Notes: generated by a model from the sequence alone, not told the origin. 64,000 nt of DNA from Macrostomum hystrix (GCA_950097015.1 CATNEN010000011.1:3410001-3474000); one strand, 5' to 3'; shown: positions 1-64,000, counted from the first letter of the stretch. Made by a program: numbers and translations.

Positions 1-79
1 TTGCTTCCCGGCGTACATTTGAAATTTGAATTTCTGGCACACAAGACCATTTTTCTGGCATACAGTATGACACATTCGT

Positions 80-250
80 GAGTATGGTGATGGTGATGTT
101 GAGCCTCATGGTCTCCGGCACCACCTGGAAGATCCGATTGGACAAGCAGGGAAGCAGCTTGACGGGCGACGCCACGCAGCTGACGTCACCAATTTCATTC
201 ACGCCGACGATCGAGTCGCCTGAGTGCACTCTGCTGCCAGCGGAAGACTA
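80..250 (-). CDS. Possible internal exon of a gene continuing left of the window; unidentified, weakly PDZ-like
   Basis: An AG acceptor (attag) is followed by an open frame with coding-like codons: SSAGSRVHSGDSIVGVNEIGDVSCVASPVKLLPCLSNRIFQVVPETMRLNITITIL. GDSIVGVNE resembles the PDZ GDxIxxVNG motif. The donor is not resolved. Confidence 0.3.
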
Positions 251-1459
251 ATTAGATGACGAGGCATTTTACTATTGCAACACAGTCATGGTTACCCCTG
301 CCGTTTACCCAGATAAAAAAATATTTGGGCATAGGTATGTCGGATTTTTTTTAAAAACAAAGTCGCACGGCCGGTGTAAATTTGGGAGGTTGCGCATGTA
401 TGGACATGAGTTAACATGAATTATTTTACCATTCTAGTGCTAAATTTGTAAAAGAATGCCAAAGCTCAAAGTATAGTATATAAGCATAAGCTTTAGGCCC
501 TAGTGATTGATTTTTCTTTAAAAGTTTAGGAAACTTGAAATTTTGGCTTTATTATGTAGAATAGGTTTCCCAAAGTATACATTTTTATTGACTCTTGTCT
601 CTTGATTGCCAGCTATTTTCTATTCTTTGTCCACTAGACTTTATCCAACTCTAAAATTGTTACAGATAAGCCAAAAGCAAAGAAATGAAATAGTACTTAT
701 TACTCAAAATTGTTTCAACTTTGGAACTGCCTATTTAATATTCTTAATATTATGGTAATATATTCCAACCTGATATTTTCCTGACTTTAGATTATTTCAA
801 TCATATAGAAATTTTCTATATTTTCTCTCTGTATTAAATATACATTTGCTAGGTTAGAAAAATATCTTTTTTTTTGACAAAAAGTTTGCCTTAACTAGCT
901 AATGTTTAACATTTATTATTTAATTAATTAAAATAAACCCTAAACTAATCCCTAAACTTATAATAGATAAGGCCTTTAAGAATTTTAGGAAGGTTTATAA
1001 GAAGTAAAATTAATGTATTCAAATAAATTAAAAATGCTTAAGTACTCAAACTAGAAAAACAAAAAAGTTTTTTTCTAAAATATTTTTTAAATAGTCAATT
1101 AGTAGTAGTATACATTGATAGGCATTCTATTGATTTGTGGAATATTTAGGATAATGTAAAACAAAATGCCATCTGTTAAATAATGTTAAATAATGCCTAA
1201 GCTTAAATTTATTTTGATGAATAAAATATTTTTGAAATTTTAGTTTAGTAAGAATACTTGCCTAGCCTATATAGTGAGGATTTTCATAGCTATCACAAAA
1301 ATATTTCACATGTAAGCAAATGAATAAACATTTTAAGTAGCGAATATTTATTACATAGTAACTAAGATTTATTACCTATTATCTACTCACCATTTAGGTA
1401 AATTGACTTGAAAAACACCATTTAACTCTTTTATCTACCATTTATCACTTCATGTTTAG

Positions 1460-4400
1460 TTGTGCAATGGAGCCAACAGTACAGAGGACCCAGTCTACAA
1501 GAAGTTTAGCATTGATCCTGGCATTACAACATTTGAAGTACTGCAAAGACTACTGGCTAGAGCATTTGAGATTAAATGGTTTGGCTTCTCTTTTTTACTA
1601 CCAAGTTAAATAAGTATCGTTTGAATGTAGGCTAGCTTATAATGTAGATTGCATCCTCATTAATATTTTACAGTGACTTTACCATATCCTACTTGGTCAC
1701 CGACGATATTGGAGAAAAGGTCTACTTATCAATGCTATCTGACTGGGATTTGGATGCTGCGATACTAAGCGCTTCAGATCCCATCTTGAGGCTGAAGATT
1801 ATGTTAAGAAATTTTGACAATGGTAAGTTATAGTTATGAAATTAATGCTGTCGATGTTAACTATAACGCAAATATTATATTTCTTTATTGCTTTGTAATG
1901 ATCGATTGATAAAATTGAAGCTAGAATCGTAGCAGGATCGGCAGCAAAAATCTTATCAAGATCCGCAGCCAGAATATTATCGAGATCCGCAGCAAGAATC
2001 GTATCAGGATCCGCAGCAAGAATCTTATCAGGATCCGCAGCAAGAATCTTATCAGGATCCACAGCAAGAATATTAGTAGGATCCACAGCAAGAATCGTAT
2101 CAGGATCCGCAGCAAGAGTTGTATCAGGATCCGCAGCAAGAATCGTATCAGGATCCACAGCAAGAATCGTATCAGGATCCGCAGCAAGAATATTAGTAGG
2201 ATTCACAGCAAGAATCGTATCAGGATCCGCAGCAAGAACCGTATCAGGATCCGCAGCAAGAATCGTATCAGGATCCGCAGCAAGAATATTAGTAGGATTC
2301 GTAGCAAGAATCGTATCAGGATCCGCAGCAAGAATCGTATCAGGATCCACAACAAGAATCGTATCAGGATCCGCAGCAAGAATATTAGTAGGTTCCACAG
2401 CAAGAATCGTATCAGGATCCGCAGCAAGAATTGTATCAGGATCCGCAGCAAGAATCTTATCAGGATTCGCAGCTAGAATATTATAACAAAAAAGAGATAG
2501 TTTTTGTCACACATAATCTGTGACTATTTTATGTTGTGTTTCTAGTTGTTATATATTTACAAATGCAGTATTATGATTATTGTAGCTAATCTGCATTATT
2601 TCTTGCTGCTGAGCATAAAACAGTCACATGTTTATGTATTTTTTATTTCAGGCTTAGAAAGCGGAATATTCACCTTTCATCAGGTGTACAATCAGAGCTT
2701 TGAGGACGGACTGAATCACGATGATGATGCCAGAATAGCGTGTAATGATTTTGCATAGCTTTGTTAAACATGTTTACTGGATTCGATTTGATTTCTTGCA
2801 ATGAAAATGGTTAAAAGGCTAGTAGTTTAGACTCATTGTCAAGCTATCTTTATTACAAGCTCCTACTCATACTTTTGTCCTTATATAATCCCTATTTCAA
2901 GGTCCATCAATGAACATTTAAATTATTATATTGGTTATTTATGCCTTGTGGTATCTGGGATAAAGATTGTAAGCTTGTTCAAAATCATGTTAAATTAGGT
3001 GTCACAAATCAGTGAAAGTTTTTGAGTAACGTTTTGTGCCCATGTGTGAATTAACTGTTTGTTATTGCGGTGATGTGTTTAAAAAGGCTTGCGATTGCTT
3101 GCGATTTCATTGTTTTTTATATCTTTATTCATAAATATTTTAGCTGATCACATTTTAATTAGGTCTTTGTTGCACTTGTTTTCTCTGCCGCAGGCATGGA
3201 CAAAGACTGGGATATTATATCGCGCGGAGAATTACCATTGCAATCGCAAGCAGGTCTATTGGCCATACAGCGGCAGCAACAGCAGCAGCAGCAGCAACAG
3301 CAGGGATCATTGTCCTCTTCTAAATCATCGTCAAACGCTCTAGTTGCGTCGAATTCTAGCTCATCAGCGGCGGCGGCGGCGGCGGGGGCTTCAAATGGTA
3401 GCAACGGGCCGCAGGACACATCACCCGCCGGCGGTACAGCGGGATCTAGCTCAGCTGGGCAGTTTTTTTCCCAGCTAGGTAGTCACGTTGGCAAGTCAAT
3501 GTTCTCCCAGATGCAGAAAGCTGTTGGCGGTTGGAAAATTTTGCCTGATTTGAATCTACCAGCGACGGCTAGTTCGGCGTTGTCGTTCGCTAGACAAGAC
3601 CTGCTGTCAGCAGCTCCGCCCAGGGCGCCTGTGTCTGACAGGGAGTTTCAATCGCATCTTGACTCTGCTGGTCGGGTGCGAGACTTCTGGGCTCTGAAAC
3701 AGGCCGTGTTTCTGGGCGGATTGGACCCGTCTTTGCGCAAGGTCAGTGGAATTTTTGCGAGTGTCGGTGGATTTTATAGGATCGGTCAGTGGGGGTTGCC
3801 TGAAGTGTCGGTGGATTTAATAGGATCGGTCAGTGGGGGTTGCCTGAAGTGTCGGTGGATTTAAAAACATATAGTAATCTTTCAAGCCAATTCACAGTTC
3901 GCATCATCAAGTTTAGCATCTGATTAATTGAATCCTATGTCAAATTACAGGTTGCCTGGCGCCTGCTGTTACCCGTGTTCCCTAAGGGCAGCACTGGTCA
4001 GGAGCGGATGGCATTCATGAAGCGGTCGGCTCAGCGCTACTCGGACATGAAACGGCGCTGGAAGGAGACGTATGCCGCTGGCCAAATGAGTCAGGGCCAC
4101 CTAGCACTCATCACCGCCATCAGCAAGGATGTGATCAGAACTGACAGAGGTGTGTATACTCTGCTGATATATACTGCCTGACTGTCTATTAACTCTATTA
4201 ACTTTCTATTAATAAAGAATTATATAGGTATTTGAAATAAAAGTACAATGTTCAAACCAATATTTGAGCCGCTTATGCGGCTTTAACAGCACTGTTCTCA
4301 AAATTAACTGCTCAAATCAAATCCGATTCCCTTGAACAAGACCAGGCCTTTTTTGCCTATCCGCCCGTGAATAATCCCAGCCAATTGGCTCACTTGCATC

Positions 4401-7056
4401 TCATGAGTCTGCTGCGCTGTGGATACAGTGGGCCCATTATGCCTGATCGATCGGCGCATCAATCTGAACAGAAGGATTTGCATCGTCCAAATAATAGCAA
4501 TGGTTTTCCATTTAGATTATTTTTATTTAGATCATAATGTAGCTTCATTAATATGATCATGCCTTTGTAGGGCCTGTGTGTTCTACCAAATATATTTTTA
4601 TGCCATCTTTCTGTTCTAGTCTTTCAGATCTCTAGACATGTGATCCCAATTCTTCCTGTCCCAAACTCTTTTAATCTCAATTCTTCCCGTCCCAAACTCT
4701 TTTAATCCCAATTCTTCCCATTTCAAACTCTTTTAATCCCAATTCTTCCCATTTCAACCTCTTTTAATCCCAATTCTTCTCATTTCAAACTCTTTTAATC
4801 CCAATTCTTCCCGTCTCAAACTCTTTTAATCTCAATTCTTCCCATCCCAAACTCTTTTAATCCCAATTCTTCCCATCCCAAACTCTTTTTATCCCAATCC
4901 TTCTCATCCCAAACTCTTTTAATCCCAATTCTTCCCGTCTCAAACTCTTTTAATCCCAATCCTTCCCATCCCAAACTCTTTTAATCCCAATTCTTCCCAT
5001 CCCAAACTCTTTTAATCCCAATCCTTCTCATCCCAAACTCTTTTAATCCCAATTCTTCCCGTCCCAAACTCTTTTAATCCCAATTCTTCCTGTCCCAAAC
5101 TCTTTTAATCCCAATTCTTCCCGTCCCAAACTCTTTTAATCCCAATTCTTCCCGTCCCAAACTCTTTTAATCCCAATTCTTCCCATCCCAAACTCTTTTA
5201 ATTCCAATTCTTCCCGTCCCAAACTCTTTTAATCCCAATTCTTCCCGTCCCAAACTCTTTTAATCGCGATTCATGGTATCCCTCCTCTTGTAATAAAAAT
5301 TCTAAATCTTTGTTTTTAACCAATTCCAATAAGTACTAACACTTTATACCATGTATTTTAATTTGCGAATTAGTTTTTTTAATCAGATTTCACTTGTGAA
5401 GGTTTTAAAGCAATCGTTTGTTTCTTAGAAAAATAAATTACCTAGTCAAAAAAACGGAAGATTTTGTATAATGTACTATCCGCACTACTCACGAATAGTA
5501 GAAATAATACAAATATTGAGTCTATAAAAAATTAAAAACAATATATCGATTTTTTAGAAAATTTTTCATTAACGTCCACTTAAAAAATGAAGAAGCGATT
5601 CCTTCATATTTAATGCAAAATTATCCCTGCCCATCCAGGTCATCCGTTCTACTCTGGCGGTAGCGGTAATCTTGCCTCGGGAGGCAGCATGGCCGATGCT
5701 GATAGCGAATATTCGCCCCATGTTCTGCAACTGTTCGACTTGCTAGTGACTTACGCTATTTACCATCCCTCGGTGGGGTATGCCCAAGGTGAGTCGCTTT
5801 CTCTGGGATTAAATTATCCCTCTGAGTAAAATCCCTCTTCTTAGATCCTTATATAGACGTAATTTCTAGGTCTTTGAAAACCTCCTCAGATCCTCACAGA
5901 GAAATTCCATTCTCAGATTCAATGAAATAACCTATTCTCAGATCCTCACAGAGAAATTCCATTCTCAGATTCAATTAAATAACCTATTCTCAGATCCTCA
6001 CGATGAAATCTCATCTCATATCCTCACAATAAAATCCCATTATCAGATCCTCACAACAAAATCCCATTTTCAGATCCTCACAACAAAATCCCATTCTCAT
6101 ATCCTCACAATCAAATCCCATTATCAGATCCTCACAATATATTGTGAGGATACACAATGGGATTATGGGATAATGGGATTTTATAAAATCCCATTCTCAG
6201 ATCCCCATCCAAAAATCCCACTTGTCCAGGCATGAGCGATCTAGCCAGCCCATTGCTGGTGGTGCAAGAGGACGAGGCGTACGCCTACATCTGCTTCTGC
6301 GCCCTGATGTGCCGCACCAAAGACAATTTCCGGCGCGAGTCAACCGCCATGCTGACCAAATTTCAGCACCTCCACGATCTCATTGTGCATATGGATGCCG
6401 AGCTAGCCGCATTCCTTCGCTGCCACGGCTTAGCTGACATGTTCTTCACTCACCGCTGGCTGCTGTTGGAGATGAAGCGAGAATTTGAATTTAGCGACAC
6501 GCTGCGCATGCTAGAAATTCAGTGGGCCGCCCTACCGCATCTGTTCACTTTTCCGCGCGGCGCCAACGGTGTGCCATTGCAGGAGGCCTGCTTCGACACC
6601 TCCCTGCCCGCCGGCGGGGCTGCCGTATGTCCGGGCGCCGTCGCTGGAGGCTCAGCTTCGCCGCCTTCGCCGAAGGACACGCCCTACCTCCGCCTGCAGT
6701 CAATGCTGAGACAATCTCGCGAGGAGGTGTCTAGCGGCTCCGCGGTGTCGTCCTCCGTTGTCGTATTGAAAGATGGAGTCGTTGAACTGCCACCGCCTGA
6801 AGCTCTTGGCTGCGGCAATCCGTTCCTATTGTTCATGTGCGCCAGCATGCTGCAGGAGCATCGCGACCGGGTGATGCGGTCCTGTCACGACATGTGCGAA
6901 ATTGTTATGCACTTTAATAGACTAATTCGCAGTCACAATTTGGGCGCCATTTTGAATCGGGCCAGGCAAATGTACACGGAGTACATGGAGGCTCAAGATG
7001 ACAAGTTTTCGCTGGCCCTCACTTCCGGCGTTCAAACGGCTTCATCTGCTGAGTGA
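1460..7056 (+). CDS. TBC1D25: TBC1 domain family member 25-like Rab GAP; first coding exon not identified
   Basis: Exons are 1460-1578, 1674-1822, 3194-3741, 3951-4149, 5639-5788 and 6230-7056, all GT-AG and phase-consistent (664 codons). The N-terminus has KFSIDPGITTFEVLQRLLARAF...YLSMLSDWDLDAA...DWDIIS, typical of TBC1D25. TBC motifs include GGLDPSLRKVAWRLLL, KDVIRTDR, YAQGMSDLASPLL and FFTHRWLLLEMKREF. Confidence 0.9.
1921..2480. repeat. 24-bp minisatellite (gcagcaagaatcgtatcaggatcc), GAATC family, intronic
   Basis: Direct tandem units are visible. They explain ORFs 1799-2398, 1921-2187 and 2203-2451. Confidence 0.95.
2652..2741 (+). CDS. Putative 90-nt symmetric (phase 1-1) cassette exon of TBC1D25-like
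   Basis: Strong acceptor (ttttatttcag), open frame GLESGIFTFHQVYNQSFEDGLNHDDDARIA, and donor gtaatg at 2742. Inclusion or skipping both keep the frame. Confidence 0.5.
3760..3864. repeat. Short ~44-bp tandem duplication just after a splice donor
   Basis: gtgtcggtggattt-ataggatcggtcagtgggggttgcctgaa is repeated about 2.3 times. Confidence 0.8.
4645..5265. repeat. 31-bp minisatellite (cccaattcttcccatcccaaactcttttaat), intronic
   Basis: About 20 direct units are visible. Confidence 0.95.
5830..6200. repeat. Degenerate ~27-30-bp minisatellite (cccattctcagatcctcaca...) with a local inversion
   Basis: Tandem units are visible, plus two perfect 24-bp palindromes at 6128-6151 and 6172-6195. Confidence 0.85.
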
Positions 7057-7289
7057 CTTTCTTTCATAATTCTTAATTATTAATTCATAGTTCATTATAA
7101 GTTATTAACTATGAGTTTGTAATGCACGTCAGAGCTTAAAAAGAAATCAGGATTTTCTTGAGTATTAGTGTCCATTTTGTTTTCAAGTTCAGCTAAAACC
7201 TTAACGGGCGATGTAAAAAACTATTAGTGTAGATTTTCTAGATTTCTATAAAATAATTCGTTAATGTACATTTAAACTCAAAATATATA

Positions 7290-7555
7290 ATCCGGATTCC
7301 CGTATTTACGATTGCTTAGTGTACATTCAAACTAAAAATAGAATTGGGGATTCCCGTATCTACGATTGCTTAGTGCGCGCGTTCATACTAAAATAGAATT
7401 GGGGATCCCGTATCTACGATTGCTTAGTGCGCGAGTTCATACTAAAAATAGAATTGGGGTTTCCCGTATCTACGATTGCTTAGTGCGCGCGTTCATACTA
7501 AAAATAGAATTGGGGATTCCCGTATCTACGATTGCTTAGTGCACATTCCAACTTA
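7290..7555. repeat. ~55-bp tandem repeat, 5 copies, downstream of the TBC1D25 stop
   Basis: Units read gattcccgtatctacgattgcttagtgcgcgcgttcatactaaaatagaattggg. Confidence 0.9.
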
Positions 7556-8642
7556 AACTATTTTTTTGTTTTAATATTAAATCGTCTAGATTAGACGTAA
7601 CTCTCAAAATAACAACTCAAAATATGTCCTTATCAGTAGGTCTGTTCTAAAAATAGCAACATAGGATTTCCCTCAGCTTCGATCGATCGATAGTTTTATT
7701 TATTGCGCGCATGTAATAAAATTTTACTTTTCCTTCAAAACACTTATGTCACACGTTACCTCAGTTACAGATTTCGATTCAATATTTGAGCTGTTGCAGA
7801 GTACACAGAGACCTGCAGATTAGCCACCTTTATTTTTTTAATTTATGTTTAGCAATCGTACTACTGCTAGAGCGACTGCTAAGTAGTATTTGCGCGCATA
7901 GGTTAGTCTATTACCTGTTTTGCAATACATTCATAAATATCTATGCCTACATTCAATATTATTCAGTTTGCAGTTGGTTATTGCTTGTACATAGTTTATT
8001 GCTGTGCGATAAATCAATAATATTAACTGGTTTTCTTACAAATAATGTATCTTTTGTTTTTTTCTGCGGAATATTGGGTCACTAAACTACATAGTTAAGA
8101 ATAAACGAGTTTTTGAAATTTTGAATCTTTTCAAACTACTTATAGTTGTTTTTTTCATTGCAATATCAAATTTAGTTGAAAGCATATTCTAAAAATATGT
8201 TTTAGTATTATTGATTATCATTATTGAATATGATTATAATTAATACCTACAGTAGATTGGGTGATGGTCGGCATTTACATTCGGTTTGTTTGTTTATTTT
8301 TCCTCCAACGCAATATCCGTCTTAATGTTTTGAATTTTTGTTTGTAATCGCTTCTATTATTTTGCTAAGTAGTTGTATTATTATATCTGTTATAGTCACA
8401 GCGTGCAAGTAAAACTTGAATATTTCTTATATATCTCAAAATTTGTTTAATCCATCCGTTCATTCCAAGATACAAAAAAATTGTTTTACTTTGTTCAGTT
8501 CAGAAATAAATGGAGTGTTTAATTCTTAAAATGCTTTATTTGTTGCGACTGAGATTATGTCTATAGCAAAATTTTATTTTGTTTCTGGCTAATATTGCTT
8601 GTATTAACTTGCTATTCCTTTGTTAAATAAGGTCTTGTTATA

Positions 8643-8869
8643 ATGTATCCCACACTGTCCCAGATCCCACTGCCTCATTCCAACACTCCCAGATCCCACA
8701 GCCTTGTGTATCCCACACTGTCCCAGATCCCACAGCCTTGTGTATCCCACACTGTCCCAGATCCCACAGCCTTGTGTATCCCACACTCTCCCAGATCCCA
8801 CAGCCTTGTGTATCCCACACTCTCCCAGATCCCACAGCCTTGTGTATCCCACACTGTCCCAGATCCCAC
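8643..8869. repeat. 34-bp minisatellite, left part (tgtgtatcccacactctcccagatcccacagcct)
   Basis: Tandem units are interrupted by the LTR element and resume at 13535. Confidence 0.95.
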
Positions 8870-9043
8870 TGTTGTGGCTGCTAGCCAAATAAGCGAGGCG
8901 AGGCCAAGTCCAGTTAACCAAGGGTGAGGGTGCTCTCTCGCGTAGCGAGAGCCGTGTATATATATTATTGAACTTGAACCTCACATGTACATTGATTACA
9001 TAAGTACACTATGAGCAAATGTGCACGTAGGCCATTCACAACA
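8870..9043 (-). repeat. 3' LTR (174 bp)
   Basis: TG...CA termini; matches 13361-13534 at every position compared. Confidence 0.97.
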
Positions 9044-9060
9044 TCATCCCCCCTCCAAAG
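9044..9060 (-). promoter_or_regulatory. Polypurine tract
   Basis: The minus strand reads ...GGAGGGGGGATGA directly before the 3' LTR. Confidence 0.85.
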
Positions 9061-9173
9061 AGGTGACAGGCAACGGGCGGGATGGCATAGTTTGAGACAT
9101 GCATTTAATCAGTTCGTATCGCATGTGATTGCTCTCTCCACAACAGTCACTTGAGTCACATGTCGGTTCACAC

Positions 9174-12100
9174 TCAATCGTGGGTCACGACACTGCCGAA
9201 CCGTTGAGGCGGTGCACGATGCCTCTCAGAACGACGCAGCGGTGGCATTGGTGGCGCTGGGCTTGTCGGCGCACCCGCTGGCTGGGGTGGCAGCTCACCG
9301 TCACCGTCATCGTCGCACCAGCCGCGGCGGTTGTCTGGGATGCAGCGGCTGATGTGCCAGCGACTGCCATCGGTTAGCGTCAGTGTGTTGCCGTTGCGAC
9401 CGACGACCGTCATCGGCTCGGAGATGCCGCTGCCGAGTTTGCTTTTCTTCGGTCGGCGTACGCGGACACGACTGCCGACGGTCAATGCGGCGCTCCGCGA
9501 TTGCTGATTCTGCTTGGAAGGTTTCCGGCGACTTTCGGCTCGCTGCTGTTGTTCCTGGACGGTGCGCCGCAGCGCCTGGCTGGGCGCGGACTCAGGCTCG
9601 GCCGGTTGAAGCCGGTCAAGATGCAGGCGAAGCTTCCGCCCTAGCATCATCTCGGCCGGGGTCTTCTTGGTCAGCGCGTGTTCAGCCGATCGATACGCTA
9701 GCAGGAGTTCCTGCACAGCTTGCTTCATGGCCACGCCGTCGGCCAACAGGGCTCGTAGAGAAGACTTGATGAAGCCGTTGAACCTTTCGACTCCGCCGTT
9801 CTGCTGCGGACAATAGAATGGAGTCCGGCGATGCTTGATGCCAAGTGAGCTGAGGAAGTCCGTGAACTCGCTCGACACGAATTGTGGTCCGTTGTCAGTT
9901 GTGATCTCGTCTGGCAGGCCCCAGCGGACGAACAGGCTGCGAAGGGCCTCGATGCAGGCAGTAGAGGTTACGGATGAAGACGCGATGATCTCGGGCCACT
10001 TGGAGTAGAGGTCGTGGACTACGATGAGGAATCTGTGCGAATTTGGCGCTTCGGTTGCCGGGAGCTCTCCGACGATGTCGACTTGGAGCTGTCTCCACGG
10101 GCCGGCTGGTAGTCCCGTGGTTGACCAGGGCACCTTGATCGGCTTGAACGCCTTCTCCGACAGAATGCAGGCACTGCAGTTCCTCACGAATGTCTCCACG
10201 TCGCTGTCAATGCGCGGCCACCAGACAGTTTCGCGGCATCGCGCCTTGACCTTCGCCACGCCGAGATGCCCTTGATGCGCCTCCGTCAACACCAGGTCGC
10301 GGAGTGAGGCTGGGATGACCGCACGGCTGCCTCTCGCCAGACAGCGCCCGTCGTTCCACAGGCAGAGCTCGTGCTGCACCTGATGGAAACCCTTCAGGTC
10401 GCTAGGAGTCTCGGTGGGCCATCCGTTGAGCACGAACTGAACGACTCGCTGCAGTTGGTCATCGCTAGCTGTGGCCTCGGCGAGCTGAGCAACTGAAATA
10501 GGCTCGGAGCTCCTGGCAAGCACTAGGTTGATGTCTGACTCAGTTTGACGTTGATCAATCGATTCTTGGCCGATCTTTTTACGATCGTAGCCGTAGCGGG
10601 ACAGAAAGTCAGGTTTGACGTTTAGCTTACCAGGAACATACTCGATGTCAAAATCGTAGACGAAGAGTCGCTCACACCAGCGTTGAAGCCGAAGAGGCCG
10701 CTGGCCGCTTCCGCGTGCTGATAGCAGGGTGGTCAGAGCCTGGTGGTCGGTCAGCAGCTTGAACTTCCGGCCGTACAGCAGAAGGTGCCAGTGCTCGCAG
10801 CTCCAGACGCAGGCCAGGGCCTCCTTCTCCGTCGCGGAGTAACGGCGCTCGGTGTCGGACAGAGCGCGCGAGGCGAAGGCGACTGGACGAAGTTGTCCAC
10901 GCTCGTCAATTTGGCCCAGAGTAGCGCCCAGGGCGACGTCGCTGCTGTCACACGAGACGACTGTTTCGTGGCTCTGATCGAAGAATTTTAGGCACGGCGC
11001 AGATGAGATGAGCCGCTTGACCTCACTGAAGGCTGCCTCGCACTTCTTATCCCAGTTCCAGGGCACATCCTTGCGCAGGAGTGCTGTCAGCGGCTCGGCG
11101 ACATGCGACAGGTTCTTGATGTAGAACTGGAGAAACTTTGCGAAACCGAGGAAGGAAGCAAGCTCGGACGCGTTCGTCGGTGCCTTGAGTTGCTCTACTG
11201 ACTCAGCGTGGGACTGAAGCGGCTGGATGCCGGTGGCGCTGATCCGATGTCCGACGAACTGGATCTCTGGAACCTTGAAAACGCACTTCTTGAGGTTGAT
11301 GGTGACTCGGTGATGCAGCAGCTTGTCCAGGACTCGGAAAAGGCGTTTGTCATGCTCGGCTTCCGTTGCCGCGTGCACCGCGATGTCATCTTGATAGTGC
11401 ATGATGCCGTCGATGCCTTCCAGGATCTTGCCGACGACCTTCTGGAAGGCCGCCGGAGCTGAGCTGATTCCGAATGGCATTCGCTTGAATCGGTACAGGC
11501 CGGATTCTGTGTGGAAGCAGGTCAGGTTCTTGGCGTCTTCGTGCAGCGGCAGTTGCAGGTACGACTGGTTGAGATCAATCCGCGAGAACCACTTGGAGTT
11601 GGAAAACTCGGTAACTAGGTCGGCGAATGTTGGCAGTGACATCGAGTCTGGGACAATCGCCTTGTTGACACTGCGCAGATCGACGCAGAGGCGAAGCTTC
11701 CCGTCAGACTTCCTGGCGCAAGTGACATTCGATTGCCAATCAGGAACGTCGCCTTCGGCGCGCTCGATGATGCCTTCTTCCTTCCAGCGATGGATCTCCG
11801 CAGCACACTCTTGGCGCAGAGCGAGCGGCAGCCGGCGCATCCGCTGGGCTACCGGCGGCACGGTCGGGTCTACCCTGGGGCGGTGGCAGAAGCCCTTGAT
11901 CTCGCCGAGACCGGTGCCTAAAGTGTGGTACTTGGCAGGAATCCAATCTGGCATAGGTGGCCTACCTGAAGCCTCGTTACCCGAGCTAATAGTGAAGATT
12001 TGATGGCCGGAAGGTCCGAGGACCTTGCAGTCGAGTTTGTCCATCAGGTCGATGCCCATCAGGTCGTCGCCGTCCATCACAATTGTGAAGGTGAACAACG

Positions 12101-13232
12101 GAAGCTGAACGCCGTCGAACTCGACCCTGGCATCGATCTCGCCGGCGACGCTGATACTGGAGCCGTTGTAGGAAAGCAGCTTCTTGTCGCACGGGCGCAG
12201 AGGAATTTTAGATCCGAAGATTTTGCGGCTTGCCTCCATGCTGAGGATGGAGACTTTGGCGGCTGTGTCCACCAGTAACGGGATGCTGTGACCATTGATT
12301 CTTATGCTGGCCCTCTTGTATTGGCCTTTGTGGCTCGACCCGACAGCGAAGATACTCTGCTGTCTGGAGCTGTCTATCTCGACGCCTTGAATCTTCTTTT
12401 GGCCTGAGGTCGGTGCCGTCGTGCTGCTCTTGCACACCTTGGCGAAGTGGTTGAGCCTCCCGCACTTCGTGCACGCCTTGCCTCGTGCCGCACAGCGCGG
12501 ATCACTGCCTGTGCGGTGGCCTCGCTGGCCGCAGTGCGAGCAGCAGAACTGGTTCTGCTGACCCGTCTGGCGCTGCTTGGCGTCGTAGGAAGCTCTCTTA
12601 AAGTTGATCTTCTTGATGCTGTCGTCGGCTGCTGTCTTGCCAGTCAGCGACTTCTCACTGTGGACCGCCATTTCCACCTGGGCTGCAATTTGGATTGCCC
12701 CGCCCAGCGTGAGCTCCTTCTCAAGTAGGAGTCTTTCGCGCACCTTTGAGGACGAGGTGCCAAAGATCAGCTGGTCCAGGATGAGGTCGTCATGGAGGAC
12801 TCCAAACTGGCAGTCCTTGGCGGCATGGCGCAGATTTGCCACAAAGGCTTGCACGCCTTCGGCGCTTCGCTGGACGCACTTCCGGAATTCGTGCCTCTTG
12901 GCATACACGCTCACTGCTGGCTGGAAGTGCTGCTTCAGGAGATCGCATGCCGCTGCTAGTGTTGTCGGAGCCGTTTCCTGGTCAGCCGAGAGAGTCCGGT
13001 AGATTCGTACTCCTTCGCGCCCAAGGCAGTGGGTGAGCAGCGCAATCTTCCTGGCTTCTTGCAGGCTATCGATTCCGGATGCTAGCAGGTAGGTGTCAAA
13101 CTCAGCGGCCCAGATTTCCCACGAAACTGCAGGTGTTCCTGGGTTGTCCAGAAATGGTGGAGGTTCTCTGAGGTTCAGGCGTAGTGCTGGCGCTGTGGCA
13201 TTCTCAGTGCTACCCATTTCCGATTGGCTCAA
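9174..13232 (-). CDS. Gag-Pol polyprotein (Gag Zn knuckles, aspartic protease, RT, RNase H, integrase)
   Basis: Motifs are CSHCGQRGH and CTKCGRLNH (knuckles), LLVDTAAKVS (protease), RLCVDLR and YQDDI (RT), CDSSDVALGA and YSATEKEALA (RNase H), and HQGHLG...CSAC plus TDNGPQF...GGVERFN (integrase). The PR-RT-RH-INT order is Gypsy-type. Confidence 0.96.
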   Translation of the reverse strand: MSQSEMGSTENATAPALRLNLREPPPFLDNPGTPAVSWEIWAAEFDTYLLASGIDSLQEARKIALLTHCLGREGVRIYRTLSADQETAPTTLAAACDLLKQHFQPAVSVYAKRHEFRKCVQRSAEGVQAFVANLRHAAKDCQFGVLHDDLILDQLIFGTSSSKVRERLLLEKELTLGGAIQIAAQVEMAVHSEKSLTGKTAADDSIKKINFKRASYDAKQRQTGQQNQFCCSHCGQRGHRTGSDPRCAARGKACTKCGRLNHFAKVCKSSTTAPTSGQKKIQGVEIDSSRQQSIFAVGSSHKGQYKRASIRINGHSIPLLVDTAAKVSILSMEASRKIFGSKIPLRPCDKKLLSYNGSSISVAGEIDARVEFDGVQLPLFTFTIVMDGDDLMGIDLMDKLDCKVLGPSGHQIFTISSGNEASGRPPMPDWIPAKYHTLGTGLGEIKGFCHRPRVDPTVPPVAQRMRRLPLALRQECAAEIHRWKEEGIIERAEGDVPDWQSNVTCARKSDGKLRLCVDLRSVNKAIVPDSMSLPTFADLVTEFSNSKWFSRIDLNQSYLQLPLHEDAKNLTCFHTESGLYRFKRMPFGISSAPAAFQKVVGKILEGIDGIMHYQDDIAVHAATEAEHDKRLFRVLDKLLHHRVTINLKKCVFKVPEIQFVGHRISATGIQPLQSHAESVEQLKAPTNASELASFLGFAKFLQFYIKNLSHVAEPLTALLRKDVPWNWDKKCEAAFSEVKRLISSAPCLKFFDQSHETVVSCDSSDVALGATLGQIDERGQLRPVAFASRALSDTERRYSATEKEALACVWSCEHWHLLLYGRKFKLLTDHQALTTLLSARGSGQRPLRLQRWCERLFVYDFDIEYVPGKLNVKPDFLSRYGYDRKKIGQESIDQRQTESDINLVLARSSEPISVAQLAEATASDDQLQRVVQFVLNGWPTETPSDLKGFHQVQHELCLWNDGRCLARGSRAVIPASLRDLVLTEAHQGHLGVAKVKARCRETVWWPRIDSDVETFVRNCSACILSEKAFKPIKVPWSTTGLPAGPWRQLQVDIVGELPATEAPNSHRFLIVVHDLYSKWPEIIASSSVTSTACIEALRSLFVRWGLPDEITTDNGPQFVSSEFTDFLSSLGIKHRRTPFYCPQQNGGVERFNGFIKSSLRALLADGVAMKQAVQELLLAYRSAEHALTKKTPAEMMLGRKLRLHLDRLQPAEPESAPSQALRRTVQEQQQRAESRRKPSKQNQQSRSAALTVGSRVRVRRPKKSKLGSGISEPMTVVGRNGNTLTLTDGSRWHISRCIPDNRRGWCDDDGDGELPPQPAGAPTSPAPPMPPLRRSERHRAPPQRFGSVVTHD

Positions 13233-13341
13233 CTGGCTGACTTGCAGTTGTGAGTGCCGTATGAGTGCGAAAATCGCTTAGTGGGCCTGGCTGCCGTGAG
13301 TTGATTGGCTGGACTGCGCTGGTTTGGGGGGTTTGCTCTAA

Positions 13342-13359
13342 CCCCTGCTTGCGATGCCA
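13342..13359 (-). promoter_or_regulatory. Primer-binding site, tRNA-Ser-like (inferred)
   Basis: TGGCATCGCAAGCAGGGG lies 1 nt after the 5' LTR. Its complement ends ...CCTGCTTGCGATGCCA with a G discriminator, resembling eukaryotic tRNA-Ser 3' ends. Confidence 0.65.
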
Positions 13360-13360
13360 G

Positions 13361-13534
13361 TGTTGTGGCTGCTAGCCAAATAAGCGAGGCGAGGCCAAGT
13401 CCAGTTAACCAAGGGTGAGGGTGCTCTCTCGCGTAGCGAGAGCCGTGTATATATATTATTGAACTTGAACCTCACATGTACATTGATTACATAAGTACAC
13501 TATGAGCAAATGTGCACGTAGGCCATTCACAACA
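13361..13534 (-). repeat. 5' LTR (174 bp)
   Basis: Identical to 8870-9043 by eye. Confidence 0.97.
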
Positions 13535-14010
13535 CCCACAGCCTTGTGTATCCCACACTGTCCCAGATCCCACAGCCTTGTGTATCCCACACTCTCCCAG
13601 ATCCCACAGCCTTGTGTATCCCACACTCTCCCAGATCCCACAGCCTTGTGTATCCCACACTGTCCAAGATCCCACAGCCTTGTGTTATCCCACACTCTCC
13701 CAGATCCCACAGCCTTGTGTATCCCACACTCTACCGGATCCCACAGCCTTGTTAATCCCACACTCTACCAGATCCCACAGCCTTGTGTATCCCACACTCT
13801 ACCAGATCCCACAGCCTTGTGTATCAAACACTCTACCAGATCCAACATTTTCCCAGATCCCGCAGCCTTGTGTATCCCACACTCTCCCAGATCCCACAGC
13901 CTTGTGTATCCCACACTCTCCCAGATCCCACAGCCTTGTGTATCCCACACTCTCCCAGATCCCACAGACTTGTGTATCCCACACTCTCCCAGATCCCACA
14001 GCCTTGCTTA
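13535..14010. repeat. 34-bp minisatellite, right part
   Basis: Same unit as 8643-8869. It explains the overlapping junk ORFs at 13456-14070. Confidence 0.95.
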
Positions 14011-14389
14011 TCCAGTACAATCCAAATTTTTACAGCATTTTTCCTCAACGTCTTAATCCTTAATCTTTAATCTTTAACATCCTGAACTTAATTGATACTG
14101 AAATTTGTGATTATTTAATTAGAATCGCATAAAGCATTTCTAGTTAGTTATGTGCGCTTGTCAATAGGACCATAGACAGTCACACCCGGCCTAAAAATCT
14201 CAATAATTATATTGAGAAGCAAAAAACTTCCTAATCAAATTCTGTTGGTAGACGCTATCACACACTTGTGTGTTGCTGTGGCATCGGCTATTTTAAAAGT
14301 AACCGCCAGCGGGTATTAAATAGCAATTTAAATACTAATTTGTTGCAAATTTATGCTCTGAAAAAAGTTATTAACGAAAAACAGGCAGC

Positions 14390-17300
14390 ATGTCAAAGTT
14401 CAATGTGGACAAGATTTCTGTTAGCCAGACAAAATGCTTCTTCGACGACAAGACTGGCACGAAAGTTTACGAGAAGCCCTGCCTCATGCAATACGAGAGT
14501 CAGCACTTCAAATGCAAGGCCATCATTGAGTTAGAGGAGTGTGTTGCTGATCGCAATTGGACTATTGGTCTCATACAGGTGCGTTTCAACTCCCGCCGTC
14601 TCTCATCCACCTGTTCTCATCCCCCTGTTCTCATCCACCTGTTCTCAAAAACCTGTTCTCAAACACATGTTCTCAAACACCTGCTCTCATCCACCTGCTC
14701 TCATCCACCTTTTCTCATCCACCTGTTCTCATCCACCTGCTCTCATCCACCTGTTCTCATCCACCTGTTCTCATTCACCTGTTCTCATCCACCTGCTCTC
14801 ATCCACCTGTTCTCAAACACCTGTTTTCAAAAACCTGTTCTCAAACACATGTTCTCAAACACCTGCTCTCATCCACCTGTTCTCATCCACCTTTTCTCAT
14901 CCACCTGTTCTCATCCACCTGCTCTCATCCACCTGTTCTCAAACACCTGTTCTTAAAAACCTGTTCTCAAACACATGTTCTCAAACACCTGCTCTCATCC
15001 ACCTGCTCTCATCCACCTGTTCTCATTCACCTGTTCTCATCCACCTGCTCTCATCCACCTGTTCTCAAACACCTGTTTTCAAAAACCTGTTCTCAAACAC
15101 ATGTTCTCAAACACCTGCTCTCATCCACCTGCTCTCATCCACCTTTTCTCATCCACCTGTTCTCATCCACCTGCTCTCATCCACCTGTTCTCACCTTTGA
15201 GAACACCTGTTCTCAAAAACCTGTTCTCAAACACATTTTCTCAAACACCTGCTCTCATCCACCTGTTCTCATCCACCTGTTCTCATCCACCTGTTCTCAA
15301 ACACCTGTTTTCAAAAACCTGTTCTCAAACACATGTTCTCAAACACCTGCTCTCATCCACCTGCTCTCATCGACCTGTTCTCATCCATCTGCTCTCATCC
15401 GCCTGTTCTCAGACAATTGTTTACAAACACCTTTTCTCATCTACATGTTATCAAAAACCTGTTCTCATCGACATGTTCTCAAACACCTGTTCTGAACTAA
15501 CTTTTCTCAACCATCTATTCTCAAGCGCTTTTTCTCAAACATATTTTCCTAAACACCTGTTTTAAAAAACCTTTACTCAAACGCAATTACTTAGCTACTT
15601 ATTCTCAAACACTATTTCTTGAACACCTGTTCTCAATGACCTTTAGAACATCACATGTTCTAAAAGAGATGTTCTCCAACACCTGTTCACAAAAATCTCA
15701 AATCTCTGTTTTCAAATCACTTTCTCAAACACTTGTTTTCAGCTAAATTTTCTTAAAAACCTCGTCACCAGGTCTCAATCACCCGTTTTCAGTCACAGCT
15801 GTTATTACGTATCTGTTCTCAAATTAAATTTCCTAAACACCTGCTCTTAAACAAGTGCCTCAAATCACTTGTACTCAAACAACCGTACTCAAACACCCGT
15901 ACTCAAACACCTGTACTCAAACACCTGTACTCAAGCACCTGTACTCAAGCACCTGTACTCAAGCACCTGTACTCAAGCACCTGTACTCAAGCACCTGTAC
16001 TCAAGCACCTGTACTCAAGCACCTGTACTCAAGCACCTGTACTCAAACACCTGTACTCAAGCACCTGTACTCAAGCACCTGTACTCAAACAACCTGTACT
16101 TAAACACCCGTACTCAAACACCTGTTACTGCGCAGGCATGCGACAGCATGTACCTGGAGAACAAATACGGTCGGCACGGCAGCTCATTCTGGGAGTTTCA
16201 TCCAATCAAATCCGGCCGGCACCGGATGGTTAACGATAGCGACGGTAGGCAGTACCCGTTCTACAGTGTCACCTCCAGCAAGTGCGAGATTAACAGAGGA
16301 GCGGTGCATAATTGCGTAGTCAAACTGCAATACGCTGATCACTTTTATCCCACTGTGGTCTGGGATCTGCCATACTGCGGTGGAGCCAGACTTACTGAGG
16401 TCATCCGAAAACAGGACTTCTGGATCTGGCTCGTGAGCTGGGAGATTCTGGGAAAACTCAAATCATGTCCCCTCATACAAATATACATCCCCATCCCCCA
16501 TCCCCACATCCCAACATCCCCATCCCCACATCCCCACATCCCCACATCCCCATCCCCATATCCCATCCCCACATCCCATCCCCACATCCCATCCCCACAT
16601 CCCATCCCCACATCCCATCCCCACATACCCATCCCCATATCCCCCATCCCCACATCCCATCCCCACATCCCCATCCCCACATCCCCATCTCCATATCCCA
16701 TCCTCACATCCCCATCCCCACATCCCCATCCCCACATCCCCATATCCCCCATCCCCACATCCCATCCTCACATCCCCATCCCCACGTCCCCATCCCCACA
16801 TCCCCATATCCCCCATCCCCACATCCCCATCCCCACATCCCCATCCCCATATCCCCCATCCCCACATCCCCATCCCCATATCCCCATCCCCACATCCCCA
16901 TCCCACATCCCCATCCCCATATCCCCATCCCCACATCCCCATCCCCACATCCCCATCCCCATATCCCTCATCCCCACTCATCCTCTCATCCCGTAAATTC
17001 TGTCCCCTCCTTCCCGATTGCTTGTCGCATCCCTAAAAAATCGCATTGCCCACTGCTGCCAGGTGGCTGTACGCAGGGCAGGTCACTACAACCGCGGCAA
17101 CGACGTCTTCCACATGGGCAAGGACGAGCTGTTCATCCTGCGCAGCATGCGGTGGCACTACTGCCTGCACATGAACTTTGATCCCGACGAGCGAGTCGGC
17201 AAACGGCTTCGCTCCGTTGTTGATCGGCAGTTCGAGGAGCCCAGTATACTGTTGCACTCTGACGAGCCGGTGCCACTATCCGCAGTACATCCGCCGCATT

Positions 17301-17725
17301 GTAACGCTGCCCAGTCGTTGATCTGGTACCCGAATTCAACAAGTCGACAACAGCCGGAGCTACTGGTTCCGCCCAGGCAGATCATTGTGCCATGGGAGCG
17401 CTGGTCAGCTGAAATGCTTCCAGGCATGAAGGCGAAGCCTCCGCGACCGCGCGAAATGCGCGTCTGTCCGCTCTGGTCGAAGGACGCCAACATTGGCCTG
17501 GCCCCGGTGAAACTGCAGCATCAGCAGAAGCAGCTGCAGTTGAAGCAGCAGTTGAAGCAGCAGCGAGACCCATTAGCAGGCAAACTGATCAGACCCCAGA
17601 AGAAGAATGTCGTGGGCAGAGGGGACGTCTTTGGCGGCGCCTTGAACTCGGCTGAAGCTTCGTCGCTTATGATGTCAATCACAGATGCGACAGCAACAGC
17701 AGCAGCCACTGCGACATTGATCTAA
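14390..17725 (+). CDS. FAM78: FAM78 family protein (FAM78A/B-like)
   Basis: Exons 14390-14578, 16136-16432 and 17063-17725 (phase 0, GT-AG) give 382 aa. Motifs WTIGLIQACDSM, SFWEF, VNDSDGRQYPFY, DHFYPTVVWDLP, KQDFWIWLVVA and AAQSLIWYP match the recalled FAM78 motif order. AATAAA is at 17855-17860. Confidence 0.85.
14590..16130. repeat. 14-bp minisatellites (tcatccacctgttc grading into tcaaacacctgtac) filling FAM78 intron 1
   Basis: Direct units with a degenerate middle. They run from about 10 nt after the donor to the acceptor. Confidence 0.9.
16485..16985. repeat. C-rich (ccccat/ccccacat) array in FAM78 intron 2; G4-prone on the minus strand
   Basis: The minus strand has dozens of GGGG runs separated by 2-4 nt. 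Confidence 0.95.
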
Positions 17726-17909
17726 AGACAGCATTATAACTAATTTTGAATTTTAAAACACAGTTTTTTATTTTTAAACACAGCTATTCTTGGTTCATTC
17801 AATTTATTTGAAAGCCGCTTCTATTGTGTAAAAAAGATGTACTTTTAAAATCGCAATAAAACAGTTCCTATGTACATTCGTTTATTGTCTGACGCCTAAC
17901 TTTCTTTGT

Positions 17910-20900
17910 TCAAAAAAGAAAATCTGTGAATTTCAATTTCACAGTCGAAGGCCTACAATGCCTTGGTATTATTTAGACATACGTGCATAATGAAAATATA
18001 CGGTTCACTGTCTACCCAGCAAGTTTTTCATTTCCATTTTGTTAACAGCAACAACTTCGGCGGAGCTTTGCTTGGTTATTAATTAGTTTGTAGGTTCATT
18101 ATGCTCACGTACTGTATCTTCCCTGACAGTCTCTTCCCCGACAGTCTCTTCCTTTATAGTATTTTCCCTGACAGTCTCTTCCCTGACAGTCTCTTCTCTG
18201 ACAGTCTCTTCCCTGACAGTCTCTTCCCTGACAGTCTCTTCCCCGACAGTCTCTTCCTTTATAGTATTTTCCCTGACAGTCTCTTCCCTGACAGTCTCTT
18301 CTCTGACAGTCTCTTCCCTGACAGTCTCTTCCCTGACAGTCTCTTCCCTGACAGTCTCTTCCCCGACAGTCTCTTCCTTTATAGTATTTTCCCTGACAGT
18401 CTCTTCCCTGACAGTCTCTTCTCTGACAGTCTCTTCCCTGACAGTCTCTTCCCTGACAGTCTCTTCCCTGACAGTCTCTTCTCTGACAGTCTCTTCCCTG
18501 ACAGTCTCTTCACTGACAGTCTCTTCCCCGACAGTCTCTTCCTTTATAGTATTTTCCCTGACAGTCTCTTCCCTGACAGTCTCTTCTCTGACAGTCTCTT
18601 CCCTGACAGTCTCTTCTCTGACAGTCTCTTCCCTGACAGTCTCTTCTCTGACAGTCTCTTCCCTGACAGTCTCTTCTCTGACAGTCTCTTCCCTGACAGT
18701 CTCTTCTCTGACAGTCTCTTCCCTGACAGTCTCTTCTCTGACAGTCTCTTCCCTGACAGTCTCTTCTCTGACAGTATCTTCCCTGACAGTCTCTTCTCTG
18801 ACAGTCTCTTCCCTGACAGTCTCTTCTCTGACAGTCTCTTCACTGACAGTCTCTTCCCTGACAGTCTCTTCCCCGACAGTCTCTTCCTTTATAGTATTTT
18901 CCCTGACAGTCTCTTCCCTGACAGTCTCTTCTCTGACAGTCTCTTCCCTGACAGTCTCTTCCCTGACAGTCTCTTCCCTGACAGTCTCTTCCCGGACAGT
19001 CTCTTCCTTTATAGTATTTTCCCTGACAGTCTCTTCCCTGACAGTCTCTTCTCTGACAGTCTCTTCCCTGACAGTCTCTTCCCTGACAGTCTCTTCCCTG
19101 ACAGTCTCTTCTCTGACAGTCTCTTCCCTGACAGTCTCTTCACTGACAGTCTCTTCCCCGACAGTCTCTTCCTTTATAGTATTTTCCCTGACAGTCTCTT
19201 CCCTGACAGTCTCTTCTCTGACAGTCTCTTCCCTGACAGTCTCTTCTCTGACAGTCTCTTCCCTGACAGTCTCTTCTCTGACAGTCTCTTCCCTGACAGT
19301 CTCTTCTCTGACAGTCTCTTCCCTGACAGTCTCTTCTCTGACAGTCTCTTCCCTGACAGTCTCTTCTCTGACAGTCTCTTCCCTGACAGTCTCTTCTCTG
19401 ACAGTATCTTCCCTGACAGTCTCTTCTCTGACAGTCTCTTCCCTGACAGTCTCTTCTCTGACAGTCTCTTCACTGACAGTCTCTTCACTGACAGTCTCTT
19501 CACTGACAGTATCTTCCCTGACAGTCTCTTCCCTGACAGTCTCTTCCCTGACAGTCTCTTCCCCGACAGTCTCTTCCCTGACAGTCTCTTCCTTTATAGT
19601 ATTTTCCCTGACAGTCTCTTCCTTTATAGTATTTTCCCTGACAGTCTCTTCCCTGACAGTCTCTTCTCTGACAGTCTCTTCCCTGACAGTCTCTTCCCCG
19701 ACAGTCTCTTCCCTGACAGTCTCTTCCTTTATAGTATTTTCCCTGACAGTCTCTTCCTTTATAGTATTTTCCCTGACAGTCTCTTCCTTTATAGTATTTT
19801 CCCTGACAGTCTCTTCCCTGACAGTCTCTTCTCTGACAGTCTCTTCCTTTATAGTATTTTCCCTGACAGTCTCTTCCTTTATAGTATTTTCCCTGACAGT
19901 CTCTTCCTTTATAGTATTTTCCCTGACAGTCTCTTCCTTTATAGTATTTTCCCTGACAGTCTCTTCCTTTATAGTATTTTCCCTGACAGTCTCTTCCCTG
20001 ACAGTCTCTTCCCTGACAGTCTCTTCCTTTATAGTATTTTCCCTGACAGTCTCTTCCCTGACAGTCTCTTCTCTGACAGTCTCTTCCCTGACAGTCTCTT
20101 CCCCGACAGTCTCTTCCTTTATAGTATTTTCCCTGACAGTCTCTTCCCTGACAGTCTCTTCTCTGACAGTCTCTTCCCTGACAGTCTCTTCCCCGACAGT
20201 CTCTTCCTTTATAGTATTTTCCCTGACAGTCTCTTCCCTGACAGTCTCTTCTCTGACAGTCTCTTCCCTGACAGTCTCTTCCCCGACAGTCTCTTCCTTT
20301 ATAGTATTTTCACTGACAGTCTCTTCCCTGACAGTCTCTTCTCTGACAGTCTCTTCCCTGACAGTCTCTTCCCCGACAGTCTCTTCCTTTATAGTATTTT
20401 CCCTGACAGTCTCTTCCCTGACAGTCTCTTCTCTGACAGTCTCTTCCCTGACAGTCTCTTCTCTGACAGTCTCTTCCCTGACAGTCTCTTCTCTGACAGT
20501 CTCTTCTCTGACAGTCTCTTCCTTTATAGTATTTTCCCTGACAGTCTCTTCCCTGACAGTCTCTTCTCTGACAGTCGCTTCCTTTATAGTATTTTCCCCT
20601 GACAGTCTCTTCCTTTATAGTATTTTCCCTGACAGTCTCTTCTCTGACAGTCTCTTCTCTGACAGTCTATTCCCTAACAGTCTTTTCCGTGACAGTCTCT
20701 TCCCTGACAGTCTCTTCCCTGACAGTCTCTTCCCTGACAGTCTCTTCCCTGACAGTCTCTTCCCTGACAGTCTCTTCCCTTATAGTCTCTTCACTGACAG
20801 TCTCTTCCCTTATAGTCTCTTCACTGACAGTATTTTCCTTGACAGTCTCTTCCCTAACAGTCTTTTCCCTGACAATCTCTTCCCTGACAGTCTCTTCCCT

Positions 20901-23900
20901 GACAGTCTCTTCCCTGACAGTCTCTTCCCTGACAGTCTCTTCCCTAACAGTCTCTTCCCTGACAGTCTCTTCCCTGACAGTCTCTTCACTGACAGTCTCT
21001 TCCCTGACAGTCTCTTCCCTAACAGTCTCTTCCCTGACAGTCTCTTCCCTAACAGTCTCTTCCCTGACAGTCTCTTCCCTGACAGTCTCTTCACTGACAG
21101 TCTCTTCCCTGGCAGTCTCTTCCCTGACAGTCTCTTCCCTGACAATCTCTTCCCTGACAGTCTTTTCCTTGACAGTCTCTTCCCTGACAGTCTCTTCCCT
21201 GACATTCTTTTCCCTGACAATCTCTTCCCTGACAGTCTCTTCCCTGACAGTCTTTTCCCTGACAGTCTCTTCCCTGACAGTCTCTTCCCTGACAGACTCT
21301 TCCCTGACAGACTCTTCCCTGACAGACTCTTCCCTGACAGTCTCTTCCCTGACAGTCTCTTCCCTGACAGTCTCTTCCCTGACAGTATCTTCCCTGACAG
21401 TCTCTTCCCTGACAGTCTCTTCACTGACAGTCTCTTCCCTGACAGTCTCTTCCCTGACAGTCTCTTCCCTGACAGTCTCTTCACTGACAGTCTCTTCCCT
21501 GACAGTCTCTTCCCTGACAGTCTCTTCCCTGACAGTCTCTTCCCTGACAGTCTCTTCCCTGACAGTCTCTTCCCTGACAGTCTCTTCCCTGACAGTCTCT
21601 ACCCTGACAGTCTTTGACTTACTTAACTTAGCTGCAGGGTGGTCCATGGACGCAGCGGGCAGGCGAGGATCGCCCATACCGCTAACCCCTGTAGGCCCGC
21701 AAACAGGCAAGGGCGCGGGGCCGGTCAGGGTGGTCCGCCGGTCCGTCCTGCAGCGTTGTCTTCCGTAGGGAAGAACGTGGCTCGTCTTGTTGCCCGGAGG
21801 AACTGGACGAGCCGTGGAATGCTGTCGGGCTGGCAGATCTCGTCCATAGACGGGTTGGGCCCGAGGTAGCGTAGCCGGTCTCTGTTAAAGAAAGGGCAAT
21901 TGACACACAAAGTGCTCAGCATCTTCGTTGTCGTACTCACAGAATGGGCAGAGTTCACTCTGAAGGTCGCCCCGGAGGAAACAGTGCCTAGCGATGTAGC
22001 CGTGGCCCGTGAGGGTCATGGCGAGGGCGCGGATATCCTTCCGGTTTAGGTTCAAAAGGATGTTCCTAAGCCTGCGAGACGGGCGCGTAACTGCGGCACA
22101 GTTCTGCGGAACCGCGGATTGCCGACAGTTCTGGGTGCCCGCCCATCTGTCCCTGTGGAGGGACTCAGCCCAGTCATCAATAAGGCGGTTGATGACCGTG
22201 ATGGGGATCGGGACCATGGCAGCAGGGCCCAGGAGAGAGCCAGAGCCACCTTGCTTGGCAAGGGTATCCGCAAGCTCGTTCCCTGGGAAGCCCGCATGCC
22301 CTGGGATCCAGCGCAGCCTGACCGTGTTGTTACTGGCCAGGAGGTTGAGTTGCCGGGCACAGTCAGCGACTGTCCGGTGTCCGGGAGCGCGTGGTGGTGC
22401 GGCAAAGGGCTTTTAAGGCCGCTTGGCTGTCAGAGTGGATGATGATAGTCTCTCCTCTCGTGTTCCTGGCATTCAGCTCTGCGGCACAGGAGCTGATGGC
22501 AAGGATTTCATTCTGGAAGACCGTAGATCTTCGGTCTTCCAGAAGGCTCTTCGGAAGGCCGCTATCTTTCAAGTCTCGAAAGCACAGATCGGTGTGAGGC
22601 AGAAGTTTGCACTTTGCCATTGCTCTTTGCGGCGTGAAGCGGACGCCGGCGTCAATGAGCCGACGCGCTGTTTTAGCGGCTTCCCTGCGGACAAAAATGT
22701 CCAACGGGGGAGCGTCGAGGTAGGCATTGAGGCCGTCGTAAGGAGCAGACGGTGGGGCACTCATGGTCATGCGACAGGCGCGCCCTTGCGTTTTCCTAAG
22801 CGCCTCCAGGCAGGTCTTCATCGGCAGGGCGCTGGCCCAGATCAAGCTGCCGTACGAGACAGCTGGCCTGACCATTGCAGTATAGATCCACCAGAGGCGC
22901 TTGGGGGTGAGCCCCCAGGTGGTGCCAACGGCCCATCGCAGCTGCACGAGGATCGCGAGGGCCCTCTTGGTTTTGGTTTGAACATGGGGAGACCAGTTCA
23001 GCCTATGGTCCAAGGTGATTATTAGGCATTTGGTTTGCTTACAGAAGGAGATTTCCTTACCGTAAAGCCGAAGCGGCTGTATCTGCCACTTGTTTCTGCT
23101 GGTGAACATGATCACTGCAGTCTTGGTCTCGGAGAGCTTCAGACCACAGCGACCCGCCCATTGTTCAGCAGAGTGGATGAAATTCTAAAGGAGGTCCCTG
23201 AGAGTATCAGGGGATGGGCCAGACGCCACAGCAGTGACATCGTCCGCATAACCCACCTTCAGGATTGGGTCAGGACGAGCGTCTCGGAGGAGCTCGTCAA
23301 TGACCATGTTCCAGAGAATAGGAGAGAGAACCCCTCCCTGCGGGCTCCCTTTGCGGACGGGGACCGTCCGTTGGTGGCCCAGCAGGTTGGCAGTGACCGT
23401 GCGATGACTGATCATATGACTGATCATGATCCATCTGGTGAGGGACGAGTGAGTGTGTCTCTCACAAAGGGCTTTGCGGAACGCCTCGAAGAGGACGTTG
23501 TCAAAGGCACCATCAATGTCCAGGAAGACACTTAAGGCGAAGCCGGTGCCAAGCACAGCTTTTTCCAATTTGTCGACCAGAACGTGCAGCGCGCTTTCGG
23601 TGGAGCGACCCGCCCGAAAGCATGCTGGTTGTCGCTGAGCGGCGCGTTCTTCAGTTCCACTGAGAGAATGCGCCAAAGCACAAGTCTCTCCATCAGCTTG
23701 ACCAGGAAGGTGGTTAGGCTGATTGGTCTGAAGGATTTAATGGACTGGTAGTCCGGGCGGCCTGGCTTCGGGATAAAAATCACCTTCGCCTCGGTCCATG
23801 CCTGCGGGACGTACCCGAGCGTGATGCAGGCTCGATAGAGGCTGCAAAGAGAGCGCAGGAAACCTGGGCATTTAACCGCCTCTCTAAGAAAAGCAGGTAC

Positions 23901-26647
23901 GATGCCATCAGGCCCTGGAGCCTTAAAAGGCTTAAAGGAGGTGGCCGCTTTAACGATGCGGTCCTCCGTGATGATAGAGGCAACAAGCATCTGGCCTCCC
24001 TCAGTGTGGTCTGAGGTGGTCGGGTTGGTTGGGGAAGAAGGCAGAGAGCATGACCTCAAGCGACCCCTGGGTTTTCAGTTGACGTGCCATCGGTTCGCTT
24101 TACCGAGGAGAGCTTGGACATTTTGTCCAGCGTAAGTGCTTTGACAATCCTGGAGGTGGGACGAGAGCCCTCTAGCTCCTCGCAGTATTGACGCCACTTC
24201 TGGGCCTTGGCAGTCCTGATCTCCCTCTTGAACTCATGGATGGCTTCAAGGTAGGCGGTCTGGTCTGCAGGGCTCCTGGTTTTGTTTGCTCTGCGGTGTA
24301 ATTTCTTCGCTCTGCGACGGAGGTCGCCGAGCTCAGGATTCCACCACGGCGCAGATGTCTTCCCTTTGTAGGCTTTTAGGGGACAGGCTGCCTCGAAGGC
24401 GGCGGTTAGCGTTTCTGTTAAAACAGTCGCGCACTCGTCCGCTTCTCGGCACATCGAAATAGTGGGTGGTTGGCCCGAAGACCGATGGGTTGCCTACAGG
24501 GCATGCCTGAAGGCTTCCCGATCAGTATTTCTGGCGTTCCGTCTCCACGTGATGTGGTTAAGGCTGCGAGCGCTCGCCACACGAAAGTGAATGAACTTAT
24601 GGTCAGAGAGGGACGGCACCAGGAGCACGCGCCACTCCCCAATACTCTGAAAGAGCTTGGGTGAAGCGAGTGTGGCGTCAATCACCTCTGACCAGCGTCC
24701 ATTGTCGAAGGTAGGTCTAGACCCGGAGTTTAGGCAAGGGTAGACAAGGGTCGTAGAGGCAACATAGGACAGGAGGTCTTCGCCTCTCTGGTTTATCCCT
24801 GTGCTGCCCCAGTGGGTATGGTGGGCGTTGACGCCGGCGACCATGAGCTCGTAGTTCCTGGCAGAGCAGAGTTCAACCAGGGTGGAGAGCGTCCGGGGGA
24901 CGACCGCTGCGTCACCTGGTAGGTAAACCGAGGCAACGAGGGTGGTTTTCCCAGGCAGCAGATCCTCAGATTGAATGACGCAGATATCCCCGTTAGACAG
25001 GTCGAATCTGAGCCAAGCACCGAGGGTTTTGGCCCCGAAGATACAGGCTCTAGGTGGCCGGTTCGCCTCGCGGGGGCTAACGCAGAAGCAGTTGTACCCA
25101 GAAGGCACGTTTTGGGGCTTACCTTTGGAGGTCCACGGCTCCTGGACTTGGATGAGACCCGGCTTGTCGAGCTCGGCTTGACGCATCAGGTTAGCCGAAG
25201 CTGCGACGCTGTGTTGCAGATTAATCTGCACGCAGCAAATACCTGGACTGCTGATCATGGCCGCGCAGTCGGGGAGTCGCGTAGCAATTTCTCATCTTCC
25301 TTTTCGGAGATGGAAGGCTCGCATAGCTCCATGGGAATCTCGGCGTCCCCGGCGGTCAGAGTGGCTGAGGAGCCCTGCCCAGACATGACATTTGCCCAGC
25401 ATGAGTGTCTCCCTCGCCGTCCCTTTGCGTCGTGACGCCGATACTGCCCAGGCTCGCCTCGTCGGTCAGGTCAACGTGGATGGCGCTATCCGCCTGGTGA
25501 GTGCTAGCCTCAAACCAGTCAGTCCGCGCCTCTCCTCGTCGCTCCTGCCCCACTGGCTGCTTCGGTGGAGCGTTCGATGTGTGGACCCGCTCGAGGTGCG
25601 CCCTGAGAGTCCTGGCTTGTTCCAGCGCTCGCTGGACCAGCCCAGATCTCCGGGTGGACCTGGCAGGCCTGCGGTCGCGAGGTCCGGATTCGGCAGCGCG
25701 AGCTGCTTTACCGGTGGGGGGATCCACCGTTTGCCTCTGCTTCTTCGCCGGAGGAGCTTGCGCCCCGGATCCAGACTCAGGAGCTTTGGCTTTTTTGGCT
25801 TCGCCAGCTTTCCGCTCCTCGCAGCGGAGGATGGTCAGCTGAGTTAGACCAAGGTGAATGATGGACTTTGGCGGCAAGCTCTTGGTCCACGCATCCGAGA
25901 GCCCCAGGATCACCGTGAACCCCGTCTCCTTGCGGGAGGAGGCATGGTAAAGGAGCCCGTTGGCCTTAAGGTCGGGGTGCAGCTTCAGCAGAATCTGCCT
26001 AAGCTGATCCCTAGATTTGATGGCACTGCCATTCGGAATGCAAACGCGGAAGGCGTTGGTCTTCGCTGGCGAAGGTGAGCTTGCCGAGCTTCTTAGGCCA
26101 CTCTAGCTGTGGCAGAAGCTCGCTCGGCTGCTTTCCTCCGAGTTGCACCAGATGAAAATGCAGCCGTCCGTTTTGGCCGATTTGACCACGCTCACCGGGC
26201 GGCCTGCCAGGAGCTGGTCAATGAGCGCAGCGCTGTTGGGTCATCCAGCGCTGTTGCCCATTCTGTCCGGCTGCCCTAGGGTCAGCCTTGAACACTCGCG
26301 GGACGTGTACCCATGGGTCAGCTGACGGGACAACGTGGAGAGGATTCCTGCACCCGAAGGCACAGGGCTCCTTCCTGCCAAGCCTGCTCAAAAAGCGACT
26401 GCAGGTGTGAGGCATCGCAGACCTTAGCCCGTGAGCCTGGACTGACTCATACCTCACAGGCGTTGTGTCCCGCCGGTGCGAGCTCCCTGACAGTCTCTTC
26501 TCTTTTTCAGTGCTTACGGAATTTATCAGTGTTTTTCTCCAAGTGGAGAATGAATTTCCTATCTGCCCAGGTCCATACTGGTCCGGGAAATTGGGGTTTG
26601 CGGTTCCAGTTTCTACATACAGAGCTCCATGATCTCCCATATGGTCA
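17910..26647 (-). CDS. Tentative spliced gene 3' part with cNMP-binding-domain-like motifs; its intron hosts the 15-bp array and the LINE
   Basis: Candidate exons are 26647-26518, 18070-18009 and 17952-17910, with GT-AG sites, consistent phases, and AATAAA 24 nt after the stop. They give DHMGDHGALYVETG...YGPGQIGNSFSTWRKTLINSQSSAEVVAVNKMEMKNLLGRQPSTVKLKFTDFLF*. Upstream exons at 26678-28372 are ambiguous. Confidence 0.4.
18115..21613. repeat. 3.5-kb 15-bp minisatellite (ccctgacagtctctt), about 230 units
   Basis: Direct units with variants ctct, cact, cccc and cctttatagtatttt. A 630-bp higher-order duplication is present. Confidence 0.98.
21885..25258 (-). pseudogene. LINE ORF2, frameshifted, with an internal deletion before RNase H
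   Basis: APE: QINLQHSVAASANL, VQEPW, SDHKFI. RT: FKAPGPDGI, FRPISL, FLDIDGAFDN, GSPQGGVLSP, YADD. RNase H: STVFQNEILAI, HSDSQAAL, WIPGHAGFPGNELAD. C-terminal: LTGHG...CPFC...EHFVC. The ORF is split over at least 6 fragments. Confidence 0.9.
25260..26400 (-). pseudogene. LINE ORF1 remnant
   Basis: GC-rich fragments upstream of APE (e.g. LIDQLLAGRPVSVVKSAKTDGCIFIWC; ILGLSDAWTKSL). The call rests on position; boundaries are approximate. Confidence 0.55.
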
Positions 26648-27344
26648 CTTTGTTATTTACTTTAGTCTATGACTCACTGATAAGGACACCTGTGTCTTAT
26701 CTTGTCCCAGTTGAACTACGAGTAGTTATTCTTTTGTGATTCTCGGGCCCAACTCCACAAGCGGGCACTTGCAATTTCCATTTCTGCAAATTTAAGAGCA
26801 ACTCAAGCACAAACAGCACCGCACAGCGGGTGCCACACTGAGAGAACAAAATGGGGAATTGGCCAGATTGTACGTGGGGAGAAAAAATCGTCAGGGCTGC
26901 TACACACATGCACACACTCGCACGACCCTATAAAACTGCTTTTCAGAGCATTGCTAGCAGCCGGAACTCAGCGCTACTCTCATGCCACTCATATAGGGGA
27001 CTCAACCGCTTCCCCATTCCCCCCTCAGAAATCCCATTTATTAATACAATATTTTTACTTCCCATTTTAGAAAGCAGAAACATAAACAACCAGCAATAGA
27101 TAGGACTGTGTATTGCAGTTTAGCATCGTAGTAAAGTTTATCATCCGATAATTTATGACTTTAAGCTCTTCTGAGATTCCTGAGCTTTCAGCGACTGAAA
27201 AGCTTGCATTTTTATTGGTGAGTTGATTTTTTTGGTTATTCACTTTCACCTGATCAGAATTTTGTTTCTCGGTTCCTTTTTTCGAAACATTTTTGTGCTA
27301 AATCTTTTGGTAGCTTCAAACAAATCTTTTCTGAGTCGTCCGTT

Positions 27345-28050
27345 TCTATCTCTTCTCTTCTCTCTCATCTCTACTCTCTCCTCTCTCCTCTCTCCTCTCT
27401 CCTCTCATCTTGTCTCTCTCATCTTGTCTCTCTCATCTTGTCTCTCTCATCTTGCCTCTCTCATCTTGTCTCTCTCATCTTTTCTCTCACATCTTGTCTC
27501 TCTCACCTGGTCTCTCTCATCTTGTCTCTCTCATCTTGTCTCTCTCATCTTGTCTCTCTCATCTTGTCTCTCTCATCTTGTCTCTCTCATGTTGTCTCGC
27601 TCATCTTGTCTCTCTCATCTTGTCTCTCTCATCTTGTCTCTCTCACCTTGTCTCTCTCATCTTGTCTCTCTCATCTTGTCTCTCTCATCTTGTCTCTCTC
27701 ATCTTGTCTCTCTCATCTTGTCTCTCTCATCTTGTCTCTCTCACCTTGTCTCTCTCATCTTGTCTCTCTCATCTTGTCTCTCTCATCTTGTCTCTCTCAT
27801 CTTGTCTCTCTCATCTTGTCTCTCTCATCTTGTCTCTCTCATCTTGTCTCTCTCATCTTGTCTCTCTCATCTTGTCTCTCTCATCTTGTCTCTCTCATCT
27901 TGTCTCTCTCCTCTTGTCTCTCTCATCTTGTCTCTCTCATCTTGTCTCTTTCCTCTCTTCTCTCTCCTCTCTTCTCTCTCCTCTCTTCTCTCTCCTCTCT
28001 CCTCTCTCCTCTTGTCTCTCTCCTCTTTACTCTCTTCTCTCTCCTCTCTC
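27345..28050. repeat. 14-bp pyrimidine-rich minisatellite (tctctcatcttgtc)
   Basis: Direct units are visible. Confidence 0.95.
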
Positions 28051-28539
28051 CAATATTCCTCCTTTCCTATTTCTCCACATTCTTATATTTATTATATATT
28101 TTCTCTTGCACAGATTATTAATACAGAGTTTAGCTCAGTGAAATTTCTGCCTTTTTCACTCAACCTGACAAAATCCACTTTAACGGAGAGCGCGTAGTTC
28201 TGGGACAAAAGAGAAAATCAATAATTTCTTCTCCAGCCTAGCCAGTGATTTGCAGACACTCACATAGAATTTGATTCTGCACTGAAAACTGGCAATGAGA
28301 ATAGCTAGTTACTGACTAAGCAAGCTTTCTTTGTAGAATTTACACATTAAATCATTTTCCGTAGTCAAAAGCTGAAAAGGGACATTAGTAGGGACATTGG
28401 AGACTCTAGAAGAATGATAAGAGAAGGACAAAACAGTACGGAAAATGCAAAAAGGAGGAAGATAAGGGGGACAGACTAACAAGGAGAAAAATCCTAAAAA
28501 TCCAAAATTGGAAAAAAGAGGAGAGAAGAGAGGAGAAGG

Positions 28540-31500
28540 GTGAGATGAGAGAGGAGAGAGAACAGAGGAGAAGGGTGAGATGAGAGAGGAGAGAGAACAG
28601 AGGAGAAGGGTGAGATGAGAGAGGAAAGAGAACAGAGGAGAGAGGAGAGAGAACAGAGGAGAGAGGAGAGAGAACAGAGGAGAGAGGAGTGAGGAGAGAG
28701 AACAGAGGAGAGAGAACAGAGGAGAGAGGAGAGAGAACAGAGGAGAGAGGAGAGAGAACAGAGGAGAGAGGAGAGAGAACAGAGGAGAGAGGAGAGAGAA
28801 CAGAGGAGAGAGAATAGAGGAGAGAGAACAGAGGAGAGAGAACAGAGGAGAGAGAACAGAGGAGAGAGAACAGAGGAGAGAGAACAGAGGAGAGAGAACA
28901 GAGGAGAGAGAACAGAGGAGAGAGAATAGAGGAGAGAGAACAGAGGAGAGAGAACAGAGGAGAGAGAACAGAGGAGAGAGAACAGAGGAGAGAGGAGAGA
29001 GAACAGAGGAGAGAGGAGAGAGAACAGAGGAGAGAGAACAGAGGAGAGAGAACAGAGGAGAGAGAACAGAGGAGAGAGGAGAGAGAACAGAGGAGAGAGA
29101 ACAGAGGAGAGAGGAGAGAGAACAGAGGAGAGAGAACAGAGGAGAGAGAACAGAGGAGAGAGAACAGAGGAGAGAGAACAGAGGAGAGAGAACAGAGGAG
29201 AGAGAACAGAGGAGAGAGAACAGAGGAGAGAGAACAGAGGAGAGAGAACAGAGGAGAGAGAACAGAGGAGAGAGAACAGAGGAGAGAGAACAGAGGAGAG
29301 AGAACAGAGGAGAGAGAATAGAGGAGAGAGAACAGAGGAGAGAGAACAGAGGAGAGAGAACAGAGGAGAGAGAACAGAGGAGAGAGAACAGAGGAGAGAG
29401 AACAGAGGAGAGAGAACAGAGGAGAGAGAACAGAGGAGAGAGAACAGAGGAGAGAGAACAGAGGAGAGAGAACAGAGGAGAGAGAACAGAGGAGAGAGAA
29501 CAGAGGAGAGAGAACAGAGGAGAGAGAACAGAGGAGAGAGGAGAGAGAACAGAGGAGAGAGAACAGAGGAGAGAGGAGAGAGAACAGAGGAGAGAGAACA
29601 GAGGAGAGAGAACAGAGGAGAGAGAATAGAGGAGAGAGAACAGAGGAGAGAGAACAGAGGAGAGAGAACAGAGGAGAGAGAACAGAGGAGAGAGAACAGA
29701 GGAGAGAGAACAGAGGAGAGAGAATAGAGGAGAGAGAACAGAGGAGAGAGAACAGAGGAGAGAGAACAGAGGAGAGAGAACAGAGGAGAGAGAACAGAGG
29801 AGAGAGAACAGAGGAGAGAGAACAGAGGAGAGAGAACAGAGGAGAGAGAACAGAGGAGAGAGAATAGAGGAGAGAGAACAGAGGAGAGAGAACAGAGGAG
29901 AGAGAACAGAGGAGAGAGAACAGAGGAGAGAGGAGAGAGAACAGAGGAGAGAGAACAGAGGAGAGAGGAGAGAGAACAGAGGAGAGAGAACAGAGGAGAG
30001 AGAACAGAGGAGAGAGAATAGAGGAGAGAGAACAGAGGAGAGAGAACAGAGGAGAGAGAACAGAGGAGAGAGAACAGAGGAGAGAGAACAGAGGAGAGAG
30101 AACAGAGGAGAGAGAACAGAGGAGAGAGAACAGAGGAGAGAGAACAGAGGAGAGAGAACAGAGGAGAGAGAACAGAGGAGAGAGAACAGAGGAGAGAGAA
30201 CAGAGGAGAGAGGAGAGAGAACAGAGGAGAGAGAACAGAGGAGAGAGAACAGAGGAGAGAGAACAGAGGAGAGAGGAGAGAGAACAGAGGAGAGAGAACA
30301 GAGGAGAGAGGAGAGAGAACAGAGGAGAGAGAACAGAGGAGAGAGAACAGAGGAGAGAGAACAGAGGAGAGAGAACAGAGGAGAGAGAACAGAGGAGAGA
30401 GAACAGAGGAGAGAGAACAGAGGAGAGAGAACAGAGGAGAGAGAACAGAGGAGAGAGAACAGAGGAGAGAGAACAGAGGAGAGAGAACAGAGGAGAGAGA
30501 ACAGAGGAGAGAGAACAGAGGAGAGAGAACAGAGGAGAGAGAACAGAGGAGAGAGAACAGAGGAGAGAGAACAGAGGAGAGAGAACAGAGGAGAGAGAAC
30601 AGAGGAGAGAGAACAGAGGAGAGAGAACAGAGGAGAGAGAACAGAGGAGAGAGAACAGAGGAGAGAGAACAGAGGAGAGAGAACAGAGGAGAGAGAACAG
30701 AGGAGAGAGAACAGAGGAGAGAGAACAGAGGAGAGAGGAGAGAGAACAGAGGAGAGAGGAGAGAGAACAGAGGAGAGAGAACAGAGGAGAGAGAACAGAG
30801 GAGAGAGAACAGAGGAGAGAGAATAGAGGAGAGAGAACAGAGGAGAGAGAACAGAGGAGAGAGAACAGAGGAGAGAGAACAGAGGAGAGAGAACAGAGGA
30901 GAGAGAATAGAGGAGAGAGAACAGAGGAGAGAGAACAGAGGAGAGAGGAGAGAGAACAGAGGAGAGAGAACAGAGGAGAGAGAATAGAGGAGAGAGAACA
31001 GAGGAGAGAGAACAGAGGAGAGAGAACAGAGGAGAGAGAACAGAGGAGAGAGAACAGAGGAGAGAGAACAGAGGAGAGAGAACAGAGGAGAGAGAACAGA
31101 GGAGAGAGAACAGAGGAGAGAGAACAGAGGAGAGAGAACAGAGGAGAGAGAACAGAGGAGAGAGAACAGAGGAGAGAGAACAGAGGAGAGAGAACAGAGG
31201 AGAGAGAACAGAGGAGAGAGAACAGAGGAGAGAGAACAGAGGAGAGAGAACAGAGGAGAGAGAACAGAGGAGAGAGAACAGAGGAGAGAGAACAGAGGAG
31301 AGAGAACAGAGGAGAGAGAACAGAGGAGAGAGAACAGAGGAGAGAGAACAGAGGAGAGAGAACAGAGGAGAGAGAACAGAGGAGAGAGAACAGAGGAGAG
31401 AGAACAGAGGAGAGAGGAGAGAGAACAGAGGAGAGAGGAGAGAGAACAGAGGAGAGAGAACAGAGGAGAGAGAACAGAGGAGAGAGAACAGAGGAGAGAG

Positions 31501-31930
31501 AATAGAGGAGAGAGAACAGAGGAGAGAGAACAGAGGAGAGAGAACAGAGGAGAGAGAACAGAGGAGAGAGGAGAGAGAACAGAGGAGAGAGGAGAGAGAA
31601 CAGAGGAGAGAGAACAGAGGAGAGAGGAGAGAGAACAGAGGAGAGAGAACAGAGGAGAGAGAATAGAGGAGAGAGAACAGAGGAGAGAGAACAGAGGAGA
31701 GAGAACAGAGGAGAGAGAACAGAGGAGAGAGAATAGAGGAGAGAGAACAGAGGAGAGAGAACAGAGGAGAGAGAACAGAGGAGAGAGAACAGAGGAGAGA
31801 GAACAGAGGAGAGAGGAGAGAGAACAGAGGAGAGAGGAGAGAGACAAGAGGAGAAAAAGACTGGAGAGAGGAAAGACAAGAGAGGAGAGAGAATAGATGA
31901 GAGAGGAGAGAGGAGAGAAGTGAGAGGTAG
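28540..31930. repeat. 3.3-kb 14-bp purine-rich minisatellite (gagagagaacagag, with 7-bp ggagaga sub-units)
   Basis: Direct units are visible. They explain the 1157-aa and 1179-aa low-complexity ORFs. Confidence 0.98.
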
Positions 31931-32123
31931 TGAGAAGAGAGAAGATACGATAAAACAGAGGGAGGTTAGGAAGAGGATGAAGTATTCTAATTATTGTGAG
32001 GGACTCAGGGAGTATAAAAACAGAAAAAAACACAGATTTGCATAGTTAATTCGTATTGCTTTTTCATGACTTGAACTGTAACTAACAGTCGATTCGTTCA
32101 TAGTTTCGTTTGTCCTAGTTGCC

Positions 32124-35100
32124 ATGGCAACCAGCGCCGCCAGTTCCGCCCACCTGAGCGTGTGCCGCCGGCTGCTATTCGGCTTGGCCAGTCCGCCCCT
32201 TCAGCTGACTCAGAATGCCATCGGGCTGTACCTGAACGTCTTCTTGTTGGAGTCAGCCAAGCTTCGACCCTTGCTAATCTCTGTCGTGATGTTTAGCGGT
32301 AGATTTGTTGACGCAATTAGCGATCCTCTGATTGGCTACGGAGTGTCCAGGACTCGAACCCGAATCGGCAAGTGCCGTCCGTGGCTGCTGGCTGGCGCGA
32401 TATTCAGCGCGTTGACCTTTTTTGTCCTCTGGTTGCCGCCCAAATCTGATTGGATGGATGGCTGGCGATTAGCCTACTACATGCCAGCCTATGTGGCCTT
32501 CTCATTGGCCATTTCTGTGAGTGCATTTTGTTTGACTTGAGGGCCCTGGATCTAAAAATAGTTATGGTGAATCTCGTAGTTTTTCAGTTGGGAAAGTTTT
32601 GGGAAATTACAAAATTTTTATTTACATCCCTGTGTTCTGTAGGACAAATCCCTTAGAGGAAATACCGAAGTTTTGCAGTGATTTCTTTAGGTCAAATCCC
32701 AATGTCTGTGGAAAATCGCGTAGTTCTCTAGGGGAAATCCCGTAGTTCTCTAGGGGAAATCCCGTAATTCTGTAGGGAAATCCCGTAGTTCTGTAGGGAA
32801 ATCCCGTAGTTCTCTGGGGGGGGGAAATCCCATAGTTCTCTGGGGAAATCACATAGTTCTCTGGAGGAAATTCCGTAGATTTTTTGTCGAAATCCCGTAG
32901 TTCTGTAGGGGGAATCCCGTAGTTCTGTAGGGGAAATTTTATAGTTCTGTAGGGTAAAATCCTAAAATTCCGTAAGGGAAATCTTGGTCTTGGCTGCAAA
33001 GACTAATATTTGTTAAAATTTTTAAAAGTACTAAAATTTGTGAATGCTTAAAACTAAGTTTTTCGTCTCTAAATTTTTTACAAAGTTTCCATTCCTTCGA
33101 ATATTTATTTATTAGCATTTATACTCGTACAAACATACATTATTGCGTGATGTGACATTGCTCAACATTTACGCACCGATTCCAGTGCTATTACATCCCC
33201 TACACCACGCTGACAATGAGAATCTCGGCTTCGCCCAAACAGCGGGACAGCGCCACTGCCTTTAGAATGGCCTTCGAAATGCTTGGCATCTTAGTTGGCC
33301 CAGTGTTCTTCACGTTTATTGTGGAGCCTAAGAGAACCTCGGTCACCTGCTCGGAGGCCGCTAATTACTCTTTGGCAACGGCCGGCGGTAACGCTACTAG
33401 AGGAAACACATCAGAAGAAGAGGTTATTAAATTGTTCCATTTTCGCTAGGAATGGGCGATGTTTCAGGATCGTTACAGAACTGGTGACACTTCCTGTCCG
33501 ACATGTTACACTAGATGTCTAACATGTTTCATGAAGTATCTAACATGTAACATGAAATGCCTAACATGTTACATGAAATATCTAACATGTTACATGAAAT
33601 GCCTAACATGTTACATGAAATGTCTACCATATTATACGGAATGTCTAGCATGTTACATGAAATGTCTAAAATGTTACATGAAATGCCTAACATGTTACAC
33701 GAAATATCTAACATTTTACATGAAATGTCTACCATATTATACGGAATGTCTAGCATGTTACATGAAATGTCTAAAATGTTACATGAAATGCCTAACATGT
33801 TACATGAAATGCCTAACATGTTACATGAAATGTCTAACATGTTAATTGAAATATCCAACATGGTACATGAAAATTCTAACATGAAACATGAAATGTCTAA
33901 CATTTTACATGAAATGTCTAACATGTTACATGAAATGTCTAACATGTTACATGAAATGTCTAACATGTTGCATGAAATATCTAACATGTTACATGAAATA
34001 TCTAATATGTTACATTAAATATCTAACATGTTACATGAAATATCTAATATGTTACATTAAATATCTAACATGTTACATGAAATGCCTAACATGTTACATT
34101 AAATATCTAACATGTTACATGAAATGTCTACCATATTATACGGAATTTCTAACATGTTACATGAAATATCTAATATGTTACATTAAATGTCTAACATATT
34201 ATACGGAATGTCTAGCATGTTACATGAAATGTCTAACATGTTATACGCAATATCTAACATATTACATAAAATGTCCAGCACGTAACGTAAAATGTCTAAC
34301 AGGTCTACTCCTAAAGTGCAACGGTATGACACTAAATCTGTAGCTGCTGGTTAGACTTGCCAAAATATACAATAGTTTCCCCAATTTCCAACCCTGAAAG
34401 GCTGCCTATCTGATCTCAGCAGCGTCAGTATCCGCCCTGGTGCTAATCTGTGGCATAATTGGATTTTTTGGTGTTCGTGAAATCGACACCTCGAGTGACA
34501 GCGCGGTCGACAGCGATTCGATCACTGCCGATCAGTTCGTGAAACAGTCGCTGGTCAGTTATCTGCGCCAGTGCCGAACGGTTGTCACTTATCGACCGTT
34601 TCTGAGAGCCACAGTCATATTCATCACGCTCAGTTTGTCCTGGCATGTGAGTCATTTACGGGCGTATAGCTATTGTCACAGAGGAAAAGTGAAACTTTTG
34701 CTTGTTTATATGCATCAAAAAAACCTCTTTAAGTGATTGAAATCCCTCACACCCTTTTACAACCTCTCACAACCTCTCACAACCACTCACAACCTCTCAC
34801 AACCTCTAACTACCTCTCACAACCACTCACAACCACTCACAACCTCTAACAACCTCTCACAACCTCTCACAACCTCTCACAACCTCTCACAACCTCTCAC
34901 AACCTCTCACAACCTCTCACAACCTCTCACTACCTCTCACTACCTCTCACAACCTCTCACAACCTCTCACTACCTCTCACAACCTCTCACTACCTCTCAC
35001 AACCTCTCACAACCTCTCACAACCTCTCACAAACTCTCACTACCTCTCACAACCTCTCAAAACCTCTCTCTACCTCTCACTACCTCTCAAAACCTCTCAC

Positions 35101-38050
35101 TACCTCTCACAACCTCTCACTACCTCTCACAACCTCTCACAACCACTCACTACCTCTCACTACCTCTCAAAACCTCTCACTACCTCTCACAACCTCTCAA
35201 AACCTCTCACTACCTCTCAAAACCTCTTACTACCTCTCACAACCTCTCACAACCTCTCACAACCTCTCACAACCACTCACAACCTCTAACTACCACTCAC
35301 AACCTCTCACAACCTCTCACTACCTCTCACAACCTCTCACAACCTCTCACAACCTCTCACTACCTCTCACAACCTCTCAAAACCTCTCACTACCTCTCAC
35401 AACCTCTCAAAACCTCTCACTACCTCTCACTACCTCTCACAACCTCTCACAACCTCTCACAACCTCTCACAACCACTCACAACCACTCAAAAGTGTAAAT
35501 TACAGTCTCACAACATTTCACAACATTTCAAAACATCTCGCAAGCTCACACAAACTAGCAATACAACCGCCCGCCAAAGTATGCAACAGCTAGGCTCAAT
35601 ACGTTCCGTTCGTCTCGGACCAATTGGCAGATCTTCCAAGCAATTTCTATTCTCTACGTGACCCACGTAATGCGACTGGGCGGTCACGTGCGCTTCTGCA
35701 CTTTAACCTACCTGGTTGTGGCACTGGCCGCTACCCCACTCTGGCACCTGTTCTCAGTGAGATTTAGCAAGAAGCTAGCTTTACAGATTGGCAGTGTGGT
35801 AAGTGAATATTGGAAAAGACCCTTATAATGGATATATTAAATTTTTTTAATGGTAAATTGATTGAACCTTACAAACAGGGCACAGCTGGCTGCTGCCTAT
35901 TGGCTGGACTAATGCCGGGTGGAATTTTGCCACTGTTCTATGGCATGGTTGCCGTGGCTGGCACTCTGGGAGCAAATGCACTTTTATTGTCCTGGGCAAC
36001 CCTGCCTGATGTCATTCAGGTGACAGCAATGCTTTCAAATACTTTACAATGAAGATTTGTCTGAGACTATGAGCGCTTGGGGTTAGCCTAGAATCGTAGC
36101 AAAAATTTTAGTAGGAATCGTAGCTGTAATCTCTGTAGGAATCGTAGCAGGAATCTCTGTAGGAATCGTAGCAGGGATCTCAGCAGGAATCGTAGCAGGA
36201 ATCTCTGTACCAATCGTAGCAGGAATCTCAGCAGGAATCGTAGCAGGAATCTCAGCAGGAATCGTAGCAGGAATCTCAGCAGGAATCGTAACAAGAATCT
36301 CAGTAGGAATCGTAGCAGGAATCTCAGTAGAAATCATACCAAGAATCTCTGTAGGAATCGTAGCAGGGATCTCAGCAGGAATCGTAGCAGGAATCTCTGT
36401 ACCAATCGTAGCAGGGATCTCAGCAGGAATCGTAGCAGGAATCTCAGCAGGAATCGTAGCAGGGATCTCAGCAGGAATCGTAGCAGGAATCTCAGCAGGA
36501 ATCGTAGCAGGAATCTCAGCAGGAATCGTAACAAGAATCTCAGTAGGAATCGTAGCAGGAATCTCAGTAGAAATCATACCAAGAATCTCTGTAGGAATCG
36601 TAGCAGGAATCTCAGCAGGAATCGTAGCAGGAATCTCTGTACGAATCGTAGCAGGAATCTCAGTAGGAATCGTAGCAAGAATCACAGTAGGAATCGTAGC
36701 AAGAATCTCAGTAGAAATCGTACCAAGAATCTCAGAAGGAAGCGTAGCAAGAATCTCAGTAGAAATCATACCAAGAATCTCTGTAGGAATCGTAGCAGGA
36801 ATCTCAGCAGGAATCGTAGCAGGAATCTCAGTAGGGATCGTAGCAGGAATCTCAGCAGGAATCGTAGCAGGAATCTCAGTAGGAATCGTAGTAGGAATCT
36901 CTGTAGGAATCGAAGCTGTAATCTCTGTAGGAGTCGTAGCAGGAATCTCAGTAGGAATCGTAGCAGGAATCACAGTAGGGATCGTAGCAGGAATCTCAGT
37001 AGGAATCGTAGCAAGAATCACAGTAGGGATCGTAGCAGGAATCTCAGTAGGAATCGTAGCAAGAATCACAGTAGGAATCGTAGCAAGAATCTCAGTAGAA
37101 ATCGTACCAAGAATCTCTGTACGAATCGTAGCAGGAATCTCAGCAGGAATCGTAGCAGGAATCTCAGCAGGAATCGTAGCAGGAATCTCAGTAGAAATCG
37201 TACCAAGAATCTCTGTACGAATCGTAGCAGGAATCTCAGCAGGAATCGTAGCAGGAATCTCAGCAGGAATCGTAGCAGGAATCTCAGTAGAAATCGTACC
37301 AAGAATCTCTGTAGGAATCGTAGCAGGAATCTCAGCAGGAATCGTAGCAGGAATCTCAGCAGGAATCGTAGCAGGAATCTCAGTAGAAATCGTACCAAGA
37401 ATCTCTGTAGGAATCGTAGCAGGAATCTCTGTAGGAATCGAAGCTGTAATCTCTGTAGGAATCGTAGCAAGAATCTCAGTAGGAATCGTAGCAAGAATCT
37501 CAGCTGGAATCGTAGCAAGAATCTCAGCAGGAATCGTAGCAAGAATCTCAGCAGGAATCGTAGCAAGAATCTCAGCAGGAATCGTAGCAAGAATCTCAGC
37601 AGGAATCGTAGCAAGAATCTCAGCAGGAATCGTTTGAACACGAAAATTTGACCTTTCGATTTGGATTTTCAGTCCTTTTACCGGGACAATGGCATGCGGC
37701 TGGAGGCGGTATTCTACTCAACTTTCACTTTCGCCAACAAATGCGCCGTCAGTTTGAGCATGGCCGGACTTAATCTGGCTTTGGATTTGGCCGGATACGA
37801 CAGGTTCTCATGCGTCCAACCGCCGGAGCTGGTTGTTGCCCTTCGCTGTCTGCTTCTGTCGCCTCTGCCGCTGCTTTGCCTCGCCATGCGATTTGCCTGG
37901 CTTCTGCCGAATGCATCAGAATCTGCCGGTGTGCCAGTGATTACTATCACTTCCAGCAGCGTGGAAATACCCGCCGATGCCAACACTGAGAAGGACTCAC
38001 TTAAGATGCTCAGTCCAGAGACTGAATGCGAGTTGAAGGTGCAAGTTTAA
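32124..38050 (+). CDS. MFSD2: MFSD2-like sodium-dependent MFS (GPH/MelB-family) transporter
   Basis: Exons 32124-32516, 33186-33422, 34401-34646, 35631-35798, 35879-36019 and 37673-38050, all phase 0 and GT-AG, give 520 aa. Motifs: GRFVDAISDPLIG, IGKCRPW, CYYIPYTTLTM...QRDSATAFRM, WATLPDVI, EAVFYS...LDLAGY...CVQP. Confidence 0.88.
32690..32960. repeat. ~22-23-bp minisatellite (aaatcccgtagttctctagggg), MFSD2 intron 1
   Basis: Degenerate direct units are visible. Confidence 0.85.
33490..34290. repeat. 21-bp minisatellite (aacatgttacatgaaatgtct), MFSD2 intron 2
   Basis: Direct units, most carrying the palindrome AACATGTT. Confidence 0.95.
34755..35490. repeat. 10-bp minisatellite (aacctctcac), MFSD2 intron 3
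   Basis: Direct units are visible. Confidence 0.97.
36083..37632. repeat. 12/24-bp GAATC-family minisatellite (gtagcaggaatc tcagcaggaatc), MFSD2 intron 5
   Basis: Direct units, related to the array at 1921-2480. Confidence 0.97.
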
Positions 38051-38715
38051 CTAGAATCTAAGCTAAAATCGAAGCTGGAATCGAAGCTGGAATAGAAGCT
38101 AGAATCGAAGCTGGAATCGTAGTTAAATTCGAAGCTAGAATCATAGCTAGAATCGAAGCTGGAATCGAAGCTAGAATCGAAGCTGGAATCGTAGCTATAA
38201 TCGTAGTTAGAATCGTAGCTAAAATCGTAGCTAGAATCATAGCTAGAATCGAAGCTAAAATCGAAGCTGGAATCGTAGCTATAATCGTAGTTAGAATCGA
38301 AGCTAGAATCATAGCTAGAATCGAAGCTAGAATCGAAGCTGGAATCGAAGCTGGAATCGAAGCTGGAATTGAAGCTAGAATCGAAGCTAGAATTATAACT
38401 TGAATCGAAGCTAGAATCGAAGCTGAATTAGAAGCTGGAATCGTAGCTAGAATCGAAGCTAGAATCGAAGCAGGAATTTAAGTTAGAACTCAAGCTGGAA
38501 TTGTAGCTAGAATCATAGCTTGAATCGTAGCAAGAATCGAAGCTGCATGGAATCGAAGCAAGAATCGATGCAGGAATTTAAGTTAGAACTCAAGCTGGAA
38601 TTGTAGCTAGAATCATAGCTTGAATCGTAGCAAGAATCGAAGCTGCATGGAATCGAAGCAAGAATCGAAGCTAGAATAATAGCAAGAATCGAAGCTAGAA
38701 TCAAAGCTAGATCCG
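38051..38715. repeat. 12-bp GAATC-family minisatellite (gaagctagaatc) starting right after the MFSD2 stop
   Basis: Direct units are visible. Confidence 0.93.
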
Positions 38716-39439
38716 TGGCTAGAAATGCTAAATGCAACTATATTTTTTCAGTAACTTTTTCGCATATAAAAATTCAACATTAATTTGTCTTCCATACATT
38801 GGGTTGTATTTTAAGTTTTTGGTTGCAATTTTTATCTAGCTTGTAGAATCATAGGAACAAACTTTTAGTACTTAATTATACTTTACATTTTTAGTTAATT
38901 TCGATTCCAGGATTTTTTTACAATTTTTCAGGAAATGTCTAACTGTTTAGAACAGTAAACACACTAGCCAATCATTTACTAATTTTGAAATGTCTGGAAA
39001 ATAAACTTCAAAACAAATGAAAATTTGAATGTCTAATTGCTAATTGATTTTTTGACAACAATCTGGACGTTTTATCGATTATTTCAAAACTTATTTTTTC
39101 ATTTGTTCTAACCAATTTGTACGACTTCGACGAAAAATTCCCAAAAAATGTTAAACTTTGTGTACCACTGTCGTTTCGTTATATGCTACTTGCATAGTAG
39201 TATCTTTAGTTGAATTTGAAAGCAAGCATGCCCTACTTTGAATTCAGGGTGATTTGAAAGCCGTCAGTCGAATGAATATTTTTTCTACTTAAAGTAGTAC
39301 ACAATTGTACCAAATTTTCGTGCTTCAATTACGAATTCTATAGGACATAAATGCTTGGTTACTTTAGTCGCATAGTTAAGCCTTGGCTAAAAGGATTTTA
39401 TAGAAGTAATAATATCATGGCAAAACAACAACGGAACAG

Positions 39440-39792
39440 GAATCGTTGGAGGAACCGTAGCAAGAATCTCAGTAGGAATCGTAGCAAGAATCTCAGTAGG
39501 AATCGTAGCAAGAATCTCAGTACGAATCGTAGCAAGAATCTCAGTAGGAATCGTAGCAAGAATCTCAGTAGGAATCGTACGTAGCAAGAATCTCAGTACG
39601 AATCGTAGCAAGAATCTCAGTAAGAATCGTAGCAAGAATCTCAGTAGGAATCTCAGTAGGAATCGTAGCAAGAATCTTAGTAGGAATCGTAGCAAGAATC
39701 TCAGTAGGAATCGTAGCTGGAATCTCAGTAGGAATCTTTGCAAGAATCTCAGTAGGAATCGTAGCAAGAATCTCAGTAGGAATCGTAGCTGA
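39440..39792. repeat. 24-bp GAATC-family minisatellite (gtagcaagaatctcagtaggaatc)
   Basis: Direct units are visible. Confidence 0.95.
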
Positions 39793-40179
39793 ATCATGGT
39801 AACCATGGAAATGAGTCTTTGCAGGTTAAATAAAATGAATTTCTCTTTTTGTATACTTTTCTGGTATCCAAACGTCGTCAATGTGGTATTCCATAGCCAA
39901 ATACCGGACCAAACGGGATTTCCTGAACGCTGTCAGTTGTGGCTTGCATTGGCGCAATTTTATTCTACGTCAAACGATCGTCTTAGGGAAAATAATAAAA
40001 AAACTTCTGCCCATGAGTTTGCTCAATTTGACTTCAGAGCCACACGCTAGCCTAGCGAGGCTCAGACTAAAAAGGCTGCATAGTTTAACCGTACTGTCGC
40101 ACGGACGGGGCCACTAGCAACCATTTCTTATTTTGGAAGGCAGTGTTTCACTCAATTGCGAAACAGGCTGCATATTTGA

Positions 40180-40345
40180 GCTCTACAACTGGATAGCGGT
40201 GTCTGCTGGTAGAACAATGGCTAAGTTTCTGACTGTTTATCCAACTTCAGCAGGTATACTAGAGGCATTCCCAGTTCTGAATGAATGTTTCAGCAAAATT
40301 GGAGTCATAATGCTAGCTCAGCATCGATCGCTTTTCTTGCTGTCT
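40180..40345 (+). pseudogene. Possible decayed hAT transposase C-terminal dimerisation remnant
   Basis: AKFLTVYPTSAG...ECFSKIGVIMLAQHRSL resembles the hAT consensus PATSAxxERxFSxxGxI...R. No TIRs or TSD were found. Confidence 0.25.
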
Positions 40346-41202
40346 ATATTCTTGGTGGAGGAAACAGTTATTGCTTACACGGCAACTTTGCCAGCGACTT
40401 TGCCACCCACCTCACTCCTCCCCCCAACAACTGCCGAGCGCAACCGCGTTTGGGCTTCCACACTGGCTGGTGGCGCCTTCTGTTTCCGCAGATTCAACCC
40501 AGCTCGGCTATCGACACCGAAGCGTGGGGGCGGTGAAGACTCGATACGCGATCCCCTCACTGAAGAAATCGATTTTCGAAGACCCAACTCCCCTCCATTC
40601 TTGGGATATTGATTTGCAGCCATCTATCGGTAAGCCAGCTCAGTCTTATTGTTAATACTTTCCACCACCCTCTGTTTCTCCAGCAGTTTCTGTTGGCTAC
40701 TTCGGGCTGAGGTACAGCTCTGCAGATCTTTCCCGGGGCCTTCACAATCGGCGGGCGTTTCAGCTCTAAGCTAGTTTTTTATGCTGGTAGAGCGCAAGTG
40801 TTGACGTTGCTGACTTGACTGCTTCGAGATGCCAGGTGCTTTTTCTCTGACTCGCGGCTCGTTGAGCGTCTTCCTTCCTCTCAAGTCTATCCCCCCGCTT
40901 GGCTGGGGGCTTAAGAAGCAGCACCGGTTGAATATTTGCGAGACGCAACTCTGCGAGCCGCTCTCGCTCTAGGAATATCTTAGTAATTTCCCAAACGCGG
41001 AAGCAGCTCTCCAGAAGGGAGGCCCATTTGGCTCATCGGCGATCAAAGTTTCTGGCGAGGACTTCAATTAGTTTCCTTGCCGACTGACGTCTTCATCGCA
41101 GCTGCTGATAGTCAGCGGTGACGCAACACAGAACACTCTTAAACTTGTCGCACAGCTGCAGTTGTCTCTCAGCCGAGGGCGACCGCCATCGGATTAGTAG
41201 CC

Positions 41203-41302
41203 ATGCGCACCGCCACCACCTTGTGGCTGCCGCTGGCAGTATGCATCGCTCTAGCTGTGCTCATTGACGAGGGCACGGCCATGAGCACTTCCGTCACTGG
41301 GA
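41203..41302 (+). other. Signal-peptide exon of the giant gene
   Basis: MRTATTLWLPLAVCIALAVLIDEGTAMSTSVTG has a basic start, a hydrophobic core and a small-residue cleavage region. The donor is gtaagt. Confidence 0.8.
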
Positions 41303-44300
41303 GTAAGTGCTAACACTCACACCTGTGTGCTGCAATAACTCATTGTTTGTTCCTAGCTTAGTACATCTGTAACGCATTAACTATGTAATCCAAGTCTCTT
41401 AAAATGCATCAAGTCTGTGAAGCTTTACAGTCTTCTTCACAGTTGCTCTGTGGACATTTGATCGAGAGTTCGGTAGTTCGAATCTTGGAACCTTGAGAAA
41501 GACACTAAAATACCAAGCGCTTCTGATCGCTTGGTGGTGTTAAGTTTGTTAAATTTGGAGGCCTAATCATTCAATAGACTGAATAGCAGCGTAACAGAGC
41601 CTTTGAAAAGCTGCGGATGTGCCACTGGTTGTGTGACAGACATGCGTTCTCGTAGTTAGAGGCTAATGAAATGAAATATAAAATAAAATAATGAAAAAAA
41701 ATTTCATAGATGCTAAATAGTTATACTTATGCTTTTGTGAACAAGGCTATAGATAATTAAGCTACTTGTCGTGGTATCTTTACCATCGCAGCTCGGCACG
41801 GATGTCCGCCGGGCACCCGACAGACCTTCGACTCGAAGAAGTGGTGCCACTGCAAGCCGCCGCAGCCCGAGTTCTACGGCTCGCTGATCTTCGTCATTGA
41901 CACCACCGGCAGCATGCAGCCGGAGCTAGACGCCGTCAAGGAGAACATCAATCGGATCTTGAAAGCCAATACGCGCTTCAAGGACTACATTGTGGCCTTG
42001 TTCGGCGATCCTTACAGGCGCAAGCTGCTGCATTCGGCCAACAAGAACAAAATCTGGAACTTCATCCGGCCGGTGCGAGCTTCCGCCGGTGGCGACTGTC
42101 CAGAGTTTGCATTGTCCGGCGTCGAAGATGCTATCAAGGAGGCCCGCGGCAAGTCCGTGCTGTTCCTCTTCACCGACGCCTCCGCCAAGGATCGCGTCCA
42201 GAAAGAAGCGAAAGTGATTTCTCTGCTAAAAAAGAAACGGGTAGAGATCATCGTCATTGCCACCGGCAAGCTGTGCTACGGCAGCTACAAGAACGAGTAT
42301 CATCATCTGGTGGCAGTTAATGGCGGGCGCGTCGTTCACATGGTCAAGGATGAAATCCGAGATGTGAGTTGAATTTCAAATGCAACTTGTTTTTGTGTAC
42401 CAAGACCCAAAGGCACGACGTGTTGCTCATTGTTGCTGCGTGAGCTGATTGAAATGTTTTCCAGTTTAGTTTCTTTTTGGCACTCTAATTGCTTCTAATT
42501 CCCTAATCTCATGGGGCCTAGCCTAAGGCATAACTAGATTTGACACTACTTTTAATTCAGGTAATGGAATACGTCATCAAGGGTGTGAAGGGCGAGCGCA
42601 GCTTCAGAGGCTTCCCAAAGAATGCCGACAAACTGCGGGCCAGCTTGGAAGGAAGTAAGTTGAATTGACGAATTAGATAACAATGCGCTCAAACTGTGAG
42701 CAAGCAACTATAGATCCCAACTCTGCTTTTAAATTATCTTCAGCTTGCGAGTGCCGCATTACCAAAATCCAGAAGTGCAATCCGCTGCCAAAGCCACCAG
42801 CGCCACCGAAGCCATGTAAGTATGACAGCCGCTATAGGGAATAATAAGAATAATTGTAACATTTGCAGGGCCGTGGACACTGGCACATCATTTAATAAAA
42901 TTAGACCCGCAGCCAGCGAGGAGGCAATTCTGCCAATTCCGCTGACTCTTGAGCACGCACGCACAAACACACAGATTCTGTACGTAGGCAGACACTCCAA
43001 AAGGTGTGTACTCGTACATCTGCCCTGACTTTCTCATCGTCAGGCAGTGCACCCTCTTACTACGCCTTGAAGTTTGGCGCTCGGCTGCGCCCCAAATGAG
43101 TGCGGCCTCGCCGCGGAATCGAGCTCAGGGACCTTGGAGGCAAAATCAATAGACCGCTCTACCACTAACCAACCCCCCTATAGGTAGATAACAGGACACC
43201 TTCGTGGCGGCCTCAATTGTTCAGTGAGCAATTAACGTGCCGAATTAAATTTTCTCACGTATTTGTTGTTAAAACCATAGCTTGCCCACGAGGCTTCGAG
43301 AAGAAGGTCATCAAGGAGAAAACTTGCTCCTGCAAGCCGATAAGGCCGGACAACAGCTACGGCTCGCTGATCTTCGTGGTGGACATCACCAACAGCATGC
43401 AGACTGCGATTGACATTGTCAAGGACAACATCAAGCGCATCGTGAAGGCCAACAGGCGTTTCAGTAACTACGTCATCGCCACCTTCGGCGATCCCTACGT
43501 GCGCCAGGTGCTGAAGTCCACGGACAAGGCCAAGCTGTGGGACCACCTAGACAGTCTCTTTGCTAGGGGCGGTAAAGACTGTCCTGAGTTCTCTTTGTCC
43601 GGTGTTATTGACGGTGCTCTGGCCGGCGATAAGAACTCCGTGCTCTTCCTGTTCACCGACGCCTCGGCGAAGGATTACAGCACCAAGCTTAAGGAGGCCG
43701 AGAGGGTCCTGACGGAGCGACACACCCAGATCATCGCGATTGTCACTGGCGACCTGTGCCAGAAACAGCGTTATCCCTACCACAATGAGTACGAAATCCT
43801 GGCCAGAGCCACCAACGGCAAGGTTGCGCGGCTTAACAAGGAGGAGCTGCCTCAGGTCGGTCAACGAAACTTCCAACTTTCTTAAAAAAACTAGCTCATT
43901 GTGACTTGCAATCCGACTTTACCAAATCGGAAGGTTATCATGAAACGAGAATTTTAGTTATTGAACATTAACTTTAATTCTCGCTTCATATTACGATGTA
44001 GAGCAGCATTGAAGGATTTGTCAATGGTCGAAATAGGCGGCAAAGTTAAATACCACCCATTAATAAGAGATTATTACCAAAAATTAAGATTTCCATCGAT
44101 GAAAACTTGAAATTAGTTTTAGAATTATACCTTTACTTTGAACGCTTTACTACCACGCAAATTGAAACGGCACCTAAACTTGAGTTGCATCCAAAGGCTG
44201 CGTACAGCTGTTCAGTCTATGGAGAACCCAATTTTACAGCTCGTTTGACTAGAAAATGGGGGGTGTCAATTGTCTTGCTCAAATGCGCAAGCTGACTGGC

Positions 44301-47300
44301 TTAGAGTATAGTCAATGTTTTATGGAGTCCAGATAATAAGGATAACCGTTTAAGTCTCACGTCTGATGGACCACGCAACTTTTCGCACAGGGAAAGACCA
44401 CGGATGGTATTTCAAATACCCACTACCTACTTCCCAATAGCTCCTAAACCGAATGACCGATTTTCGTGAAATTCCACCTTATCAATCAAAGCTTTTCGCC
44501 CTCCGACGCCGTCCGACGTCAGCATCGTCGAGATATTCAGCGATATCTCGCCGAATCTCGCGATATCTAACTATTATTGCTCTGTATAAACCTCTGATGG
44601 CAAATCCTAAATTAGCAAAATAATCTGTACTATTTAAGCAAAAATAATAGCCGTCATTGTTGCGTGATGAAATTTTGCGAGCAGAAAAATGATGCCTATA
44701 TTAGTGGTTTTTGTCATCAGAGAACACGAAGAGAATCGTTGGATAGCTCGACGATGCCGTTGTTTTGTGATATTAGTATATCTCAAATACCCCCATGGTT
44801 TTTTACTGCTTAAGCGAGATATTTTCATCACTTTATACGCTCGTAGGTTATGGCGTTCGTGATGAAGGCCGTTGCCGGAGAAATCAGCTTCCAGGCCTTC
44901 CCAACCACCGCTGCATCCCTGAAGTCTGCCCTGAATGGCTGTAAGTAAAACTGGCTGTTGTCTACTCAAGTTTTCGCTAATCAGTCAATTTATGTCAGGT
45001 TTTATAAACAAATAAACTAACAAATACTTTGCAGCCTGCCAGTGCAGAGTGGAGATTTTCATTAACTGCGTTAAAACAAAGACTGGTGAGCTGCTCATAC
45101 AGTTTTTATACCTATTTCTGAGCCATTTTCAAGCTCTCAATGAATTCAACAGTTTATTTGATGGTCTGATGAAAATAAACTAAACTTCAGAGGTTAAGTG
45201 CCCGAAGGACTACACAAAGCGGGGCCGTTGCATTGAGGGTCGGCGGAAGGACACCCGCTACTCATTCCGCGTGGTCAAGGGTGTCTGCGTGAAGTCTGCC
45301 AAGAGCCAGATTCGATACAAAGGCTGCGAGCACACCAATTGCCCGAAGTCCAAGTTCTCTTGGTCGTCCTGCGTTGGTGGCTGGAAGTCTCGAACAGAAT
45401 ACGTCAACACCTACAATGAGGCCCAGCACAAGTGCGTGCGCAGCTCGCGCAAAGTTGGACGAGCCAGGTGCAAGATGCCATGTCGTGTGTTCGAGCGAGT
45501 CCTTAATAAAGGACCCTGCCACCGCTACAAGGGCAAGTTCTACAAGGTTGTCAAGTATGAGACCAACGTGCGCCACAATGTCTATCTGTGCAAGCGAGTT
45601 ACCAAGTCCAAGCGAGTTCGCTGCATTCGTGAGTTTTAATCTATTCCTGTGCCAAGTTCAGCGTAAATACTAAACAAACTAATTGTTGATACTTTCGGAC
45701 TCGCATCTCTTCCAGTGACGCCCTGCCCCAAGTCGCGCGTTAAGCGAGGCGTCTGCAAGGCGAAGAAGACCCGCGGACACAGGAAGAGCTCCGTGACCTT
45801 CAGCCACGAGACAGCTGTTTACACCCATGACACTCACTTGTATTACGTCCGCAACTCCAGAGGCCGGTGCATCCGCAGACAGCGAGTTCAGCGCCGTCTC
45901 TGTTCTACAAAGAGTAAGTTACTTCCGCGACTTTGTCGATGCTCGAATGTGTACCAATGAATTAGTACATTTCCGCCATTAACCATTGGCTACTCTTTGC
46001 AATTCGCCAGTGTGCCGCTGCTTCGCAATCGGCGATCCGCACTACAAGACCTTTGATCGTCTGCGCATTAACTTCTACGGCGGCTGCAAGTACGTGCTGT
46101 CAGAGACTGTCAGCAACAGCGGCGAGTGCGCTTTCCGCATCGCCGGCAAGAACTGGTACCGCGGACACAAGCTCAAGCACCGAGTGTCCTGGACAAAGTC
46201 CTTGGACATCACCATCGGTGGTCACACCTACACCCTGGGCCAGCAGCGGTTGCTGTTTGTGGATGGCCAGCCGACCCTGGTGCCGCACCGAATTCATGGC
46301 GGCCTCGGCTACATCTTCTACTCTGGACGCGCCATCGAGTTCGCCTCGGAGAAGTGCGGTGTCAATGTCTACTGGGACGGTAAGAGCTCCGCCGGTGTGC
46401 AAATCAACCGAGCCAAATACGGCGGCAGGGTGCGCGGTCTGTGCGGCAACTGCGACGGAGACGCCGGCAACGATCTGACGTGAGTTGGGCCGCATATTTA
46501 TCTACTCTGAGTAGCATGCATGGCTTTGTACAAACATTTACCATCCCGCATCCCATATTCAGCGATGCCTCTGGCGTGGTATACAAGGACCGCTCGTTCA
46601 GCAACATCCAGAAGTTCGCTCTGAGCTACCTGGTCGCCGAGAAAAGCAGCTCAGTTGAGGAGATCGAGCACTGCAAAGTCGCCGACGGACCGCCAGAGAT
46701 TTCGATCGAGATTGAGAAGAAGTACAGCGAAAAGGAATGGTGCGGCATCATTTCTAAGACCAGCGGACCCTTCAGCCAGTGCCTGTCGTCAGGCAAGATC
46801 AGCTTCGACTTCTACTTCCGCAGCTGCGTTATCGATCTGAGCTTGTTGGAAGAGCAGCAAACTCTTTTGAAACAGACCTTCTGCGAAATAATTAAGGCTG
46901 TTAACGAGGACTGCGCCGAGGTTGGCTTCGAGGGCATCGACTGGAGAAAGCACACCGACTGCAGTGAGTTTACTGATTTTTAGTTTGAGGACAAGGTTGG
47001 GACTATAGTAGGCACGCGACTGACATTGCGATGGTGGTTCAATCTACGAGGGCGATGGTTCTCTAATATATCTTCATAATAACCTAAGTAAACCTTATAT
47101 CGTTTTACTATAAAACTAATTTTAGCTCCGAAGTGTCCACCAAATTCGCGCTTCACCACGAAGATGAACCCGTGCCCGGCCACCTGCGAGTCATCAGTGT
47201 TCCGAACGAAGCGCCAGTGCTTCAAGCTGCCCAACCGCGAAGGCTGCGAGTGCAAGAACGGCTACGTGCTGGACGGACAGCGCTGCGTCAGGATGGGAGA

Positions 47301-50300
47301 ATGCTCCTGCTTGGGTGAGTTCCGACTCGGGCATTTGCGATGAAAGATAAAGCATCTCTGCTTTTAAATGTAGGATTATTGCTGTTAGTTTTCTGAACTC
47401 GGCAAATAAGGGAGTTCCGCGTTTCTCTATCGAATTAAGCTTGCAATGACGCCGCCACTGAGGGACAATGCGCCAGATGGAAGAGGCAGGGCCACTGCAG
47501 CAGCATGTTTGAGACATCCGGTATGCTCATGGCTTGTCGCAAAACCTGCGGCTTCTGTCACGAGAGTAAGTTTCTATTTTAGCGCTATCAGCATCGATAT
47601 TCAATTGATTACCAATATTCGATAGTCTAAAGTAAAAGCATTTTTTCCTAGAACCGATCTGCGAGGACTACATCGCTAGCTGCGTCTGCGCCAGAGCCAA
47701 GGCTACTGGCAACTGCAGCAAAAGCTTCTATAAGCACTTCTGCGGTCTCACCTGCAACTGGCGCAACTGTCCGTGCCGAGCTGCTAGGACCACCCGGGGC
47801 AAGTGCGAGGCCGATGGCACAAGAAAGGTGACCATGTTCCGCTACAACCGTAGCAGCGACAAGGAGTGCGTCCTTGACAAGGTTGAAAGACGCGAGTCCT
47901 GCCGAAGCTGCATCGGCAGCATCAAGCGAGTCTGGGGCAAGTGCAACTACTGCACTGGCAAGCGAGTCGGAAAGAAGATCGAGACTTACAAGTTAGTTTT
48001 AACGAATGGTGGCTTAGTTGTTAGGCATTCGACAAGGATATTTATACTACAACCTCCAACCAATTTGATCTCCAACGTGATTATTTCCAGGTCTGGTATC
48101 CGCTGCCTGAAGCGTGTGACTGCTATCTACATGTCCTGCAGTCTGTGCAAATTCCCTAGCGGCAAAACTCGCCATGTCACGGACCGATTCTGCAAGGGTG
48201 GCAACACCATTATCACCAGATTCAAGGTGAAGCGACAGACTGGCTGCTTCAAGTGCAAAACGGAGCCGTCATTTAGAAGCACAACTGTCCGCTGCCGAAA
48301 GCGTCCTCGAGTCTCCACAACGCCACTTCGTGGAACAAAGACTGAGAAGCTAAAGATGTGCATCTTCCACCTGCGCAGATGTCGCTGCCAAGAAAGATGC
48401 GTTACGATTGTCCAGCCAACAGAGTGCAAGCCGAAGATTTTGCTTAAAAAGCGATGCGTCATTCGCAAACGCGTGTCGGTGTGGAAGATCCTATGGCAGT
48501 ACGAGCGCCTAGTCAGGAAGAAGCTAAAGACCCGGTGCGAGAGATATAAGAGAACTCACACATCCGCTGTTGGTGAGTGTTCTTCTAATAGTAATAATAA
48601 TTATAGATTACACCTGCCCTGATTAGATCAGATGTGCAGCCGACAGCAAAGCCGCAGCTATTGCGCAGGGCATAAAGGCTAGGGGATAATGTACAGGGGA
48701 TGCATAATGGACAGGGAACGACAGGGGACGCGGGGACGCCACACCCCCCTCAAGTACCCCAACTAATGCTTGTACCTATTTAACAGCTGGGTGAACTGAA
48801 GCAAAGCAGAGCTAAGTGTCATGCTAAAGGACACAAGTTGTTCCAACTGAGTCCGGAATCGAATCCCCGATCTTCTAGTCGAGAATCAGACGCTCTAACC
48901 ACTAGGCGACAACACCTAGTAGGCTACTACCCTTTCTCTTCAACTCTTCTATGAGTGTTAATGTATTAGATTGTACGAGCTCGTAGCTCATGCAATCACT
49001 GCCTAAGTAGTTATTTCGGGAAGTAAAATATATACAGCAGTAAACTAAATAAGAAACGACAATAACTCGAATCTGAGCACCCCAATAAGTAATTAGTGTC
49101 CCTGAGCAAGACGCTTCCGCACTCCTCCTTGCTTTAGTTCGGCAAATTGTAAAATTGTTAGACCCAGTTGTGCTTTCTATTCATCTAACTTGAGTTTAAA
49201 CACAAGGACTTGCAAATTCTGCACAAAAAAAGATTCTGCTCATTTTAGTCTGCCCCAAGCGCCTGAAGTCCATCACTATTCGCGGCAAGCACTGCAGACT
49301 TTCAGCTAGAATCACATTCTACCACGTGAATTCCAAGTGCCAGTGCACCAAGGTTGTCAAGTACAAATCCAAGGGCTTCTACTGCTGCCCGAAGCCCAAA
49401 AGCAAGAAGGGACCATGCAACGTCGTGCGCGGCGTTAACGTTATGCGTACAGTTCAAACGACATTCTACAAGCTGGTGAAGGGAATGTGCATCAAGGAGA
49501 GCAGCGGCCGAAGGCTCCAAGTTTGCTCTTGCCGACCGAAGCGTTTCAAGCGCGCCTGCCAGTTTGGTCAGCTCAGCCAGCGAACCATGAAGTGCCGACT
49601 GCATAGAAGCCCGCGAGGCGCCTATTGTAAGTGCGTACAGGAGAAGACAATCATCCCTGTGACGTGCCGAACCACGTCCACCAGAAAACTGACTGGGTGC
49701 GTCATTAGGAGGGGTCTGAACCGTTACATGAGGATGCGATACTACTACTACACCAAGGAGAGATGCAAGTGCGTGAAGAGACACCGCGACCGACTGATGT
49801 GGTGCGGTAAGTGCACTGAGATTAGAAAAATGTACTTTTTAGTTAGACATACCCCAGAGTTCTCCATCTGCATTCGAACATCAATTTCTAATTTTAGGTT
49901 GCCAGGGAAAACCTATGTATGAGGTAAAACCGTGCCCGAAGAAGTGCAAAGATCCGACAAAGTGCAGCAACCGGTGCGTGAAGCAGCACATCCGGTACAT
50001 TGGCGTAATGAGACTCCGCAACAAGCGCAAGGTCTGCGTCCGAAAAATCGTGAGCCTTCAGGAGGAGCGCTGCTGCTGTTCTCCGGTTGTTCTCAACTTG
50101 AAGCCACGTAAAAAGTGCGTTTCGGGCAGCCTGCTCTTTAGGTATACCTACGTGAAGCGGCTTTGTCGAGGAAAGCGATCCAAGCTCGCCCAGTGCTGCA
50201 TCGTTCGTCGCGCTACCAGCAGGCGGGTTCCTTGCAAGCAGGGTGTGATCAAGACTGAAGCATCTAGATGCGGCAGAAACGGATATTTCACAATCAGCAA

Positions 50301-53300
50301 GACCATTGCCAAGCTGAGGAAATGTGTGTGCGAGAGGAAGGTGCGCCGAAGCCTGTGCCGCTGCAAGTGCCCGAAGACAACTAAGCGCGTTGTGTGCGAC
50401 TCTGGAAAGCGAATCTGGCGTGTGACAACCATCTCACACAAGATCGTCAACTGCAAATGCAGGAGAAATGTGGTCGTACGCGAATTCCCTCTCGATCCAT
50501 GCAAGAGAATCCCGCGGTCTCCCACAAAGGTTGGCAAATGCAACAAGAGGGGCATCAAGAAGCTGTACTACTTCTACTCCGTGAGAAGTGGATGCCGCTG
50601 CAAGCCGAGGTCTAAAGTTCGAATCTGTCACTGCAGTGAGTTTTGGTGGACATTATCCTCAATAAGCGACAATAATATTTATCAAATAACCCATTCAACC
50701 AGAATCAAACTAAAAAATATCGTTTATCACTTCAGGCTGCTCCGGAAAAGTTTCCTACACAAACTGGAGATGCAACGCCAAGTCAGGAGTGCGTCAGCGA
50801 GTGAAGTCATTCACAGTGAAGAACGGGTGCCAGTGCATTCCGAAGAAAAAGATCGAGAGGAAACCAACCAGTACGTGATTAATAATTAAATTGGCAATTT
50901 TGTTTATTTGATTTAAACGCAAACTGTAGAAAACTGTAATATTTCATAATTTCTTCCTAGGATGCCACCGAAGACGAAAGGTTGAAAGAATATGCCGCGG
51001 TGGCGTTCTACTCTTCTTCCTGCGAGAGTTCAAGCGACGAGGCTGCAAGTGCCAGTGGCGCATCAAAGACGTTGTTAGGAGACGCTGCGATCCACCAAGG
51101 CCACCCAAGGTTATCGTCAAGAAGGAGTGTCTCCACCACAAGATCCGCGTGGTCATTCGCACAAGCATCCGCTGGGTGAAGCGTACCATCAGACTCTTTG
51201 ATCGGTACTACACGTACGACGAAAAAGTCGTAACCAAGACCAAGAAGTCGCACCCCGTGACTTGTAAGAAGCACTTCTACTCTCCGGATGTGCGCGCGTG
51301 CAGGAATGGAAAGTATTTAAAAATCACCAGATACGACTACGTTCGCAATTGCGAGTGCAAGGTCGGGGCCAAGCGAGAGTTCAAGAAGTGCAGTTGCAGA
51401 AAGAGTACTAAGAGAGAGTCCTCTAAGTGTGACAAGAAGAAGTTTGCCATTGTGTCCACATGGAAATACAGGAAGTGGAGTTCCGCCCAGGAGCGCTGCA
51501 TTTGGGTTAGGAAGACTGTCATAAACCCAGTTCACTGCTCTTTCCAAAACAAAGTTGTCCGAGGTCGATGCCGCAATGGCAAGACTTACAAAATCACAAC
51601 AATGGTTCAGCTGCCAGACCGCAATAACTGCAAGTGTCTCAAGCTGAAGGAGTCAAGAAACGCTAACTGCTTCTGCAAGCCCATCAATCGTAGAAAGAAG
51701 TGCGACAAGGGCCGCTCTTGTGTGCGCTATACTTTGGTAACGCCAATGAAGTGGGACTATAAAAAGTCTCGATGTATTCCATTTGGAAAGACCATTAAGA
51801 AGCGCATCGTTTGCTGCTGCAGTAAGAAAGTGAAGAGGAAGACATACTGCGCCCCAGACGGCCATAGAAGGGTCACCAGAAGCTGGCAGGTTTACACATC
51901 GCGCCCTGTTCCGCGTTGCATTGAAAAGAGGCAAACTGACAAGTTGGTAATTAATTGCCAAGCTGCCAAGTACCAGAGACGACTACTAAGAAGAAAAGTT
52001 ACCAGAAGCTCGTGTGGCGCGAACAACTATCTGACAATCACCTACTTCCGTCTGCGACTAAACAAGAAGACTTGCCGGTGCGAGAAATATGCGCACAAGA
52101 AAAAGCGCTGCCGCTGCCGCTGCAGACGAGGTGAGAAGTTCGAGCGCAGTTACTGTCGCAAGGCGACTAACAAGCGCGTCAAGGTATATTCGCGAATGGT
52201 TCTGAAGAACTGCGGCTGCGTTAAGAAGCTGATCCATCGGGCCAGCGGCATCCGGTGCCGCCGAAAGCCCGTGGCGACACGCTGGAGTGGCTGCAACAAG
52301 AAGACCTGCCAGCAGTACCGCATCGATACGGTTGAGCGACCCAGAAATTGCAGATGCGAGCGCAAAAGTATTAGACGCCTGCATGTTACACGCCAATGCT
52401 GCTGCAATAAGAAGACAACATCCGACAGCGTATGCACTAGGATGGGCTGGAAAGTAACCACAGTATATTACAACTTCGATAGAAGAACTCGAAGATGCGC
52501 AAGGAAAAAGCGGGTGAACACCGTACAGGATGACGAGCTGATCAACTGCAAGAACAATCCACGCTTCACAAGAAAGAAGGCGGACAACTGTGCTCTGATT
52601 ATTTATCACAACAAATACTGGATCGACTTCCGCAAGTGCGAATGCAAACGGGTCTCTAAGCCTGTGAAGGCCGGAAACTGGTGCTGCTCCAAGGAGACTC
52701 GGGTTAGGCGCCATTGCAAAAATCGAATGTTCGTATTTGTAACAACTGTGCAGAAGCTCAAGGGAATGAAGTGCGTTGACAAGAAGACCTACAGAAAGAA
52801 GTCAGTTAGATGCCAGCCAGAACGAAATATTCTGGGCAAGTGCAACAGGGCCACTGGATGGGCCACTGACTACATCGGACAGGCCCGCGTGATGCTGAAC
52901 TGCTATTGCAAGAAGACCAGAGTGCCGAGGAAGAGACGTTGTGGTATGTATATCATAACTTCTAACAACCTCGCCATTATCAGTTTTTGTCACAATAGAA
53001 ACAAATATGCTATAACACCGTGGCACTATTTCAGCTTGCCCTAAGCCTCGATACGTGACCGACTGCCTGAAAAACGCCGGCATCGTCAGGAAAATCAAGG
53101 TATTTTACCTGCTATACGGTGGCCGGTGTGTCACTAAGCGCAAGGTTATCTCCGAGACCAAGGTGTGCTCTAAGAAGCCTGTTCTGCATCATTCGAGCAG
53201 CTGCAAGAGCAATAATTTCATCACAGACACTTACAAAGCTCAAAAGCGAGTAGGATGCCACTGCTCCACTCGTTACTTTAACAAACAGAGGCTTTGCCGT

Positions 53301-56300
53301 AAGTGAAACCATTTTCCACCCCCCTTAATTCTGTCAAAGAAATTTTGAAAGATGAATACTAGCATATTCACTTTGCTGAACCGATTTTAGGCTGCGACCC
53401 TCTTCGAAGCAAGAAGGTGATTTGCAAAGGCAGCTATATCAGAGTGCTGCACTACATGCACTACGTCAACAAGAAGTTTACTGCCTGCGATAGAAAGGTC
53501 ATCTCCAGGGTGAAGATCCCAATCAGTGAGTTCGCAATACTGTAATATATTTTGAGTTTCTTGAATTTTATTGCTGCAGTTTTAATCAATTGCACAAATT
53601 CCTAATTTAAAGGATGCCGCAGTGCCACACGCATTGGAAAATGCGAGCCATCCGGAATGAAGGGCCGCATGGTGCAGAAAGTCGAGAGGATCGTCAGACA
53701 CATCAAGAAGTGCAAGTGTGTCACAAAGCGAGTCATCGAGAGCACCAGGATCTGTAAGTGCCCAGACCCCTACAAGAAGAAGGGCTCCTGCAATCGCGAG
53801 TCCGAGAGGCGAAAGATTGTGCACTACAGTTTCACACTCAACTCTAAGCGAACCAAGTGTCGTCGTCATCAGCGCACGTCGCACGAGGTGTGCTACTGCA
53901 ACAAGAGAGCGCGCACCACCACCAAGTGTGACAGGCGCAGCGGTAACAACCTACTCATCTCTACCTGGCGACAGTTTGACGCGCGCAGAAAGCTTTGCGT
54001 ACGTAAGAGAAAAACTGATATCCAGGAGGTTATTTGCGAGGAGAGAACGACTCGAACCAAAACCGACTGCACTGCCAACGGTGTGCGCACTGACATCATC
54101 AAGAAGTACTACAAGGACTACAACAGCTGCTCCTGTCGCGAGTCTCCACGCCCAGTGAAGGTGCGATGCGCTTGTGTACCGAAGTGTCAGAAGAAAATCG
54201 TTCGCTGCGTTGGAGGCCAGCTGGTCACAAAGCGGAAGTGCTACAGACTCAAGGAAGTCAGTCCGTTTGTTAACGTTTGCGTCCCGTACTACTTTAAGAA
54301 AACGAAGAGCATAAGCAAGTATTTTTTGTCAATTTACATACTGTAGCGGTGCAACTATTGCGGCAAAGAACATAATTAAAACCGTTTAATCCTTTCAGAG
54401 TGTTCTCGAGCTGTGCATTATCAAAGATTCGCTGCTTGCAAAAAGTGCTCCAAGACATTCTACAAATGGGTGCACAAGAACATTGGCTGCAAGTGCAAGC
54501 GAGTAAAGAAGTTCTGGAAGAAGGTACGTTGCTGCTGCCCGAAGAGGCACTGCCGTACAACTTGTGAAGTGAAGGGCACAACGAAGGTCAGGCGCTGCAT
54601 TTGGTACAAGTTAATCAATGGCAGCTGCGTGAAGCATATCGACGTGAAGAAGGATCCGATTAAGTGTCTGAGGAGACAGGAGTATTGGTCCAAGTGCCGA
54701 AAGCAGAAGGCCAACGGTAGATGGTTCCGCTGCTCTGTTCTAAAGAGTGTAGTGAAGAGCGAAGTAAGAAATTGCGCTTGCCGCCCAGTCAGTACAAAGG
54801 TTTACCAGAGGTACTGCTGCTGTGGCCCTCGAACCATTCGAGAGAAATGCAACGCTAAGACGGGTGTGCTAACGAGAACAACCACCAGGAAGGTGCTTGT
54901 AGGAGAGGGCTTCTGCAAACCTGTACCGAAGACGAAGGTGATTCCTGCTCCAATTTGCCGCGGCTCCTTCAAGGGAGAAAATACCGGACGCTGTGACTTG
55001 AAGCGCAACCTGCAGAAATTCTTTGTTTGGACAGTCTACCGACACGGCTGCCATTGCAAAAAGCGCAGGAGTGTGGAGACTTCGGCTTGCGGCTGTCGTC
55101 GCAAGAAGCCGCTTGGACCATTCTGGACCAAGTGCGCTAAAGGTGTTCGAACCGTGTACTTTTACTACTTCGAGAGACAGAAAGTTGGTCGCTGGCGCTA
55201 CAAGTGCGTTAAGAAGAGAGTCAACCACCACATTGCCGATCAGTAAGTACACAGCAGTGCATTAAGGTATTGATAGACCAAAACATAAAGAAAATAAATG
55301 TAAATTTGATCAAACCAAATTTTCAGCTGCGGTAAATGTGGCAAGCCGGACAAAACAACCAGAGTGTGCAAGGGCGACTATTGGCTGCGCATCACTCTCG
55401 GCTGGAGAAAAATAACTCGCACAATCAAGATTCCGGGACGCTACCACGGAAGCATCAAGGTCAGCTATAGAGTGTGCGTGCGAAGAAAGAAGACCAAGGC
55501 CAGCAAGTCTATCTCCTGCGATTCGCCTCCGGAGCACAAAGCTAAGTGCAACAACTTCCGCAAGCGCATCTATCGCTACTACTACTCAGTAGACAAATGC
55601 GCGTGCAGGCTGAAGCGTAGCCTAGTAACTGTTCGCGCTTGCATGTGCCACAAAAAGAACTATTCCACCAAGTGGTGCAACGCACGAACCAACCAGCTAG
55701 TGAACAGCTACTACACATACGTAGCCAAGAACCGCATCTGTGAGAAGCGCAGACGCGATGTTTATCGAAAACTGTCCTGCCGCGTTGGCAAAGTGTTCCG
55801 TGATCGTACTGTTACGGACTGCAAAAATGGCCGACGTCAGGGATTGTCCAAGCTGAAGAAGGTGCGCTACTACATGTTCTACTATTCGCGCTGCAAATGC
55901 AAGAAGCGATACATCTATAGGTGGCTGTTGTGCGGCTGCGCCTCTAAGAGGGTAAGTACAATTACGTTAAACTAATTGAAATTTTTTACTGAGGACTCGA
56001 AGAGTAGGGCTAAGACAAAAGCTTTTGACCTTTGTTTTTAGAAACGAGAGGTTTGCAGAAATGGCAGGTGGTATTCCACTCTGTACTCTGTGACACCGAG
56101 GTACGACAGAAACGCGTGCGAGGTTACTAAGCGTTACGTGAACCGCGACGTGTCTTGTTCGAGGAACGCTCGCAAGAAGCTGCTGTCGCCATGCAATGCT
56201 TCCTGTATTAGAAAGTACGCCGTTTACTATCGACGCCTCGACAGACGAACCTGCAGGTGCAGACTTGCGCCACCAATCATTCTTAACCAGGTCTGCGGAT

Positions 56301-59300
56301 GCAACAAATGCCCGAAGGTTGGACGAACTAAGATTACAAAGCAGGTTGCCTGCTCTGTATCCGAGGGTATTAAGATCTTCACAACAATCAAGAAGGTTTT
56401 CGTGCACAACGGCAACTTGTTTAATCGATGGGACATCCTTGTGCCCAAGTACAAGTGCGTCCGAGAAGTTCAGCACAAGAAGCACAGAATCGTGTGCTCA
56501 AAGGGATCGGTTGTGACTAAAGAGAAGTGCGTCGGCGCTCTTCGCAAGCTGACGGTGAAGCGCCAAGTTCGAGTTGGATGTCGGTGCCGAGTCAAGTTCA
56601 CCACAGTGCCTGGTGGCCGATGCCGTAAGCTAATAAAATATTTACTTCGGAATCTGTCTTAACTGTTCTAAAGCTAAATAACTAGACACTTTATTTCTAT
56701 TCCAGAGTGCAAGGGAAAACACCCCAGACCACCGAAGATCTGGAAGTCCGACAACTGTTCCAAGGCGCCATACATGAGACGAGTGACAATCTACAGCTAC
56801 AAGCTAGACAAATCGGATCCAAGAAACTGGAAGTGCAAGGTTACTTCCAAGACCATTAAGCAGCGCTGCGGATGCCCACGCACTGTGAAAAACTCGGCTT
56901 ACTGCAACGGAAAAGGCAAAATCATCCACAAGAAGGCCTGGAAGGAGTTCCTGCCTCACCTTCGATCGTGCGTGTGGAAGAACGTCATTTCCAAGAAGGC
57001 CGCCACTTGCCCGGAGGCACAGCTGGCGCAAAACAATCTTCCGCCAAGAAGAACTGCCTGCAAATCATCCTCTAACTTTATGGTGACGTACGTGAAGAGA
57101 TGGTACGAGGTTGACCCCCGCGACTGTAATTGCAAGCTGAAGACAAAACGCTGGCGTTGCCCTTGTCGTAAGTAAAAATTTTCGGGATAGTTTCTATTTA
57201 AAAGCACAGTCGCATGAACCATATGACAATGTGCTATATTTGGAACTTTTCAGGATGCGCTCATAAGAATCGAATCGTCGAAAAGCGCTGCATTAACGGA
57301 CACATCATTGCATACACCGCAGTGAACTACGTAAAGAAGGGATGCAAGTGCCACAAGAAGAAGCAGGGAAGAATGAAGTACGTTACATGCAGACACAGAC
57401 GAGAAGACGACTACGATAGAATTGTAGTAGGCAAGTGCAAGAGGAAGGGACCTTCTAGAAATGCTGGCTACGTTAGGGTCGTGTACGAGAAGGAATACCC
57501 GAGACGATGCAAGTGCAAAGTCGATCGCCGAAAGCGTTGGGAGCCTTGCGACTGCTCTCTGATTCCGCAGTACAAGCCTAGGACCAGGCTAGTGTGCCAT
57601 AAGTCGGGCGGATTCTTCAACAGGGTGACCACTTATTATGTGGTTCAGATCGCCAAGAAGGAAGGTGCTTTCTGTGAGAAGCGTCGCCGAGTGGTGATTG
57701 TCCGTATCAATAAGTGCTTCGACAGGCGCGGCCGGCCTCTGCGGCGCACTGTGTCATCTGGTTTCGATAAGTGCAGCCGGAAGAAGACCGGATGCGCCTA
57801 TAGCCTACTCGTCCAGCAGTCGCACGTCAAAAAGTGCTCCTGCAAATGGAGAACTATTGCTGTTCTCGGCAAAAAGTGCTGCTGCGACCGACCATCCGTG
57901 CGGCACTCTTGCCTGCGCAATGACACCAAAGTAAAGGTAACAACTTACTATATCCTGGACGGATCCGGACACTGCATCAAGAAAAAGAAGAAGCAACAGC
58001 TCAGGCTGGTCAAGAAGAAGGCCTGCAAATACTCTAACGGCTTTCTTGCTCGCTGCCACGGTGGCAGAAAGCAGGCAATTTACAGGAAATACAACCCAGC
58101 CAAGTTCTACTTCAAGAACTGCGAATGCATTAAAGTCTATAGAGACATTCGCGTACCATGCCGCTGCGTGCCCAAGAGAACAGTTAAGAAGGTGCGCTGC
58201 GACGCTAAGCGAAAAAGGTGGGTGCACGAAGTTGTGATTCGATCACTTCGTGGCAAGAATGAGCGAACTCGCTGTGTGGCCAAATCGAAGTTTACCTACA
58301 CAAAGACCTGCGTCAAGAAGCCGCCACACGTCACGTTGGGCCGCTGCAACAAGTCAAAGGTCCGGCTAAGAACAACGCACTACGAGGTTAAGGTTAACTG
58401 CCTCTGCGTCAGAAAAAAGAAACTGCAAACCATACCTTGCACTTGCCCGAAGAAGAGCTGGTGGGTGTCGCTTGAGTCAAAATGCAGGCTGTTCAAGAAT
58501 GGGTTCAGTTACTATCCGAAGATTCTCATGGGTTACAAGTACGTCGAGAAAACCAACCGCTGTGTGAGTACTGAGTTGAAGCGAATGCACGTCATCTGTG
58601 GCTGTCCCAAGCCTAGAAAGTACAAGCAGTGCATTAGAAATGAATGGAGAATCACTGAAATTAGGTACCAAATCAACAGATCTGCAAATACCTGTCTGGA
58701 AAAGAGACGGCGTACTAGGAAGCCAATGACTGAATGCGCCACAAAGGTTAGAGAAGAATCAACCTCATACGTTGATACAAACACTGGCTACAAGACGATC
58801 ATCTACGATGTGGTGGAGAACCGCGGATGCAAATGTGTCAGGTACAAGGAGAAAGAGACAATTGAATGGCTATGCGAGGTGATCATGAAGTCTAAGATTG
58901 TTGAGAAACAGTCCTGCACAAGAGGAGTCATTATCCAGAGGCGAGCGGGAAATCCTTACTTCAATCAGCAAAATACTTGCACCGTGGACTACTCAGACAT
59001 CAGGATTGACGTTACTGGATACTGTCCGAATGCTGGAAAAGTGCGCCGAAAGGTGATCGGAGAATGCAGCTCTAAAACTGGTCGACAGAAGGTGCAGTAC
59101 TCCAGCTGGAAGCCGAACCTCAAAAAGTGCCAGTGCGAAAGAATTATTAAGATTGAGCATGAGATTTGTGACTGCGAGCCAATCCACAACCGCTACGTCA
59201 AGCGAGGTTGCCGAAACCACAAAACCAAGTTTGTGGACACGTACTTCTGGACCCTTGTCAACGGAGTCTGTGTCAGAGGCCGTCAGAGAGAGGAGAAAGA

Positions 59301-62300
59301 CGTCACTTGCCGAGTCGGCCGATTCAAGAAGGAGTCTCAGTGCAATCCTCTGAGCAGGAAGAAGGAAATTACTATAATTCAGCGTCGTCTAAGAAACTGC
59401 TCTTGTAAGGCTAGCGTGAAAAAGTACAAGTGCATGTGCAAGTGCAAAAAGAATGTGCTGTTAAGAATGTGTGACACCAAGTCTGGCTACACAATCATTA
59501 CCAAGATCCGATACGATCTGAAGCAGTGCGCATGCAAGAAGAGAACGACAACAATTAGGCTGAAGCCACCGCCTCCATGCGGCAAGAAGACTCTGAAGAA
59601 GAGCAACTGCCGCAGAAGCCTATCAAGCGGCAGCTCTGTGTCCGGCTATCAGAAGGTCACTGAGTGCAAGGCCAAGAGGCGAGGCTGCAGATGCCGACTC
59701 CACTGTCGCAGCCGAAAGAAGCTGTGCTGTACGTTCAATTCGGGAGCATTATCTAGTTGTGTGGTATATATTTAAACTTTGTAAATTTAATTTGACTTCG
59801 TTTTTTTCAGATTGCTCACCGGACGTCAAGGTCAAAAGAGTGTGCATCGGACACACGAAGGTCCGTGTCAGCACTTACAAGTACAGCGCCAACTATCGGC
59901 AAAATCGATGCGAATGGAAAAAAGTGATCTCGGTGGAGATCAACAAGGACTGCTACGCCATGGTAGACATTCCAGACACCAAGCAGTGCAACAAGAAGAA
60001 CGGCATCCTGATTATCAAGCACTGGCGTTACCAACCCATCAACTGCAAGTGCAAGAAGAGAGTCTACAAAGTCACTAGGGGTCGATGCAGTAAGTAGGCC
60101 GTTTTTATGGAATTCCCTTACCTGAAGCTATTTAGGTGATTGCAAAAATAATCTTTACTCGTAAACCTTTATGTTTCACGTGGAATCAAGTTTCGCATTT
60201 GTATGAAACCCTTACGACGATATTACAGAATGCAAGAGCGTCTGGCGCAAGGTTTCTGAGGGCCAGTGCGACACAACAGACTCGTGCACTAAGCCTGTAG
60301 TTTACGAGCGCGAGGTCCTGCACGGAATCCGATGCATTAAAAATAGGAAGACTGAGCACGTGACATGCTCGTGCGAGTGCAAGCCGAATATTCCTGCTTC
60401 GAGAAAGTGCGAACGATCGACTGGCACATGGGTCACATCTCACGTGACATGGAAGCTCCGCTGCAGCCAGACTACCAACTCCTGCAAATGCGAGCGAAGT
60501 GTGTCGAAGAAACGCCAGAAGCCGAAGTGCAACGGTAAGCAGGAGCTTCCCTACTGCAACAAGCGTACAAGGCGAGTCCGAGTTGAGTACAGAGAAGAGC
60601 GACTCAGCCGTTCGAAGTGCAGGTGCTACTGGACTGTTGTAAGGACCAAGCACGGCTTCTGTCACTGTCGCAGACCTGAAGTTAGGAGAAGGTGCGAGGC
60701 GCACAAGTATCGCATTAGGATCACTACTATCACTGAGACTTTAGATGAGAAGCATTGGACATGCATCAGGAGCCGCAAGTCCACTCACGAGCCAGTCAGG
60801 CCGTCGTGCAAGCCGAGCAAGTCTGTCAAGTACATTGGCTGCAACGCTTGGAAGGATAGACAAGAGTGGAAGATTGTGACTCTTCGCAGGCTGCATCCTA
60901 CATCATGCAGGTGCAAACCGGTTGTGCTCAAGTATCCGCAGGTTTGCATCTGTCAGGATTTGCCAGAGAGGCACCGCTATTCTGTTCATTGTCGACGCAA
61001 GGAGGGCAAGATTATCAGAATTCGTCGCAGCCGAGTTCTTCAACGAGGCAAGAACGGCAAGAAGGCGTGCAACATTGTGATTAAGACAACTGTGCAGCCA
61101 GTTAGCTGTGGTGACGGTACCTGGCACTACATTGGCAGCCCAGTATGTAAAATCCTAGCCAAGAACGGATGCAACAGCTACAGAAAGTACAAAAGGATTG
61201 TGCGCAAGGGCTGCACATGCCAGGCCGAGTACAAACGCAAACCGTGCAAGTGCTGTAAGTGGCGAGCCACGTTTTCTGCTTTATTGGCAATTGCGTAATA
61301 ACAAAAACTTTAGTTGCACTGTTCACTTTAATATTTCAGGCTGCCCCAAGGCAAGGAAGTTGCGAATCTGCAGTGTTGATGGACAGCGTTACTTGTTCAC
61401 AAAGTACATGTACGAGAAGCGTGGCTGCAAGTGCGTCAGAAGTACTAGACGCTGGTCTGTGCCAGTTGGTAAGCATCGAAGCAATACAAAAGTTTTTGAC
61501 GCATTAAAAAATAAAGTTGAAGCTATTTCTAATAATATTAAATCTAATTAACTGCTAACCTGCCAACAGAATGCTCACAATCGGTAAGCAAGCAGAAGAA
61601 GTGTCTATCTAACGGCCGCGAGAAAATTGTCACCACAGTGTACCGCCCAGTCAACTGTGGCTGCAAGAAGTTTAACCGAATTTCGTGGTGCAGGTGCAGT
61701 AAGTACCCTAATGAAAGTTGTTCTGCTCTTTTAGATTACAATATTTCATGTCTTCGAGCTAAAAAACTTAATAAACAAAATTTAAAACACTTAATAAAAT
61801 TTTTAGGATGCCCGAAGCCTGTTAGAGAGAGCCGCTGTGACGCTGAGAAACGCCAGAAGGTGACAACCTTTTTGCGATTCCGACTAAAGGGTTGCAAATG
61901 CCAGTTCAAGCAAGATATCAGGCGCCGCAAAGTCCGTAAGTTTCGGAAACTTTAACTAGCTCGTAATAGTCAGCAATGGCCGGCTTAGAACAAATAGATT
62001 ATTGGATACTATATTCGGATGGGATTTCAGACTGCAAGAAGACTGGTCGCAAGACGTACAAAAAGATTGGAAAGTGCAACATGACAACCAGGATGCAGCT
62101 GTACGAGTACGAGCAATCAGCATTCGATGAGGTCAACTGCAGCTGCTCGAAGAAGAAGATGAGAATCTACAAGCCGTGCAGTAAGGAATTAACTATTTTT
62201 AGCAGAACTTTGTTTAATATGATAAAAAATCTTATGATATTAATTTTTTTTCGAAATATTTACATTTTTCAGAGTGTAAGGGAAGCAGCAGAACTGTCCT

Positions 62301-64000
62301 AAGCCAGTGCAACAGGGCGTGCTTCAAGACTGTCAAATACACATGGTACCGCATTAGAGGAACCACTTGCCAGCGCAGGTCGAGAAATTTCAAGCAAGTT
62401 TGCTGCTGCCTTGGCAAACCCTACAGCATCAGGACTTGCGATCCAAAGAAGGGCGTGCAAATCACAGTCGACAAGTGGCAGAAGCTGGAGTACGATGAGA
62501 ACTACGAGCCCGAGTGCAGGGAGAAGGAGAAGGAGCGAAGAACCCCCGTTTTGGGTTGCGACACCAACAAGGTTACATTTAAGGACTCGAAATGCGTTGG
62601 CAGAAAGTACACCCGATCTTACTACATGAAGGTGATTGTACCAAAGAAGAACAAGAGAGGCACTGTTTGCCAGTGTGTAAAGAGAAGGGTTCGAAAAGAA
62701 ACTCGATACTGCAAGTGCCCGCGTACTCACATCAGCAAGACAAAGTGCAGAAGCGACAACGTTCTGGTGTCCACCAAGACCATGTACATTTTGGAGGACG
62801 GCCATTGTCATAGGTACAGAAGCCGAACAGAGAAGGTTCTGAAGTGTGCCAAGTCACTAAAGAGAAAGTTCAAGTGGAGCAGATGCGACCGACGCACTTG
62901 CAAGCAGAAGAAGTACGGAACTCTCTGCTCGTACAAAAACTGCAGAATCGACATTCGAGTTGATTATCGCAACCCGAAGGTGTACGAATGCTGTTGTCCG
63001 AGCTCCAAGGTTCAGATTAAGTTCCTTGAATGCCAAAACAAGCAACGCCGACGCGTGTTCAGAAAGTTCTGGCAGATTTTCTATCCAAAGCGCATGGTGT
63101 GCAAGTCGTTCGCCGAGAACATGTACAAACCGGTTCTCTGCGGTGGCTGGAAGGCGCGAAAGACTTTCTCTGGGGCTTGCCGCATCAAGGGTGCCGATAA
63201 GCACTTTTATCAGAGACTGCGCATCCGCTATAACGAGTACGAGGAGGGCTGCACATGCCGAGCGAAGACGCTGACTCCGCTGCGACTCTGCAAATGCCGA
63301 CGCAACCACACGGTGAAGGTGTGCAGGCGGGATGGTGTGCTGCAGTACAGGACAATGAGCTACCGACTGGTGGTTAAAAACGGCACGCGTCGCTGCAAGC
63401 CATACATTGCCAAGCACTGGGAGTATAAGCCTCCATGTGTGCCGGCTAGGCAAGCAAAGTGGAGTAAGCGTGTTAGTAAGTGTATCGATGGCATCAAGGT
63501 TATCACTGACTATCGCAGAGTGCGCGTCGGTTGCAAGTGCAAGAAGCAGGAGAAGGTCACTTCCGTTATCTGCGCCTGCTCTAAGACAGTCACGGAGAGG
63601 AAACGCTGCCGCCGTGGTCGATGGGAGATCACAAAATACGGAAAGAAACTGTCCTGCCGCAGCGAAAGATTCTGCTCATGCGTTCCATTCAAGAGAGTGA
63701 CGCACAAACTCCCAGCTTGTCCGAAGGGAGTAGTCAGGAAGGGCCCCTGCGTGCGCGGCTTCCAGAAGGTTGAGGCTAGGCTGTACGCCATCAAGGAATG
63801 CCACTGCACACCGCGGGAGTTCAAGAGGCATAGGCGCTGTCCGGATAAGTGCCCGAATCTGATCTCGACGCGAACATGCGTCAAGCTGATGAAGGAGGGT
63901 CTTTGTGAGCATCCGCAGCGCAAGGGCACTGTCGGCCAGATCTGCGCCCGCACTTGCGGAAAATGCTTCAAGTGCGAGTCGCCACATACGATCAAGTATC
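41203..64000 (+). CDS. Giant secreted Cys/Lys/Arg-rich multidomain protein (SP-vWA-vWA-VWD-C8-TIL-ShKT-TSP1-like repeats-ShKT), 3' incomplete
   Basis: 34 phase-consistent exons: 41203-41302, 41792-42363, 42561-42654, 42744-42815, 43281-43855, 44847-44940, 45035-45085, 45191-45628, 45716-45913, 46011-46479, 46563-46963, 47126-47314, 47440-47565, 47652-47991, 48091-48572, 49249-49806, 49898-50635, 50736-50870, 50961-52943, 53035-53298, 53391-53525, 53613-54314, 54399-55242, 55327-55951, 56042-56624, 56706-57167, 57254-59728, 59811-60089, 60229-61254, 61340-61468, 61570-61698, 61807-61935, 62031-62180, 62273-64000+. The total is 17,275 nt and the frame is still open at the window end. Confidence 0.9.
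41792..42654 (+). other. vWA domain 1 (hemicentin/vWA7 type)
   Basis: FVIDTTGSM (MIDAS DxT/SxS), GGDCPE and LFTDASAKD are present. Confidence 0.88.
42841..43175 (-). mobile_element. tRNA-derived SINE-like insertion in an intron
   Basis: The minus strand has an A-box-like TGGTTAGTGG, a B-box-like GAGCTCGATTCC, an unrelated body and an (ATT)n-like tail. No TSD was seen. Confidence 0.5.
43281..44940 (+). other. vWA domain 2 (paralogue of domain 1)
   Basis: FVVDITNSM, GGKDCPE and LFTDASAKD are present, with the same exon layout (575+94 nt vs 572+94 nt). Confidence 0.88.
46011..47314 (+). other. VWD-C8-TIL module (mucin/vWF D-assembly type)
   Basis: VWD: CFAIGDPHYKTFD...RVRGLCGNCDGD. C8: WCGII...GPFSQC...YFRSCVIDL...WRKHTDC. 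TIL: CPPNS...CPATC...EGCECKNGYVLDGQRCV...C. Confidence 0.92.
47440..47565 (+). other. ShKT domain (own phase 1-1 exon), followed by a degenerate ShKT-like unit at 47652-47770
   Basis: CNDAATEGQCARWKRQGHCSSMFETSGMLMACRKTCGFC has the canonical six-Cys spacing ending C-x3-C-x2-C. Confidence 0.88.
48586..48920 (-). mobile_element. tRNA-derived SINE-like insertion in an intron
   Basis: Features are an A box (TCGCCTAGTGG), a B box (GATTCGATTCC), a central GTGTCCTTTAGCATGACACTT...CACCCAGCTGT motif like conserved SINE core domains, and an (ATT)n tail. A related core fragment (gtgtccctgagcaagacgctt) is on the + strand near 49097. Confidence 0.65.
63850..63966 (+). other. ShKT domain near the window end
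   Basis: CPNLISTRTCVKLMKEGLCEHPQRKGTVGQICARTCGKC has six Cys ending C-x3-C-x2-C. It lies in the open frame missed by the ORF track. Confidence 0.8.

What the first reader, a model, noticed from the sequence alone, without database searches (positions are those of the whole stretch)
41203..64000. Giant (>5,700 aa) secreted, highly cationic vWA-VWD/C8/TIL-ShKT-TSP1-like protein: candidate uncharacterised glue, cement or defence secretion
Seen: the scattered ORFs join into one 34-exon frame with a signal peptide, two vWA domains, VWD-C8-TIL, ShKT units and about 4,600 aa of non-identical 42-50 aa Cys-rich modules (roughly 100, estimated from length). One module (61807-61935) has 16 K/R, 4 Cys and 4 D/E in 43 aa. 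Known: VWD-C8-TIL drives polymerisation of gel-forming mucins and vWF. VWD/C8/TIL, TSP1-like and K/R-rich regions are reported in flatworm adhesive proteins (Mlig-ap1/ap2; recalled, not checked). Inference: I do not recognise this exact combination. A polycationic disulfide-stapled rod attached to polymerising and metal-dependent binding domains fits an adhesive, egg-cement or mucus structural protein.
Basis: partly seen in the sequence, partly recalled or inferred. Interest (0 to 1): 0.9.

Follow-up and report, generated by a model that had tools for sequence, protein, structure and literature searches.

The report
Giant cationic flatworm secretion protein
This is a real, spliced gene for a secreted flatworm protein of more than 5,750 residues with a very strong positive charge; it is built mostly from an undescribed cysteine-rich repeat, and its Macrostomum lignano counterpart was detected but never discussed in the material those worms leave on surfaces.

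Summary
A 34-exon model (41203-64000, + strand) gives 5,751 residues without a stop and runs off the window end. It has a signal-peptide-like start, two VWA_4 domains, VWD-C8-TIL, one firm ShK domain and about 100 Cys-rich modules. K+R is 25%, Cys 8.8% and net charge about +1,070. RNA contigs confirm seven splice joints.

The modules alternate as A and B types. Together they form a ~93-residue unit with eight near-invariant Cys. AlphaFold models it confidently as beta-hairpins. It matches no Pfam family and no solved structure, and it is not detectably TSP1 or CTCK.

A profile of this unit finds 56 proteins. Every named one is from a flatworm, including parasitic cestodes, trematodes and monogeneans.

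The closest relative is Macrostomum lignano PAA86075.1, 77% identical and colinear, with dN/dS about 0.09. Its peptides (58 listed; 53 of the 56 I copied match the locus) are in the footprint proteomics of Wunderer et al. 2019, where nobody discussed it.

Best reading: a secreted polycationic scaffold deposited with surface secretions, cross-linked through an FCGBP-like GDPH-bearing VWD assembly. The gland of origin and a role in adhesion are untested.

The scan noted likely paralogues elsewhere in this genome (s1-085007, s1-337224).

The parts
41203..41302 (+). Exon 1: start codon and signal-peptide-like N-terminus (MRTATTLWLPLAVCIALAVLIDEG...)
   Evidence: Sequence; model. The N-terminus is conserved in M. 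lignano P0005. No predictor was run.
41792..42363 (+). Exon 2: VWA_4 domain 1 with MIDAS-like DTTGS
   Evidence: Pfam PF25106 1e-27; motif.
42561..42815 (+). Exons 3-4: about 55-residue tail after VWA 1, ending in a CxC/Pro-rich linker
   Evidence: Model. The tail is paralogous to the one after VWA 2.
43281..43855 (+). Exon 5: VWA_4 domain 2 with MIDAS-like DITNS
   Evidence: Pfam 2.9e-34. Runs X2-X5 hold 100% of its sampled words. No contig of runs X9-X12 covered it.
44847..45085 (+). Exons 6-7: tail after VWA 2, spliced to the first module exon
   Evidence: RNA joints 44940>45035 and 45085>45191; acceptor 44847 chosen by frame and paralogy.
45191..45913 (+). Exons 8-9: about five K/R/Cys modules before the VWD
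   Evidence: joint 45913>46011.
46011..46479 (+). Exon 10: VWD domain. The GDPH autocleavage-type motif lies at 46031-46042 (residue 739).
   Evidence: Pfam VWD 3.2e-23. GDPH is conserved in P0005 and several paralogues.
46563..46963 (+). Exon 11: C8 domain
   Evidence: Pfam 5.2e-11; joint 46963>47126.
47126..47314 (+). Exon 12: TIL domain
   Evidence: Pfam 8.9e-9; joint 47314>47440.
47440..47565 (+). Exon 13: ShK/ShKT domain
   Evidence: Pfam PF01549 3.3e-7.
47652..63828 (+). Exons 14-34: a six-Cys ShKT-like unit not called by Pfam, then the array of about 95 alternating A/B Cys modules (about 47 supermodules; roughly +10 charge per module)
   Evidence: joints 47991>48091 and 48572>49249; AlphaFold models.
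61340..62180 (+). Exons 30-33: four exons bounded by phase-1 introns, each encoding exactly one module (129, 129, 129 and 150 nt)
   Evidence: An M. lignano peptide, WSVPVECSQSVR, spans the junction homologous to exons 30/31.
63829..64000 (+). C-terminal ShKT-like unit, cut by the window end. A PAN domain follows in the M. lignano orthologue.
   Evidence: ShK E=0.016, below Pfam's cut-off; PAN_1 1.3e-8 at L001:31222-32154.

Best explanation
The gene encodes a giant secreted structural polycation of about 675 kDa within the window. It belongs to a flatworm-restricted family of repeat proteins that has not been described.

What the sequence and homologues show:
- About 500 cysteines staple roughly 100 small beta-hairpin modules. 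These alternate as A and B types and form ~93-residue units with eight near-invariant Cys.
- Each module carries about +10 net charge. The protein is folded and evenly charged, not low-complexity.
- The N-terminal part supplies two VWA_4 domains with MIDAS-like motifs.
- It also supplies one VWD-C8-TIL assembly closest to those of FCGBP, zonadhesin and hemocytin, which begins with a GDPH motif.
- The M. lignano orthologue is translated and is recovered from material that worms deposit on a surface.

What I infer:
- The protein is packaged in gland vesicles and released onto the body surface or substrate.
- There the cationic array binds polyanions by multivalent charge. Candidates are sulfated glycans of the worm's own mucus or rhabdites, the glycocalyx, and biofilm-coated substrate.
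- The D assembly gives disulfide multimerisation. By analogy with FCGBP and MUC2, GDPH cleavage may also give covalent cross-links. Together these would make a cohesive gel or film.
- VWA, ShKT and PAN add further binding sites for proteins or glycans.
For: Gene and transcript:
- 34 exons and no stop.
- Seven GT..AG joints in RNA-run contigs that match the DNA exactly.
- An M. lignano locus colinear over residues 29-5751, with HSP ends falling at or near the exon boundaries of my model.

Constraint:
- 98% of the 438 aligned array Cys are conserved, and 91% of K/R positions stay K/R.
- dN/dS is about 0.09.

Domains.

Charge: net +1,071 and pI 10.1. Only 0.8% of 46-residue windows are not positive.

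Fold: pLDDT 86.8 for the A-B unit and 88.1 for module A, all beta.

Family: 56 profile hits down to 8e-83, and every named one is from Platyhelminthes.

D assembly: about 30% identical to FCGBP, zonadhesin, hemocytin and mucins. The GDPH motif is conserved.

Protein evidence (PMC6410801 Dataset S2, sheets footprints_Trypsin_intact_1 and _2):
- One entry has 5,237 aa, pI 10.18, 58 peptides and score 215.
- Of the 56 peptides I copied, 53 map to the M. lignano locus, from the VWA to the distal repeats.
- The paralogue P0062 scores higher still, at 312.

Sulfated glycosaminoglycans are reported in planarian rhabdites (PMC5450325).
Against: - No expression site is known for this gene or its orthologue.
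- The footprint samples also contain vitellogenin-like proteins and fibrillin. Presence there does not prove active secretion.
- GDPH cleavage was not observed. No peptide around the site is in the stored data.
- No linear heparin-binding motif is enriched beyond what composition predicts.
- Relatives in parasites are only mildly basic, with K+R 15-17%. The charge-based mechanism may therefore apply only to the Macrostomum lineage.
- The VWA2 exon had no contig in the four runs laid.
- The M. lignano proteomics entry has 5,237 aa, shorter than this model.
Confidence: 0.6

Rival explanations
1. It is a dedicated component of the duo-gland temporary adhesive. It would be stored in adhesive-gland vesicles and act as a cohesive polycation like Mlig-ap1 or ap3. 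A secreted polyanion would then neutralise it at release.
For: - The orthologue and a paralogue are in the footprint proteome.
- The polycation-plus-VWD-C8-TIL logic parallels Mlig-ap1.
- Heparin and other polyanions block attachment in M. lignano.
Against: - The published account of the M. lignano adhesive glands describes two adhesion proteins, Mlig-ap1 and Mlig-ap2.
- The family occurs in cestodes, trematodes and monogeneans. As far as I know these lack duo-gland organs; that is background knowledge, not tested here.
- The footprint samples are not pure glue.
Confidence: 0.15
2. It is an internal extracellular-matrix or basement-membrane protein, a flatworm analogue of hemicentin- or fibrillin-type scaffolds. 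It would reach footprint samples only as debris.
For: - Fibrillin is present in the same sample.
- The family is conserved across all flatworm classes, including endoparasites.
- The sources' own names for relatives in the Wunderer data tables point to hemicentin-like VWA.
Against: - Extreme positive charge is unusual for matrix scaffolds (background knowledge).
- ShKT, PAN and an FCGBP-type D assembly are more typical of secreted mucus-type proteins (background knowledge).
- Two family members rank second and fifth by score in the footprint sheet, above fibrillin.
Confidence: 0.15
3. It is a reproductive secretion, such as eggshell or egg-cement material or seminal fluid, left on the substrate together with eggs.
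For: - Vitellogenin-like proteins top the same footprint sheet, so egg-derived material seems to be present.
- All flatworm classes lay shelled eggs (background knowledge), which would fit the family's wide distribution.
Against: - There is no direct evidence.
- The protein is not rich in tyrosine or glycine in the way known flatworm eggshell precursors are (recalled, not checked). Tyr is 4.3%.
Confidence: 0.07
4. It is mainly a defence molecule: a polycationic antimicrobial or anti-predator coat, with ShKT units acting as toxin-like modules.
For: High cationic charge and ShK domains.
Against: - Its size and repeat scaffold point to a material rather than a diffusible effector.
- Only one ShK domain is firm.
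- No processing sites were examined.
Confidence: 0.03

Closest known systems
Macrostomum lignano PAA86075.1 (BOX15_Mlig022224g1, UniProt A0A267GJ37, 'VWFA domain-containing protein')
   Same: - 77% identical over 4,038 residues from residue 1.
- Same order of two VWA_4 domains, modules and VWD.
- The genomic locus is colinear to residue 5,751, and the HSP ends fall at or near my exon boundaries.
- GDPH is conserved.
- The protein was detected in footprints.
   Different: - It comes from a different species or a deeply diverged copy (dS about 1.7).
- The public model stops at 4,112 aa, although the reading frame continues.
- It has never been characterised or discussed in a paper I could find.
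FCGBP, zonadhesin, hemocytin and gel-forming mucins (VWD-C8-TIL assemblies)
   Same: - The VWD-C8-TIL region is 28-33% identical to FCGBP and zonadhesin assemblies.
- GDPH sits at the start of the VWD, as in FCGBP and MUC2. The autocatalytic cleavage in those proteins is established knowledge.
   Different: - It has one D assembly, not many.
- It has no PTS mucin region (S+T+P 15.8%).
- No CTCK is detectable.
- Most of the protein is an unrelated cationic repeat.
Flatworm adhesion proteins Mlig-ap1, Mile-ap3 and Tmed-ap3
   Same: - They are giant, secreted and extremely K/R-rich.
- Mlig-ap1 also has VWD-C8-TIL.
- They are found in footprints, and the published model is charge-based cohesion (PMC6410801, PMC9229212).
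   Different: - Their K/R regions are low-complexity (GRK, KSRKVN-type) with pI above 13.
- Here the charge sits on folded Cys modules, and the longest K/R run is 5.
- This protein has no C-type lectin or EGF array, and it has two VWA domains instead.
Flatworm parasite relatives, for example Echinococcus granulosus EUB62272.1 ('Collagen alpha-3(VI) chain', 5,275 aa) and Clonorchis sinensis CSKR_202890
   Same: They carry the same eight-Cys A-B supermodule in 20-46 copies, plus a VWA domain.
   Different: - They are only mildly basic (K+R about 15%, D+E about 11%).
- They have a classical VWA placed elsewhere in the protein.
- No VWD was found in the parts scanned.
- The 'collagen' name appears to rest on the VWA alone.
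TSP1 (thrombospondin type 1) repeat and CTCK cystine-knot domains
   Same: - Both are small, disulfide-stapled, elongated beta units of similar size.
- UniProt auto-names some family fragments 'CTCK domain-containing'.
- The weak feature-based leads point to TSP1.
   Different: - No Pfam TSP_1 or Cys_knot hit.
- Best structural score to a TSP1 domain is Z 3.4, and none appears in the single-module search.
- hhalign against mucin and hemocytin CTCK gives 5% probability.

Membership tests
Flatworm A-B Cys-supermodule proteins (unnamed family defined here) | Tandem ~93-residue units with the pattern C-x11-C-x17-CxC-x10-CxC-x12-C-x25-C | tested here: met
   Eight Cys are invariant or nearly so in 13 window units. 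They are also near-invariant in 509 units family-wide. The window protein has 40 units at i-E<0.01.
Flatworm A-B Cys-supermodule proteins (unnamed family defined here) | Significant profile match to other members | tested here: met
   56 proteins at E<=1e-3 and 9 at E<=1e-30 among 1.84 billion. Every named one is from Platyhelminthes.
VWD-C8-TIL (D-assembly) secreted polymer proteins: FCGBP, zonadhesin, mucin, hemocytin | VWD, C8 and TIL domains in that order | tested here: met
   Pfam hits. The closest relatives by this region are FCGBP and zonadhesin.
VWD-C8-TIL (D-assembly) secreted polymer proteins: FCGBP, zonadhesin, mucin, hemocytin | GDPH autocleavage motif at the start of the VWD | tested here: met
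   The motif is at residue 739 and is conserved in the orthologue and paralogues. Cleavage itself was not testable.
Gel-forming mucins | Long Pro/Thr/Ser-rich O-glycosylated region and a C-terminal CTCK | tested here: not met
   S+T+P is 15.8% in the array. hhalign against CTCK gives 5% probability. The true C-terminus lies outside the window.
Mlig-ap1-type flatworm cohesive protein | Low-complexity K/R (GRK) regions flanking a core of C-type lectin, VWD-C8-TIL and EGF array | tested here: not met
   No lectin or EGF hit passes Pfam's cut-off. The K/R residues lie in Cys modules and the longest K/R run is 5. Only VWD-C8-TIL is shared.
Mlig-ap1-type flatworm cohesive protein | Expression in adhesive gland cells and a non-adhesive RNAi phenotype | not testable with these tools
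   Only presence of the orthologue in the footprint proteome is known.
TSP1 (thrombospondin type 1) repeat | Match to Pfam TSP_1 and a structural match to a TSR | tested here: not met
   No Pfam hit. CCN3 TSP1 scores only Z 3.4. No TSR appears among the single-module Foldseek hits.
CTCK / cystine-knot domain | Profile similarity to mucin or hemocytin CTCK | tested here: not met
   hhalign probability 5.4%. The profile finds no sequence relative in the PDB. The NGF structural hits have E>0.5.
ShKT domain proteins | Six-Cys ShK domain above Pfam's cut-off | tested here: met
   47442-47564 scores 31.2 bits against a cut-off of 20.9. Two other candidates fall below the threshold.
VWA with a functional metal site (MIDAS) | DxSxS-type motif plus downstream Thr and Asp | tested here: inconclusive
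   DTTGS and DITNS variants are present in both domains. The downstream residues were not mapped onto a structure.

The most novel reading that the evidence does not exclude
The A-B supermodule proteins are an unrecognised, flatworm-wide class of extracellular structural proteins with a new small disulfide fold. In free-living Macrostomum the family has become super-charged, and it forms a major, overlooked third component of the footprint or mucus material beside ap1 and ap2. In tapeworms, flukes and monogeneans its milder relatives would build a surface or attachment matrix that nobody has studied.
Probability: 0.35. Interest if true: 0.75.

Novelty: new variant of a known kind. Interest (0 to 1): 0.62.

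Why it matters
The current molecular model of flatworm temporary adhesion rests on two or three proteins. Here a family of still larger polycations turns out to be among the best-detected proteins in the published M. lignano footprint data, yet it was never examined. If these proteins contribute to cohesion, mucus structure or surface binding, the charge-based attach-and-release model needs another player.

The folded, disulfide-stapled way of presenting about +10 charge per 5-kDa bead is also a different design from low-complexity K/R glues, which makes it interesting for biomimetic adhesives.

The repeat unit has no Pfam family and no structural match, so it is a candidate new domain family. 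It is present in medically and veterinarily important parasites (Echinococcus, Clonorchis, Paragonimus, Fasciola-group flukes). There the proteins are mislabelled, for example as 'collagen alpha-3(VI)', and their function is unknown.

Tried and rejected
- Word-indexed homology search with the 853-residue exon found nothing. This was an artefact of the tool's length window of 0.55-1.75 times the query, which excludes giant proteins. It is not evidence of novelty.
- ESM Atlas features gave only weak leads to TSP1 and PTN_MK (best score 0.72; recognition 878, well below 2300). The Atlas shape search gave nothing.
- My first automatic model had 41 exons. Seven mini-exons were spurious and were removed using RNA joints, frame and paralogy.
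- The first MAFFT alignment, of overlapping double modules, was staggered and unusable. I replaced it with in-register A-B units.
- Fold searches found no significant match: PDB Foldseek, VIA wide and the single-module search.
- CTCK was rejected by hhalign and TSP1 by Pfam and fold search.
- Co-loss analysis of Cys to infer disulfide pairing was uninformative, because the Cys are almost never lost. There is only a hint for a C49-C80 pair.
- Cardin-Weintraub heparin motifs are not enriched over shuffled sequence.
- Literature searches by accession or locus tag found nothing.
- The Minona supplement held no matching terms.
- No peptide around GDPH is in the stored proteomics text.
- A search for a Schistosoma relative with published cell-type data found only Clonorchis.

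Full report
**Observation**

The + strand from 41203 to the window end carries a chain of long open frames rich in K, R and C. A splice-aware dynamic programme gave 41 exons.

Contigs from four RNA-type runs then showed exact GT..AG joints at 44940>45035, 45085>45191, 45913>46011, 46963>47126, 47314>47440, 47991>48091 and 48572>49249. These joints removed two mini-exons and moved one acceptor.

The exon after the second VWA domain (44847-44940) was placed by frame and by its likeness to the exon after the first VWA. Two further in-frame mini-exons were dropped because exon 1 joins exon 3, and exon 5 joins 43281, directly and in frame.

The final model has 34 exons and 5,751 residues with no stop. 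Of its 33 introns, 25 are phase 1. The frame is still open at base 64000.

**Domains**

- Pfam calls VWA_4 twice (1e-27, 2.9e-34), VWD (3.2e-23), C8 (5.2e-11), TIL (8.9e-9) and one ShK (3.3e-7).
- A second ShKT-like unit next to the first is not called by Pfam. A third, at the window end, is sub-threshold (E=0.016).
- No repeat exon matches any Pfam family, and none matches TSP_1.
- Both VWA domains have DxTxS MIDAS-like motifs. The VWD begins with CRCFAIGDPHY, which contains a GDPH motif at residue 739, bases 46031-46042.

**Composition**

- K+R is 25.3%, Cys 8.8% (504 Cys) and D+E 6.7%. Net charge is +1,071, pI 10.1 and mass about 673 kDa for the part inside the window.
- In the 4,528-residue array the charge is spread evenly. 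The mean is +9.9 per 46 residues, and only 0.8% of windows are neutral or negative.
- The longest K/R run is 5 and the longest Cys-free stretch is 44. S+T+P is 15.8%.
- The array is therefore neither low-complexity nor mucin-like.

**The repeat**

Two module types alternate:
- Type A: C-x9-13-C-x16-21-CxC-x8-11-CxC.
- Type B: x8-10-C-x20-25-C-x12.

Together they form a ~93-residue supermodule. Thirteen in-register copies share eight invariant or near-invariant Cys at only 16-26% identity.

Module counts:
- 40 supermodules pass i-E<0.01 and cover 3,557 residues.
- A regex finds 91 single modules.
- Length divided by 46 gives about 98.
- Five modules lie before the VWD.

Exons 30-33 each encode exactly one module between phase-1 introns. 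This suggests growth by exon duplication followed by intron loss.

**Structure**

AlphaFold2 models the A-B unit at mean pLDDT 86.8 and pTM 0.53. Module A alone, with a 61-sequence family alignment, reaches pLDDT 88.1. Each module is one short strand plus a long 12-residue beta-hairpin. The modest pTM is compatible with beads on a string rather than a rigid rod, but I could not inspect coordinates.

Comparisons with known structures and families:
- No solved structure matches. Foldseek gives E>0.3, and VIA-align reaches at most Z 4.2. The CCN3 TSP1 domain scores only Z 3.4.
- The profile finds no sequence relative in the PDB.
- AlphaFold DB cluster hits are other proteins, some auto-named 'CTCK domain-containing' or 'VWFA domain-containing'.
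- A direct profile-profile test against mucin and hemocytin CTCK domains gives 5% probability.

I therefore treat the unit as an undescribed Cys-repeat domain. The labels 'TSP1-like' and 'CTCK' are untested resemblances that failed the tests I could run.

**Relatives**

The first word-based search found nothing. That tool only considers proteins of 0.55-1.75 times the query length, so it could not see giant proteins.

An exhaustive HMMER search with the A-B profile found 56 proteins, the best at 8e-83 with 46 matched stretches. Every hit that carries a name is from a flatworm:
- Macrostomum lignano, several loci.
- Cestodes: Echinococcus granulosus (5,275 aa, named 'Collagen alpha-3(VI) chain'), Sparganum and Dibothriocephalus.
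- Trematodes: Echinostoma, Paragonimus, Dicrocoelium and Clonorchis.
- Monogeneans: Cichlidogyrus and Protopolystoma.

Cys content is about 9% throughout the family. Charge is not conserved. Parasite members have K+R 15-17% with D+E about 10%, whereas Macrostomum members have K+R 21-29%. Across the family, 509 supermodule instances keep the eight Cys.

**Orthologue**

M. lignano PAA86075.1 (Mlig022224g1) is 77% identical over 4,038 residues starting at residue 1. It has the same two VWA_4 domains and the VWD.

Its genomic locus (NIVC01000294.1) aligns colinearly with my model from residue 29 to 5,751. That reaches well past the end of the deposited 4,112-aa model. Breaks in the alignment fall at or near my exon boundaries, and nucleotide identity in the aligned exon blocks is about 75%.

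A PAN domain (1.3e-8) follows the last ShKT there. This agrees with the scan's note on the next window (s1-339225).

Constraint between the two sequences:
- 98% of the 438 aligned array Cys are conserved.
- 91% of K/R positions remain K/R.
- Overall dN/dS is about 0.09, with dS saturated near 1.7.

The whole length is thus under purifying selection. The window comes from a different Macrostomum-like species or a deeply diverged copy.

**Protein-level evidence**

The supplementary footprint proteomics of Wunderer et al. 2019 is PMC6410801 Dataset S2, sheets 'footprints_Trypsin_intact_1' and '_2'. It lists an entry described only by automatic tags (VWA, zonadhesin, IgGFc-binding protein). The entry is a 15,710-nt complete transcript encoding 5,237 aa (611 kDa, pI 10.18), with 58 peptides and score 215.

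Of the 56 peptides I copied:
- 43 are exact in PAA86075.1.
- 53 are exact in the translated M. lignano locus. They run from the first VWA domain to the distal repeats beyond the deposited model.
- One, WSVPVECSQSVR, spans the junction homologous to window exons 30/31.

The entry ranked second in the sheet (score 312, 6,570 aa, pI 9.70) is the paralogue Mlig026472.

The paper's text deals with Mlig-ap1 and Mlig-ap2 only. The same sheet also lists vitellogenin-like proteins (scores 411 and 231) and fibrillin (185), so the sample is not pure glue.

**Transcription in this species**

- Runs X2-X5 are of unknown kind, with 39-47 Mb of contigs each, a size that would suit transcriptomes. They hold 96-100% of the sampled words of both a repeat exon and the VWA2 exon.
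- A sediment metatranscriptome holds 16-19% of both.
- The four runs that I laid had no contig over VWA2.
- Continuity from the VWA domains into the repeats therefore rests on three things: the 44940>45035>45191 joints, the colinear orthologue, and the M. lignano proteomics entry.

**Interpretation**

What is shown:
- A real, spliced, constrained gene for a secreted-type, disulfide-dense polycation.
- An FCGBP-like D assembly. The VWD-C8-TIL region of the M. lignano orthologue is 28-33% identical to FCGBP and zonadhesin.
- An orthologue that is translated and recovered from surface deposits.

What is inferred:
- Storage in gland vesicles.
- Multivalent electrostatic binding to polyanions. Sulfated glycosaminoglycans are reported in planarian rhabdites (PMC5450325). 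Polyanions block M. lignano attachment.
- Multimerisation or covalent cross-linking through the D assembly and GDPH, by analogy with FCGBP and MUC2 (established knowledge, not tested here).

I rate a general surface-secretion scaffold at 0.6. The rivals are a dedicated duo-gland adhesive (0.15), an internal matrix protein (0.15), a reproductive secretion (0.07) and a defence molecule (0.03). The spread of the family into endoparasites argues that adhesion by duo-glands is not the ancestral role. The extreme charge looks like a Macrostomum-lineage elaboration.

**Novelty**

The kind of protein is known: a giant secreted VWD-type mosaic, and a polycationic flatworm secretion. The repeat domain, the family and its presence in footprints are not described in any paper I could find.

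The gene itself already has public, uncharacterised orthologues. I therefore class it as a new variant of a known kind, with moderate to high interest.

The scan's own notes point to likely paralogues in this genome (s1-085007, s1-337224). I did not test them.

Noticed in passing
window 13535-39789: The 26 kb upstream of the gene is packed with minisatellite arrays. The largest are a 14-bp unit x 242 copies (AGAGGAGAGAGAAC, 28550-31918), a 30-bp unit x 117 copies (18117-21613) and a 24-bp unit x 64 copies (36091-37633). They explain the extreme GC/AT skews and the long 'ORFs' there.
   Followed up: partly
window 9177-13232 (-): An uninterrupted 1,352-residue ORF carries protease, reverse transcriptase, RNase H and integrase domains in the order typical of a Ty3/gypsy-type LTR retrotransposon pol.
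   Followed up: partly
window 24494-25258 (-): An endonuclease-reverse-transcriptase (Exo_endo_phos_2) domain, consistent with the LINE that the scan noted at 18115-26500 (note s1-339269).
   Followed up: no
window 6232-7053 (+): An ORF with a RabGAP-TBC domain (2e-12), probably an exon of an ordinary neighbouring gene.
   Followed up: no
window 44189-44544 (intron 5 of the gene): Short stretches match many RNA-run contigs at about 90% identity, and those contigs run on into unlike sequence. This looks like a dispersed repeat or transposon fragment inside the 991-nt intron.
   Followed up: no
L001 (M. lignano NIVC01000294.1) 26244-32157: The deposited M. lignano gene model PAA86075.1 ends at 4,112 aa. 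The reading frame nevertheless continues colinearly for at least 1,700 more residues, and footprint peptides map there. The public model is truncated.
   Followed up: yes
L001 32228-34577: Downstream of the PAN domain, the M. lignano locus has further Cys modules, an ShKT-like unit by Cys pattern (not called by Pfam), and then a long acidic Ser-rich tail (SSSGSSSEESS...). This is either the end of the same gene or a neighbour. A poly-Ser, possibly phosphorylated, polyanion next to a polycation would be notable.
   Followed up: no
PMC6410801 Datasets S1 and S3: Several other 'hemicentin-like VWA' entries with pI 10.5-11.75 appear in the lectin pull-down and tail datasets (432-1,242 aa; peptides such as NYINAIKPSGGGDCPEYSLSAIR). 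Their peptides match none of the proteins I fetched, so more family members may exist.
   Followed up: partly
M. lignano proteomics entry versus the window model: The M. lignano database entry is 5,237 aa. The window model already has 5,751 aa before its end, and the M. lignano locus aligns along all of it. Possible causes are collapse of repeats in the transcriptome assembly or alternative splicing.
   Followed up: no
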